Assembly (NCBI GenBank): GCA_963924565.1
Contig: OZ004612.1
Coordinates: 7,192,001-7,256,000, forward strand
Source of the DNA: Ascidiella aspersa
Lineage: Eukaryota
Length of the DNA stretch: 64,000 bases
Direction of reading: 5' to 3'
Under the pieces are notes generated by a model. That model was not told the DNA's origin. It was given only the letters and a program-made list of their open reading frames with translations, and searched no databases. This document shows, in pieces, positions 1 through 64,000 of the stretch. Each line of letters opens with the position of its first letter. Positions within the stretch are counted from its first letter, which is position 1. Both the position numbers and the translations under genes were made by a program.

Positions 1-302
1 TTGGTCTAACAAATGTATTATAAACAGTAAAACTTACAATAGTAATCAAAAGAGTGTGATAAAACCATAACCAACCAATCTTTAGCGAGTTCCATAGAGA
101 TTGTTATTAGATTTCCCTAAAGTTGTATAATAAGCTCCGAAGTTGACATATTGTTGAGTTTGGAGTTTTTTTTTTCAGAAGCTTCATGCTGCTGATTGCT
201 TTCCACACATTCTCTTGACCTTGGGTGTTTACCTATATAATATAAGTCTTAATACGTTAGGGGGTCATATACGTTACGTTATAGGTCCTATATACGTTAG
301 GG

Positions 303-558
303 CAGGGGTTCTTAAACTTTTTTTACCGCGGACCCCTAATTTTTTTTTTTTTTGCTTCATATGGACCCTGTTGGCAAGAAATGTTTGAATCTAACTATAC
401 ATTCAGTGCAAAGCCGTTTAATTTTTAATCAAACTGTTTTTTTTGAAAATTAATTACTTCCTAAATATACACTAGTATTTTAAATAGGCCTTCATGAACT
501 CCCAAAACTATTTCACGGACCCCCAAGGGGTCCATGGACCCCAGTTTAAGAACCCCTC
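303..558. mobile_element. hAT/Charlie-like MITE
   Basis: Terminal inverted repeats CAGGGGTTCTTAAACT (303-318) and AGTTTAAGAACCCCTC (543-558), internal GGACCCC subterminal repeats, degenerate 8-bp TSD cgttaggg/ctttatgg. Confidence 0.8.
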
Positions 559-1377
559 CTTTATGGCGTATACGTAAATAGTTGAGTATGACATATTCGA
601 CTTGTGATTTTCGGTGCACTTTTGCAGCCGTCAAAACAAATAAATTCATAAAATCAATGTTAAGCGGTTTACTGTTGCTAAATACATTGTGTAAATCAGT
701 TGTTAATTCGTTTAATTGTTTCAAAATCCGTGTATATTTTTAATTGCAATATGGGAAATTTAACAAAACACTTTGATCAAAGGAGAAAGTAACACTTATA
801 TATTGTTGTTTGCACACGTTAGTCAATGCTGAAACCCTAATTAAACCTACTATTATTTTACCAAGACCTCTAATTTGGTAACAGCATTATATAAAAACGA
901 CTAGGTGATGCTTGAATTATAAGGTGCAAATTTTATGTTTTACCATCACGTGCAGTGTTATGTCATTCAAAATAGGTAATTATATTTATCCTTATAATTA
1001 AACTGCTCGTAAGTTAAAACTTTGATAGTAACATAAATGACGGATAACCCTTGTAAAGAGAATTGCGTTTAAGCTTTACAGATATTTTTCGATCGCATCA
1101 CGATGTGTCAAATAATTCACAGATTATGTTACTTTTGTGGCTCACGTCAAATTTTGAGTGAGATGATAATGCTCAACTGTGACAGCATAATTACAAGGAA
1201 ATCAACCTTGATTATCGGTTTATTCCAACCTCTTGAGATCAACCTTTCGGGATTATTTTACGTCGAAGGCTATTTTAAGTAATTCTTATACGCCAAATAA
1301 TGCGAACCTCTCGTCAAGCGGCAAGTTATTTTAACTATATGTTTGGCAACGATAGATTAAATGTGTACAGTTCAAAT

Positions 1378-1611
1378 CAGTGATTTTCAAATCGAGTGCC
1401 GCGAAACTTTTTGTAATTAAAACGAATAACCTATTTGTACTTTAAAGGCATGTAGGCTACAAGACAAGAATGTACACCATACAATAAATGACTAATAATC
1501 TGCAGTTATTTGCATATACACGTTATGATAATGGTGTTTTGTAAAAGTTTGCCGCGTCTTGGTTCGGTTTTATTAGTGTGCAAACTGATTATGTATGTTG
1601 GAGAAACATTG
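1378..1611. mobile_element. Degenerate hAT-like MITE remnant
   Basis: Starts CAGTGATTTTCAAA, ends GTTGGAGAAACATTG, with TGCCGCG subterminal motifs near both ends. TSD not convincing. Confidence 0.4.
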
Positions 1612-2559
1612 GTTTATGAATGTGGCGTCGAACTAATGCGCTGTGGAGAAAAACGGAAAACTTGGATCACGTAAACCTTTCTGGTAAAAAGAAATTCGTT
1701 CAGGAAACTAGCAACAATAAAAATATGGAAAACATCAAATGGATTTATTTTACGCAAGTTGGCGACTTAGTGATCACAATTGAATTACCAGAAGATGGCG
1801 CACGAGCGAAGTCACGAAACAATCTCAAATGAAAAAAGTTTAATAGTTCGATAAAAGTTGAAAAGGCGAACCTAGTATAATACACAAAGCATTTTGACTA
1901 AACGACATAAATACGCCTAAACGCAATATATTTTTAAGTAAAAATTTTGGAAAATATATAAAGAAATAAGTTTTTGCATTAAATTTTGTTACCAGTTCGC
2001 AAATGAATATTCTTATATATTTGCGATGTGATGAACTGATTTTGAAATAAAAACTCACTCATCGATCCCAGCACTGTTCCAATATACTCCTGGTTGTTAA
2101 GTTTGGGTCCTAGATTCGTAATTCAATAATACACCAGGCTTAACAACTGCAGAAAAAATCATAATTCAAACCAAATAAACCGTCCCATAGCTGTTTGTGA
2201 TGTCCCAAGACAGCAATATACTCAGATGCATGTCGATACCACAATAAAATATATATTTATAAAAAGGTTTGAAGAATAGGCTAGATTTGGTAAAAAAATC
2301 ATTGACTATGAAAGGTGTATATTGCATTGAAAATTTGTATTGTACTGAGATTTTTTGTTTGTTGTTTTCTGATTGCTTATTGAATGTTTTCACTATTGTG
2401 ACATCTTATGATAGATCCTGCGCGATTCAACAAACGATTCGGCTATGACGAGGTTTGTGGTGAGACGCAGTGTTATAGTGCTAGTTTTTATCGTGGTGTT
2501 AAATCTTAATCGTGACACTTTCAAAAGCGAGTTCCTGTGGAGAATGTCTCGTCCGCTTT

Positions 2560-2837
2560 AGTCGCCCATTACGGCATTTTTCGCAACGCATGGCTGGCGA
2601 CCGCCTATTTAGCTAAGAAGTCCGTCGCGTCGAAGATTATAATGTAGCGACCGCGGAAAATCGGCTTAATAAAGGCAAAGGAACGTGGCAACTTGGCCTG
2701 TGTGATTTTGCCGCTTCCTGATTGGTTGCCGCCGTACAAGGGCTGGGCGAGCTGTGATTGGTCGAACGCGTAGGCCTGTGTTGGGCGTTGCCACACGTAG
2801 CCGTCACATTGTCATCAAAATGTCGTTTTAGCTTAAG
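2560..2837 (+). promoter_or_regulatory. Candidate promoter and non-coding first exon, probably of LARP6
   Basis: CpG-rich island in AT-rich background, two reverse CCAAT boxes (ATTGG at 2721 and 2757, 36 bp apart), ETS-like CTTCCTG, then splice donor AAG|GTATGA at 2837/2838. Confidence 0.45.
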
Positions 2838-3161
2838 GTATGAGCAAGATGGTGGGTAGTAAGTTATTATTAATGAAGAAACTTGTTTTTTAGTAGCACT
2901 CTCATGAGACTATTGTGCACAAATGGAGTGGAATTCGGCATTTTAACTCAAAATGCGGAAATTCAACAGACTTGAATGATTGGTACGAAAACTTAGCATC
3001 GTTATCATATTGTTTTAGCAGGTTCTTGTTCGAGGAATTTGTAGAAACTTGCTTGTTATACGTGCTTATCTGATAGAACACGAAAACAATCAAAAACGAT
3101 TTGCTTATAGTTTACAAGCAAACTCACCACATGTTAGCTTTATGTTTTGGTATAACTAACG

Positions 3162-3202
3162 TTTAGTATAACTAATTATGCAATTTAGTATAACTAATTA
3201 TG
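3162..3202. repeat. Short tandem duplication (tttagtataactaattatg x2)
   Basis: Direct repeat visible in the sequence. Confidence 0.7.
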
Positions 3203-6200
3203 TAGTACATAGGTAAATCGTTTTATTTTAAATCCAAATATGGAACTACCACAAAGTGCTAATAACATAAGAGTGATTTTTACCTAATTTAATTTTTGTT
3301 ATTTGTCAACAAGTTATCTAACATTTCTAACGCCTAATTGACCAATAAAGATTAAAAAGCATAATTTTAAACAGATATTTCACCAGTTTTTTTTTACAAC
3401 TTCGAAAAAAACTGCCTCCCCAAACTGTTTGCTTGGAACAAGAATCCCGTGGAATGTCTTTTGATGTATTATTTTATAATGGTAATTAACTAGTAACGAC
3501 GCAATCATTTTCGCGCTGGTGCTTTGGGCGTCGGGCGCAAGGCAGGAGCCATAAAAAACTCGGGATCCATTGTTTCCCGGTGTTTGTTGCCTTTCACCGC
3601 CGCCTAATCTCCCGATCAACATTATCCTCAAAGCCGCTCCTTCGGCTTTGCCCTTATAAACTCTGTGAAGCGGCGGCACGAACGGCCAGCTTAGAAGACC
3701 ATTTGGAAAGAGGCCGGCCCCTTTTTGGCCGTATTTTTCTGCTTTTTTCACCAAATGAGGACGAAAATGACAAAAATATGGTCAAATATCGTAAAAGGCT
3801 GTTGCTAAATTGCCCTTATGGACAGGATTGTGTCTAACAAATGGCCGAGCGCTTTTAGAAGTGCCTTTAAAATGGGCCAAGCAATTTTTTGGGCCGATAA
3901 TGATCGCACCTGCAAGCCCCTCTTTACAAAACAAAGGCGGTCGTTTAATTCGCGCAAGGCTGGGAGACTAGGTCAATCAATGGCCCCGAGCTGTTATGCT
4001 CGAGCTTACCGTGTTATGGCAAACCGTTGTTGAGCCATCATCGTGAAATCGCTCTGTTGTTGGAGAAAAACCGTAAAAAAATCGTCGGCGACGAACGGCG
4101 AACTTTTGGGCTGCTATAGGCCGTTTATTGAGGTCTGTGCCATGTTTGGCATTTTTTCGTTCTTATCAGATTTTTCGAGGACCTAACGCTGTTATAATCA
4201 CCATTTGTGGGTGTCACATGGTGTTTTAAGTGGTGCCGGGGTGTGGGAAAAATTTGTACCTTAAGACTTGGGTTCTTATACTAAGAATTCATTTGAGCAT
4301 CCAAAACGCACCTTTTACTTGAATATATTTGGTGTATCTTTGCACCAAATATAGGCACTTGCAATTTACCACATTTGTTAATGTGTACCGGTTTTACGTC
4401 GTCGAAGGATTATCGACAAATCACATACGTAATGTGCGTCTATAGTCAAGTCCCCAAGTCAGTATAAAGAGAAAATATATTTCACGGCGTCCGTGCGTGA
4501 TGTACCGGCATGTGATTATACGACGACATTAAATTGGAAAGTTTCCCAATTGGGTGAACAAAAAATTGTGGAATTCGTCCAACCACACCGAAAATTATTT
4601 AAAACTTGAATGCCAAATGTTCGTGAGTCAATATTTACATGTTTCACGATGTACGATTAGCATCTCTGAATACATTTTTGTACATTATACTCAGTAGCTC
4701 AAAAACACTTTTCGTTTATCGGGATACGTGCAAGTAAACAGGCTTCACTTTTGTGTAATAGACAAGCCAGGCTTTCACGTACACAGCCATAGGTTTGTTG
4801 TAGATAAGTTAACAAGACGATTAAAAGACCTCATAAGGCAGTTTACAGGGTTCGTCGGGCGGATAAACCGCGTTAAGGCCACGGCGCAATTTAAAAGGTC
4901 TCTTCTCTTCTGTTAACGACATGAAACGGCGCTTTTCGTCGGGTATTTTCGCCTTTCTAAAACAAAATAACCCGGTGCCCTTCTATAGTTTCTAAACATT
5001 TACAGAAGGGGACACAGGTCCGATTTTGACTTCATAACAACAATGCTCCTAAACTAGACTATATTGCATTTAATAAGAGTGTATGTTGTGGTAAAATTAC
5101 CTAAACATATACGTTAATCAGGTAAATTCTAAATTTTTATGTTATTTTGAATTATGTTATTGAAATTTAATGTGATAAACAAACTGTTTTAATAAATAGT
5201 AGGTATATCGAATTGTTGAAAAACCTCGTGGAAGTTCAGTATGGAAAATCCAATTTAATTGCATGTGGTATACTTGTCAGTTTATTTTGTCGTGTTTTAG
5301 TTGAATTTACTCGACTACCGCGAAAGGCTTCAGTTTAAACGTTTCCAAAACTATAAAATCGTCGAAGTTTTCAGGGCGAAACATTCATCGGAACGAACTC
5401 GCTCGGAAACTAGGCGTACCGCACGCATTTCCCAACCCTAACAGAAAAAAAACGTGTCATTAAGGGCTAAGCAGGGCGGCTATTATATCCAAGCAACCAA
5501 CACCCTGACCAGAATATACGTCACACAACGTAGTTCCCTGTGTTAAAGATACTGATGAAAGCCGCAGCGAAATTGAGAACCAAGTCCCGATTTAACGACA
5601 CGAGACGAAGACTTATCGCTAGCTCTCACGAACCCGATCGCTTAATCCACGTTGTGACGTCACACAAGAGTTTGGCGGATGCGGTTTGGTGTTGCGCGCG
5701 CAACTTGTGCCCCGGGCAACCGCTCAGGGGAATCCTGGCCTACTTAATCGCAGGTTTGGGGCAACGCTAAGCCGCTCTACCTACAGAGGCCGATGGTGCT
5801 GGTAAACTGATGAAGATCTTTGGCTCAGTTAAGGCGCTTTGGTTTAAACTCTCTGTGTGTGCGTTTAACTTGCGTTTTGTGCGAAAACTGAGTTGAGTTG
5901 TTTTGTGTATGTGTGTTTATGGGCAAAATATTTTAGGCGAGGTATTCTTTTTCGGTTTGTTCGTGTACTCTTACCTACGATTCTTTAATATAACAATAGC
6001 TAAAATATCGGTTCAAGCGCCTTATCTTAAAGGTCTGGCAGTTTTTTTTTGTCTCGTACATTAACGACGTTAAAATAATAATATAGAAATTTAAATATTG
6101 CCTAAATTATACGCATCATGAGTGGAATATAAATGTTTTAAACAAATAATCAACCGTTTTCATTCGAAAAAGTAATTTTGAAACCTATAGACATAACAAT

Positions 6201-7862
6201 TGCTTGGTCGGCTTTGCTTTGTTTTCCTGATTTGCCTTGGCTTCCAATATTTTATATTGTTCACAATCTACAAGTGTAGAGACTGCTTTGATTTCAGGCT
6301 TGTTTAACAATTTAGTTTTAACGTTACCCGTAGCAATTACAGCTTGACTTAAATAGATTTAAGACACCGAATAAGGATGACAGTTGCTTTATTTTAAAAT
6401 CCTATACAATCTATGTTTTTCCGCGTATTAAGGATTTTGCTCATTAAACTTGTACAAATTTAAGGTGACTCACTGTGTTTTTGTTGCGATAGGACTCCAG
6501 GGGTTGTCTATAAAAATACAATCCCGCCTTAAGCTCCATCAATTATTGATGTGATCTCGAGACTACGATAGGTTCGTTCAGGTGCAATTATCGATCGAAC
6601 CGGAAGCATTGACATAATGGATGGACGCTTCTACCGCGAAAATCCTAATGCGGCTCGTAATCAATTCAGCGCGTTGCAAAGAATAGAAGGCTCTCAAGTT
6701 CATTGGCGACCTGGCAAATTGGGAGAGGCCGAGAGATATAGAACGAACGTTGCAGGGGAGCTGGGATTTTCGTCGGCTGCGGGTTCACTGAATAGAAGTG
6801 CGCCCTAATGAGCGTTAGAAGGCCGAGCGGCCGCAACGTGACAATAAAGAGAGTTCTCTTCTCTTAGTTGTTGCTGCTTACGGCGGCTCCCTTTTCGCGC
6901 AAGAGCAAGCACCTACTAATTTCGTTTCAATCTTTAGTCCTTTTGTATGTAAATGCCCGGGCCGGCGATTTGCGTTCTATTCACTCGACCGTCGGTTGTA
7001 AATGAGCGCTGATGATTATTTTTTCTCCTTATGCTAGCAAAGCAACGCCTCGGCCCTCCAGTGGCGCTCTTTCGTATAAGGGCCGCTTCACCTGAGGCAT
7101 GGTTGCCATTCGATATGAAACATCACCGGATAAGGTGCTACGGAAAATAAAGCGACAAGTGTTTTCCTGGTGGTTCTTTTGTATCTTGTGCCGGTGACTT
7201 CAAATTCATAGAAAGAAAGGATTTTCAAGCGTTTCAGTGTAAAAAACTTTGGCGTGTCAACGTCTCGGTGATGAGTGCATTCGAAGACAGAGTTGCTAGA
7301 AGGTTATATTCAGTTACCATGTTGTCTCACGAAATGCAGTTCAGCCTAGCTGTCTTAAGGATTACATCTTCTAAGTCCTTCTTAAGTAAGATACCTTCCG
7401 AAAATTTTACTGCTTTTACAACCTATTGTAGAACAATAATAAGGTAAACAAGCACGAAGAGAAATCAAGAGGTACTTCTTATACTGAAGCCATGTCAGCG
7501 CTGCTGTTTTTAAATGACGAAGTGGTTCACCATTTGCAGTTTAAAACATCAATTGGCAGTTGTATCAAAATAAATCACTCTTTCACTCAAGCATATATGG
7601 CGTGTATTTTGTGCCGGACGAACAGTGATTGAATTAGTGACAGAAGTTTAATGTTTTATGTTTGCTTGATTTACGATTTGCCATTCGAAATTAATCATTT
7701 TGCCTAATTAATATAAATAGATATATATGTTTAAAAATAATATCGTTGCTTGTAGGAACCTACTTCACATGCCATATCGTTTTGGATATGTGTTAAAGCA
7801 CTAGCATCCATAGCTCATATATAGAATTTCCGTTAGTTATTGTTGTTCTATTCGTTCTTTCC

Positions 7863-10800
7863 ATGCGCAAAGCCAACGCCTCAAGAATGCAAGTCGCCGC
7901 CAGCCAATCCTATTACGCCGACGCGGGAAAGGTGAGATAGCAATTGTGGGTTCGCGACCCCGTGAGTTTGTTGTTGAAATTTTGTCGTTGTGTACACTTG
8001 CACGCTAAGGGTTTCCAGTAACGTTTGGGACAAAAAAAAATTTTGAAAATCCGCCGAGTTTTTACTTTTATTGCATTTGATACAAAAACTACGGTGTATT
8101 TTTTTCTAAACTTGCGATAGTGATTTAAACGTGGCACTTAAATAAGACCAAAAAAGTGATGCCGTAAACAATATTTTTTTTCCTTTTATGACATCGCATG
8201 TTGACAAGGAAAAATCGTTTTCCCTGAACAATATTTAAAAAAATGTTTTCACTTAAGTACATAGCTTCTTTATAGCATAAAATAATAAAAAGCGTAGGTC
8301 AAGCTAACTATAACATTTCCATTTTTTAGTTTCCCCACCCAATGTCCAGTGGCCCCTACATGGTCCCCCAAGCCTGCGTTCCGCCCCAGGGGGTCACCTG
8401 GGTCCAACAGTACGTCAACGGCACCCCTATGCTTGTTCCGATGTATCCAGGTAAGCAGCAACAAACAAAATAGGAATAGCAATTGATGCCAGTTAAGATG
8501 AGATTAAACAGTGAACTATTCGTATTAGCATGACATTCCATAAAACGCTGTAGAGATTCGTCTTTTTATAGATTCAAAGTAAATTCTGTTTAGTTGTTGA
8601 AAAATGTACGATGCTTGACTTTTGTCGAGTAGGACCCTTGAATTTATAAAGCCGGGCAAATGCTTTGCCTAATTGGTCAGTGGGCGTGAATTCCACCGAC
8701 TGTTTAGCGTTCGGGCCCACACAAGAGTACGTTGAACTTTAGGGAATGTAAAATATGAAGATTATAAAAATCGATATCTTGGTTCTGAAAACTGATAATC
8801 GCTTCATTCATTCTCTGCCTGAACTCTGAGGCGATGTTGATGTTGTTTTCCTTCAAATCCGCTACATTGTGACGTCATAGCCGCAAGATATCGCCTCGTG
8901 GCGAATGCCTGCGACGTCACGATTTAGGCTTGTCTATCTAAGTTGGCGGTTTGATGGCGCCCGAGGGCAAATGCAGGAAATATTTTCTCGGTTTTGCGTA
9001 ATGCGTAAGCGCACGAACTTGTCTTCGGCTATCATTGGATTGTGATCGTGCCGAAAAAACAATTTCGGAAATTATTCGAAAGAGTTGGAAAATTGCCGTT
9101 CGTCCAGCGCAATTTTCTGCACATTATTCACGCATGGTAATACACTCGCGTGTTTTCCGTGCGTCTTCAATTGGAAATTTGCAATTTTCTGCAATTTTCG
9201 TTGCCAAAGAAAAGTAAATTCACATGCGCTTTTATTGGCTTTAAAAATAAATAGTCGGAGATAATGGGAAAAAGTTAGTGCTTATCGTACAGTTATTGTA
9301 GGGAAACGATGTTATTGGTTTAATTTTAAACACATTTTGAGTTTATTACCTCTGTCCACATTTTAGGTGATTTTGAAACCACCAAGCCGACCGTTTAATC
9401 TACACATGCGCATGCACTTCCTTTAAGTTTTCCCAGCCTAAGGGCTCTAAAGTTCAAATGTTTCGTTTCCATATTATACTACACTTGCGAATACGACCGC
9501 GTGTTTCCAAGAGAAAGTGAATCACGCCTTGCATCGAAACATAGAAGAAAAGCGACAAAGCACTTTCGTGGTAAAACCTTTTCGATGTTAAATCCGACTT
9601 TCAACATGTCATTTCAACATCGCCGAAGGGTATTAGATGTCAAGTTTTAGCACGAAAACTCGCAGGTTTCCAAAGTCAATTGAGGGACTTCGAAGGAAGA
9701 GACAGTTTCCTGGAACGTTTCAGATTCCTACATTTACTAAATTTCGCTTGGCATTGGTTTACGACGTATCTTTTTTCCTGGAAATCTTTCTTTAAATTTA
9801 AAAAGAAAACTTCCAATGAATTAACATCCGAGGATTAAACGATGATCATTTCTAAATATAATCCACGAATATTTAAACTCCTCTTTAAGTTGCTTTAATT
9901 TAACCGCATTTAATTTGTTTACTCGAGTTATTTTTGTAAGGCAACCTTTATTAAGTGTGATTGAGAGTCCTAAACTATTAAGTCCATAAATTTATGTTGA
10001 TCACGTTTTCAATTGCCCAAGCAATTAGCAAACATACAACTAAAATAGCATTTGTTTAATCTTCAACTCATGAATCGAAATCCCTCTTAATTACTTACCT
10101 CTATATTTTGAACAAACTGGACACTTAGCGCTAAAACAAACCGAAATCTGTCTTAATCGCTTGAATATACAACCCTTTCGGTTGCGATGTCCACAAATAA
10201 TTCGGTAATTGATGGAGTAATTAGCTGGGAAAGCAAACAAAAGTAAATGTGCAAAATAAATCGGTGAGAAGAACCGAGCCGAGTTGGTCCACTTTAAAAT
10301 GTCGAGATTTTGTCAAATCATGTAACAAATGCGATTTTAAGCCAAAGTTTGAGAATTAAACGTTGCATTAAAGTTAATTTGGTGAACGCGTGTCCGTCGC
10401 TGATTTGCTGTTTTTTGCCCTGTATGGTATTATCAATCTTATTTATCTGACAAAATGTTTGCCATACCTAATTAAAGTGATATTTACGCCAGAAACGAAC
10501 GTATATCCTCAATCCACTTTCTCATGGATGTGTCTGCATTTTTAGACGTGACCTACTTCCTTAATGATGCTGGGAAGTTGTAGGGTCAGTGGATGCCCAA
10601 TTAGGATGTTGATGCGTTGTCCAAGCGTAATAAGCCCGTGCCAGTGACAAACTGCCACTCCCAAAAAGTGTACGTGGACTAGACCGCGGCTGTTAACTCT
10701 AACTCGACAACCAGTAATTTGTCCCCCAATCAGTCTCGATTTGTGATCGCAATTAAGGCGCTTTTAATTTCCTAACACCGCCTATCAAGGCTAAACGGAG

Positions 10801-13800
10801 CCTAGTATCTCCACCATTAGGGAAACCGTAATTGCTGGACAACGCATTGTCGGACTTAGCCGTTGCAAAAGTGACCCCATACCGCCATAAAGGCGTGCGT
10901 TGATGCCCAGTGTATGACGTTTGCACCATTGCGCAATGCTGGTGACGCGAGTTCATCTTTGTCTGGTTTGATCAACAACAACAACATAGAGGTCTTACAA
11001 CGACTGTTATATGGTCGTGGAGTTACCGGGGTCGCGAACCTAATACGATCCTACAATCGTAATCAGGACTCGCATTAATGGCCGCGATTTAATTGTGGCC
11101 GAACCGTTAATTTTTTATCGTAAGGAACATTCAAGTGTCCTCAAGTCACACTAAGTTATACCGCCTTTAACAAAATGTAACCGCCATGGACGGATAATTA
11201 TTTGACCATGGTTATCACTTAGGTTTGTTACACTTGTAAATAAATTACTGTATTTAAACTATTTCCACTTTTAATACACAGTTGTACTTTCAGTCTATTA
11301 ATTGTAAAATAGTGAACTGTACACGGTTTTCAATCTTTTATTTGATTTTATGCATCTATAACTCCATTTTTTTTAGTTGCTCCAGCGCCTCCAATGCCCT
11401 ACTACCAGGCTCCTGTATACTACAACACTAACACAAGCAACAGCCCAGCATCCCGCCAGCCAATCAGCTACGACAATTACCAGCAGCAACAGCATGTGCC
11501 TGCCGGTCAGCAGAGCTTCGCACAACCCTTGTCCAATGCCAGGCAGCCGATCCTTAACAATAGTCATAACAGCAAGCGAACCATCTCGACCACATCCAGC
11601 GTTTTTTCTGGATCAAGCTTCTTGCCTTCGCTCGACGAAAACTGCGTCAATATGCACAAGGTAAAACTGCCAAATGTTTAGATAAAGAAGTACACATATT
11701 TAAAAATTAAGAACTTTTTGTCAGTAATAGGCTCTTGACAAAAGTTAGGCAAAACCATTTTGTGTAAATGTTGCCTATTACTATGTGAACTCCCAAGGTT
11801 TTCACCATGATGAGTTAAAGCAATGCACAATAAAGCCGGCCGTTCTCTTCTATCATACCAAAACCGATATGTTCAAGAATTTGAAACACGTGCCATCATA
11901 AAACCGCCATCTAAACAACGTCCATGAACTGTGAATCACTGCCGACATTAAGTGACTGCCTACAAACATATTCAATCAATTAGGGCCTTTCCACCAAATT
12001 TGTCTTGGTGTTGGTGGGGTATATACCATGGATTGTCGTACTGTTGAATTGATTGTGGTACAGTTCACTTCGAAAAGTACATCTTCCAAATCCTTGTAAA
12101 ACGCAATACATATGGATACTAATAAGTGTTTTCTACTATTAATCAAAAGTGTTTGCGATAATCGTTGAGCACAGTTTTTCGTTTGTTCATGCCTATATCC
12201 TATTTATGCATCGAACTACGCAAGCTTATATAAGGTTCGTGCTTAATTATGTTTGACCACAAGCGGGACATTAAACGACCTCTAACCTTGGTGTGTGGCC
12301 GTCACTCATAGCGCGTAAAGACAAATGTCAACTGCGAATGAGACAAGGTTATGGGATCACAATTTGTATTGACCATAAAGAAATTATAAAACGATTTAAC
12401 TCAACAATAGTGCGTCGTAACAATTCAAAAAATCCTATGAGCTTTTTTATTTATTTTAATAAGCTATAAAACTATAAGTAAAACTGTTAAACTGATATCC
12501 TAGTAATAACCGAAAACAATTGTATTCAACGAGTCAAAAGAGCGACAGCAGTATTCTATCAAAGTTTTTTTTTTCGTACACATACCGCTGACATTCCATA
12601 CTTTATTTAATGTATATTTGCCAGGATTAGGAGGGCGTAGCCTTTTCAAGTGTATACATTTATATTGGCACGCAAACTTAATTGTTTGTATTCGATGTCA
12701 ACCTAACCACCGGTACAGGAAATTCCGGTCGGCTTGCAGTTTTGCATGCTGACATGCACTCAGCACTGCATTACAAGCAAATTAAGCTCGCGTTGGGCAC
12801 GATGCGCCTTTGAGAGGTCGGTCTTTTTTCGGCTTTGTGATGCAAACTTTGCAGACTGGGTTTCCGCGTGGTATTACCCGATCAGTGTTGTGGCAATGAT
12901 AAACATTGCGCTGATCATCGGCAAAGTCTTGTGTCAAAGCCATACGGCCCCACGGATCGCGTTCTTCGAGCTTCATTGTTCGCGGTTAATCTGTTGCCAT
13001 CTCAAACACTTTTCCTCTTTTTTAAGAGAAGATATCCTTGCGAGGTCGACCTCACCACATGCCATCGTAACAATAGTGTAAACGCGCACTGAAAGTTGTA
13101 GGCCATTACCGTAAACACATTTTAATTTGACGTAGTCATTGGTTGATGTCCAAGTATGTGTCGGAAATGTTGTCTTTAAAAAAAACTATACGCTGAACTT
13201 ATATTAAATAATACACTGCGTTCACTAAATGCTGTGCATTTGGCCAGAGCATTTACATACTTGTGCCTTTCAATAGAACTTGGACCAGAGCGTTACACTT
13301 AAAACTTCCATTAGTATTAAGGTATAGTGGACGCTAAAATATTTTCCAAAACAACGAAATAGAAATTTTGTTACGCAACTACAGTATCGCAAAATGACGT
13401 TACTTAAAATCTTTTTTCTCGAATTTTTTAGAGTCACGTCATCAACACGCCGTTCCGCCCCTTCAAGCGCGAAATAATGCGGTACGAGAGCGCCGACAGC
13501 GGAATCGCGGAATCTCCCCCATCAGTGACGTCACCAACCTGGAGCGGTGACGATCTCTCTTCACTTGACTCCGATGACGCGAGAAGGACCAGCGACTCGT
13601 CTGATTCTTACAAGGTTCGTTTTGTTTTACTTTTATGCGTCTTTACAGGGCGTTTAGGAGGATAAATTAACGGAAATTAATATACTCGTAACAAGAGGTT
13701 AACACTTGCAGTTTTACTTTTATTTTGCATCGATAATAACGATTCCAATTTATTTTTGGTAGGCAATAAAATACGGATATATATATATCCTAGTATCTTT

Positions 13801-16800
13801 TAATACTGTTAACAGATCCAATTTACCGAAAACTAGTCTTTATAATGGTAAAAAACTTATTTGAAACAACATTTTAAGTTGAACTGTTAGATTTTTACTT
13901 CAAATTTTGTAACGATAGTAACGATGTTACAGCAATTATTTAATATTTAGCATACTTATTTAGTCGTCGTGGCTCCGTTGCTATTTGTTTTTTAAACACC
14001 TTCTACATATAGTCCTTGTTTTCCTGTGGTCGGTTTGAAACCTCATTTTTATTTTATCCTGTTTCCACTAAATAATAATTTCCATTTTTTGAAAAACCCT
14101 TTTAATAAAAAAAAAACTTTTAATAATTTTTTTGGCAAAACCCTTTTAATAATTTTGTTACTTTGCTGATTGGTCTCTAAAATTTTTTGCATGTTGGTCT
14201 CCGGATTTTTTTAAGTGAGTCTCACCCTTTGTTGCAGGACCTCGACGAAGATAGCCATTATTGGTCAGTGGCCGACGACCAGCAGTACTGGGCCCGACAA
14301 GGCCAGAAGCAGCCCAACCCATTCGTGTGCGCCGCTATTGCCAAGCAAGTCGACTACTACCTATCCGACGACTATCTGATCAAGGACAAGTACTTGCTGC
14401 GCCAGATTCGCTGCAAGAAGGACGGCTACGTCAGCATCAAGTTGATTACGTCATTCAAGAAGGTCAAGAAGCTGACGCGCGACTGGCAGGTGGTGCGCAG
14501 CGCCATCGCGCGGAACTCGCACAGCATCGTGGTGAGCCCGGAAGGCCTGAGAATCCGAAGACGCGCGAAACTGTCCGACAACTTGCGAAAGCCGAGGCTG
14601 CTCACCAGCGTGTTGGTAAGTGTCGAGTTTATTAAGATGTCAGTTAAAATTACGCTACTCAGAATAGATAGATTGATTAAAATTCCGCTATTCCGGATAT
14701 CGTTATCTATTATAAAATAAACAGGAATACAAATGTTGTTAGAAATTGACTCAGACTTATAAAGAACATGGTTGAAAATAGACTAAAGCAACAAATACGA
14801 CCATTATTCAAATAGATTGTATACTTATTGAAATACCTTAAATTCTCTATTTTATGTAATTTATAAAGTGAAAATAAAATTATATTTCTTGTGATTTCCA
14901 TAATTTGTACAAGGAAATTGTTTTTTGTGTGTGTGATTGTTATTATTTTATTCATGCATTCCAAAAGATTAAATCTATAACTAAATGGAATAAAAGTAAA
15001 GAATAATTATTTATCCTAATTCAAAAAAGAATTTAACGACCGTTTATTCATTTGTAGGTCATTCGATTGCCGGAAGATTACAATTCAGTGCAGAAGGTGA
15101 CTTCTCTCTTCCGTAACTTTGGAGAGATCAGCTTCGTCCGTTTGCTTCGAGCCGACAAGGAAGTGCCGGCAGATCTGAGAAACTACGCGACTCAAGTCCA
15201 TGATATCGGTAAGAACATGCTCTGTGTTGTATAGTAGATTTAGAATGTAAGGTTTCCTGTAATACTGTTGAGATTTAAGATGACACATTTTTATGTTCTA
15301 AGCCCTTTCCCTAAGAGACTTGTAATTATTTGTCATTGGATAAACGTTTTTAAAGTTTATTATTTTCAAGTCACTGTCTTGTTAAATTTCGTTTACTCCA
15401 TGCACAAGAATAGCAAATCGTAACAACGTGTCAGATACGGTATAATTTTGCAATTTAAATCTCAACATTTCTTATCACACAAATTCAAGAAAGTTTGGTA
15501 TTTTGCCACAAAATCTTTTAAAATAGGAATAATTGTTAAAAGTTTAAAAACATACGGGTTTAGATGATATTTATTAGCAAACTGTTTATTAATTTATCGT
15601 CTTTTCAACGCTTTCATATCGTAAAGCTTATACGAGCAAGATCAATTATATAATAGCCGCGATTGTTTTCAACTACTACAAAACATGCTAGTCACCTACA
15701 AACTATATAGCTTCCTCTTGTCGGGACTTTTCGCTACGATAGTTTCAAAGACAACGTCACGAGGCTCGATAAGAGTAGTCACTTTCTCAACCACAGACCT
15801 CGTGCAATCCAGCACGATCCGTGGATTAAGTTTCGTCTGTTTTTCTGGAGTTTTAGCCCTCACTATATGCACAGGCCATCGCACCTGTTTATATGGCCGG
15901 TGTGAAAACGACCGGGCCTATTTTATATTACTTGTTTTTGAGAAGTTTTTCAACCTTTACTGCGCGAACAGAGTGCAAAGAATAACGACGATTGACTTTA
16001 AGTTAACCAATACCACGAAAGTTAAAAAATGGCATTAAAGCCTTATCGTTACAAACGTAATAGAGTCACTGCTAAAAACAGAGCTTGGCTATTTTCTAAA
16101 CGGCCATGTAAACTGACCCTCCAAGCGATTTAGCCCGAGGGTTAAAAGTTGCTCGAATCGTATTTTGCCTCGTCAACAAGTTCCGAGACAAACAGCGCCT
16201 TTTCTTACTACGTGAAAAATAATCTTAAGTCGCGACTCGTGTAACGGACGAAGATATTTCGGCCACCGCAAGCACGAAGCATTATATAGCCCCAGGCTTT
16301 GGCCTTGGTCTTGGCACGCTTATGCAGTGGTGAGTGCCGAGTTTGTGAGGTGCTAGATCACTGTATGACGCACACAGGATGCGGGATGTGTTTGTTCTCC
16401 AGAGCTTGGCGGCCAAACATGGTTAAGATCGCGCCTGAGATTATCGTCGAATAGCTTATCGTTCTTGTTTACTCGGCTCTCGTATAGTTTGTTTTCGGAA
16501 AACGCACATGCACCTTTTGTGTGTGCATTTGATGGCGTAATAATGTGGATCTTTGACCTAGAGCGAGTTTGTGCGTACATGTTTTGAGACTTGAAGTTCT
16601 TTACAAAATCTTTTTGAAGTTTTTGTTTTGTTCGAATAAAATCTCCCTGGTAATTTAAATTTATTCTTAGAACGTTTTATATTTCTTACATCCTTATCCT
16701 ATACTTGTTTATGGCTACCTATTTTCCCTGCGAATCAAACTTCAGAATTATAAACTTACCACCAAACATGTCGCGTTGCTAAACTGGATAAGACGTTGGC

Positions 16801-18354
16801 TACATGTAATTGTAAGACTAGAACGTTCACTTGAACCGAACGAACCTTAAGATTTAAAAACCTAATCACATCGCTTTTCTCTGCTCAGGGGCGACACTGT
16901 GCGGCGTGATCGACTTCGAGTGTTCGGAGGATGCTCTCAACGCGGTTCGTGTTGTGAAGCACTTCCAGAAGCAGAACGAAGTCCCGTCCGATGAGCGCAG
17001 AGACGGCCAGGACGATGGAACAGAATGCGACGGATCATTCGCCGAGAAATACAACGCCATTTTGCAAGGTTCGTAGCACGATATTCTTTGTGAAACTTTT
17101 TGCAACATATCGGGTATTTTAAGAGGGCGGGGTTTTGGATAGTTTACAACAAACTTAAAATCAACCTTGAACTGTACATTGGGTTGTCATCATGAGTGGA
17201 TCGTACAGATAGGTTATAATTTTATATAGATCCAGTATTCAAACGTCGAAAAACTGTTGTGACGATACGTATATAACCTGTTCAGAAGGGCATGCTCGCC
17301 TCTAGGCAAATCAAAGCCTCATTTGAAATTGACCACGTCGTAAATACGCTGTATAAATATCGCCGCATAGACAAACTTTACACTAGAAGAATGATTTTCC
17401 TATGAAAACGCTACAGGACTTTGACTATATGCAGTATGTGTTATATTTAGCATATCTAAAGAAAAAATATAGTAAATTAGCGACAGGAAATCGAGTGTCA
17501 GTTGACTGGGTGGTTGATTTCCTGTCGCTAATATACTATTTAAATTACAGTTTAATCTTTGGTTTGGAGTATAGTCAGATTTTTAGCTGAGCAGAACAAC
17601 TAACGTCAGAACTCGTTATAAATGTCATAAAATAGAACGTTATAAAACTGTTCCACGATTTGCGTATCTGATGATAGTTAGTTGAACGGACGGCCTTTTC
17701 TCAATGTACTTAGTATTTGATGAATAATATATCGTGGTAAAACATTGATTGAAGCCCAACAGTCGAAACTACATTTAACCTAATGTTATCACACTTTGGC
17801 AATAATATATCTATATGTATCTGTCTGGTTGATATACGTTTAAATAAATCCGCTATACGCATCTTTAACAGTTTATATTTCCTCCTGCAGACTTGCCTCC
17901 TCTCGGAGATCTGCGTCTTGCTCTTCTCGGTCCCCGGGTGCGGAGGACCCTTTACAGACAGGATCGTGTGTCGGAGAGCTCCGAGCATCCGGATCAGGAT
18001 CCCTCTTCACCATCTTCTACCTCTTCCGACATCCAACAGCAGAACAACGAAGAGCGAATGAAGTCGCTCGAACTGGACACAGTCGAACGTCGTCGCCGCC
18101 TCAGCGCTGACGACACAATGACGTCACGCAGCCATGGCAACGAGATCGTCAATCGACGTCACCACGGAGTCTCTAGCGACGAATTCAGCCGCTCCTTGCC
18201 CAAGAACTTTGGTGCCTCCTGTTCGTGGGTGACCCAAAGGCGCAGCGCCGCCCTTAGTGGCCTGGTTGGCCCGGCCACTCCCCCATTCCACGCCCTCAGG
18301 GCCCCCAAAGGTCCCGACGGAACCCCGGGTTTCAAATTCCGGAGAAACTTGTAA
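7863..18354 (+). CDS. LARP6: La-related protein 6 (Acheron), 8 coding exons, ~609 aa
   Basis: Exons 7863-7931, 8330-8450, 11377-11660, 13432-13614, 14238-14615, 15058-15208, 16889-17068, 17891-18354 join through GT-AG introns into one 1830-nt frame. La motif KQVDYYLSDDYLIKDKYLL..GYVSIKLITSFKKVKKLTRDW, RRM FGEISFVRLLR..CGVIDFE..LRLALLG, C-terminal LSA/SUZ-C motif LRAPKGPDGTPGF. Start codon (7863 or 7887) and the first exons are less certain. Confidence 0.92.
14238..14615 (+). CDS. LARP6: LARP6 La-motif exon
   Basis: Acceptor ttgcag| and donor |gtaagt; LARP6-type LaM sequence GYVSIKLITSFKKVKKLTRDW. Confidence 0.95.
17891..18354 (+). CDS. LARP6: LARP6 last coding exon (end of RRM, linker, LSA/SUZ-C motif)
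   Basis: Acceptor ctgcag|; SWVTQRR...LRAPKGPDGTPGFKFRRNL*. Confidence 0.9.
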
Positions 18355-19078
18355 AAATGTATGTTAAGCAAGAGATATAGTTTATGAGGTGTAAGCGGTT
18401 ATTTTGTGGTAGGGTTGTGGAAAAAAACGTGTGAATATCTATTATACTTAAAAAAACAGCGACTGTAGTGCAATAGATGATCGTTGGACGCGATTTTAAA
18501 AGTTTGATCAAAAGTCGCAAACGCCATATCCAAAGTGCCAAATTTGTGTCAGGCTCGTCTGTGTGTTTATCGAACAATTGTATGCTTTTTGTTTTTTACG
18601 CTTTTTCCTTGTAACTGTGGTGGCACCTCTCCAATGTATTATTGCATTTTTCTTTTGATTTGTCGCAAACTCTCATCTGCTTTGCTTTTGACTGTCGTTT
18701 GTTGGAAAAATATATTTAAATTTACCACATATTTTCGATTACAAAATGGTTTGCTTCGAGAAAGGAAATTCTATTCACGATTTGTTGCGCAAAGCTATGA
18801 AAAACTGTACTTTTAAATTATTTAGCAACCCACCGTGGCAAGCATCGAAACTTAGTTGATAAACAAGGACTTGCGAATGCCTGCTTTTTGCCAGCTAATG
18901 CTAACCAAAGAGTTGTCCATGAGCCTGCTTTCTCCGACTTTGCCTCTTTGAGGGAGGCAATACACCGCACACGCTTTGATCTTTGATAAAGCTGTTTGGT
19001 GCTCTTCTGTTGTGTTCGTGTGTTCTATATCGTTTGATTGCACACCATGCCGTAACATACGTGCCTTGCCCTTTTTCC

Positions 19079-19084
19079 AATAAA
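19079..19084 (+). terminator. Candidate polyadenylation signal for LARP6 (homologs at 34573 and 49873 follow the PTP copies)
   Basis: First AATAAA I could find downstream of the LARP6 stop codon. Confidence 0.35.
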
Positions 19085-20915
19085 TTCTAATAAGGAAGTC
19101 CAGCGATGTTATGAAAGTTAATGGTTGGTAGAGTTTAATTGCCTTGTAAAGGATTTCGCGAGTTGTATTGTCAGTACCCTAATATTTGCTACTATGGATT
19201 ACTATTAAAGAGATAACAGTGGTAACATTTACCAACACCTATTCGCCGCAAAACAAAATGGGTGTGGTAATAAAAAATCTTTTCATCGTTATTAACAGAT
19301 CCGCTTGGTGGGACAAGAACGTTTTACGCAAAAACCTTAGGACGTAGCAGCAATTGTTTAACTTCCGTAATATTCAAGCAAATAAGTAATCCCTGTACCA
19401 AACTGCTTTAAACGTAAAACAAATCTCGTTATAAAATAAAAATTGCCTTATGTCTGTTGCACTAAACGCGATATTTTGCGAACTCTACCTAGATGTTGCA
19501 GGGGTAATGACTATCCAAATATATTTTCGGGTTGTTTATTTAGAATGTCCGTGTTAGTTCTCAGGTGTATTAATTGAACTATGGTCTAAGGATGCGGTCC
19601 GTGTGATAGCAGAAGTTGTGTAATTTGCATGATATTCAAGCAAACGTCAAAAGTCAATCCCCGCATCAGATGTCTTCCAACGTTAGAAAAAACGGTTATC
19701 CGTATAAAAAAAAAAAACGCCGCCATAAACGCGATATTGTGCGAACATTTGGCGTGGTTAAACCTACTGTTGAAAGCGTTTAACCCACGACCGCTCAAAG
19801 GGGAAAATTCCTTCGCCGATTATGTATCCCTAAAAACTAGTTACTGCGTTTAATTTACTCACGCCTGCCGATTTATAACAAATTAGATTTGCTACAAAGG
19901 TTTGGAAAAAAGGCCCCAGCGTTACCTTGGTTTCATTGTAGCCTATTATTGGCCAGTTAGATCTACAATTTCGATAAAGCATTTTCGACAGCACCCATTG
20001 TTTAAATATAAATAAATTAGTGTGCCGTTGCAGTAGGACGACCTGCTAATAATATAAACAATGTACATCAGTAATGTTTCAGTTTCATGTTCTATTGCGA
20101 GTATCAACCCATATAAGTGCATAACACGTTATTCCATGTCAGACATTCAAATTACATTTAGCCTATTTTAACATACAAACTTCAATAAATGACATATAAT
20201 CGACTGGGAGACTAAAGCAACAGGTCGTTATCTATCTTGTGTTTGTTCGTTTGAAGTAAACAAAGTTAAAATAATAAATTAACCAACGTCCTTATTTCTT
20301 CACGACAAACACATTACGGCATCTTCGAAAGTTATTTATCGTATCATGGTTCAAAAATCAATTGTGTTTTTTTCGGAAAATTCCATATTACAGATTCTTT
20401 CCATTAATATATAGATTTGTTTTTCTAAATTTGTAATATTTCCGAAATACCAGTTTTTACCACAAGTAAAGCCAATGGCACTTCACAATCACCTCAAATT
20501 AGCTTTTTGACAGAAAACGTACGATTTTTTAAAAGATTGAAACAAAAAGAAATATTTAATTTGATGCCAAAACATAAATAATGTGACTCCTGACATATAG
20601 AGTTGTCACGTGTCTACTGCATTTATGTAATGAAACAGAAACAAATTCCTAGCGTTATTTTATGGTTATACTTCGAAAGCAATGGATTGGTTGACTTTTT
20701 GTTTGTGTTCATTTAGTGTTGTTATTGCTTCGGCACCACAAACGTGTGGTATAACTGAACCCGCGCAACCTACACAGGACAAGGAAATCAAATATTATTA
20801 GAATGATAAAGCGTGGTTCTTATCTTTTACATTAGTTCGAAAGAAGTTTGCTAGGTACCAATCTATCCTATGCTGCTTATCACTATACCGAACTGAAACT
20901 TGTTCTTGTAATTCA

Positions 20916-23900
20916 ATGGCAGACAAAGTGGCTCGTTTATGGCTTCTGTTAGTATTAGCCTTAATTTCATCTATGCGGATAACAAAAGGAGAAGGTTCGT
21001 TTGTTGCTGAATATTTTAATTCATTTTAAAGGTAGGGTCGGATCTAAGGTTGGTGCGAATCCATGCTCCCCAATTAGTATATTTTGCACCTTTTAAAAAT
21101 GTAAAGGTAAAATGTTTCACGCTTTGCGCGAAACTAGACCATCTTTATAGTATGTTTTAGCCAGTCTACAAAAAAACACTTTTTTGTTTGAAGATACCGT
21201 GCTGCTTATCGCCCCTCTGAGATGACGTTCGTGGCCACTTAGGTTTTCCGTCGTGTTAACAAAAATTATAAGACGTATTTTCATACCACACCATAAAACA
21301 TAATGGCCCTTTTTTATTTAAGTGATTTAAAAAAGGTTATTTGAATTAACGCTGCGGTGCTGTTTTTAGGTGTATTTCTATATGACGTTGATTTAGAAGT
21401 ATAGCTTTTTAACAAAAATGTAGGTTAAAAGATTTATTCGGTGAACAACGTTTTACGATTGTTTTAAGAAATATTAACGCTTTTTAGTCTGAATCTGCGA
21501 TGACCTTCTATTTATTGTTTACAGCGCACATCTTTACTCTATTTAACGTTGGAAATACGATTTACACTTTATCTGACGAACTTGTGGATGCGAACACGGC
21601 AGCAGCAAAGTGTAAACTATTGGGTGGATCTCTTGCTGTTTTGAAAGATCAATTTGTTAGGGATAAGTTTTATCAGGAGATCCAAAACAAATATTACAAC
21701 CCGGGTAAGTCTATTTGTACGATGAAGGTGGTGTGAAACATCTGCTGCTTTTGCCAACAAGGTTGTTCGAAAATTTCGAATCGTAGCCTAACTCTATGCA
21801 AAGTGATATTACCACTATCCGTCCGATAGTCAGGTGGTATCGGTGCCGATCCGACACATAATTGAACTATGCATTACAGTCATGTTTGCGATCTTATGTG
21901 GGGTTTTATCATGGAAACATAGAATTCTGAGATATATTAATCAACAAATCGACAAATAGAATTCCTAACGAAAACCTGAAATTTAAGTCCAATACCTTGA
22001 ACATGATTCTTTACGGAATTAGCTTTAAGCTTATCAATTCGACCAAATTTGCTAACTTGGCGATTGTTATGACGTCATTCGTTATCGGACCGGATCGCGG
22101 TACATTTGGAATATCTGCTATCCGTATCGGATTAAAGTATTTAGTATTTGACATCCCCAGTTGACAGTATAACCTGGATTCGTAACAAAACGTGAGTCAA
22201 ATGCTTGTTTAGTTTGATGTGTTCTACTTAACAGAAATTGTTGATGGAACAATCCAACTTCCTCTTAACGCATTAAGGTTATATTAGTTAAAGCAGGGTT
22301 TCCCAAACTGTGGTCCGCGAACCATTGGTTGTCCGTGACGACTGCACAGGTGGTCCATGGCGATATGAAAAGAAATTAAAAAGTTACGCATATACGTTGT
22401 ACAGCAGGGGTCGAAAACCTAGGATCCGGCCTGTGTATGTAATTTATCCGACACGCAGCCTCTTTGACAAACTAGACACGAGTCCATTTCTCGTACTTTT
22501 TGACTATTCAAATTTTCGCCCTTTGCGTTAACGATCTTTATACATGAGGTTTGTTTACGTTATAATGCTTCCATTTGAACTAGATTAGAGCTTCTTGCGC
22601 TGTTTAAGACTGACTGCCAAGTGCCAAAGTGCGTCGCGTACAAACGAAAAACGCATTAAAGCATATTGAACATACATTTTTAATTTTTATGTTTGAAATG
22701 TAATAGAAACTTGCGAGAAATATGAAAGAAATGCCGGAATACTCCCCCCCAAAATATCGCGCTCGCTTCGCTCGCCAGGTGCGCCCCCACTTTAATAGGT
22801 TAACAAACACTGAACTAGATTAACCATTAAGGTTATCACGTTTTCTCAAAGTGGTTTTATTACACTTTTTAATATAAATAACGACGTGTGGACTCCCATT
22901 GATGCTGTCAGTTTTGTATATATGTAAAATTGGGATTTATTTATTTTTTGCTTTGTTTAGCGGTCCGCGAAAAAACAGATTTACAAATAGTGGTCCGCGG
23001 TCCAAAAAAGTTTGGGAAACCATGAGTTAAGCACAGAATCCAGTAAATACACAGACATAAGTCAAGTCATTACTTAAGCTCAAATCATTCAAAGTAGATT
23101 TTATCAGTTATGTGAAAATATAATACCACTGATATTAATACTAAGATATTTGTTTACTACACAGCTAATGAAATAAATAACATTTCAATTTTGTCCTTTC
23201 AGTTAGCTGTTTTTCTAAATTCTAAAGTTTTGATTTTTTGAAACTTTAAGAAATGTACTAAAGCGCACTTTTTTCAAGATCTTCAAAGAGTTTACATCTT
23301 TTACGGCAAAGTTTGGGATAAAACAGTTTACAAATTCTCCAAAGATTCAGCAATTTTGGGAAATTGGTCAAAGTCGGACGAACTTGGGCAACTGTCGTAT
23401 TTGGACTTCTACAAAACGTAAGGGAATTTAATAAAATTACAATTAATGATATTTCAGGCCAACTAGAAAAAAGATTACAAGAATTAAAAATCATTTCAAG
23501 ATTTGTAGGGTATCCTTCTTTCAATTGTAATAAAACAAGTTACGTCATTACAGGTTTCCGCAATGAGCACACTTGTTTAACCACTACGCTATAATAGGCA
23601 ATTTATGTAGAGCGACCGTTCATGGTTAAATTAGATTGTTTAATCTAAAATTTGTGGCTAACGATTGGAGCTATTTGTATTTAATTCATAATTTTTGGTT
23701 CAGGGAAGTTCAGGAATCACTGGACGAAACAGAATGTAATGTTTTGTAATTGTAATAAGCGAAGTGAACAGTTCGTATACACAATTTGTTTTCTGTGACC
23801 AGGAGCTTCTGGAGACGTTCTGGTCAACGATAACGGCTAACATTATATATTACATCAGATAGCTAGATAAACAAATAGCCTGTAGTGTGGTTCGTACTCA

Positions 23901-26900
23901 CCACCTCCGGCCATTGCGGACCACCGGTCTACCAACTAAGCTACTATGGCTCAGAGGGCAGCGATCACAGCACTTTTGCCTGTTGCACCCTGTTTGTACA
24001 AACAACCTCAATTGAACGGGACTAAATTAACAGCCCACTCGCTCAGGGTCTGATTACAAATTGTGTATACGAACGTTTTTAGTTGAATAAATTCCTTCAA
24101 GTAAGATTGTGTGAACAAACAGGCGGGTGTGAGGATAGACAGGGTGCGGCAGGAAATGGTCGTTTTTTACTATAAGCCTGTGTAGTTCAGCCGGGAGCGA
24201 AGATCGTAGGTTCAAAACTCACCCAGGCTAGTTGTTTTTCTAGCCGGACCTTGCTTTTACTATTATCCTGAAAAAGCCTAACGATTTAAGTATGCCTATC
24301 TGAAGGCATCCGGTGTTGTAATAAGGTGATAACAAAATTTAAAACTTTTTCTCGAGTGACCAAACTCCTTCAACAACTTGTTTAAATTGAGATTGTCAAA
24401 TTTCAAGGTTAATTCGTTTTAATGTAATTACATAGGGTGTAAAAAGTCTCCCTTCCTTGAGCTACACCTATGAGACAGACCCATTAACAGTAAAAAAAAT
24501 TAATCAAATTTTATAAAAGTTGGTCGGCATATAGGCAGATGTCAAAACAAGTTTTATTTTCTGATTTTTTTTTAAATAAATGGGACAAAGTTATGCAAAA
24601 TGCTGGCCGTTCTTAAGCTGCACATTATAAGTGTATAGTTTAACATGAAGGATGACGGAAAATGTTGATATATGAAAAGGGTTTGTGCTCCCTGGCCTAA
24701 ACTATAATAGCATGGATTTGATATTTGTTTAAGATTGCAATATAGGTTAAAGTAAAGTTATTTGTTTAAAAAGTGATTTCTTTTAACTTTTTACGTAACG
24801 GCTCATATAACAACGGAGTCCCATATTTCTATGAGCCAATATGGTTATTGTTACCTCAAATAATCAACATGCATCACAGTAATGATACCCAGCGAGAAGC
24901 AGTTTACTTTTGTCAATATGATCACATAAGATGGAGGGTGGTGACTACAGGAGAACCATCAGATAAAGGTCCAATCACCGACGGCTGCCCAACTAACGAA
25001 GGTGAGTGTTGAGTCAGAGTGTGAATAATATGTGTTTGGACACAAGTTTATATACAATATACATGTACCAAAACAAAACTATTTGAAACTTTTAGTCAAA
25101 ATTTAGACCTCCTACAGATTTAACAGTTTAATATTGATTATAGTACGTATGATGTAACACAGTAAAAAGTTTCCTATAAAATCCACATATAAACGAAGCT
25201 GTGAATCATATTTGAAGGAAGGGTCAAATTGTTAAACCAAGGATAATGGGTTTATAGACTCCAGATTTCTGACAGCTTTATATGCTTATGTAGGTTGGTC
25301 AGATGACTTCCACCTATACGCACGAAGCTCGCCAGCTACAGGACACCAACCTATATACAACTTCTTGAGAAATTTTGATCCACGTGGAAGCAGGTTGACT
25401 AATGTGAATAGTCCTTACGGTGGATTTGATCAATTAAAGAAAACATATTATTTACCAGGTATCCGAAAAATATCACAAACGGTTTACCGGCCTCCGTAAA
25501 TATCTAGACATGGTAGAAAACTAACAAATTTTAAATTATATGTCAGTGTATGCCGTACATGGTCTTGTGTAAGTTATACTTAGAATCTTCTACGTTATTA
25601 TTTAACTAAAAATACCTATAAACCACGGCTATTATATTTAATATAAACGTTATTGTTGTATATAACGACATGTAAAATAAATGTATCAGACTCCCCCCTT
25701 AAAAAACAAACTTGACCACATATTTTCTACGAGATTATATTGAATGGGAGTATGGTAAGTTTAGATTTGGTTTGTTAATAGACTGTTGCAACCCACGACT
25801 TGACAAGCGATTTGTGGTTTGCTGAATTCAAATTGACATAGGTTTGTTTCGAAGTGACTTGCGTCACGACTATTTGTAAATGTTACAGCTTTCTACGCTT
25901 CCAAAGAGAGCGAAGTTTCATTCGACCAAACTTAAGTTCGGCCCATTGTTTCATATTACATCCTGATGTTCCATTAAGGGTGTGTTAATTTTTTGATAAC
26001 AACTATCGAGTGTCATATAGTTAATATAGTGAGAAGCGTTTTTGTGGGAGCTCAATACAACACAAGTTCTAAGCTATGGCTTTGGAATGATGGAAAAAAC
26101 GCAAACTTTTCCACAACACCTACAACATGCAAACAGAAAGCATTGTCGTATGAAATAAAAGATCTGGAAGATAGAAACTGCTCGGGACAACTGGCCTACT
26201 ACTCGTGTGAAGTGAAATCAAATCGTAAGTATGCACAACCAACAAACCACTTTTCACCATCATAATTTCAACGTAGAAACTGATTACAATCAACATGTTG
26301 TGATTTATTGTTCAACATTTAGTGACAACATGGATAACAACGGAGAAATGTAACTCCACAATTATTTACGTGAACTGGTCTAACGATTTTAACAAAGTGG
26401 CAACCAAAATGAAACTTAATCTTACTATAAAGGTATTTTGTTCCTTTTCAAAACAATATAGTAAAAAGTGTAATTCAAAAAGGTAACCTTGTTCATAGTA
26501 CTCGGAATAATTTTATCCGCAGATTGAAATCGAAAGAAAGAGTAGCAATGTGTTTAATTTAAGCAAGGCACTACAAAATGACCGCATCAAAATATCGGGA
26601 TTAGAGCAACGTACCAACTACCGCGTAAAAGTAAATTTATTCGACTTTTTTAGAGTTTTAGAGTGAATTCCGATTTAGCCTACTTGAATACCACATTTGC
26701 TCTAAGGTTATATTTCACGATTCCAACAACTTCAGCATTGCGTCAACTCAAAACGTCACAACTGGATTTGGCAGACCGGATCCAATCACTGACGCCTACG
26801 TTAAGCCATCACAGCCTTGTGTTATCGCCTTTCGTGAAAGTTCTTGGCTAGAAAATGCTACTTCGTACAAAGTAATGTTTCTTTATTTACCTTATTTTCT

Positions 26901-29900
26901 CTAGACTTCAATCTGAATTTTGTTTATAGATCACCGCCTCTAGTGTCAACGGTGAAGCCAATCATACACTTACCACACATAATTATCAAGGGTTTGGTGG
27001 AGTTACAATTGACACTAGTAGTCATGGAAGAGGGGTCAATATTACCTTTACGGTTTGTTATTTTTGTACTTTCCAAGGCATGGCATAGGGCCTTAAATGT
27101 GATATGAATTTATCCCAAAAATGTAATATGAGTTTATTTAACCGAAAATGTTATTAAACACAAAAGACACAATTTTAATTATAAAGGGCACAATTTCAAA
27201 ACCTAATTGTTGTGCAACCGAACCACAGTTAAAACGGCAAAGCTTATGATGAAATTTTAACTGATCTAAGAAAAATCGAGCATAATTTTATCCAATGGTT
27301 TAGGGCAGGCCACTTTTATTGTAAACTTATAATGCAAATTATTTTTTTATTATTTTGAATTACTCTTTTGAAGCACTATTTTTAACATGTATTATCGTCA
27401 GAAATAACATTTGAGCAATTCTCCGTATATTATAATGCGAACTGAAACACAGGTGCAATCATTTTCGTGCGAGAGAGAAAGCACGATTAAGGCCGTGGAC
27501 GGATTTTGTTATTTGCCTGATCCCTCAACTGCAGTGACTACTCCAAATCCGTCAACCACGAAACAAGAAATTAAAACAGGTTTTAAAATATCAGTTAATC
27601 CTGGCATTTCTTCCAATGCCAATTTTCCTTGAATTACAGATGGCGACCCCTCATCTGACTTTGAATTACGGATAGTCAGTAAGTGAAACATGCGAAATTA
27701 TTTCTTTGGATTTGCTTACTTGTACTTGTTGCTTCAAGCTTTAGCTGTGATTAACCGCTTGTTGTGTTTACATTTAGGTGGCGCTGTTGGCGCTGGTGTG
27801 CTTTTCCTAATTCTAATTGCTGTTGGGTGCGTCGTATACAGAAGGTATGAATATCATAGTATTGTAGGTTGATTGTATTATAAAAAAACAAATATATTCA
27901 TGCTGGGTAGATTTAACTGTTTGCTTTATTATTACCAACTATATCATTGGGCTCTAGCATGAATAATTCACGACAATAAGGAGGATTTAGGATTTCGTTA
28001 ACGAGTGCATAAAAATGTTTAGTACGACATCACAAATTTACCCTAAAAATAAATTATCCAGTGGTCCACTAAAAATGGCACAAGGACCCACATTTAGGCC
28101 GCGGCCCACATTTTGTCGACCACTGAACTATAGCATTACAATCTTTGGACACCTTAATGTCTCTTAGTCAGAGCTATTTACATTTTTTAGTCTCATTAGA
28201 ATTAAATGCTATATACGTTTCACTGGTCTGAGAATTTAATTACAGATACGCCCGAAATGTGAAACCACAAGATAAAATTCAACCCACCGTCAGTTTCTAT
28301 TCGAACGGTAAGGTTCAAGAAACAAATCTCGCTTGATAAAATGTATTATTTGTTTAAGCAAACATAGTATACTGTCGTTTATTGTTTTGTTGTCGTGCAT
28401 TGTTTTCAGTTGTGGAAGAAAACCGCCAGGATGACGTCAATAAAGCGGGACCGTCGCGACCACCGGAAAATGTTTGTAGATGTTTTAGAATTGTAGACGT
28501 AAATGCAATTCGTGCAGGGAACTGTTTTTTTTTTTTAATTTACAATTTGAAAATCCATACGTGAACGTGGAAATAAAACGACCGAAAAAAGCTGCAGAAA
28601 AACAGAAATTTAAGCTGAAGATCGCCTACGAGAAAAATTCGGCTGAAAACTGCAAAATATTTTCCAAAGAATTTCAGGTAACGTTTCCCAAATATTGCAC
28701 GTAAAGTTTTAATGTTTGTAGGAAATCATTCGAATTGATAACAGCACACCGAAATCCTGCAAACAAGCCACATCAGATTTAAATGCACCTCGAAACCGGT
28801 ACAAGAACATATTTACATTTAAGTGTACATATCGATTATCCGTTTTAAATTTAATGTAATCGCTAGCTAGTTACGGCAATTTTAATTAATAGTGTTCAAA
28901 GAAAGTTAATTTTCTTTACAATCATTGCTTTGTTGTGAATACACACGGCCTACTATTTTAACCAAGCATGAACAATATTTTATAGACGACCACTCTAGAG
29001 TGTTTGTTTTTGGTGGGAGTGAAGGAAACGATTACATCAACGCCTCCTACATTCCGGTAAGGCCTCGTGATTTTACTTTCAAAACAAATTTGATTGACAG
29101 AAACTTTGTTTCCTTGTAGCGTTAACTTTCTTCACTTTTTTAGGGCTACCAAAATGACAAGAAATTTATTGCTACCCAAGGACCAAAGCCAAACACCATT
29201 CCCGACTTTTGGCTGATGGTTTGGCAGCAAGAATCCTCGGTGGTTGTAATGTTAACCAGACTGACAGAATACGGAAAGGTAAAATGTGTTAACAAATGCT
29301 GAAGCATATAAACACGCGACAAAAAATAGGTTAACTATACCGACAAAGGCTGCGGACTCGAGTCGGGACTCGGGACTCGACCTAGTCGGTTTGTTTTGCT
29401 TGATACGAAATCGGATCTCAAAACTCGAATAAGACTACATAAAACTATCCGAGTCCGCAGTAGCAATTTGCGAAACTGATAAGGCCAAAATTGTAATATC
29501 GTAAAGGAGAATAGCATGTGGTGGAACATTTACCAAGCACGTGTTATGGAGGAATAAATTGGGTGACTAGCCAATACGATTGTATTATTTTGTATCCACA
29601 TTTTTTTTTGTATTTCGCGGCACTGACACCGACCGCTCTAAATAACACCTTAACAACTTAACTTCCGCACATAAAAATAATTTTTGTAGGCAATAAACAA
29701 ATCCCATTGCACTTTTCATTACCTGTACCATACTGTTGTTTGTTGTCTTGACTTTAGAAAAAGTGTGAGCTGTACTGGCCAGATTTGGGACAACAGGAAA
29801 CATATGGTCTTGTGATCGTCATTCTGGAAGAAGAAATCCACGTCGGGGGAATAATCAGAAGAAAATTCACCTTGAAAAAGGGAAATTTACAAGTTGGTCT

Positions 29901-32900
29901 ACTACAGTATTTGTATTTATCGTTTAGCCTACTACATATAGTTCCATTTGTAATCCGTATGTGTTATTTCGCATTTTCACTATGTTTATAGAGAACCTTG
30001 ATCCACCTGCAATATACCACGTGGCCCGACCACGGTATTCCAGTGACAACATCGAACATGATTTACCTGAGAAAAATGGTGGAAGAATTAAGAGATATAT
30101 CAAAACCAGTAGTTATTCATTGCAGGTAATCTGTTGAACCCTTCAAACAAATCAATATGCTTTTAAAACCAAATATTACAGAGTAAATGTGACTTCTATT
30201 TTATTTTTTATATAACTGAAAATCAAACGACGCTTATTTAAAAAACTCACCAAGTCCTGATCCTCTAATGTTTACAATCTACCAACAATGTCGTTTAAAG
30301 GTCATACACACATCTATATCGTTGTAGCGACTCTGTACCTCTACCTAGCGGTAATTTATCTGCCCAACAATATTCCTGTGAAATTCCATACATCGCCTTC
30401 GGCTTGTGTCTGCTTTATGCCTTTGTACCGACTCTCTTTTTAAAAGACCGGCTCTGTCTCTCATCACGACCAGATTTAACTTATCTGATTTTCCTTGCTT
30501 TCCTCTGCTCGACCTAGTGTAATGCAATAAACTACACCAGCTAGCACTACACTTATATTAGTCGGCAATATTTTATTTAGATTGCACTACATCGTAATAG
30601 GATATACTTACCTACATATGCCTACACAGTGCCGGAGCAGGACGAACGGGGACTTACATCGCCATGGACACCCTGTTTGACCAACTTGACGCTAAAGAGA
30701 ACATCGATGCTTCTACTGTTGTGTCAAAGATGAGGGAATGCCGAACAGACATGGTTCAGACCCTAGTGAGTAAAGCCGTTTTTAATTGACAATTATATAT
30801 CATTACTTGCAGCTTACTTAACATTTGAGTATTGCCACGTGTAGCTTACCTGACAGTTGGCTCAACTTTGTTCTGCAATATGACAAGAAATAAAGTGTAA
30901 TAGGCAGGTTATATTAAGTTATGCTATTTTTAATGTACCAGTAGTACCGTGGCCTTCTGAATTAGATTGTTAAACAACACATATACCTCTTGAAACAGGA
31001 AGAGTACAAGTTCATTCACAAACTGCTTGCTGAGCATGAAATGTTTCCCGACTTTGACCGATCGACAAGCGATCTCCAAACTATGACTAAATACGAATTG
31101 TAAGTAAGCGAGATTTATAAAACAAATTTTAGTAAAAGTTTTTTCGTTTACCCACTCGCCATATAGGCATAGTTTATTTCTATTTGAGCCCAAAACCACT
31201 AATCACCAAGACTACCCTTAATTTTTTGGTTAATTATTTTCCTATCAGGAAACAATGTTTCGCTACGTATAGCATTTAGGTTATAATGAGCACTTGGAAC
31301 ACGTACACTGAAAATAATGTCTTAATTAGTATCACATCAATACCTATATTGCTTTCTCTGTTTCATACCATGAATTTACAAATTACAGGGACTTGATTGG
31401 ATCCGAAGAGTTTGCGCCTTTTTCGGAATCATTGGGGAACTCGGATAAGATATGTCAGTGCTACACATTGACCAACATCACCTGATAATGTTTTTCGATT
31501 TAACCTTATTTTAAAACTAACGCTTTTATGCTTTTAGACGATAATTTCAGCGTCTCAACGTGGGTGGATAGACGTCAGGAAGTGGTTAGGATGAATGCTT
31601 CCTATATACAGGTTTGTTGTGTACAGTTAAGTGTAAAAACGTTTGCTACAGGGAGCGTGCAAATAGTTTACACGGAGTTGTCTCTTGTTAATGCAACCTA
31701 CTGGATATTTAAATAATCGATTTTAGAAGTGGTTAGGTGAACTTAAAGTTGTAGTAATTAAGTAGAGTCGCATTCGAAAAGAACCACATCTCATCCCAGT
31801 ATACGGTATACAGTACCCCTTATTTTAAATTGGGCTTTAGTACTACTCGTGGCTTTTGGTGATAGCTTTCGTAAAATTGACTACAATGAATAAACAAGTC
31901 TATGGGTATTTTTTTCATCTTTTACAGTAGGATTTGGTTTGCGTTTGTCATTGGTTACATTAACTTACAACCACTATGGAGGCCGATTAGTCACTCTAAA
32001 GAGGCCTACATCTTAATTTTTGAACTAAAGAACCTAGGTTTCGCAATTGACTTCATTGCGTCTCAACAACCAGACAGCAAAACTGAGCAAGTGTTTTGGA
32101 AAGCTGCCGTGGAGCAACGAGTTGACGTCATCGTTAGTCTGGTGACTAGTTTTACATTATTTTCTATTAACGATATAGGCCTGCTTTTTTTTTGCTTACA
32201 AAAATATTTTATGCCAACACTTTACTTCAAATTTAGATTTCGAAAACTTTTGCATTTGTTTGCATTTTAACCCAAAATCCGACTAGGTTTTAAATAACAT
32301 CACATTGCCTTATTCTTTCTCAGGATGACCAGCGTGACCGTTTTGATTCATTTGATTCAAACTCTTTGATTTTACTTGGAAACAACATAAGCATTCAAAT
32401 AACGTCCGTCAATGACGACGAAGGGCATTCAGCGAAGTCTCTGTTGGTCAAGGTTAATGGTATTATTAAGGTATGGACTTAAACAGACTTGACTTTTTTA
32501 TGACCACTTTTAGAACTTACGGAACAATACGTAAATTGTACGTTTTAAGTTAAATAGGGGTTTCACCGCGAATATCCGTGACAGCGCGAACAGGTTCCCT
32601 GTAGAACTTTATATATTTAAACGTACCATATTGAATCTTGTATTTCGTCTTCTAGAAGTAAAAAACAGTAAAATAAAATAATTTCGGCGACTAACTGCTG
32701 ACATATGTGCTCTTGACAGAAAACCAGGAAGATTTCTTACCTGGTCGTCAAAGGCTGGTGCAACCCAGGTGCGCCACCAAGTATAGATTCAATACTGGAA
32801 GCTGTTTCATCGATGCACAGATTGCTACACAATGCAACAAGAGAAGGGAGAGTACTTGTTTTCTGCAAGTATGTGCTTGTTTTTAGTTTACGGTAGAAAC

Positions 32901-34294
32901 TACCTTAACAAAAAACATGTATATTCAAATACAGGTGCCCACATCAATATTAAAACACAATATGGATGCCGATAATATCAGATCGGAGCCGATACTCGAT
33001 GCCAAGTGGTAGTATCGGTAGTCGTCCGATACTAGACTGGTATGAGTGCCGATCTGATACCAAATTAAAATGGGGATTTTAGCTTTAATGTGAGATGCAA
33101 ATCAGCGATATCTACCTTATAATGTAAATGTATCAAAAAACAAAACTCTAACAACTTGATGTTCCCATACTTTTTACCAAAAAGCTAATTTTGCCCAAAT
33201 AATCTTGAAAAAAAATACCCCTTAAAAATCCCATATTTTATTTTATGAATATCTGAGCATCGTAACGACGTATTTGGTATTGGATGGGATTGTGATAAAT
33301 TTTGTTTAAAATATCTGGTATTGGTATCGGAATAAAATGTCAAGTATCGGACAACACTAAATACCAATAATGAAAAATAGGATCAGTCATTATAAATTTG
33401 CGCTTAAATACAATAGCTGCAAATTGCTGACCAATGAACAGTAAACCATCTATTAGAATTCTTAAACCAGACAAACACAGAAGCATGTACACGTGGACAA
33501 AAATCTTTTGTTCGATAAAAAATCTTTGATAATCCTTAAAATAAACGTTTGACCTATTCAAATTGCTTATCAAGGCTTAATTTAGTTCCCACGATCCATT
33601 CAAGTTCGAGTCAAATGTGTTGTTTGTGTTGAACTCAATTACTAGTTTTCGCTTATACAGGGATGGACGAAATTCAACTGGTATTTTCATTGCCCTGGTG
33701 AACATTCTAGAACGTCTTATGGCTCAGAAAAAAGTAGATGTTTTCCGAACCGTGAAGGATCTTCGTGATCTGAGACCAAATATAATAGATAATCTGGTAA
33801 GTATTGAGCTATTCAAAATCAAATTTTCGAATATGTTGTTCTTAACGCCCTAAAACAGCGGTTGTTAACCAGTAACCCCCCCTTTTTGCGCGAATGTGTA
33901 ATGTTATTTGTTGTATATAGCCTTTGCATTGTGTATGATCACATGTTTGTAAACACGATTAACGCAAAGTTTAATTTTGTTTCACGCTTTGCCCGATTAA
34001 GTGTCAACTTTTGTAGCTTATTGTAGTCCCACTGATATGTTATCAAAGAATTCCTAATTTTTGTTTCGTAGGATACATATGTAATATCTGGGGGAGGGCG
34101 CAAGCACAGGATAATTACCAATTGGGGCGCGGTAGGAAAAAGGTTTAGAACCACTGTCCTAAAGAGTATTTGCGCTAATGCTTAAGAGAACATCTTTATT
34201 CGTTCAGGATTGCTACATGTTCATCTACAATGCTGTTCTGGCCTACTTGTCATCAACCAACCCCTACGTTAACTGGACTCAAAAAATAACATAA
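20916..34294 (+). CDS. Receptor-type protein tyrosine phosphatase with C-type-lectin-like and FN3 ectodomain, copy 1 (two damaged splice sites, possibly a pseudogene)
   Basis: Exons 20916-20994 (signal peptide [19 protein letters not shown]), 21525-21704 (CTLD N-half), 24880-25001, 25294-25458, 26030-26224 (CTLD C-half), 26323-26432, 26523-26630, 26707-26871, 26930-27052, 27453-27579 (FN3/stalk), 27640-27678, 27778-27844 (TM), 28246-28307, 28410-28471, 28546-28677, 28722-28818 (RNRY), 28986-29056 (DYINAS), 29144-29278 ([13 protein letters not shown]), 29758-29892 (KCELYWP), 29992-30125 (WPDHG..IHCS), 30630-30765 (AGAGRTG), 30999-31099, 31389-31453, 31538-31611, 32031-32141, 32324-32452, 32720-32868, 33661-33796, 34208-34294 (stop). 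Confidence 0.85.
21760..22160. mobile_element. Degenerate CCGAT/ATCGG-rich MITE in PTP intron 2 (also ~37225-37635 and ~52525-52935)
   Basis: Clusters of TCCGATA/TATCGGA motifs at both ends, terminating GACATCCC. Resembles the element at 32960-33360. Confidence 0.5.
22294..23024. mobile_element. hAT-like MITE specific to unit 1, with a nested insertion
   Basis: TIRs CAGGGTTTCCCAAACT and AGTTTGGGAAACCATG, GGTCCGCG subterminal repeats, TSD agttaaag/agttaagc. Absent from the equivalent site in units 2 and 3 (~37750, ~53050). Confidence 0.8.
23877..23951 (-). other. tRNA-like sequence (pseudo-tRNA or SINE head), unit 1
   Basis: Minus strand AGCCATAG-TAGCTTAGTTGGTAGA (A box)...GTGAGTACGAACC (B box-like)...CAGGCT followed by a T-rich tract. 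Cloverleaf imperfect. Confidence 0.6.
24175..24229 (+). other. tRNA-like sequence, internally deleted, unit 1
   Basis: AGCCTG...GGTTCAAAACTCACCCAGGCT; shorter than the unit 2 and 3 versions. Confidence 0.5.
25730..25980. repeat. Dispersed intronic repeat (homologs ~40465-40715, 44345-44535, 55765-56015, 59646-59836)
   Basis: The gatgggag..gtaagtttaga..acaacccacgacttga..caaattgac..tatttgtaaatg block occurs at two non-equivalent positions within units 2 and 3. Confidence 0.65.
29345..29625. mobile_element. GACTCGG-rich hAT-like MITE, unit 1 (internally deleted)
   Basis: Starts AAAGGCTGCGGACTC, ends CGCGGCACTG; flanks ataccgac/acaccgac. Confidence 0.65.
32960..33360. mobile_element. CCGATA/TATCGG-rich MITE (also ~48260-48660 and ~63565-63966)
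   Basis: Repeated CCGATAC/GTATCGG motifs at both ends, terminating ATCGGACAACACTA. Confidence 0.6.
33856..34156. mobile_element. hAT-like MITE in the last PTP intron (also 49156-49456)
   Basis: TIR CAGCGGTTGTTAACC / GGTTTAGAACCACTG, GGGCGC subterminal motifs, TSD ccctaaaa/tcctaaag. Confidence 0.7.
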
Positions 34295-37200
34295 AGAAAT
34301 AGATTACCCTATTTAAGAAGAATGTACTATTTAAGAAGAATTTAAACTTATACAGAAAAAATATGTAGATTATGTTGTCTATGTTGAAAAAGCACGAAGA
34401 TACTCATTTTCAAAAAACAAATGAGTACAAAGATATTCATTGAGGGAGGCATTACTCGGCATACGCTTCGATCTTTGATAAATCTCTTTCGTGCCCTTCT
34501 GTTGTGCGTTCGTGGGTTCTATATCGTTTGATTGCACACAATGCCGTAACAAACGTGCCTTGCCCTTTTCCCAATAAAATATAATAATGAAGTCCAACGC
34601 TGTGGTGAAAGTTCTTGTTTGATTGAGTTAGTTGCCTTGTAAAAAGGATTTAGCGAATTGTATTGTTAGTACCCTAATATTTGCTACTGTTGATTACTAT
34701 TAGAGCTAACAGTGGAAAATTTACGAACCCCTATTCGCCGCCAAACAAAAGGAGTGGGAATAAAAAACTTTTCACCGTTATTAACAGATCCGCTTCGTGG
34801 GAAAAGAACGTTTTACGCACAAACTTAGGTCGTAGCAGCAATTGTTTAACTTCCGTGATATTCAAGCAAATAAGTAATTCCTGTACCAAACTGCATCAAA
34901 CGAAAGAAAAATCTCGTTAGAACATAAAAATTGCCTAATGTCTGCTGCAATAAACGCGATATTTTTGCGAACTCTGCCTAGATGTTGCAGGGGTTATCAA
35001 TATCCAAATATATTTTTGGGTGGTTTATTTACGATGTCCGTGTCGGTTCTAAGGTGTCTTAAGAGAACTATGGTATAAGGATACGGTCCCTGTGATAGCA
35101 GTAGTTTTATGTTTTGCATGATATTCAAACAAACGCAAAAAGGTAATCCCTGCATCAGATGTCTTCCAACCTTTGGCGTGGTTAAACTTATTGTTAAAAG
35201 CGTTTAAAATACGACCGCGTAAACAGGAAAATTGCTTTGGGCTTTTGAGGCTACAACGCCGATTATTTATCCCTAAAAAACACTTACTGCATCTTATTTA
35301 CCCACGCTTGCCGATTTATTGCAAATTAGATGTGCTACAAAGGTTTGGAAATAACGCCCCAGCGTTACCTTTGACAAGGGTTTTTCGGTATTATTGGCCA
35401 GTTATAGATCTACAATTTCGATAAAGCATTTTCGACAGCACCCATTGTTTTAATATAAATAAATTAGTGTGCCGTTATAGTAGGACGACCTGCGAATAAT
35501 ATAAACAATGTACAACAGCAACGTTTCAGTTTCATGTTCTATTGCGAGTATCAACCCATATAAGTGCATAACACGTTATTCCATGACAGACATTTAGAAT
35601 ACAGTTTAGCCTATTTTAACATTCAAACTTCAATGTATGACATATAATCGACTGGGAGAGTAAAGCAACAGGTCGTTATCTATCTTGTGTTTGTTCGTTT
35701 GAAGTAAACAAAGTTAAAATAATAAATAAACCTACGTCCTTATTTCTTCGCGACAAACACATTATGGCATCTTCGAAAGTTATTTATCGTATCACGATTA
35801 AAAAAACATCAAACATCTCAAAAAATAGTGTTGTGTTTTTTTACAAAAAAATCCATAATACAGATTCTTTCCATTAATATATAGATTTGTTTTTTTTAAT
35901 TTGTAATATTTTCGAAATACCAGTTTTTACCACAAGTAAAGCCAATGGCACTTCACAATCACCTCAAATTAGCTTTTTGACAGAAAACGTACGATTTTTT
36001 AAAAGATTGAAACAAAAATAAATATTTCATTTGATGCGAAAACATAAATAATGTGAATCCTGACATATAGAGTTGTCACGTGTCTACTGCATTTATTTAA
36101 TAAAACAGAAACAAATTCCTAGTGTTATTTTATGGTTATACTATGAAAGCAATGGATTGGTTGACTTTTTGTTTGTGCTCGTTTGGTGTTGTGATTGCTT
36201 CGGCACCACAAACGTGTGGTATAACTCAACCCACGCAACCTACACAGGACAAGGAAATCAAATATTATTAGAACGATCGAGCGTGGTTCTTAACTTTTAC
36301 ATTAGTTGGAAAGCAGTTTGCGAGGTACCAATCTATCCTATGCTGCTCATCACTATACCGAACTGAAACTTGTTCTTGTAATTCAATGGCAGACAAAGTG
36401 GCTCGTTTATGGCTTCTGTTAGTATTAGCCTTAATTTCATCTATGAGGATAAAAGAAGGAGAAGGTTCGTTTGTTGCTGAATAGTTTAATTCATTTTAAA
36501 GGTAGGGTTGGATCTAAGGTTGGTGCGAATCCATGCTCCCCCAAATTGTATATTTTGCACATTTTAAAAATGTAAATGCAAAATGTTTCACGCTTTGCGC
36601 GAAACTAGACCATCCTTATACTATGTTTTAGCCAGTTTACAAAAACACTTTTTTGTTTAAAGATACCGTGCTGCTCATCGCACCCTATGAGATCACGTTC
36701 GTGGCCATATAGATTTTCCGTCGTTTTAATAAAAATTAAAAGACATATTTTCATACCACACTATAAAACGTTATGGCCCTTTTTTTCCTTTTTTATTTAA
36801 GTGATTAAAAAAGGTTATTTAAATTAACGTTGCGAAGTTTATTTCTATATGACGTCTGATTTAGAAGTACCTTTTAACAAAAATGTAGGTTAGAAGATTT
36901 ATTCTGTGAACAACGTTATTGAGATTGTTTTAAACAATAGTAATGCTTTTTAATGTGAATCTGCGATGTCCTTCTACTTATTGTTTGCAGCACACAACTT
37001 TATTCTATTTAACGTTGAAAATACGACTTACACATTATCTGATGAACTTGTGGATGCGAACACGGCAGCAGCGAAGTGTAAACTGTTGGGTGGAGCTCTT
37101 GCTGTTTTGAAAGATCGATCTATTAGGGATAAGTTTTATCAGGAGATTCAAAACAGATATTACAACCCGGGTAAGTCTATTTGTACGATCAAGGTGGTGT

Positions 37201-38599
37201 GAAACATCTGATGCTTTTGACAACAAGGTTGTCCTATATTGTCGAATCGGAGCCTAACCCGATGACAAGTGTTATTATAACTACCTGTCCGATACTCGGA
37301 TGGTATCGATGCCGATCCGATACATAATTGAACTATGCATTACGGTCATGTTTTGCGATCTTATGTAGGGTTTTATCACGGAAAAGAAATTCCTCAGATA
37401 TATAACTTAACAAATCGACAAACAAGCTTTCTAAGCAAAACGTAAAATTTAAGTCCAATACCCTAATCGTGAACATGATTCTTCACGGAATTAGCTTTGA
37501 GCTTATCCATTCGACCAAATTTGCTAACTTGGCGATTGTTATGACGTCATTCGTTATTGGATCGGATTGCGGTACGTTTCGCCCAAATTATTTGCTATCC
37601 GCATCGGAATAAAACATTTAGATCTGACATCCCAAGTGACAATATAACCTGGATTCGTAACAAAACGTGAGTCAAATTCCTGTTTAGTTGAATCGTTCTA
37701 CTGAACACAAATTGTTAATGGAGCAATCCAACTTCATCTTATCGCATTTAGTTTCCACTATATTCCACTATATACACAGCTTTGAGTCAAGTAATTACTT
37801 AAGCTCTAATCGTTCTAATAGATTTTATCAGTTATGTGAAAATATAATACCACTGACATTGATAAGAAGGCATTTGTTTACTACACAGCTATTAAAATAA
37901 ATAACATTTCAATTTTGTCTTTGAAGTTAGCTGTTTTACGATTTTCTAAAACATTATAAAATGAACTAAAGCACACTTTTTTTAAGATCTTCAAAGAGTT
38001 TACATCTTTTACGGCAAAGTTTGGGATAAAACAGTTTACAAATTCTCAAATGAATCAGCAATTCTAAAAGATTGGTCAAAGGCGAACGAACTTGGGCAAC
38101 TATCGTATTTGGACTTCTACAAAACGTGAGGGAATTTGATAAAATTACTATTAATTATATTTCAGGCCAACTAAAAAAAACAATTACGAGAATTAAAAAC
38201 GATTTCAAGATTTGAAGGGTATCCTACTTTTCAATTGCAATAAAACAAGTTCCGTCATTACAGGTTTCCGCAATGAACACACTTGTTTAACCACTACGCT
38301 AAAATAGGCAATTCATGTAGAGCGACTGTTGATGGTTAAATTAGATTGTTTAATCTAAAATTTGTGGCTAACGATCGGAGCTATTTGTATTTAATTCATT
38401 ATTTTGAGACCAGAAAAACATACTATGAAAGTTTAGGAATCACTGGATCAAACAGAATTTAACGTTTTGTAATTGTAATAAGCGAAGTGAACAGTTCGCA
38501 TACGCAATTTGTTTTCTGTAACCAGGACCTTCTGGAGACGTTCTGGTCAACGGTAACGACTAACATTATATATTACATCAGATAGCTAGATAAACAAAT

Positions 38600-38674
38600 A
38601 GTCTGTAGTGTGGTTTGTACTCACCACCTCCGGCCATTGCGGACCACCGGTCTACCAACTAAGCTACTATGGCT
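38600..38674 (-). other. tRNA-like sequence, unit 2
   Basis: Homolog of 23877-23951 with A box and B box-like motifs. Confidence 0.6.
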
Positions 38675-38876
38675 CAGAGGGCAGCGATCACAGCACCTTT
38701 GCCTGTTGCACCCTGTTTGTACAAACAACCTCAATTAAACGGGACTAAATTAACAGCCCACTCACTCAGGGTCTGATTACACATTGTGTATATGAACGTT
38801 TTTAGTTAAATAAATTTCTTCAATTAAGGGTGTGAGAACAAACAGGGTGCGGCAGGAAATGGTCGTTTTCGCTTTG

Positions 38877-38953
38877 AGCCTGTGTAGTTCACTTGATAGA
38901 GCGAGTCGGTCCCTGTAGGACGGGTGATCGTAGGTTCAAAACTCACCCAGGCT
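38877..38953 (+). other. tRNA-like sequence, unit 2
   Basis: Acceptor-like AGCCTG/CAGGCT, D stem GTTC/GAGC, A box TAGTTCACTTGATAGAG, hairpin GTCC-CTGTA-GGAC, B box GGTTCAAAAC. Confidence 0.6.
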
Positions 38954-41900
38954 AGTTATTGTTTTAGCCGGGCCTTGCGTTTACTATTATCCTGAATAAG
39001 CCTAACGATTTCGGTAAGCCTATTCGAAGGCATACGGGTGTTGTAATAAGGTAGTAATAAAATTAATAACTTTTTCTAAAGGGACTCCTTAAACAACTTG
39101 TTTAAATTGAGATTGGTACATTTCAAGATTAATTCGTTTTAGTGTAATTACATAGGACTTAAAAAGTCTCCCTTCCTTGAACTAGACCAAATCGAAAGCC
39201 CCATTAACAATAAACAAAATTATTCAAATTTTATAAAAGTTGGTTGTTATAGTCAGATATGCAAAATATGAGTTGTGAAACCCTAACTTAGAATAACAAT
39301 TGACTAACTCATAGCTACCCGGTCTGAACGTCACGACATCCATGCAAGTGTTATTTTCTGATTTTTCTTCAAATATAATGTCTAAAGTAATGCAATATGC
39401 TGGCCCTTTTTGACCTGCATATTGCAAGTATACTTTTTAACAAGAAGGATGACGGAAAATGTTGATATATGCAAAGGGTCTGTGCTTTCCTGGCCTATAA
39501 TAGCATGGATTTGCTATTTGTTTAAGATTGTATTATAGGTTAAAGTAAAATTATTTGTTTAAACAGTGATTTTTTTGAACTTGTAATTTACGTAACATCC
39601 CGAATTATCCCATATTCAGCTGTTCTGTTAGTCGATATAGTTATCGTTGCTTTAAATAAACAACATGTATCACAGTAATGATACCCAGCGAGAAGCAATC
39701 TACTTTTGTCAATATCATCACAAAAGATGGAGGGTGCTGACTATAGGAGAACCATCAGACAATGGTCCAATCACCGACGGTTGCCCACCTTCCGAAGGTG
39801 AGTGTTGAGTCAGAGTGTGAATAATATGTGTTTGTACACATGTTTATACACAATATACATGCACCAAAACAAAACTATTTGAAACTTTTAGTCAAAGTTT
39901 AGAACTCCTACAGATTTAACTGTTTAATATTGATTGTTCGGTACGCTGTAATACAGTATAAAGTTTCTTATAAAACCCATAAAAAAAACGAAGCTGTGAA
40001 TCATATTTAAAGGAAGGGTTAAATTGTTAAACCAAGGATAAGGGGTCTATAGACTCAAGATTTCCTGGCAGCTTTATTATGCTTGTGTAGGTTGGTCAGA
40101 CGTCTTCCACTTATACGCAAGAAGGTATCCAGTTGCAGGACACCAACCAATCTACAACTTCTGGAGAAATTTTGATCCACGTGGAAGCAGGTTGACTGAT
40201 GTGAATAGTCCTTACGGTGGATTTGATCAATTAAAGAAAACATTTTATTTACCAGGTATCCGAAAAATATCACACACGGTTTACAGCCCTCCACAAATAT
40301 CTAGACGTGTTAGAAAAACTTTTACTTTATTATTTAACTAAAAATACCTATAAACCACGGCTATTATATTTTTTTTATATACTTTGCTGTGTATAACGAC
40401 ATACAAAGTAAATCTATCCGACTTTACCCTTTCCGGAAAGAAAATTGATCGCTTACCTTCTACGGGAATAAATTAGATGGGAGAGGTGTAAGTTTAGACT
40501 TAGTTTGTGAATAGACTGTTACAACCCACGACTTGAACAGCGATTTGCTGTTTGTTGAATTCAAATTGACCTAGGTTTGTTTCGATACGAGTTGCGTCAC
40601 GACTTTTTGTAAATGTTACAGCTTTCTACGCTTCCAAAGACGAAGATTTATTCGACCCAACTTAAGTTCAGCCCTTTGTTTTTTTAAGTTACGTCCTGAT
40701 ATTCCATTAAGAGGGTGTTAATATTGATAACAACAAACGAGTTTCATATTATTAATAATTAATATAGTGAGAAGCATTTTTGTGGGAGCTCAATACAACA
40801 CAAGTTCTAAGCAATGGTTTTGGAATGATGGTACAAACGCAAACTTTTCCACAACACCTACAACATGTAAACAGAAAGCATTGTCGTATGGAATGAAAGA
40901 TCTGGAAGATAGAAACTGCTCGGGGCAACTGGCCTACTAGTCGTGTGAAGTGAAATTAAATCGTGAGTACGCACAACCAACAAACCACTTTTCACCATCA
41001 TAATTACAACGTAGAAATTGATTACAATCAACATGTTGTGAATTATTGTTCAAAATTTAGTGACAACATGGATAAGAACGGAGAAATGTAACTCCACAAT
41101 TATTAACGTGAACTGGTCTAACGATTTTAACAAAGTGGCAACCAAAATGAAACTTAATCTTACTATAAAGGTATTTTGTTTCTTTTCAAAACAATATAGT
41201 AAAAATGGTAATTCAAAAAGGTAACCTTGTTCATAGTACTCGGAATTGCTTTATCCGCAGATTGAAATCGAAAGAAAAAATAGCAATGTGTTTAATGAAA
41301 GCAAGTCACTACAAACTGACCGCATCAAAATATCAGGATTAGAGCAACGTACCAACTACCACGTAAAAGTAAATTTATTCGACTTTTTTAGAGTTTTAGA
41401 GTGAATTCCGATTTAGCCTACTTGAATACCACATTTGCTTTAAGGTTATATTTTACAATTCCAACAACTTCAGTATTGCGTCAACTCATAACGTCACAAC
41501 TGGATTTGGCAGACCGGATCCAATCACTGACGCCTACGTCAAGTCATCACAGCCTTGTGTTATCGCCTTTCGTGAAACTTCTTGGCAAGACAATGCTACC
41601 TCGTACAAAGTAATGTTTCTTTATTTAACTTTATTTCTCTAGACTTCAATCTGAATTTTGTTTATAGATCACCGCCTCTAGTGTCAACGGTGAAACCAAT
41701 CATACACTTACCACACATAATTATCAAGGGTTTGGTGGAGTTACAATTGACACTAGTAGTCATGGAAGAGGGGTCAATATTACCTTTACGGTTTGTTATT
41801 TTTGTACTTTCCAAGGCATGGCATCGGGCCTTAAATGTGATATGAATTTATCCCAAAAATGTAATATGAGTTTATTTAACCGAAAATGTTATTAAACACA

Positions 41901-44310
41901 AAAGACACAATTTTAATTATAAAGGTCACAATTTCAAAAATTAATTGTTGTGCAACCGAACCACAGTTAAAACGGCAAAGCTTATGATGAAATTTTAACT
42001 GATCTAAGAAAAATCGAGCATAATTTTATCCAATGGTTTAGGGCAGGCCACTTTTATTGTAAACTTATAATGCAAATTAATTTTTTATTATTTTGAATTA
42101 CTCTTTTGAAGCATTATTTTTCAACATGTATTATCGTCAGAAATAAAATTTGAGCAATTCTCCGTATATTATAATGCGAACTGAAACACAGGTGCAACCA
42201 TTTTCGTGCGATGGAGAAAGCACGATTAAGGCCGTGGAAGGATTTTGTTATTTGCCTGATCCCTCAACTGCAGTGACTACTCCAAATCCAAGCACAGTAG
42301 TCACTGGTTGGTCAACCCAAGGTTACGAGTCAACCACGAAACAAGAAATTAAAACAGGTTTTAAAATATCAGATAATCCTGGCATTTCTTCCAATGCCAA
42401 TTTTCCTTGTATTACAGATGGCGACCCCTCATCTGACTTTGAATTACGGATAGTCAGTAAGTGAAACATGCGAAATTATTTCCTTGGATTTGCTCACTTG
42501 TACTTGTTGCTTCAAGCTTTAGCTGTGATTAACCGCTTGTTGTGTTTACATTTAGGTGGCGCTGTTGGCGCTGGTGTGCTTTTCCTTATTCTAATTGCTG
42601 TTGGGTGCGTCGTATACAGAAAGTATGAATATCATAGTATTGTAGGTTTATTGTATTATAAAAAAACAAATATATTCATGCTGGGTAGATTTAACTGTTT
42701 GCTATATTATTACCAACTATATCATTGGGCTCTGGCATGAATAATTCACGACAATAAGGAGGATTTAGGATTTAGTTAACGAATGCATAAAAATGTTTAG
42801 TACGACATCACAAATTTACCTAAAAATAAATTATCCTGTGGTCCACTAAAAAGGGCACAAGGACCCACATTTAGGCCGCGGCCCACAGTTTGTCGACCGC
42901 TGAACTATAGCATTACAATCTTTGGACACCTTAATGTCTCTTAGTCAGAGTTATTTACATTTTTTAGCCTCATTAGAATTAAATGCTATATACGTTTCAC
43001 TGGTCTGAGAATTTAATTACAGATACGCCCGAAATGTGAAACCACAAGATAAAATTCAACCCACCGTCAGTTTCTTTTCAAACGGTAAGGTTTACGAAAC
43101 AAACCTTGATTTTTAAATGTTTCCATTTTTTGGCAAAGTATACTGTTGTTTATTGTGTTGTTGTCATACATGTTTTCAGATGTGGAAAAAAACCGCCAGG
43201 ATGACGTCAATCAAGCGGGACCGTCGCGACCACCGGAAAATGTTTGTAGACGTTTTAGAATTGTAGACGTAAATGTAATGCGTGCAGGGAACTGTTTTTT
43301 TTTTCAATTTACAGTTCGAAAATCCATACGTGAACGTGGAAATCAAACGACCGAAAAATGCTGAATCAAAAAAGAAATTTAAGCTGAAGATCGCCTACGA
43401 GAAAAAATCGGCTGAAAACTGCAAAATATTTTCCAAAGAATTTCAGGTAACGTTGCTGAAAGATTCTACGCAAAATTAGGAAATAAGGCAACCGCTCTAA
43501 ACTTTCCTAAAATGGCTGTGTAAGATCTTTGCTGTACAATTTGTATTGTTTTTTGTAAGACAACATTTTGGTGATTTGATATAAAATAACGCGGCTGGTA
43601 TACAGATATATTAAAAGATGTGATTTAAATATATGATAATGGCCTTGACTTGTCTCTCAAGAAAGCTTTATTTTTAACTGATTAGTTTTAATGTTTGTAG
43701 GAAATCATTCGAATTGATAAAAGCACACCGAAATCCTGCAAACAAGCCACATCAGATTTAAATGCACCTCGAAACCGGTACAAGAACATATTTACATGTA
43801 AGTGTACATATCGATTATCCGTTTTTAATTTAATGTAATCGCTAGCTAGTTACGGCAATTTTAAATCTGTTCAAAGAAAGTTAATTTCCTTTAATATCAT
43901 TGCTTTGTTGTGAATACACACGGCCTACTATTTTAACCAAGCATGAACAATATTTTATAGACGACCACTCTAGAGTGTTTGTTTTTGGTGGAAGTGAAGG
44001 AAACGATTACATCAACGCCTCCTACATTCCGGTAAGGCCTCGTGCTTTTACTTTCAAAACAAATTTGATTGACAGAAACTTTGTTTCCTTGTAGCGTTAA
44101 CTTTCTTCACTTTTTTAGGGCTACCAAAATGACAAGAAATTTATTGCTACCCAAGGACCAAAGCCAAACACCATTTCCGACTTCTGGCTGATGGTTTGGC
44201 AGCAAGAATCCTCGGTGGTTGTAATGTTAACCAGACTGACAGAATACGGAAAGGTAAAATGTGTTAACAAATGCTGAAGCATATAAACACGCGACAAAAA
44301 ATATACCGAC

Positions 44311-44924
44311 AAAGGCTGCGGACTTCTGTCGGGACTCGGGACCCGGGGATAAAATTAGATGGGAGTGGTGTAAGTTTAGACTTGGATTACGCCTATACTG
44401 TTACAACCCATGACTTGAACATTTGCTGTTTGATGAACTCAAATTGACCTATGCATGTTTGATACGAGTTGCTTTACGACTATTTGTAAATGGTACAGCC
44501 CATTTTTTCATGTTACATCGTTATATTCGATTAAGACTCACCTAGTCGGTTAGTTTTGCTTGATCGGAATTGGATCTCTAAACTCGAATGAGACTACATA
44601 AAACTACCCGAATTCGCAGTAGCAATTTTCGAAACTGATAAGTCAAAAATTGTAATCTCGCAAAGGAGAATAGCATGTGGTGAAACATTTACCAAGCACG
44701 TGTTATGGAGGGATAAATTGGGTGACTATCCAATATGATTGTATTATTTTGTATCCACCTTGTTTTAGTTACGTAAGTTGGTTGAATACCGGTTATAAAG
44801 TTGGAGCCGGTTCGGGACTTGACGAGATCGCCACATTTGCCGGAGTTGGACTCGGGTTTCTTTTTTGTACGGAGTTAGACTCGTTAGTCGGACTCAGGTT
44901 ATTTTAACCGACTCCGCGGCACTG
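44311..44924. mobile_element. GACTCGG-rich hAT-like MITE, unit 2 (also 59612-60225 in unit 3)
   Basis: Perfect 8-bp TSD ATACCGAC (44303-44310 and 44925-44932), imperfect TIR AAAGGCTGCGGA/TCCGCGGCACTG, nested ~190-bp insertion. Confidence 0.8.
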
Positions 44925-47900
44925 ATACCGACCTCTCTAAATAACACCTTAATAACTTAACTTCCACACATACAAATAATTTTTGTAGGTAATAAACAAA
45001 TCCCATTGCACTTTTCATTACCTGTACGATACTGTTGTTTGTTGTCTTGACTTTAGAAAAAGTGTGAGCTGTACTGGCCAGATTTGGGACAACAGGAAAC
45101 ATATGGTCTTGTGATCGTCATTCTGGAAGAAGAAATCCACATCGGGGGAATAATCAGAAGAAAATTCACTTTGAAATATGGAAATTTACAAGTTGGTCTA
45201 CTACAGTATTTGTATTTATCGTTTAGCCTACTATATATAGTTCCATTTGAAATCCGTATGTGTTACTCCGCGTTTTCACAATGTTTATAGAGAACCTTGA
45301 TCCACCTGCAATATACCACGTGGCCCGACCACGGTATTCCAGTGACAACATCGAACATGATTTACCTGAGAAAAATGGTGGAAGAATTAAGAGATATATC
45401 AAAACCAGTAGTTATTCATTGCAGGTAATCTGTTGAACCCTTCAAACAAATCAATATGCTTTTAAAACCAAATATTACAGAGTAAATCTGACTTCTATTT
45501 TATTTTTTATATAACTGAAAATCAAACGACGCTTATTTAAAAAACTCACCAAGTCCTGATCCTCTAATGTTTACAATCTACCAACAATGTCGTTTAAAGG
45601 TCATACACACATCTATATCGTTGTAGCGACTCTGTACCTCTACCTAGCGGTAATTTATCTGCCCAACAATATTCCTGTGAAATTCCATACATCGCCTTCG
45701 GCTTGTGTCTGCTTTATGCCTTTGTACCGACTCTCTTTTTAAAAGACCGGCTCTGTCTCTCATCACGACCAGATTTAACTGATCTGATTTTCCTTGCTTT
45801 CCTCTGCTCGACCTAGTGTAATGCAATAAACTACACCAGCTAGCACTACACTTATATTAGTCGGCAATATTTTATTTAGATTGCACTACATCGTAATAGG
45901 ATATACTTACCTACATATGCCTACACAGTGCCGGAGCAGGACGAACGGGGACTTACATCGCCATGGACACCCTGTTTGACCAACTTGACGCTAAAGAGAA
46001 CATCGATGCTTCTACTTTTGTGTCAAAGATGAGGGAATGCCGAACAGACATGGTTCAGACCCTAGTGAGTAAAGCCGTTTTTAATTGACAATTATATATC
46101 ATTACTTGCAGCTTACTTAACATTTGAGTATTGCCACGTGTAGCTTACCTGACAGTTGGCTCAACTTTGTTCTGCAATATGACAAGAAATAAAGTGTAAT
46201 AGGCAGGTTATATTAAGTTATGCTATTTTTAATGTACCAGTAGTACCGTGGCCTTCTGAATTAGATTGTTAAACAACACATATACCTCTTGAAACAGGAA
46301 GAGTACAAGTTCATTCACAAACTGCTTGCTGAGCATGAAATGTTTCCCGACTTTGACCGATCGACAAGCGATCTCCAAACTATGACTAAATACGAATTGT
46401 AAGTAAGCGAGATTTATAAAACAAATTTTAGTAAAAGTTTTTTCGTTTACCCACTCGCCATATAGGCATAGTTTATTTCTATTTGAGCCCAAAACCACTA
46501 ATCACCAAGACTACCCTTAATTTTTTGGTTAATTATTTTCCTATCAGGAAACAATGTTTCGCTACGTATAGCATTTAGGTTATAATGAGCACTTGGAACA
46601 CGTACACTGAAAATAATGTCTTAATTAGTATCACATCAATACCTATATTGCTTTCTCTGTTTCATACCATGAATTTACAAATTACAGGGACTTGATTGGA
46701 TCCGAAGAGTTTGCGCTTCTTTCGGAATCATTGGGGAACTCGGATAAGATATGTCAGTGCTACACATTGACCAACATCACCTGATAATGTTTTTCGATTT
46801 AACCTTATTTTAAAACTAACGCTTTTATGCTTTTAGACGATAATTTCAGCGTCTCAACGTGGGTGGATAGACGTCAGGAAGTGGTTAGGATGAATGCTTC
46901 CTATATACAGGTTTGTTGTGTACAGTTAAGTGTAAAAACGTTTGCTACAGGGAGCGTGCAAATAGTTTACACGGAGTTGTCTCTTGTTAATGCAACCTAC
47001 TGGATATTTAAATAATCGATTTTAGAAGTGGTTAGGTGAACTTAAAGTTGTAGTAATTAAGTAGAGTCGCATTCGAAAAGAACCACATCTCATCCCAGTA
47101 TACGGTATACAGTACCCCTTATTTTAAATTGGGCTTTAGTACTACTCGTGGCTTTTGGTGATAGCTTTCGTAAAATTGACTACAATGAATAAACAAGTCT
47201 ATGGGTATTTTTTTCATCTTTTACAGTAGGATTTGGTTTGCGTTTGTCATTGGTTACATTAACTTACAACCACTATGGAGGCCGATTAGTCACTCTAAAG
47301 AGGCCTACATCTTAATTTTTGAACTAAAGAACCTAGGTTTCGCAATTGACTTCATTGCGTCTCAACAACCAGACAGCAAAACTGAGCAAGTGTTTTGGAA
47401 AGCTGCCGTGGAGCAACGAGTTGACGTCATCGTTAGTCTGGTGACTAGTTTTACATTATTTTCTATTAACGATATAGGCCTGCTTTTTTTTTGCTTACAA
47501 AAATATTTTATGCCAACACTTTACTTCAAATTTAGATTTCGAAAACTTGCATGCATTTGTTTGCATTTTAACCCAAAATCCGACTAGGTTTTAAATAACA
47601 TCACATTGCCTTATTCTTTCTCAGGATGACCAGCGTGACCGTTTTGATTCATTTGATTCAAACTCTTTGATTTTTCTTGGAAACAACATAAGCATTCAAA
47701 TAACGTCCGTCAATGACGACGAAGGGCATTCAGCGAAGTCTCTGTTGGTCAAGGTTAATGGTATTATTAAGGTATGGACTTAAACAGACTTGACTTTTTT
47801 ATGACCACTTTTAGAACTTACGGAACAATACGTAAATTGTACGTTTTAAGTTAAATAGGGGTTTCACCGCGAATATCCGTGACAGCGCGAACAGGTTCCC

Positions 47901-50900
47901 TGTAGAACTTTATATATTTAAACGTACCATATTGAATCTTGTATTTCGTCTTCTAGAAGTAAAAAACAGTAAAATAAAATAATTTCGGCGACTAACTGCT
48001 GACATATGTGCTCTTGACAGAAAACCAGGAAGATTTCTTACCTGGTCGTCAAAGGCTGGTGCAACCCAGGTGCGCCACCAAGTATAGATTCAATACTGGA
48101 AGCTGTTTCATCGATGCACAGATTGCTACACAATGCAACAAGAGAAGGGAGAGTACTTGTTTTCTGCAAGTATGTGCTTGTTTTTAGTTTACGGTAGAAA
48201 CTACCTTAACAAAAAACATGTATATTCAAATACAGGTGCCCACATCAATATTAAAACACAATATGGATGCCGATAATATCAGATCGGAGCCGATACTCGA
48301 TGCCAAGTGGTAGTATCGGTAGTCGTCCGATACTAGACTGGTATGAGTGCCGATCTGATACCAAATTAAAATGGGGATTTTAGCTTTAATGTGAGATGCA
48401 AATCAGCGATATCTACCTTATAATGTAAATGTATCAAAAAACAAAACTCTAACAACTTGATGTTCCCATACTTTTTACAAAAAGCTAATTTTGCCCAAAT
48501 AATCTTGAAAAAAAATACCCCTTAAAAATCCCATATTTTATTTTATGAATATCTGAGCATCGTAACGACGTATTTGGTATTGGATGGGATGGTGATAAAT
48601 TTTGTTTAAAATATCTGGCATCGGTATCGGAATAAAATGTCAAGTATCGGACAACACTAAATACCAATAATGAAAAATAGGATCAGTCATTATAAATTTG
48701 CGCTTAAATACAATAGCTGCAAATTGCTGACCAATGAACAGTAAACCATCTATTAGAATTCTTAAACCAGACAAACACAGAAGCATGTACACGTGGACAA
48801 AAATCTTTTGTTCGATAAAAAATCTTTGATAATCCTTAAAATAAACGTTTGACCTATTCAAATTGCTTATCAAGGCTTAATTTAGTTCCCACGATCCATT
48901 CAAGTTCGAGTCAAATGTGTTGTTTGTGTTAAACTCAATTACGAGTTTTCGCTTATACAGGGATGGACGAAATTCAACTGGTATTTTCATTGCCCTGGTG
49001 AACATTCTAGAACGTCTTATGGCTCAGAAAAAAGTAGATGTTTTCCGAACCGTGAAGGATCTTCGTGATCTGAGACCAAATATAATAGATAATCTGGTAA
49101 GTATCGAACAATTCAAAATCAAATTTTCGAATATGTTGTTCTTAACGCCCTAAAACAGCGGTTGTTAACCAGTAACCCCCCCTTTTTGCGCGAATGTGTA
49201 ATGTTATTTGTTGTATATAGCCTTTGCATTGTGTATGATCACATGTTTGTAAACACGATTAACGCAAAGTTTAATTTTGTTTCACGCTTTGCCCGATTAA
49301 GTGTCAACTTTTGTAGCTTATTGTAGTCCCACTGATATGTTATCAAAGAATTCCTAATTTTTGTTTCGTAGGATACATATGTAATATCTGGGGGAGGGCG
49401 CAAGCACAGGATAATTACCAATTGGGGCGCGGTAGGAAAAAGGTTTAGAACCACTGTCCTAAAGAGTATTTGCGCTAATGCTTAAGAGAACATCTTTATT
49501 CGTTCAGGATTGCTACATGTTCATCTACAATGCTGTTCTGGCCTACTTGTCATCAACCAACCCCTACGTTAACTGGACTCAAAAAATAACATAAAGAAAT
49601 AGATTACCCTATTTAAGAAGAATGTACTATTTAAGAAGAATTTAAACTTATACAGAAAAAATATGTAGATTATGTTGTCTATGTTGAAAAAGCACGAAGA
49701 TACTCATTTTCAAAAAACAAATGAGTACAAAGATATTCATTGAGGGAGGCATTACTCGGCATACGCTTCGATCTTTGATAAATCTCTTTCGTGCCCTTCT
49801 GTTGTGCGTTCGTGGGTTCTATATCGTTTGATTGCACACAATGCCGTAACAAACGTGCCTTGCCCTTTTCCCAATAAAATATAATAATGAAGTCCAACGC
49901 TGTGGTGAAAGTTCTTGTTTGATTGAGTTAGTTGCCTTGTAAAAAGGATTTAGCGAATTGTATTGTTAGTACCCTAATATTTGCTACTGTTGATTACTAT
50001 TAGAGCTAACAGTGGAAAATTTACGAACCCCTATTCGCCGCCAAACAAAAGGAGTGGGAATAAAAAACTTTTCACCGTTATTAACAGATCCGCTTCGTGG
50101 GAAAAGAACGTTTTACGCACAAACTTAGGTCGTAGCAGCAATTGTTTAACTTCCGTGATATTCAAGCAAATAAGTAATTCCTGTACCAAACTGCATCAAA
50201 CGAAAGAAAAATCTCGTTAGAACATAAAAATTGCCTAATGTCTGCTGCAATAAACGCGATATTTTTGCGAACTCTGCCTAGATGTTGCAGGGGTTATCAA
50301 TATCCAAATATATTTTTGGGTGGTTTATTTACGATGTCCGTGTCGGTTCTAAGGTGTCTTAAGAGAACTATGGTATAAGGATACGGTCCCTGTGATAGCA
50401 GTAGTTTTATGTTTTGCATGATATTCAAACAAACGCAAAAAGGTAATCCCTGCATCAGATGTCTTCCAACCTTTGGCGTGGTTAAACTTATTGTTAAAAG
50501 CGTTTAAAATACGACCGCGTAAACAGGAAAATTGCTTTGGGCTTTTGAGGCTACAACGCCGATTATTTATCCCTAAAAAACACTTACTGCATCTTATTTA
50601 CCCACGCTTGCCGATTTATTGCAAATTAGATGTGCTACAAAGGTTTGGAAATAACGCCCCAGCGTTACCTTTGACAAGGGTTTTTCGGTATTATTGGCCA
50701 GTTATAGATCTACAATTTCGATAAAGCATTTTCGACAGCACCCATTGTTTTATTATAAATAAATTAGTGTGCCGTTATAGTAGGACGACCTGCGAATAAT
50801 ATAAACAATGTACAACAGCAACGTTTCAGTTTCATGTTCTATTGCGAGTATCAACCCATATAAGTGCATAACACGTTATTCCATGACAGACATTTAGAAT

Positions 50901-51685
50901 ACAGTTTAGCCTGTTTTAACATTCAAACTTCAATGTATGACATATAATCGACTGGGAGAGTAAAGCAACAGGTCGTTATCTATCTTGTGTTTGTTCGTTT
51001 GAAGTAAACAAAGTTAAAATAATAAATAAACCTACGTCCTTATTTCTTCGCGACAAACACATTATGGCATCTTCGAAAGTTATTTATCGTATCACGATTA
51101 AAAAAACATCAAACATCTCAAAAAATAGTGTTGTGTTTTTTTACAAAAAAATCCATAATACAGATTCTTTCCATTAATATATAGATTTGTTTTTTTTAAT
51201 TTGTAATATTTTCGAAATACCAGTTTTTACCACAAGTAAAGCCAATGGCACTTCACAATCACCTCAAATTAGCTTTTTGACAGAAAACGTACGATTTTTT
51301 AAAAGATTGAAACAAAAATAAATATTTCATTTGATGCGAAAACATAAATAATGTGAATCCTGACATATAGAGTTGTCACGTGTCTACTGCATTTATTTAA
51401 TAAAACAGAAACAAATTCCTAGTGTTATTTTATGGTTATACTATGAAAGCAATGGATTGGTTGACTTTTTGTTTGTGCTCGTTTGGTGTTGTGATTGCTT
51501 CGGCACCACAAACGTGTGGTATAACTCAACCCACGCAACCTACACAGGACAAGGAAATCAAATATTATTAGAACGATCGAGCGTGGTTCTTAACTTTTAC
51601 ATTAGTTGGAAAGCAGTTTGCGAGGTACCAATCTATCCTATGCTGCTCATCACTATACCGAACTGAAACTTGTTCTTGTAATTCA

Positions 51686-54600
51686 ATGGCAGACAAAGTG
51701 GCTCGTTTATGGCTTCTGTTAGTATTAGCCTTAATTTCATCTATGAGGATAAAAGAAGGAGAAGGTTCGTTTGTTGCTGAATAGTTTAATTCATTTTAAA
51801 GGTAGGGTTGGATCTAAGGTTGGTGCGAATCCATGCTCCCCCAAATTGTATATTTTGCACATTTTAAAAATGTAAATGCAAAATGTTTCACGCTTTGCGC
51901 GAAACTAGACCATCCTTATACTATGTTTTAGCCAGTTTACAAAAACACTTTTTTGTTTAAAGATACCGTGCTGCTCATCGCACCCTATGAGATCACGTTC
52001 GTGGCCATATAGATTTTCCGTCGTTTTAATAAAAATTAAAAGACATATTTTCATACCACACTATAAAACGTTATGGCCCTTTTTTTCCTTTTTTATTTAA
52101 GTGATTAAAAAAGGTTATTTAAATTAACGTTGCGAAGTTTATTTCTATATGACGTCTGATTTAGAAGTACCTTTTAACAAAAATGTAGGTTAGAAGATTT
52201 ATTCTGTGAACAACGTTATTGAGATTGTTTTAAACAATAGTAATGCTTTTTAATGTGAATCTGCGATGTCCTTCTACTTATTGTTTGCAGCACACAACTT
52301 TATTCTATTTAACGTTGAAAATACGACTTACACATTATCTGATGAACTTGTGGATGCGAACACGGCAGCAGCGAAGTGTAAACTGTTGGGTGGAGCTCTT
52401 GCTGTTTTGAAAGATCGATCTATTAGGGATAAGTTTTATCAGGAGATTCAAAACAGATATTACAACCCGGGTAAGTCTATTTGTACGATCAAGGTGGTGT
52501 GAAACATCTGATGCTTTTGACAACAAGGTTGTCCTATATTGTCGAATCGGAGCCTAACCCGATGACAAGTGTTATTATAACTACTAGTCCGATACTCGGA
52601 TGGTATCGATGCCGATCCGATACAAAATTGAACTATGCATTACGGTCATGTTTTGCGATCTTATGTAGGGTTTTATCACGGAAAAGAAATTCCTCAGATA
52701 TATAACTTAACAAATCGACAAACAAGCTTTCTAAGCAAAACGTAAAATTTAAGTCCAATACCCTAATCGTGAACATGATTCTTCACGGAATTAGCTTTGA
52801 GCTTATCCATTCGACCAAATTTGCTAACTTGGCGATTGTTATGACGTCATTCGTTATTGGATCGGATTGCGGTACGTTTCGCCCAAATTATTTGCTATCC
52901 GCATCGGAATAAAACATTTAGATCTGACATCCCAAGTGACAATATAACCTGGATTCGTAACAAAACGTGAGTCAAATTCCTGTTTAGTTGAATCGTTCTA
53001 CTGAACACAAATTGTTAATGGAGCAATCCAACTTCATCTTATCGCATTTAGTTTCCACTATATTCCACTATATACACAGCTTTGAGTCAAGTAATTACTT
53101 AAGCTCTAATCGTTCTAATAGATTTTATCAGTTATGTGAAAATATAATACCACTGACATTGATAAGAAGGCATTTGTTTACTACACAGCTATTAAAATAA
53201 ATAACATTTCAATTTTGTCTTTGAAGTTAGCTGTTTTACGATTTTCTAAAACATTATAAAATGAACTAAAGCACACTTTTTTTAAGATCTTCAAAGAGTT
53301 TACATCTTTTACGGCAAAGTTGGGGATAAAACAGTTTACAAATTCTCAAATGAATCAGCAATTCTAAAAGATTGGTCAAAGGCGAACGAACTTGGGCAAC
53401 TATCGTATTTGGACTTCTACAAAACGTGAGGGAATTTGATAAAATTACTATTAATTATATTTCAGGCCAACTAAAAAAAACAATTACGAGAATTAAAAAC
53501 GATTTCAAGATTTGAAGGGTATCCTACTTTTCAATTGCAATAAAACAAGTTCCGTCATTACAGGTTTCCGCAATGAACACACTTGTTTAACCACTACGCT
53601 AAAATAGGCAATTCATGTAGAGCGACTGTTGATGGTTAAATTAGATTGTTTAATCTAAAATTTGTGGCTAACGATCGGAGCTATTTGTATTTAATTCATT
53701 ATTTTGAGACCAGAAAAACATACTATGAAAGTTTAGGAATCACTGGATCAAACAGAATTTAACGTTTTGTAATTGTAATAAGCGAAGTGAACAGTTCGCA
53801 TACGCAATTTGTTTTCTGTAACCAGGACCTTCTGGAGACGTTCTGGTCAACGGTAACGACTAACATTATATATTACATCAGATAGCTAGATAAACAAATA
53901 GTCTGTAGTGTGGTTTGTACTCACCACCTCCGGCCATTGCGGACCACCGGTCTACCAACTAAGCTACTATGGCTCAGAGGGCAGCGATCACAGCACCTTT
54001 GCCTGTTGCACCCTGTTTGTACAAACAACCTCAATTAAACGGGACTAAATTAACAGCCCACTCACTCAGGGTCTGATTACACATTGTGTATATGAACGTT
54101 TTTAGTTAAATAAATTTCTTCAATTAAGGGTGTGAGAACAAACAGGGTGCGGCAGGAAATGGTCGTTTTCGCTTTGAGCCTGTGTAGTTCACTTGATAGA
54201 GCGAGTCGGTCCCTGTAGGACGGGTGATCGTAGGTTCAAAACTCACCCAGGCTAGTTATTGTTTTAGCCGGGCCTTGCGTTTACTATTATCCTGAATAAG
54301 CCTAACGATTTCGGTAAGCCTATTCGAAGGCATACGGGTGTTGTAATAAGGTAGTAATAAAATTAATAACTTTTTCTAAAGGGACTCCTTAAACAACTTG
54401 TTTAAATTGAGATTGGTACATTTCAAGATTAATTCGTTTTAGTGTAATTACATAGGACTTAAAAAGTCTCCCTTCCTTGAACTAGACCAAATCGAAAGCC
54501 CCATTAACAATAAACAAAATTATTCAAATTTTATAAAAGTTGGTTGTTATAGTCAGATATGCAAAATATGAGTTGTGAAACCCTAACTTAGAATAACAAT

Positions 54601-57600
54601 TGACTAACTCATAGCTACCCGGTCTGAACGTCACGACATCCATGCAAGTGTTATTTTCTGATTTTTCTTCAAATATAATGTCTAAAGTAATGCAATATGC
54701 TGGCCCTTTTTGACCTGCATATTGCAAGTATACTTTTTAACAAGAAGGATGACGGAAAATGTTGATATATGCAAAGGGTCTGTGCTTTCCTGGCCTATAA
54801 TAGCATGGATTTGCTATTTGTTTAAGATTGTATTATAGGTTAAAGTAAAATTATTTGTTTAAACAGTGATTTTTTTGAACTTGTAATTTACGTAACATCC
54901 CGAATTATCCCATATTCAGCTGTTCTGTTAGTCGATATAGTTATCGTTGCTTTAAATAAACAACATGTATCACAGTAATGATACCCAGCGAGAAGCAATC
55001 TACTTTTGTCAATATCATCACAAAAGATGGAGGGTGCTGACTATAGGAGAACCATCAGACAATGGTCCAATCACCGACGGTTGCCCACCTTCCGAAGGTG
55101 AGTGTTGAGTCAGAGTGTGAATAATATGTGTTTGTACACATGTTTATACACAATATACATGCACCAAAACAAAACTATTTGAAACTTTTAGTCAAAGTTT
55201 AGAACTCCTACAGATTTAACTGTTTAATATTGATTGTTCGGTACGCTGTAATACAGTATAAAGTTTCTTATAAAACCCATAAAAAAAACGAAGCTGTGAA
55301 TCATATTTAAAGGAAGGGTTAAATTGTTAAACCAAGGATAAGGGGTCTATAGACTCAAGATTTCCTGGCAGCTTTATTATGCTTGTGTAGGTTGGTCAGA
55401 CGTCTTCCACTTATACGCAAGAAGGTATCCAGTTGCAGGACACCAACCAATCTACAACTTCTGGAGAAATTTTGATCCACGTGGAAGCAGGTTGACTGAT
55501 GTGAATAGTCCTTACGGTGGATTTGATCAATTAAAGAAAACATTTTATTTACCAGGTATCCGAAAAATATCACACACGGTTTACAGCCCTCCACAAATAT
55601 CTAGACGTGTTAGAAAAACTTTTACTTTATTATTTAACTAAAAATACCTATAAACCACGGCTATTATATTTTTTTTATATACTTTGCTGTGTATAACGAC
55701 ATACAAAGTAAATCTATCCGACTTTACCCTTTCCGGAAAGAAAATTGATCGCTTACCTTCTACGGGAATAAATTAGATGGGAGAGGTGTAAGTTTAGACT
55801 TAGTTTGTGAATAGACTGTTACAACCCACGACTTGAACAGCGATTTGCTGTTTGTTGAATTCAAATTGACCTAGGTTTGTTTCGATACGAGTTGCGTCAC
55901 GACTTTTTGTAAATGTTACAGCTTTCTACGCTTCCAAAGACGAAGATTTATTCGACCCAACTTAAGTTCAGCCCTTTGTTTTTTTAAGTTACGTCCTGAT
56001 ATTCCATTAAGAGGGTGTTAATATTGATAACAACAAACGAGTTTCATATTATTAATAATTAATATAGTGAGAAGCATTTTTGTGGGAGCTCAATACAACA
56101 CAAGTTCTAAGCAATGGTTTTGGAATGATGGTACAAACGCAAACTTTTCCACAACACCTACAACATGTAAACAGAAAGCATTGTCGTATGGAATGAAAGA
56201 TCTGGAAGATAGAAACTGCTCGGGGCAACTGGCCTACTACTCGTGTGAAGTGAAATTAAATCGTGAGTACGCACAACCAACAAACCACTTTTCACCATCA
56301 TAATTACAACGTAGAAATTGATTACAATCAACATGTTGTGAACTATTGTTCAAAATTTAGTGACAACATGGATAACAACGGAGAAATGTAACTCCACAAT
56401 TATTAACGTGAACTGGTCTAACGATTTTAACAAAGTGGCAACCAAAATGAAACTTAATCTTACTATAAAGGTATTTTGTTTCTTTTCAAAACAATATAGT
56501 AAAAATGGTAATTCAAAAAGGTAACCTTGTTCATAGTACTCGGAATTGCTTTATCCGCAGATTGAAATCGAAAGAAAAAATAGCAATGTGTTTAATGAAA
56601 GCAAGTCACTACAAACTGACCGCATCAAAATATCAGGATTAGAGCAACGTACCAACTACCACGTAAAAGTAAATTTATTCGACTTTTTTAGAGTTTTAGA
56701 GTGAATTCCGATTTAGCCTACTTGAATACCACATTTGCTTTAAGGTTATATTTTACAATTCCAACAACTTCAGTATTGCGTCAACTCATAACGTCACAAC
56801 TGGATTTGGCAGACCGGATCCAATCACTGACGCCTACGTCAAGTCATCACAGCCTTGTGTTATCGCCTTTCGTGAAACTTCTTGGCAAGACAATGCTACC
56901 TCGTACAAAGTAATGTTTCTTTATTTAACTTTATTTCTCTAGACTTCAATCTGAATTTTGTTTATAGATCACCGCCTCTAGTGTCAACGGTGAAACCAAT
57001 CATACACTTACCACACATAATTATCAAGGGTTTGGTGGAGTTACAATTGACACTAGTAGTCATGGAAGAGGGGTCAATATTACCTTTACGGTTTGTTATT
57101 TTTGTACTTTTCAAGGCATGGCATCGGGCCTTAAATGTGATATGAATTTATCCCAAAAATGTAATATGAGTTTATTTAACCGAAAATGTTATTAAACACA
57201 AAAGACACAATTTTAATTATAAAGGTCACAATTTCAAAAATTAATTGTTGTGCAACCGAACCACAGTTAAAACGGCAAAGCTTATGATGAAATTTTAACT
57301 GATCTAAGAAAAATCGAGCATAATTTTATCCAATGGTTTAGGGCAGGCCACTTTTATTGTAAACTTATAATGCAAATTAATTTTTTATTATTTTGAATTA
57401 CTCTTTTGAAGCATTATTTTTCAACATGTATTATCGTCAGAAATAAAATTTGAGCAATTCTCCGTATATTATAATGCGAACTGAAACACAGGTGCAACCA
57501 TTTTCGTGCGATGGAGAAAGCACGATTAAGGCCGTGGAAGGATTTTGTTATTTGCCTGATCCCTCAACTGCAGTGAGTACTCCAAATCCAAGCACAGTAG

Positions 57601-60600
57601 TCACTGGTTGGTCAACCCAAGGTTACGAGTCAACCACGAAACAAGAAATTAAAACAGGTTTTAAAATATCAGATAATCCTGGCATTTCTTCCAATGCCAA
57701 TTTTCCTTGTATTACAGATGGCGACCCCTCATCTGACTTTGAATTACGGATAGTCAGTAAGTGAAACATGCGAAATTATTTCCTTGGATTTGCTCACTTG
57801 TACTTGTTGCTTCAAGCTTTAGCTGTGATTAACCGCTTGTTGTGTTTACATTTAGGTGGCGCTGTTGGCGCTGGTGTGCTTTTCCTTATTCTAATTGCTG
57901 TTGGGTGCGTCGTATACAGAAAGTATGAATATCATAGTATTGTAGGTTTATTGTATTATAAAAAAACAAATATATTCATGCTGGGTAGATTTAACTGTTT
58001 GCTATATTATTACCAACTATATCATTGGGCTCTGGCATGAATAATTCACGACAATAAGGAGGATTTAGGATTTAGTTAACGAATGCATAAAAATGTTTAG
58101 TACGACATCACAAATTTACCTAAAAATAAATTATCCTGTGGTCCACTAAAAAGGGCACAAGGACCCACATTTAGGCCGCGGCCCACAGTTTGTCGACCGC
58201 TGAACTATAGCATTACAATCTTTGGACACCTTAATGTCTCTTAGTCAGAGTTATTTACATTTTTTAGCCTCATTAGAATTAAATGCTATATACGTTTCAC
58301 TGGTCTGAGAATTTAATTACAGATACGCCCGAAATGTGAAACCACAAGATAAAATTCAACCCACCGTCAGTTTCTTTTCAAACGGTAAGGTTTACGAAAC
58401 AAACCTTGATTTTTAAATGTTTCCATTTTTTGGCAAAGTATACTGTTGTTTATTGTGTTGTTGTCATACATGTTTTCAGATGTGGAAAAAAACCGCCAGG
58501 ATGACGTCAATCAAGCGGGACCGTCGCGACCACCGGAAAATGTTTGTAGACGTTTTAGAATTGTAGACGTAAATGTAATGCGTGCAGGGAACTGTTTTTT
58601 TTTTTCAATTTACAGTTCGAAAATCCATACGTGAACGTGGAAATCAAACGACCGAAAAATGCTGAATCAAAAAAGAAATTTAAGCTGAAGATCGCCTACG
58701 AGAAAAAATCGGCTGAAAACTGCAAAATATTTTCCAAAGAATTTCAGGTAACGTTGCTGAAAGATTCTACGCAAAATTAGGAAATAAGGCAGCCGCTCTA
58801 AACTTTCCTAAAATGGCTGTGTAAGATCTTTGCTGTACAATTTGTATTGTTTTTTGTAAGACAACATTTTTGTGATTTGATATAAAATAACGCGGCTGGT
58901 ATACAGATATATTAAAAGATGTGATTTAAATATATGATAATGGCCTTGACTTGTCTCTCAAGAAAGCTTTATTTTTAACTGATTAGTTTTAATGTTTGTA
59001 GGAAATCATTCGAATTGATAAAAGCACACCGAAATCCTGCAAACAAGCCACATCAGATTTAAATGCACCTCGAAACCGGTACAAGAACATATTTACATGT
59101 AAGTGTACATATCGATTATCCGTTTTTAATTTAATGTAATCGCTAGCTAGTTACGGCAATTTTAAATCTGTTCAAAGAAAGTTAATTTCCTTTAATATCA
59201 TTGCTTTGTTGTGAATACACACGGCCTACTATTTTAACCAAGCATGAACAATATTTTATAGACGACCACTCTAGAGTGTTTGTTTTTGGTGGAAGTGAAG
59301 GAAACGATTACATCAACGCCTCCTACATTCCGGTAAGGCCTCGTGCTTTTACTTTCAAAACAAATTTGATTGACAGAAACTTTGTTTCCTTGTAGCGTTA
59401 ACTTTCTTCACTTTTTTAGGGCTACCAAAATGACAAGAAATTTATTGCTACCCAAGGACCAAAGCCAAACACCATTTCCGACTTCTGGCTGATGGTTTGG
59501 CAGCAAGAATCCTCGGTGGTTGTAATGTTAACCAGACTGACAGAATACGGAAAGGTAAAATGTGTTAACAAATGCTGAAGCATATAAACACGCGACAAAA
59601 AATATACCGACAAAGGCTGCGGACTTCTGTCGGGACTCGGGACCCGGGGATAAAATTAGATGGGAGTGGTGTAAGTTTAGACTTGGATTACGCCTATACT
59701 GTTACAACCCATGACTTGAACATTTGCTGTTTGATGAACTCAAATTGACCTATGCATGTTTGATACGAGTTGCTTTACGACTATTTGTAAATGGTACAGC
59801 CCATTTTTTCATGTTACATCGTTATATTCGATTAAGACTCACCTAGTCGGTTAGTTTTGCTTGATCGGAATTGGATCTCTAAACTCGAATGAGACTACAT
59901 AAAACTACCCGAATTCGCAGTAGCAATTTTCGAAACTGATAAGTCAAAAATTGTAATCTCGCAAAGGAGAATAGCATGTGGTGAAACATTTACCAAGCAC
60001 GTGTTATGGAGGGATAAATTGGGTGACTATCCAATATGATTGTATTATTTTGTATCCACCTTGTTTTAGTTACGTAAGTTGGTTGAATACCGGTTATAAA
60101 GTTGGAGCCGGTTCGGGACTTGACGAGATCGCCACATTTGCCGGAGTTGGACTCGGGTTTCTTTTTTGTACGGAGTTAGACTCGTTAGTCGGACTCAGGT
60201 TATTTTAACCGACTCCGCGGCACTGATACCGACCTCTCTAAATAACACCTTAATAACTTAACTTCCACACATACAAATAATTTTTGTAGGTAATAAACAA
60301 ATCCCATTGCACTTTTCATTACCTGTACGATACTGTTGTTTGTTGTCTTGACTTTAGAAAAAGTGTGAGATGTACTGGCCAGATTTGGGACAACAGGAAA
60401 CATATGGTCTTGTGATCGTCATTCTGGAAGAAGAAATCCACATCGGGGGAATAATCAGAAGAAAATTCACTTTGAAATATGGAAATTTACAAGTTGGTCT
60501 ACTACAGTATTTGTATTTATCGTTTAGCCTACTATATATAGTTCCATTTGAAATCCGTATGTGTTACTCCGCGTTTTCACAATGTTTATAGAGAACCTTG

Positions 60601-63473
60601 ATCCACCTGCAATATACCACGTGGCCCGACCACGGTATTCCAGTGACAACATCGAGCATGATTTACCTGAGAAAAATGGTGGAAGAATTAAGAGACATAT
60701 TAAAACCAGTAGTTATTCATTGCAGGTAATGTATTGAACCCTTCAAACACATCATTCTATTTTATTTTTTATATAACTGAAAATCAAACGACGCTTATTT
60801 AAAAAACTCACCAAGTCCTGATCCTCTAATGTTTACAATCTACCAAACAATGTCGTTTAAAGGTCATACACACATCTATATCGTTGTAGCAACTCTGTAC
60901 CTCTACCTAGCGGTAATTTGTATGCCCAACAATATTCGTGTGAAATTCCATACATCGCCTTCGGCTTGTATCTGCTTTATGCCTTTGTAACGATTGTCTT
61001 TGTAACAGACCGGCTCTGTCTCTCATCACGACCAGATTTAACTTTTATCTGATTTTCCTTGCTTTCCTCTGCTCGACCTAGTGTAATGCAATATACGAAA
61101 CCAGCTAGCACTACACTTATATTAGTCGGCAATATTCTATATAGATTGCACTACATCGTAATAGGATATACTTACCTACATATGCCTACACAGTGCCGGA
61201 GCAGGACGAACGGGGACTTACATCGCCATGGACACCCTATTTGACCAACTTGACGCTAAAGAGAACATCAATGCTTCTACTGTTGTGTCAAGGATGAGGG
61301 AATGCCGAACAGACATGGTTCAGACCCTAGTAAGTAAAGCCGTTTTTAATTGACAATTATATATCATTACTTGTAGCTTACCTAACATTTGAGTATTGCC
61401 ACGTGTAGCTTACCTGACAGTTGGCTCAACTTTGTTCTGCAATATGACAAGAAATAAAGTGTAATAGGCAGGTAATATTAAGTTATGCTATTTTTAATGT
61501 ACCAGTAGTACCGTGGCCTGTTTTCTGAATTAGATTGTTAAACAACACATATACCTCTTGAAACAGGAAGAGTACGTGTTCATTCACAAACTGCTTGCTG
61601 AGCATGAAATGTTTCCCGACTTTGACCGATCGACAAGCGATCTCCAAACTATGACTAAATACGAATTGTAAGTAAGCGAGATTTCTAAAACAAATTTTAG
61701 TAATATTTTCATCCTAAACTCTTTCTCTGATAGCCAAGTAAAAGTTTTTCGTTTACCCACTCGCCATATAGGCATAGTTTATTTCTATTTTAGCCCAAAA
61801 CCACTAATCACCAAGACTACCCTTAATTTTTTGGTTAATCATTTTCCTATCAGGAAACAATGTTTCGCTACGTATAGCGTTTACGTTATAATGAGCACTT
61901 GGAACACGTACACTGAAAATAATGTCTTAATTAGTATCACATCAATACCTATATTGCTTTCTCTGTTTCATACCATGAATTTACAAATTACAGGGACTTT
62001 ATTGGATCCGAAGAGTTTGCGCTTCTTTCGGAATCATTGGAAAACTCGGATGAGATATGTAAGTGCTACACATTGACCAACATCACCTGATAATGTTTTT
62101 TGATTTGACCTTATTTTAAAGCTAACGCTTTTGCGCTTTTAGACGATAACTTTAGCCTCTCAACGTGGGTGGATAGAAGCCAGGAAGTGGTTAGGATGAA
62201 TGCTTCCTATATACAGGTTTGTTGTGTACAGTTAAGCGTAAAAACGTTTGCTACAGGGAGCGTGAAAATAGTTTACACGGAGTTTTCTCTTGTTAATGCA
62301 ACCTACTGGATATTTAAATAATCGATTTTAGAAGTGGTTAGGTGAACTTAAAGTAGTTGTAATTAAGTAGAGTCGCATTCGAAAAGAACCACATCTCATC
62401 CCAGTATACGGTATACAGTACCCCTTATTTTAAATTGGACTTTAGTACCACTCGTGGTTTTTGGTGATAGCTTTCGTAAAATTGACTACAATGAATAAAC
62501 AAGTCTATGGGTATTTCTTTCACCATTTACAGTAGGATTTGGTTTGCGTTTGTCATTGGTTACATTAACTAACAACCACTATGGAGGCCGATTAGTCACT
62601 CTAAAGAGGCCTACATCTTAATTGTTGAACTAAAGGACCTAGGTTTCGCAATTGACTTCATTGCGTCTCAACAACCAGACAGCAAAACTGAGCAAGTGTT
62701 TTGGAAAGCTGCCGTGGAGCAACGAGTTGACGTCATCGTTAGTCTGGTGACTAGTTTTACATTATTTTCTATTAACGATATAGGCCTGCTTTTTTTTTGC
62801 TTACAAAAATATTTTATGCCAACATTTTACTTCAAATTTAGATTTCGAAAACTTTTGCATTTGTTTGCATTTTAACCCAAAATCCGACTAGGTTTTAAAT
62901 AACATCACATTGCCTTATTCTTTCTCAGGATGACCAGCGTGACCGTTTTGATTCATTTGATTCAAACTCTTTGATTTTACTTGGAAACAACATAAGCATT
63001 CAAATAACGTCCGTCAATGACGATGAATGGCATTCAGCGAAGTCTCTGTTGGTCAAGGTTAATGGTATTATTAAGGTATGGACTTAAACAGACTTGACTT
63101 TTTTATGACCACTTTTAGAACTTACGGAACAATACGTAAATTGTACGTTTTAAGTTAAATAGGCGTTTCACCGCGAATATCCGTGACAGCGCGAACAGGT
63201 TCCGTATAGAACTTTATATATTTAAACGAACCATATTGAATCTGGTTTTTCGTCTTCTAGGAGTAAAAAACTGTAAAATAAAATAATTTCGGCGACCAAC
63301 TGCTGACATATGTGCTCTTGACAGACAACCAGGAAGATTTCTTACCTGGTCGTCAAAGGCTGGTGCAACCCAGGTGCGCCACCAAGTATAGTTTCAATAC
63401 TGGAAGCTGTTTCATCGATACACAGATTTCTACACAATGCAACAAGAGAAGGGAGAGTGCTTGTTTGCTGCAA
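51686..63473 (+). CDS. Lectin/FN3 receptor PTP copy 3 (no copy-specific lesion seen; last two exons lie beyond the window)
   Basis: Exons 51686-51764, 52291-52470, ~54976-55097, 55391-55555, 56068-56262, 56361-56470, 56561-56668, 56745-56909, 56968-57090, 57492-57657, 57718-57756, 57856-57922 (TM), 58323-58384, 58480-58541, 58616-58747, 59002-59098, 59262-59332, 59420-59554, 60358-60492, 60592-60725, 61194-61329, 61567-61667, 61994-62058, 62143-62216, 62636-62746, 62929-63057, 63325-63473. D1 motifs RNRY, WPDHG and [11 protein letters not shown] are intact. Confidence 0.88.
53900..53974 (-). other. tRNA-like sequence, unit 3
   Basis: Matches the unit 2 copy at +15300. Confidence 0.6.
54177..54253 (+). 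other. tRNA-like sequence, unit 3
   Basis: Matches the unit 2 copy at +15300. Confidence 0.6.
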
Positions 63474-64000
63474 GTATGTGCTTGTTTTTAGTTTACGGTA
63501 GAAACTACCTTGACAAAAACATGTATATGCAAATACAGGTGCCCACATCAATATTAAAACACAATATGGATGCCGATAATATCAGATCGGAGCCGATACT
63601 CGATGCCAAGTGGTAGTATCGGTACACGTCCGATACTAGGCTGGTATGAGTGCCGATCTGATACCAAATAAAAATGGGGATTTTAGCCTTAATGTGAGAT
63701 GCAAATCAGCGATATCTACCTCATAATGTAAATTTATCAAAAAACATAACCCTAACAACTTGATGTTCCCATACTTTTTACCAAAAAGTTAATTTTGGCC
63801 AAATAATCTATAGGGAAAAAATCCTCTTAAAAATCCCATATTTTATTTTTATGAATATCTGAGCATCGTAACGACGTATTTGGTATTGGATGGGATTGTG
63901 ATAAATTTTGTTTAAAATATCTGGTATTGGTATTGGAATAAAATGTCAAGTATCGGACAACACTAAATACCAATAATGAAAAATAGGATCAGTCATTATA

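What the first reader, a model, noticed from the sequence alone, without database searches (positions are those of the whole stretch)
20916..64000. Tandem array of C-type-lectin/FN3 receptor tyrosine phosphatases: candidate diversifying recognition-receptor locus
Seen: three head-to-tail genes encoding signal peptide, CTLD-like exons ([15 protein letters not shown]; VFVGAQY..WLWNDG..C..EDRNC..YYSCE), two FN3 domains, Ser/Thr stalk, TM helix, and PTP D1+D2. Established: the classical vertebrate receptor PTP subtypes R1-R8 use Ig, FN3, MAM, carbonic anhydrase or glycosylated stalk ectodomains rather than CTLDs, and inhibitory lectin receptors normally recruit SHP-1/2 in trans through ITIMs. Inference: here lectin-like sensing and phosphatase output are fused in one chain, and the gene is undergoing birth-and-death (duplication, chimerism, decay), the pattern typical of innate-immune or allorecognition loci. 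I cannot exclude that similar architectures are already catalogued in other invertebrates.
Basis: partly seen in the sequence, partly recalled or inferred. Interest (0 to 1): 0.78.

Follow-up and report, generated by a model that had tools for sequence, protein, structure and literature searches.

The report
Sea-squirt lectin-headed receptor tyrosine phosphatase array
The window holds three of seven tandem genes from a very large sea-squirt family of cell-surface tyrosine phosphatases whose outer tip resembles the lectin-like domain of natural-killer-cell receptors, an arrangement vertebrates do not have and whose function is untested.

Summary
The observation largely holds. A 15.3-kb unit repeats head to tail. 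Each unit encodes a signal peptide, a two-exon C-type-lectin-like domain (CTLD), beta-rich modules, a Ser/Thr/Pro stalk, a TM helix and PTP D1+D2.

Pfam confirms D1 and D2 exon by exon. Single CTLD exons miss Pfam, but paralog profiles match canonical CTLDs in the correct halves (hhalign E 4.5e-6 and 2.5e-5). The EPN sugar/Ca loop is absent and the best PDB matches are NK-type CTLDs. Only one FN3-like exon has weak support.

The locus is larger than reported. There are 7 tandem genes here. Genome-wide there are at least 128 lectin-exon matches on one chromosome-scale contig, and 55 of its 56 D1 exons have a lectin exon upstream.

Copy 2 is a mosaic of copy 3 (5') and copy 1 (3'), with the breakpoint at 45281-45354. 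It carries a TAG in the CTLD exon.

"Diversifying" selection is not shown: CTLD dN/dS is 0.13-0.44. An immune role is untested.

This scan had already noted the same family on other DNA of this genome (seven notes). My ten literature searches found no description. A sea-urchin lectin-RPTP (PTPRLec) is recalled only.

The parts
20916..34030 (+). Copy 1 (gene 1 of a 7-gene array): signal peptide, CTLD, beta modules, stalk (13 aa shorter), TM, D1, D2. The 3' end is approximate.
   Evidence: Ectodomain exons 20916-27844 all have AG/GT borders, compatible phases and no stops. D1/D2 exon cores are intact. The 39-bp in-frame stalk deletion is at 27550/27551. The D2 P-loop Arg is replaced by Ser.
36386..49330 (+). 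Copy 2: mosaic gene, copy-3-type 5' part and copy-1-type 3' part. The 3' end is approximate.
   Evidence: It matches copy 3 at 505+10 informative sites up to 45280 and copy 1 at 40+80+28 sites from 45355. Sliding identity agrees.
40938..40940 (+). TAG nonsense codon in copy 2's second CTLD exon (TAC in copies 1 and 3).
   Evidence: In two public runs the only contig laid over 40940 reads C, so the G was not seen.
45281..45354 (+). Breakpoint interval of the copy-2 mosaic, inside the WPD-loop exon of D1.
   Evidence: Last copy-3-type site is 45280 and first copy-1-type site is 45355.
29616..45453 (+). First copy of the recently duplicated block (its second copy is 44915-60754).
   Evidence: 99.646% identity over 15,841 aligned columns.
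51686..64000 (+). Copy 3, cut by the window end inside D2. The gene continues to about G000:C6:7256460.
   Evidence: The last D2 exon tested lies at window-equivalent 64187.
51686..51764 (+). Copy 3 exon 1: signal peptide ([26 protein letters not shown]), ends in phase 1.
52291..52470 (+). Copy 3 exon 2: N-terminal half of the CTLD (alpha1 Cys, LGG-LA motif).
   Evidence: A profile of 31 paralogs aligns to columns 3-31 of 113 of canonical CTLDs, probability 75%, E 2.5e-5. PDB profile hits are weak and mixed.
56068..56262 (+). Copy 3 exon 3: C-terminal half of the CTLD (FVGA, WxWxDG, three invariant Cys). No EPN loop.
   Evidence: best hit CLEC9A, E 0.0012; probability 86.6%, E 4.5e-6, columns 48-112 of 113. 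Homolog P0009 passes Pfam Lectin_C.
56361..57090 (+). Copy 3 exons E04-E07: two beta-rich modules. The first is weakly FN3-like and the second has unknown fold.
   Evidence: E05: Pfam fn3 E 0.019 and hhalign 30%. E06 and E07 show no similarity to FN3. Splice and phase check.
57492..57756 (+). Copy 3 Cys-pair plus Ser/Thr/Pro-rich stalk exon, and a 39-nt mini-exon.
   Evidence: The Cys pair is conserved in distant paralogs.
57856..57922 (+). Copy 3 transmembrane exon ([21 protein letters not shown]).
   Evidence: Zero nonsynonymous changes among five copies.
58598..61668 (+). Copy 3 PTP domain D1 exons (KNRY-type loop, KCxx[17 protein letters not shown] loop).
   Evidence: Pfam on the equivalent copy-2 exons. 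Positions and motifs.
61935..64000 (+). Copy 3 PTP domain D2 exons (cut by the window end).

Best explanation
The region is the first three genes of a seven-gene tandem array. The array belongs to a large, lineage-restricted sea-squirt family of type I receptor tyrosine phosphatases, with at least 55 phosphatase-bearing genes on one chromosome-scale contig.

Each protein, as modelled from the exons, has these parts in order:
- a signal peptide;
- one C-type-lectin-like domain of the NK-receptor kind, with no Ca/sugar EPN loop;
- two small beta-rich modules, the first weakly FN3-like;
- a Cys pair and a Ser/Thr/Pro stalk;
- one TM helix;
- a D1 phosphatase domain with every catalytic motif;
- a D2 domain that keeps the P-loop Cys but lacks the canonical WPD Asp in most copies.

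The array grows and decays by unequal crossing-over. Copy 2 is a recent hybrid of copy 3 (5') and copy 1 (3') and carries a premature stop.

Inferred, not shown: the lectin-like tip binds a protein or other non-Ca-dependent ligand at cell contacts. Binding changes where or how the phosphatase clusters, so that D1 dephosphorylates membrane-proximal substrates. Recognition and negative or threshold-setting signalling are thus joined in one chain.
For: Repeat structure.

PTP domains: 8 of 20 exon pieces hit Y_phosphatase, best E 1.9e-18. D1 motifs are intact in 7 of 7 copies.

CTLD:
- Exon-3 profile against PDB gave 27 hits at E<=1. 25 are named C-type-lectin-fold proteins, all aligned in the C-terminal half, led by CLEC9A, CD94, Ly49 and CD69.
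- hhalign of the exon-3 and exon-2 profiles against seven canonical CTLDs of this genome gave E 4.5e-6 and 2.5e-5, in the right halves.
- Public homolog P0009 scores 25.2 bits on Lectin_C against a cut-off of 22.6.
- Many canonical CTLD exons of this genome start at Pfam position about 37, the same intron place.

One gene: AG/GT borders and phases fit for 10 exons in copies 1, 2 and 3.

Family: 132 exon-3 matches with 128 on C6, 56 D1 matches on C6, and 55 of 56 linked. Distant members have two CTLDs followed by D1 and D2.

Constraint: dN/dS is 0.13-0.44 for the CTLD and 0.21 for D1.
Against: - No transcript evidence: no RNA run was offered.
- The exon(s) between the TM exon and the first D1 exon could not be resolved.
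- hhalign probabilities are moderate (75-87%), and the exon-2 PDB hits are mixed with SRCR rows.
- The second beta module has no detectable family.
- Phosphatase activity is inferred from motifs only.
- The ligand, the cell type and any immune role are unknown.
- There is no sign of gene-wide positive selection.
- The near-identical copy 2/3 pair was not verified in independent data.
Confidence: 0.7

Rival explanations
1. Copy 2 is an assembly artefact. The real chromosome has copy 1 followed by copy 3, and the assembler threaded one 15.3-kb unit (or the second haplotype) twice. That would create an apparent hybrid gene and an apparent third copy.
For: The duplicated block is 99.65% identical. 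Copy 2 differs from copy 3 by only 15 sites in about 10.4 kb, and from copy 1 by 18 sites in about 4.6 kb, which could be allelic. In two public runs the copy-2-specific G at 40940 was not seen. Contig depths for exact copy-2/3 pieces in run X1 are uneven, about 100 and about 200.
Against: There are no N runs in the window. The mosaic is exactly what an in-register unequal crossover gives. Other members of the 7-gene array differ in the same modular way. At 43294 both the copy-2 and copy-3 states are present in run X1, at depth 78 of 315. Contigs drop rare variants, so absence of the G proves nothing.
Confidence: 0.2
2. The family is real but works in development or cell adhesion (axon guidance, tissue morphogenesis), as LAR-type and R4-type RPTPs do, and not in immune or self/non-self recognition.
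For: D1 exons are closest to PTP-sigma/LAR and PTP-alpha/epsilon in PDB. The lectin exons are under purifying selection, not diversifying selection.
Against: Developmental RPTPs are normally single-copy and conserved across phyla. Here there are at least 55 genes in tandem clusters with hybrids, stops and tail-less copies. An exhaustive search of 1.84 billion representatives with exon 3 found no named relative. The CTLD is closest to NK-type receptors.
Confidence: 0.3
3. The lectin-like exons belong to a separate upstream secreted-lectin gene, or are unused relics. The phosphatase receptor would then start downstream with another first exon.
For: There is no RNA evidence. A 3.6-kb intron separates the two lectin exons.
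Against: The second lectin exon lies 98 bp upstream of the next ectodomain exon with matching phase. No other start codon with a signal peptide was seen before the TM exon. The linkage recurs at 55 of 56 D1 exons. Lectin exons are conserved at dN/dS 0.13-0.22 across clusters.
Confidence: 0.06

Closest known systems
Vertebrate tandem-domain receptor PTPs: R4 (PTP-alpha/epsilon), R2A (LAR, PTP-sigma/delta) and R1/R6 (CD45)
   Same: Type I membrane protein with a D1+D2 phosphatase pair. D1 has all catalytic motifs. The D1 exons' best PDB matches are PTP-sigma/LAR and PTP-alpha/epsilon, then CD45. The Ser/Thr-rich stalk recalls PTP-alpha and CD45 (established knowledge).
   Different: Vertebrate genes are single or few, while here there are at least 55 in tandem clusters. 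Subtype assignment by a D1 tree was not done.
NK-cell and myeloid C-type-lectin-like receptors (CD94, Ly49, CLEC9A, CD69, KLRG1, NKR-P1)
   Same: They are the best PDB matches of the exon-3 profile. Like them, this domain lacks the EPN loop, and like them the genes sit in tandem arrays.
   Different: Those receptors are type II proteins that signal by recruiting SHP-1/2 through ITIMs or by adaptor pairing (established knowledge). Here the domain is N-terminal behind a signal peptide (type I), and the phosphatase is part of the same chain.
Sea-urchin 'PTPRLec' (Byrum et al. 2006, Dev Biol; recalled from the abstract, nothing seen here: not held; term searches found 0)
   Same: As I recall it, a lineage-specific receptor PTP with a lectin ectodomain, suggested to act in immune defence.
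   Different: Homology to the present family was not tested. As I recall, it comprises one or a few genes, not a family of dozens.
Tunicate CD94/NKR-P1-like receptors (Botryllus BsCD94-1, Ciona CiCD94-1; recalled, not consulted here)
   Same: NK-type CTLD receptors of tunicates, reported in blood cells.
   Different: They have no phosphatase domain. No sequence comparison was made here.

Membership tests
Classical (class I Cys-based) receptor PTP with tandem domains | PTP catalytic domain recognised by the Pfam Y_phosphatase model, present twice | tested here: met
   D1 exons score 67.4, 37.7 and 43.5 bits. D2 exons score 21.5 and 28.3 bits. The cut-off is 20.9 bits.
Classical (class I Cys-based) receptor PTP with tandem domains | Catalytic motifs in D1: HC(X5)R P-loop, WPD loop, Q loop and pTyr-recognition loop | tested here: met
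   [13 protein letters not shown] (split by an intron), [21 protein letters not shown] and KCELYWP are present in 7 of 7 copies. NRYKNI is present in the 43701-43835 exon.
Classical (class I Cys-based) receptor PTP with tandem domains | Signal peptide and a single TM helix between ectodomain and PTP domains, on one transcript | tested here: inconclusive
   The signal peptide and TM exon are present and phase-compatible. The TM-to-D1 splice is unresolved, and no RNA data were available.
C-type lectin-like domain (CTLD) superfamily | Sequence match to the Lectin_C model or to canonical CTLD profiles | tested here: met
   Window exons alone gave no Pfam hit. Paralog profiles against canonical CTLDs gave E 4.5e-6 and 2.5e-5 in the correct halves. 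25 of 27 PDB hits are CTLD proteins. Homolog P0009 is above the Pfam cut-off.
C-type lectin-like domain (CTLD) superfamily | Four conserved cysteines (C1 in alpha1; C2, C3, C4 in the C-terminal half) and the WIGL / WxWxDG core | tested here: met
   C29 of exon 2, and C33, C50, C59, G6, W16, W18 and G21 of exon 3, are invariant in 31 of 31 paralogs.
C-type lectin-like domain (CTLD) superfamily | CTLD three-dimensional fold | not testable with these tools
Ca-dependent carbohydrate-binding C-type lectins | EPN/QPD motif in the long loop, plus WND | tested here: not met
   The segment aligned to '...SNW..GEPN...' of canonical CTLDs is deleted. WND is replaced by LED.
Fibronectin type III domain | Match to the fn3 model or to canonical FN3 profiles | tested here: inconclusive
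   E05 scores 15.6 bits against a cut-off of 25, with hhalign probability 30% and E 5.4e-4 at the E-F strands. E06 gives 0.2% and E07 gives 0.1%.
Paired (activating/inhibitory) immune receptor system | Neighbouring genes with the same ectodomain but opposite signalling tails | tested here: not met
   All 7 genes of this array carry D1 and D2. Tail-less relatives exist in other clusters: 4 of 5 at 8.02-8.09 Mb lack a D1 exon.
Diversifying recognition locus | Excess of nonsynonymous change in the recognition domain | tested here: not met
   CTLD dN/dS is 0.30-0.68 within the array and 0.13-0.22 between and within clusters. Site-wise tests were not done.

The most novel reading that the evidence does not exclude
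The lectin-headed phosphatases, together with their phosphatase-less and tyrosine-tail relatives in the other clusters of the same chromosome, form a tunicate self/non-self or 'missing-self' recognition system. In it an NK-type lectin-like domain is wired directly to a tyrosine phosphatase instead of recruiting one through an ITIM. This would be an independent, one-chain solution to inhibitory receptor signalling in the sister group of vertebrates.
Probability: 0.15. Interest if true: 0.85.

Novelty: new variant of a known kind. Interest (0 to 1): 0.62.

Why it matters
Receptor tyrosine phosphatases are usually a small, conserved set. Here there are at least 55 tandem genes with an NK-receptor-like head. 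If they are expressed, this would be one of the largest receptor-phosphatase expansions known to me, and it sits in the closest invertebrate relatives of vertebrates.

It offers a testable case of recognition and inhibitory (phosphatase) output fused in one chain. It also offers a natural series of hybrids, tail-less copies and stop-bearing copies for studying how receptor arrays turn over.

It also bears on annotation. Single-exon Pfam scans miss the lectin-like domain entirely.

Tried and rejected
- Pfam on single lectin exons gave no Lectin_C hit. PDB phmmer on single exons gave only ovocleidin-17 at E 0.3 for exon 3 and nothing for exon 2.
- RNA evidence: no RNA run was listed.
- Read laying on 40200-46100 returned short collapsed contigs. 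They could neither confirm the TAG nor resolve the duplication.
- The public homologs are unnamed ORFs on metagenome contigs, so no annotated full-length relative could be used.
- The search for homologous proteins was not used. Its length window would only return proteins of exon size.
- FN3 profile tests failed for E06 and E07.
- The exon(s) between TM and D1 could not be settled by eye.
- A frameshift flagged for copy 7 exon E14 is an artefact of a 10-kb piece boundary. One search shows that exon open.
- Ten paper searches and passages of two papers gave nothing on lectin-RPTPs. The last search was swamped by an author surname.
They might list such genes in tunicate genome papers.
- The reading 'pseudogene graveyard' was rejected. 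Exon cores are intact in copies 1, 3, 4 and 6, and dN/dS is below 1.

Full report
WHAT IS IN THE WINDOW. The window is G000:C6:7192001-7256000 of a 308.6-Mb, 75-contig assembly. Earlier notes of this scan call it a sea squirt. It has no N runs.

A self-comparison shows a 15.3-kb unit repeated head to tail. 29616-45453 matches 44915-60754 at 99.646% over 15,841 columns. The first unit matches the other two at 86-96%.

GENE MODEL, EXON BY EXON. Every search used one exon, or one exon family.

For copies 1, 2 and 3, ten proposed exons from the signal peptide to the TM helix all have AG and GT borders and compatible phases. No exon has an internal stop except one in copy 2. The introns from the second lectin exon through E07 are only 58-98 bp.

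Downstream, Pfam's Y_phosphatase model hits 8 of the 20 exon-sized open frames I scanned. Five are above the curated cut-off. They cover profile positions 6-222 once for D1 and again, more weakly, for D2.

D1 carries every catalytic motif (KCxx[22 protein letters not shown], the Q loop) in all seven copies of the array. D2 reads CKDGRNRTG in copies 3-7, has Ser for the Arg in copies 1 and 2, and has W(C/S/N)(N/D)P in place of WPD.

I could not resolve the exon or exons between the TM exon (which ends in phase 2) and the first D1 exon. That link rests on proximity and strand only.

IS THE HEAD A C-TYPE-LECTIN-LIKE DOMAIN? Taken singly, the two exons give no Pfam Lectin_C hit at E<=1. PDB gives only a weak hint, ovocleidin-17 at E 0.3. 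I therefore built per-exon profiles from 31 paralogs of this genome.

Exon 3 has invariant G, W, W, G and three Cys. Exon 2 has an invariant Cys and a near-invariant LGG-L motif.

The exon-3 profile finds 27 PDB sequences at E<=1:
- 25 bear names of C-type-lectin-fold proteins, all aligned over their C-terminal halves. They are led by CLEC9A (E 0.0012), CD94, Ly49, CD69 and KLRG1.
- One is a GlcNAc-specific lectin whose fold I did not check.
- One is an unrelated amine oxidase.

The exon-2 profile is weaker and mixed. Of 14 rows, 8 are CTLD proteins matched near their N-termini, 5 are CD163 SRCR rows matching a short A..C..LG motif, and 1 is a triosephosphate isomerase.

Pfam's Lectin_C model finds 152 matches in this genome. 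Many start at profile position about 37 within one exon, which is the same intron place as here.

Seven stop-free canonical CTLDs from those matches were aligned and compared profile to profile:
- Exon 3 aligns to columns 48-112 of 113 (probability 86.6%, E 4.5e-6).
- Exon 2 aligns to columns 3-31 (probability 75%, E 2.5e-5).

That alignment shows the stretch carrying GEPN is missing and WND reads LED. The domain is therefore lectin-LIKE and is unlikely to bind sugar through calcium.

An exhaustive HMMER search of 1.84 billion representatives with exon 3 found 20 proteins at E<=0.001. I ran Pfam on 10 of these 20:
- Three (P0015, P0017, P0018) are unrelated repeat proteins.
- Seven are short family-like ORFs. 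Among them, P0009 exceeds Pfam's Lectin_C cut-off (25.2 vs 22.6 bits, positions 37-106 of 107) and P0007 is sub-threshold.

The short hits I looked up (8 of 20) are unnamed ORFs on ENA and JGI metagenome contigs. The 17 short hits and their cluster members are 37-58% identical to the 31 paralogs sampled here. They probably come from other species.

THE REST OF THE ECTODOMAIN. One exon (E05) has sub-threshold hits to four FN3-type Pfam families, with fn3 at E 0.019 and 15.6 bits against a cut-off of 25. It aligns to the E-F strand region of eight canonical FN3 domains of this genome at 30% probability, E 5.4e-4. E06 and E07 show nothing, at 0.2% and 0.1%.

'Two FN3 domains' is therefore only partly supported. 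I call them beta-rich modules, the first FN3-like.

The stalk exon has a conserved Cys pair, also present in distant paralogs. This is followed by a stretch that I count as 13 Ser/Thr and 4 Pro in 36 residues (sequence). Copies 1 and 6 lack 13 residues of it, and the same 39-bp skip occurs in a contig of public run X2.

THE LOCUS IS MUCH BIGGER THAN THREE GENES. Exon 3 has 132 matches in the genome, 128 of them on contig C6. The table gives counts per C6 cluster.

| C6 cluster (Mb) | exon-3 matches | D1-exon matches |
|---|---|---|
| 5.01-5.19 | 10 | 2 |
| 7.21-7.32 (this array) | 7 | 7 |
| 8.02-8.09 | 5 | 1 |
| 13.69 | 1 | 0 |
| 27.85-28.27 | 17 | 2 |
| 29.03-29.56 | 22 | 15 |
| 30.03-30.24 | 12 | 6 |
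| 31.32-32.58 | 54 | 23 |

Exon 2 has 98 matches in the same places. A D1 exon has 94 matches genome-wide and 56 on C6.

55 of those 56 have a same-strand lectin exon within 20 kb upstream. 79 of the 128 lectin exons have a D1 exon within 25 kb downstream. The rest are second lectin domains of the same gene or phosphatase-less relatives.

Two distant genes I fetched (30.06 and 31.79 Mb) have two lectin exons followed by stalk, D1 and D2.

The local array has seven genes about 15 kb apart:
- In 19 exon cores tested, copies 1, 3, 4 and 6 are intact.
- Copy 2 has one stop.
- Copy 5 lacks the FN-like 2b, stalk and TM exons in place. It has a more diverged PTP part, with an orphan stalk+TM fragment after it.
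- Copy 7 is more diverged.

BIRTH AND DEATH. Copy 2 matches copy 3 at 505+10 informative sites up to 45280, with one exception at 45069. It matches copy 1 at 40+80+28 sites from 45355. The breakpoint lies in 45281-45354, inside the WPD-loop exon, as another note on this window proposed.

Copy 2 differs from copy 3 by 15 sites in 34870-45280, and from copy 1 by 18 sites in 45360-50000. One of the 15 is TAC to TAG at 40938-40940 in the lectin exon.

This is the pattern of an in-register unequal crossover. It is equally the pattern of a mis-threaded repeat. The two public runs holding this DNA are short collapsed contigs of unknown library type:
- They read C, not G, at 40940.
- They show both states at 43294 in X1.
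- They cannot span the unit.

I give the artefact reading 0.2.

IS IT DIVERSIFYING? Nei-Gojobori counts, made per exon and added as numbers, give the following for five copies of the array.

| Region | pooled dN/dS |
|---|---|
| CTLD | 0.44 (pairwise 0.30-0.68) |
| FN-like modules | 0.71 |
| stalk (few sites) | 1.43 |
| TM | 0 |
| D1 | 0.21 |
| D2 | 0.37 |

Against the sister cluster at 8.02-8.09 Mb, the two lectin exons give 0.13 and 0.18. Within that cluster they give 0.22 and 0.19.

The ectodomain is thus less constrained than D1 but is under purifying selection. That argues for function and against decay. It does not show diversifying selection.

HOW IT PROBABLY WORKS.

Shown: the anatomy, the intact D1 motifs, the NK-type lectin-like head without the sugar/Ca loop, and the conservation.

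Inferred: a type I receptor whose head binds a protein or other Ca-independent ligand at cell contacts. Its built-in D1 then acts on membrane-proximal phosphotyrosines, and ligand binding controls clustering or exclusion, as proposed for CD45 and other RPTPs (established knowledge).

The D1 exons are nearest to PTP-sigma/LAR and PTP-alpha/epsilon, then CD45, in PDB. Subtype origin is open. An immune or allorecognition role is plausible from the family's dynamics and from the tail-less relatives, but it is untested.

WHAT IS KNOWN. Vertebrate RPTP subtypes have no CTLD ectodomain (established knowledge). Ten full-text searches and term look-ups in two papers (passages only) found no description of lectin-headed RPTPs in tunicates.

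I recall from its abstract that the sea-urchin phosphatase survey of Byrum et al. 2006 named a lineage-specific 'PTPRLec'. The paper is not held, so this is unverified. I also recall, without checking, tunicate CD94-like receptors.

This scan had already noted the same family elsewhere in this genome. The notes cover phosphatase-less copies near 5.11, 8.02 and 29.08 Mb, which fit my, and lectin-Ig relatives on other pieces.

I class the finding as a new variant of a known kind: an RPTP with a lineage-specific ectodomain and an exceptional expansion.

LIMITS. There are no transcripts, no structure, and no named relatives. 

Noticed in passing
window 13400-18351 (+): The upstream neighbour is a LARP6-type gene. 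One exon has a La domain (E 6.6e-22) and a last exon has a SUZ-C motif (E 2e-5). It is unrelated to the array.
   Followed up: partly
G000:C2:5.87-7.55 Mb: A very large tandem expansion of canonical, EPN-bearing C-type lectin domains. Most of the 152 Lectin_C matches lie here, out of 528 first-look candidates.
   Followed up: no
G000:C8:8.24-8.48 Mb and 24.20-24.50 Mb: Two further tandem clusters of PTP D1 exons (8 and 4 matches) without a match to this family's lectin exon. FN3 matches lie near the second cluster. Possibly this is the lectin-Ig phosphatase array that another note describes.
   Followed up: no
G000:C9:7.54-7.61 Mb: A giant gene with dozens of FN3 matches in open frames of up to 5,899 aa, which looks titin- or twitchin-like.
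   Followed up: no
G000:C6:7290290-7290870 (beyond the window): An orphan stalk+TM exon pair (65-84% identical to the window's) lies after copy 5's D2. Copy 5 itself lacks these exons in place.
   Followed up: partly
window 22305-23305, and 44300-44900 / 59600-60200: About 1 kb is present only in copy 1's large intron, and about 0.5 kb is present only in the D1 intron of copies 2 and 3. The identity bins are 0.00-0.44. These are likely mobile-element insertions. No tRNA-like sequence was found and there was no Pfam hit on the ORF at 44674-44904.
   Followed up: partly
window 33581-33850 and 48881-49150 (D2 P-loop exon): Copies 1 and 2 read DGRNSTG where copies 3-7 read DGRNRTG. This is loss of the D2 P-loop arginine in one lineage of the array.
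   Followed up: partly
window 24773-25012 and 39656-39805: An open frame inside the large intron between the two lectin exons is kept open in copies 1 and 2. DNA identity there is no higher than in the surrounding intron. It was not tested as an alternative exon.
   Followed up: no

Follow-up and report, generated by a model that had tools for sequence, protein, structure and literature searches.

Among described systems, human FCGR2C (in its FCGR2C-Stop form) is by analogy, in how it arose and what became of it, the nearest match to the hybrid gene that we describe here in the ascidian Ascidiella aspersa. According to the available text of PMC6563257 and PMC6786274, FCGR2C lies where the copies of a tandem segmental duplication meet and arose by unequal crossover of the flanking paralogs, with a 5' part from the downstream gene, a 3' part from the upstream gene and a stop in an ectodomain exon that makes it a pseudogene in most people. 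The middle one of three tandem genes in our window, that is, the whole 64,000-nt stretch of DNA that was analyzed, has its parts in the same order and also carries a stop in an ectodomain exon. However, as described in the same text, FCGR2C belongs to an unrelated protein family; its parental tails are opposite in sign (ITAM versus ITIM), whereas the phosphatase tails here are ~94% identical; and its event is millions of years old, shared by apes and made of 80-kb modules, in contrast to a duplication of 15.3 kb that is 0.2% diverged and absent in three other samples.

As for the encoded proteins, they resemble the receptor PTPs with tandem D1-D2 domains (PTPRS, LAR/PTPRF, PTPRE, PTPRA, and CD45) in having a signal peptide, FN3, one transmembrane (TM) segment, an active-type D1 (RNRY, WPD, HCSAGxGRTG, Q-loop) and a D2 that is degenerate. 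The structures that best match one D1 exon are of these same receptors, in a ranking that favors two-domain chains. However, unlike in these proteins, the ectodomain here opens with a C-type lectin-like domain (Lectin_C E=0.025, under the curated cut-off), and the family has grown, on one contig, into a large number of tandem arrays. A 2006 account of the sea-urchin phosphatome by Byrum et al. reportedly described lineage-specific receptor PTPs with lectin domains ("PTPRLec"), which, going by this description, would be alike in being lectin-bearing receptor PTPs of a marine deuterostome. The term "PTPRLec" returned no literature match, the word "lectin" is absent from the available text of PMC5336234, and a search of open-literature listings on such receptors and on ascidian chimeras found no description of this lectin-phosphatase family. 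When single D1 exons were used as homologue queries, they returned zero and three matches, with no ascidian lectin-PTP among them, and the lectin exon returned 20, chiefly short unnamed fragments.

The array and its gene family

Coordinates are positions in the window, which is part of contig C6, unless given in Mb or on that contig (C6). Self-comparison of the window together with 160 kb of flanks (224 kb in all, containing no N and thus no assembly gap between the young copies described below) revealed seven tandem units, u1 to u7, of ~15 kb apiece. While the original prediction of three units holds for the window, which contains u1 to u3, it does not hold for the whole array, which extends ~66 kb past the window. 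Unit 1, or gene A, spans 20916..34291, unit 2, the chimeric gene, 36386..49594, and unit 3, or gene B, 51686..64000, all on the forward strand; gene B ends ~1 kb past the window, and flanking DNA was used for this portion. Directly upstream of the array is the La-domain exon (14181-14720) of a LARP6-like gene, which seemingly extends to ~18.4 kb and is best matched by LARP6 of Phallusia mammillata (84%), followed by Ciona (76-78%). Downstream of the array, at C6 ~7358950-7363040, there is a 2.04-kb tandem duplication with 99.1% identity.

Exons were placed via an alignment of six units, which yielded a minimal model of 27 exons and 1015 codons with splice sites conserved across these units. 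The model is conservation-based, and RNA backs just the introns flanking two D1 exons, in a paralog-like contig: this spliced contig from run X4, with letters nearer u7 than u2, lacks the 99-bp intron that precedes the WPD exon, and continues into both adjoining exons. The raw RNA of run X7 (26 reads aligned, 24 partly) showed no splice joint and is uninformative on expression. The predicted order is signal peptide, lectin-like domain, FN3, stalk, one TM, D1 and D2. Single exons of unit 2, when run against Pfam, matched Lectin_C and fn3, both weakly, and Y_phosphatase (PF00102) in two sets, one of D1 exons and one of D2 exons, corresponding to two PTP domains. The half-domain lectin exon scores 15.8 bits against a Lectin_C cut-off of 22.6, which is passed by 1 of 20 relatives, and the lectin domain has four cysteines, at residues 56, 120, 137, and 146. 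The transmembrane exon of unit 2 (42556..42622, forward strand), placed by hydropathy and by its exon edges, corresponds to the single hydropathy peak above 1.9, at residue 390. In the unit-2 model, D1 displays 17 residues of motif sequence plus the Q-loop, and its catalytic motifs (pTyr loop, WPD, HCxxGxGR, and Q-loop) are found in all six modeled units; D2 is devoid of a canonical P-loop. The WPD-loop exon of D1 (45291..45424, forward strand), whose end takes in the opening codons of the catalytic motif, matches positions 132-176 of Y_phosphatase (E=2e-9).

Two further candidate exons, situated between the halves of the lectin domain and open in all six aligned units, may judging from this conservation belong to the gene although they are outside the minimal model. 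The first (40091..40255, forward strand) has AG/GT edges and phase 1-1, with no Pfam match, no usable Atlas match and no RNA support, and the second (39676-39797), likewise matching no family, is splice-flanked and conserved in the same six units, with a phase that requires one more exon, which was not found. Two other candidates, 37622-37666 and 38527-38552, were rejected as they show no conservation.

Going by these predicted domains, the window genes are ascidian C-type-lectin/FN3/TM/D1-D2 receptor phosphatases and part of a large family. The 308.6-Mb genome contains at least 122 matches to the lectin exon, 121 of those listed being on C6, and at least 40 to the WPD exon, nearly all of those listed being on C6, neither of which is a gene count. 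The family clusters on C6 at ~5.0-5.2, 7.2-7.3, 8.0-8.1, 27.9-28.0, 29.0-30.2, and 31.3-32.6 Mb, and one cluster that we examined contains complete lectin-FN3-D1-D2 genes, of which some carry additional lectin exons.

Exchange is routine within this lectin-phosphatase family. For each of the six pairings of u1, u3, u4, and u6, the shared runs exceed in length those obtained in 1000 shuffles (p<=0.006, in a test that clustering of sites can inflate), and the nearest neighbors of units shift between head, middle, and tail. Unit 5 (C6 ~7272300-7290900), with a family-like head through the first FN3 exons followed by a phosphatase tail that is mostly 50-85% identical in protein, is probably a chimera of greater age, and behind it, at C6 ~7290300-7290800, lies an orphan stalk-TM fragment. 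A sister array at C6 30.1-30.25 Mb contains duplicated blocks of 92-99.2% identity and includes a ~43-kb tandem duplication (30177470-30242701) with blocks of 94.7-99.2%, and a minisatellite lies near C6 30164800-30167300. By simple counts, pN/pS between paralogs is 0.33-0.74 overall and 0.48-0.99 in the ectodomain.

A chimeric switch within a probable young tandem duplication

It was originally predicted that unit 2 is B-like up to 45280 and A-like from 45355 on, and the strings and coordinates quoted to this effect proved correct when re-checked. We counted informative sites three ways, in gap-free columns of a MAFFT alignment of six units (u1, u2, u3, u4, u6, and u7, unit 5 being excluded because its 3' half is diverged), and the switch is equally clear in these counts. 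Left of 45317, unit 2 agrees with unit 3 at 743 of 755 sites, with unit 1 at nine, and has its own letter at three, and right of 45317 it agrees with unit 1 at 124 of 135 sites, with unit 3 at three, and has its own letter at eight. DNA trees pair u2 with u3 for head and middle but with u1 for the tail, with a support of 1.0 each, and the longer intron said to be shared with unit 1 is indeed common to u1 and u2, by 39 bp, and missing from u3. Between the last B-type site at 45280 and the first A-type site at 45355 lies a crossover window of 74 bp (45281..45354, forward strand) that is the same in genes A and B, in keeping with the ~75 bp expected at the WPD-loop exon; it is made of the final 10 bp of an intron and the initial 64 bp of the WPD exon. 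Its right edge is firm since the B letter at 45355, a G present in 16 of 48 reads of a sample from another animal (X6), is found in other animals and thus predates the event. That these 74 bp might be a special site was considered and rejected, because genes A and B, which are 96-97% identical in the D1 region, share 52 identical runs of at least 50 bp, the longest of 198 bp.

Pairwise alignment reveals two near-identical copies on the forward strand, with a period of 15,299-15,301: copy 1 (29982..45354), composed of A tail, spacer and B-type head, and copy 2 (45281..60655), composed of A-type tail, spacer and B head. The pair had been foreseen, with limits of ~29990-45290 and ~45290-60590 that had to be corrected. 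The near-identical tract equals one period plus the 74-bp overlap, and identity is unbroken across introns and the intergenic spacer, with only 29 substitutions and three indels in 15.37 kb (32 events, or 0.2% divergence). A tract of this length running through the spacer fits a single unequal crossover, unlike conversion. Short conversion-like tracts are frequent among the units, and a contig of another sample (X1), in which collapse is possible, shows a different mosaic by the same exon, being A-type at 45141-45179 but B-type at 45234-45272, which would suit a history in which three older genes were homogenized by long gene conversion with copy number unchanged. However, such a history offers no reason for the same start and end point in two genes, it has to account for unbroken identity over introns, spacer, and exactly one period plus 74 bp, and the read depth of X6 already points to one unit fewer; we give it almost no credence.

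It is thus unequal crossover that we favor, and with good confidence: the middle gene would be a B5'/A3' hybrid from one recent event that left a probable pseudogene. The proposed derivation of A - (B5'/A3') - B by unequal crossover is retained as the best reading of the gapless tract of one period plus 74 bp, but not as a fact about the animal, since the arrangement is seen solely in the assembly and three DNA-type samples are devoid of junction alleles. Gene A on one chromatid would have mispaired with gene B on the other along D1, and an exchange within the 74-bp identical stretch would have produced A - B5'/A3' - B. The partners were presumably the same or a very close haplotype (a sister chromatid, or the homologue in a homozygous carrier), which we infer from the copies sharing letters that other animals lack and differing less from each other than those animals do from the assembly.

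After this event, the copies would have diverged without visible selection. Of the 29 substitutions, 18 were scored as private, seven of these to copy 1 and 11 to copy 2; the remaining 11 match paralogs, in a few patches, mainly at 33291-33810, where seven of them cluster. All eight exonic differences alter a residue, one of them to a stop, and none is synonymous, a proportion that departs significantly neither from neutrality (P=0.14) nor from the A-B ratio (P=0.08), and that is compatible with relaxed selection and equally with random error. The private differences comprise six transitions and 12 transversions (P=0.12), with an excess of C<->G (4 of 18, P=0.03). Short interspersed repeats occur in introns at 32970-33350, 37230-37330, 40464-40622, 44346-44499, and 48270-48360, the first being a peak of read depth and loose ends, and several of the paralog-matching differences are in or near such repeats.

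The 11 paralog-like substitutions, with seven of them at 33291-33810, are also what imported or standing variation would leave behind if the crossover was real but joined different homologues, in which case most of the 32 differences, the stop included, would be older allelic differences. The low divergence argues against this, as 0.2% is several-fold under that of other samples versus the window, and so do the 18 private differences and the lack of a synonymous change among the eight exonic ones. We therefore regard different homologues as improbable, and retain an exchange within one haplotype or between very close ones.

Junction alleles and read depth in other samples

Five of 11 listed sequencing runs were compared with the window (X1, X2, X4, X6, and X7), all from samples other than the source animal. 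X6 consists of raw DNA reads from another individual (1,936 Mb read, ~6.3-fold at a single locus). Its mean depth over the B head (34911-39300) is 5.9, to be compared with 12.4 and 6.3 for simulated array reads with and without the duplication, respectively, at 1% divergence. A fit of X6 depth in 30 bins is likewise best without the duplication (squared error of 430-451 versus at least 770), although at 2% divergence the order is reversed (1227 without versus 834 with). As for the junction alleles, the u2/u3 letter A at 45280 occurs in none of 32 X6 reads, which has a probability of P=0.002 given one haplotype with both u2 and u3, and the u1/u2 letter T at 45395 occurs in two of 33. Neither letter is found in the contigs of two other samples, X1 and X2. 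Since contigs can show presence but never absence, it is X6 that carries weight, with the proviso that it has other alleles, so that the share of B letters left and right of the junction is uninformative in this sample. Six long X1 contigs differ from the window by 5-14 letters per 518-655 bases, or by 15 in 924, paralog collapse being possible, and the long contigs of other samples are ~1-2% diverged from the window, versus 0.2% between the copies. Given three samples labeled as the same species without junction alleles and the single depth of X6, the duplication is not fixed. It is probably real and young, and the depth of X6 suits a polymorphic duplication and one that never existed equally well.

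If it never existed, two haplotypes, A1-B1 and A2-B2, would have been falsely joined in tandem at the WPD exon, and the stop would be a null allele of B. The 15.3-kb period is close to the usual length of long reads, neither the junction nor doubled depth could be traced in X6, X1, and X2, and the private differences are rich in transversions and C<->G, with eight residue changes out of eight also expected of random errors. Homopolymer indels are the typical pattern of long-read error, which 29 substitutions versus three indels is not. In addition, the 74 bp are the sole perfect overlap of A and B at the junction and are flanked by indels, which would make them a poor substrate for joining long reads by overlap, and the switch itself is sharp. 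An artefact would also need haplotypes that are 0.2% apart and yet share letters absent in three other samples. There is precedent for such errors in the available text of PMC9516828, which describes false chimeric gains and reports that, of the false duplications that long-read assemblies still contain, 61-92% are on the same scaffold; false heterotype duplications resemble our locus in that near-identical copies adjoin and a hybrid gene sits between them. As characterized there, however, false duplications tend to show raised heterozygosity, adjoining gaps, and half depth. The assembly here is gapless, and the copies are only 0.2% apart, which is low by comparison with samples from animals other than the source. 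On balance, we deem an assembly artefact unlikely; should the duplication be false, the locus would serve as a warning on chimeric gene calls in this assembly.

Fate of the hybrid and of gene A

If the crossover is real, as we favor, the prediction that the B ectodomain was joined to the A phosphatase tail is right about the hybrid but not about its boundary, since the B part crosses the membrane and reaches into the first two thirds of D1, WPD loop included. The implied new receptor has little to distinguish it: only 27 of 1015 modeled residues differ between u2 and u3, 23 of them after the switch, of which 21 are A-derived, and the WPD, P-loop, and Q-loop are the same as in B, no catalytic motif of D1 being altered. 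The idea is weakened further by a stop that is private to unit 2. In the second lectin exon (40768-40962), a premature TAG (40938..40940, forward strand) replaces the TAC that is found in the other five aligned units (u1, u3, u4, u6, and u7). This is codon 144 of the minimal model, two residues ahead of the fourth lectin cysteine, and it shortens the open frame of the lectin exon to 69 aa, versus 90 aa in u3, so that unit 2 does not encode a full-length protein. The stop would cost the lectin fold its last cysteine and delete all that lies downstream. A stop this far upstream predicts nonsense-mediated decay of the mRNA. From the predicted coding sequence, the chimera is probably a pseudogene. 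Gene B, whose frame is open and whose splice sites are intact in the minimal model, would stay the functional copy.

Gene A has lesions of its own, both on the forward strand. Its exon-13 acceptor (28544..28545) reads AA instead of the AG found in the other five aligned units, and its exon-14 donor (28819..28820) reads TT instead of GT. As the two broken splice sites are upstream of the crossover, gene A may have been damaged too. At the exon-14 donor, 12 of 14 X6 reads have G and two have T, paralog reads included, and this T may be a shared polymorphism; from the local sequence, a cryptic GT six bases on could provide an in-frame rescue.

The position of these lesions would also suit a working or once-favored receptor, in which the crossover salvaged the tail of a splice-damaged A by placing it on a B head, with the stop being either a local null allele or one that is avoided by skipping of the phase 1-1 exon. 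The stop aside, the frame of unit 2 is open and its splice sites and D1 motifs are intact, and human FCGR2C is known with both open and stop alleles (PMC6786274, available text). However, skipping the exon would delete half the lectin domain, a mere 21 A-derived residues set the product apart from B with the same WPD, P-loop, and Q-loop, and there is no carrier among the three other samples. We find such a receptor very hard to credit, and a hybrid that was probably a pseudogene from early on remains our preferred reading.

As unequal crossover in a tandem array, the event adds one more case to a well-known process. Its value is modest: it is a copy-number variant that is very young and probably rare, whose breakpoint is placed within 74 bp and whose hybrid appears to have been disabled almost at once, while the A parent may be damaged as well. 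More speculatively, and less likely than not, this ascidian group might possess a large, fast-turning family of C-type-lectin receptor phosphatases in which heads and tails are reshuffled between neighbors and vary from animal to animal. If true, immunity or self-recognition would here be served by a polymorphic system of inhibitory receptors, akin to the vertebrate KIR, Ly49, and FCGR clusters, and the locus would catch one birth-and-death cycle at base resolution. The large ascidian family of lectin-phosphatase receptors to which the locus points merits more attention than the junction itself and, should it prove polymorphic and be expressed by blood cells, would become a candidate for a recognition system.
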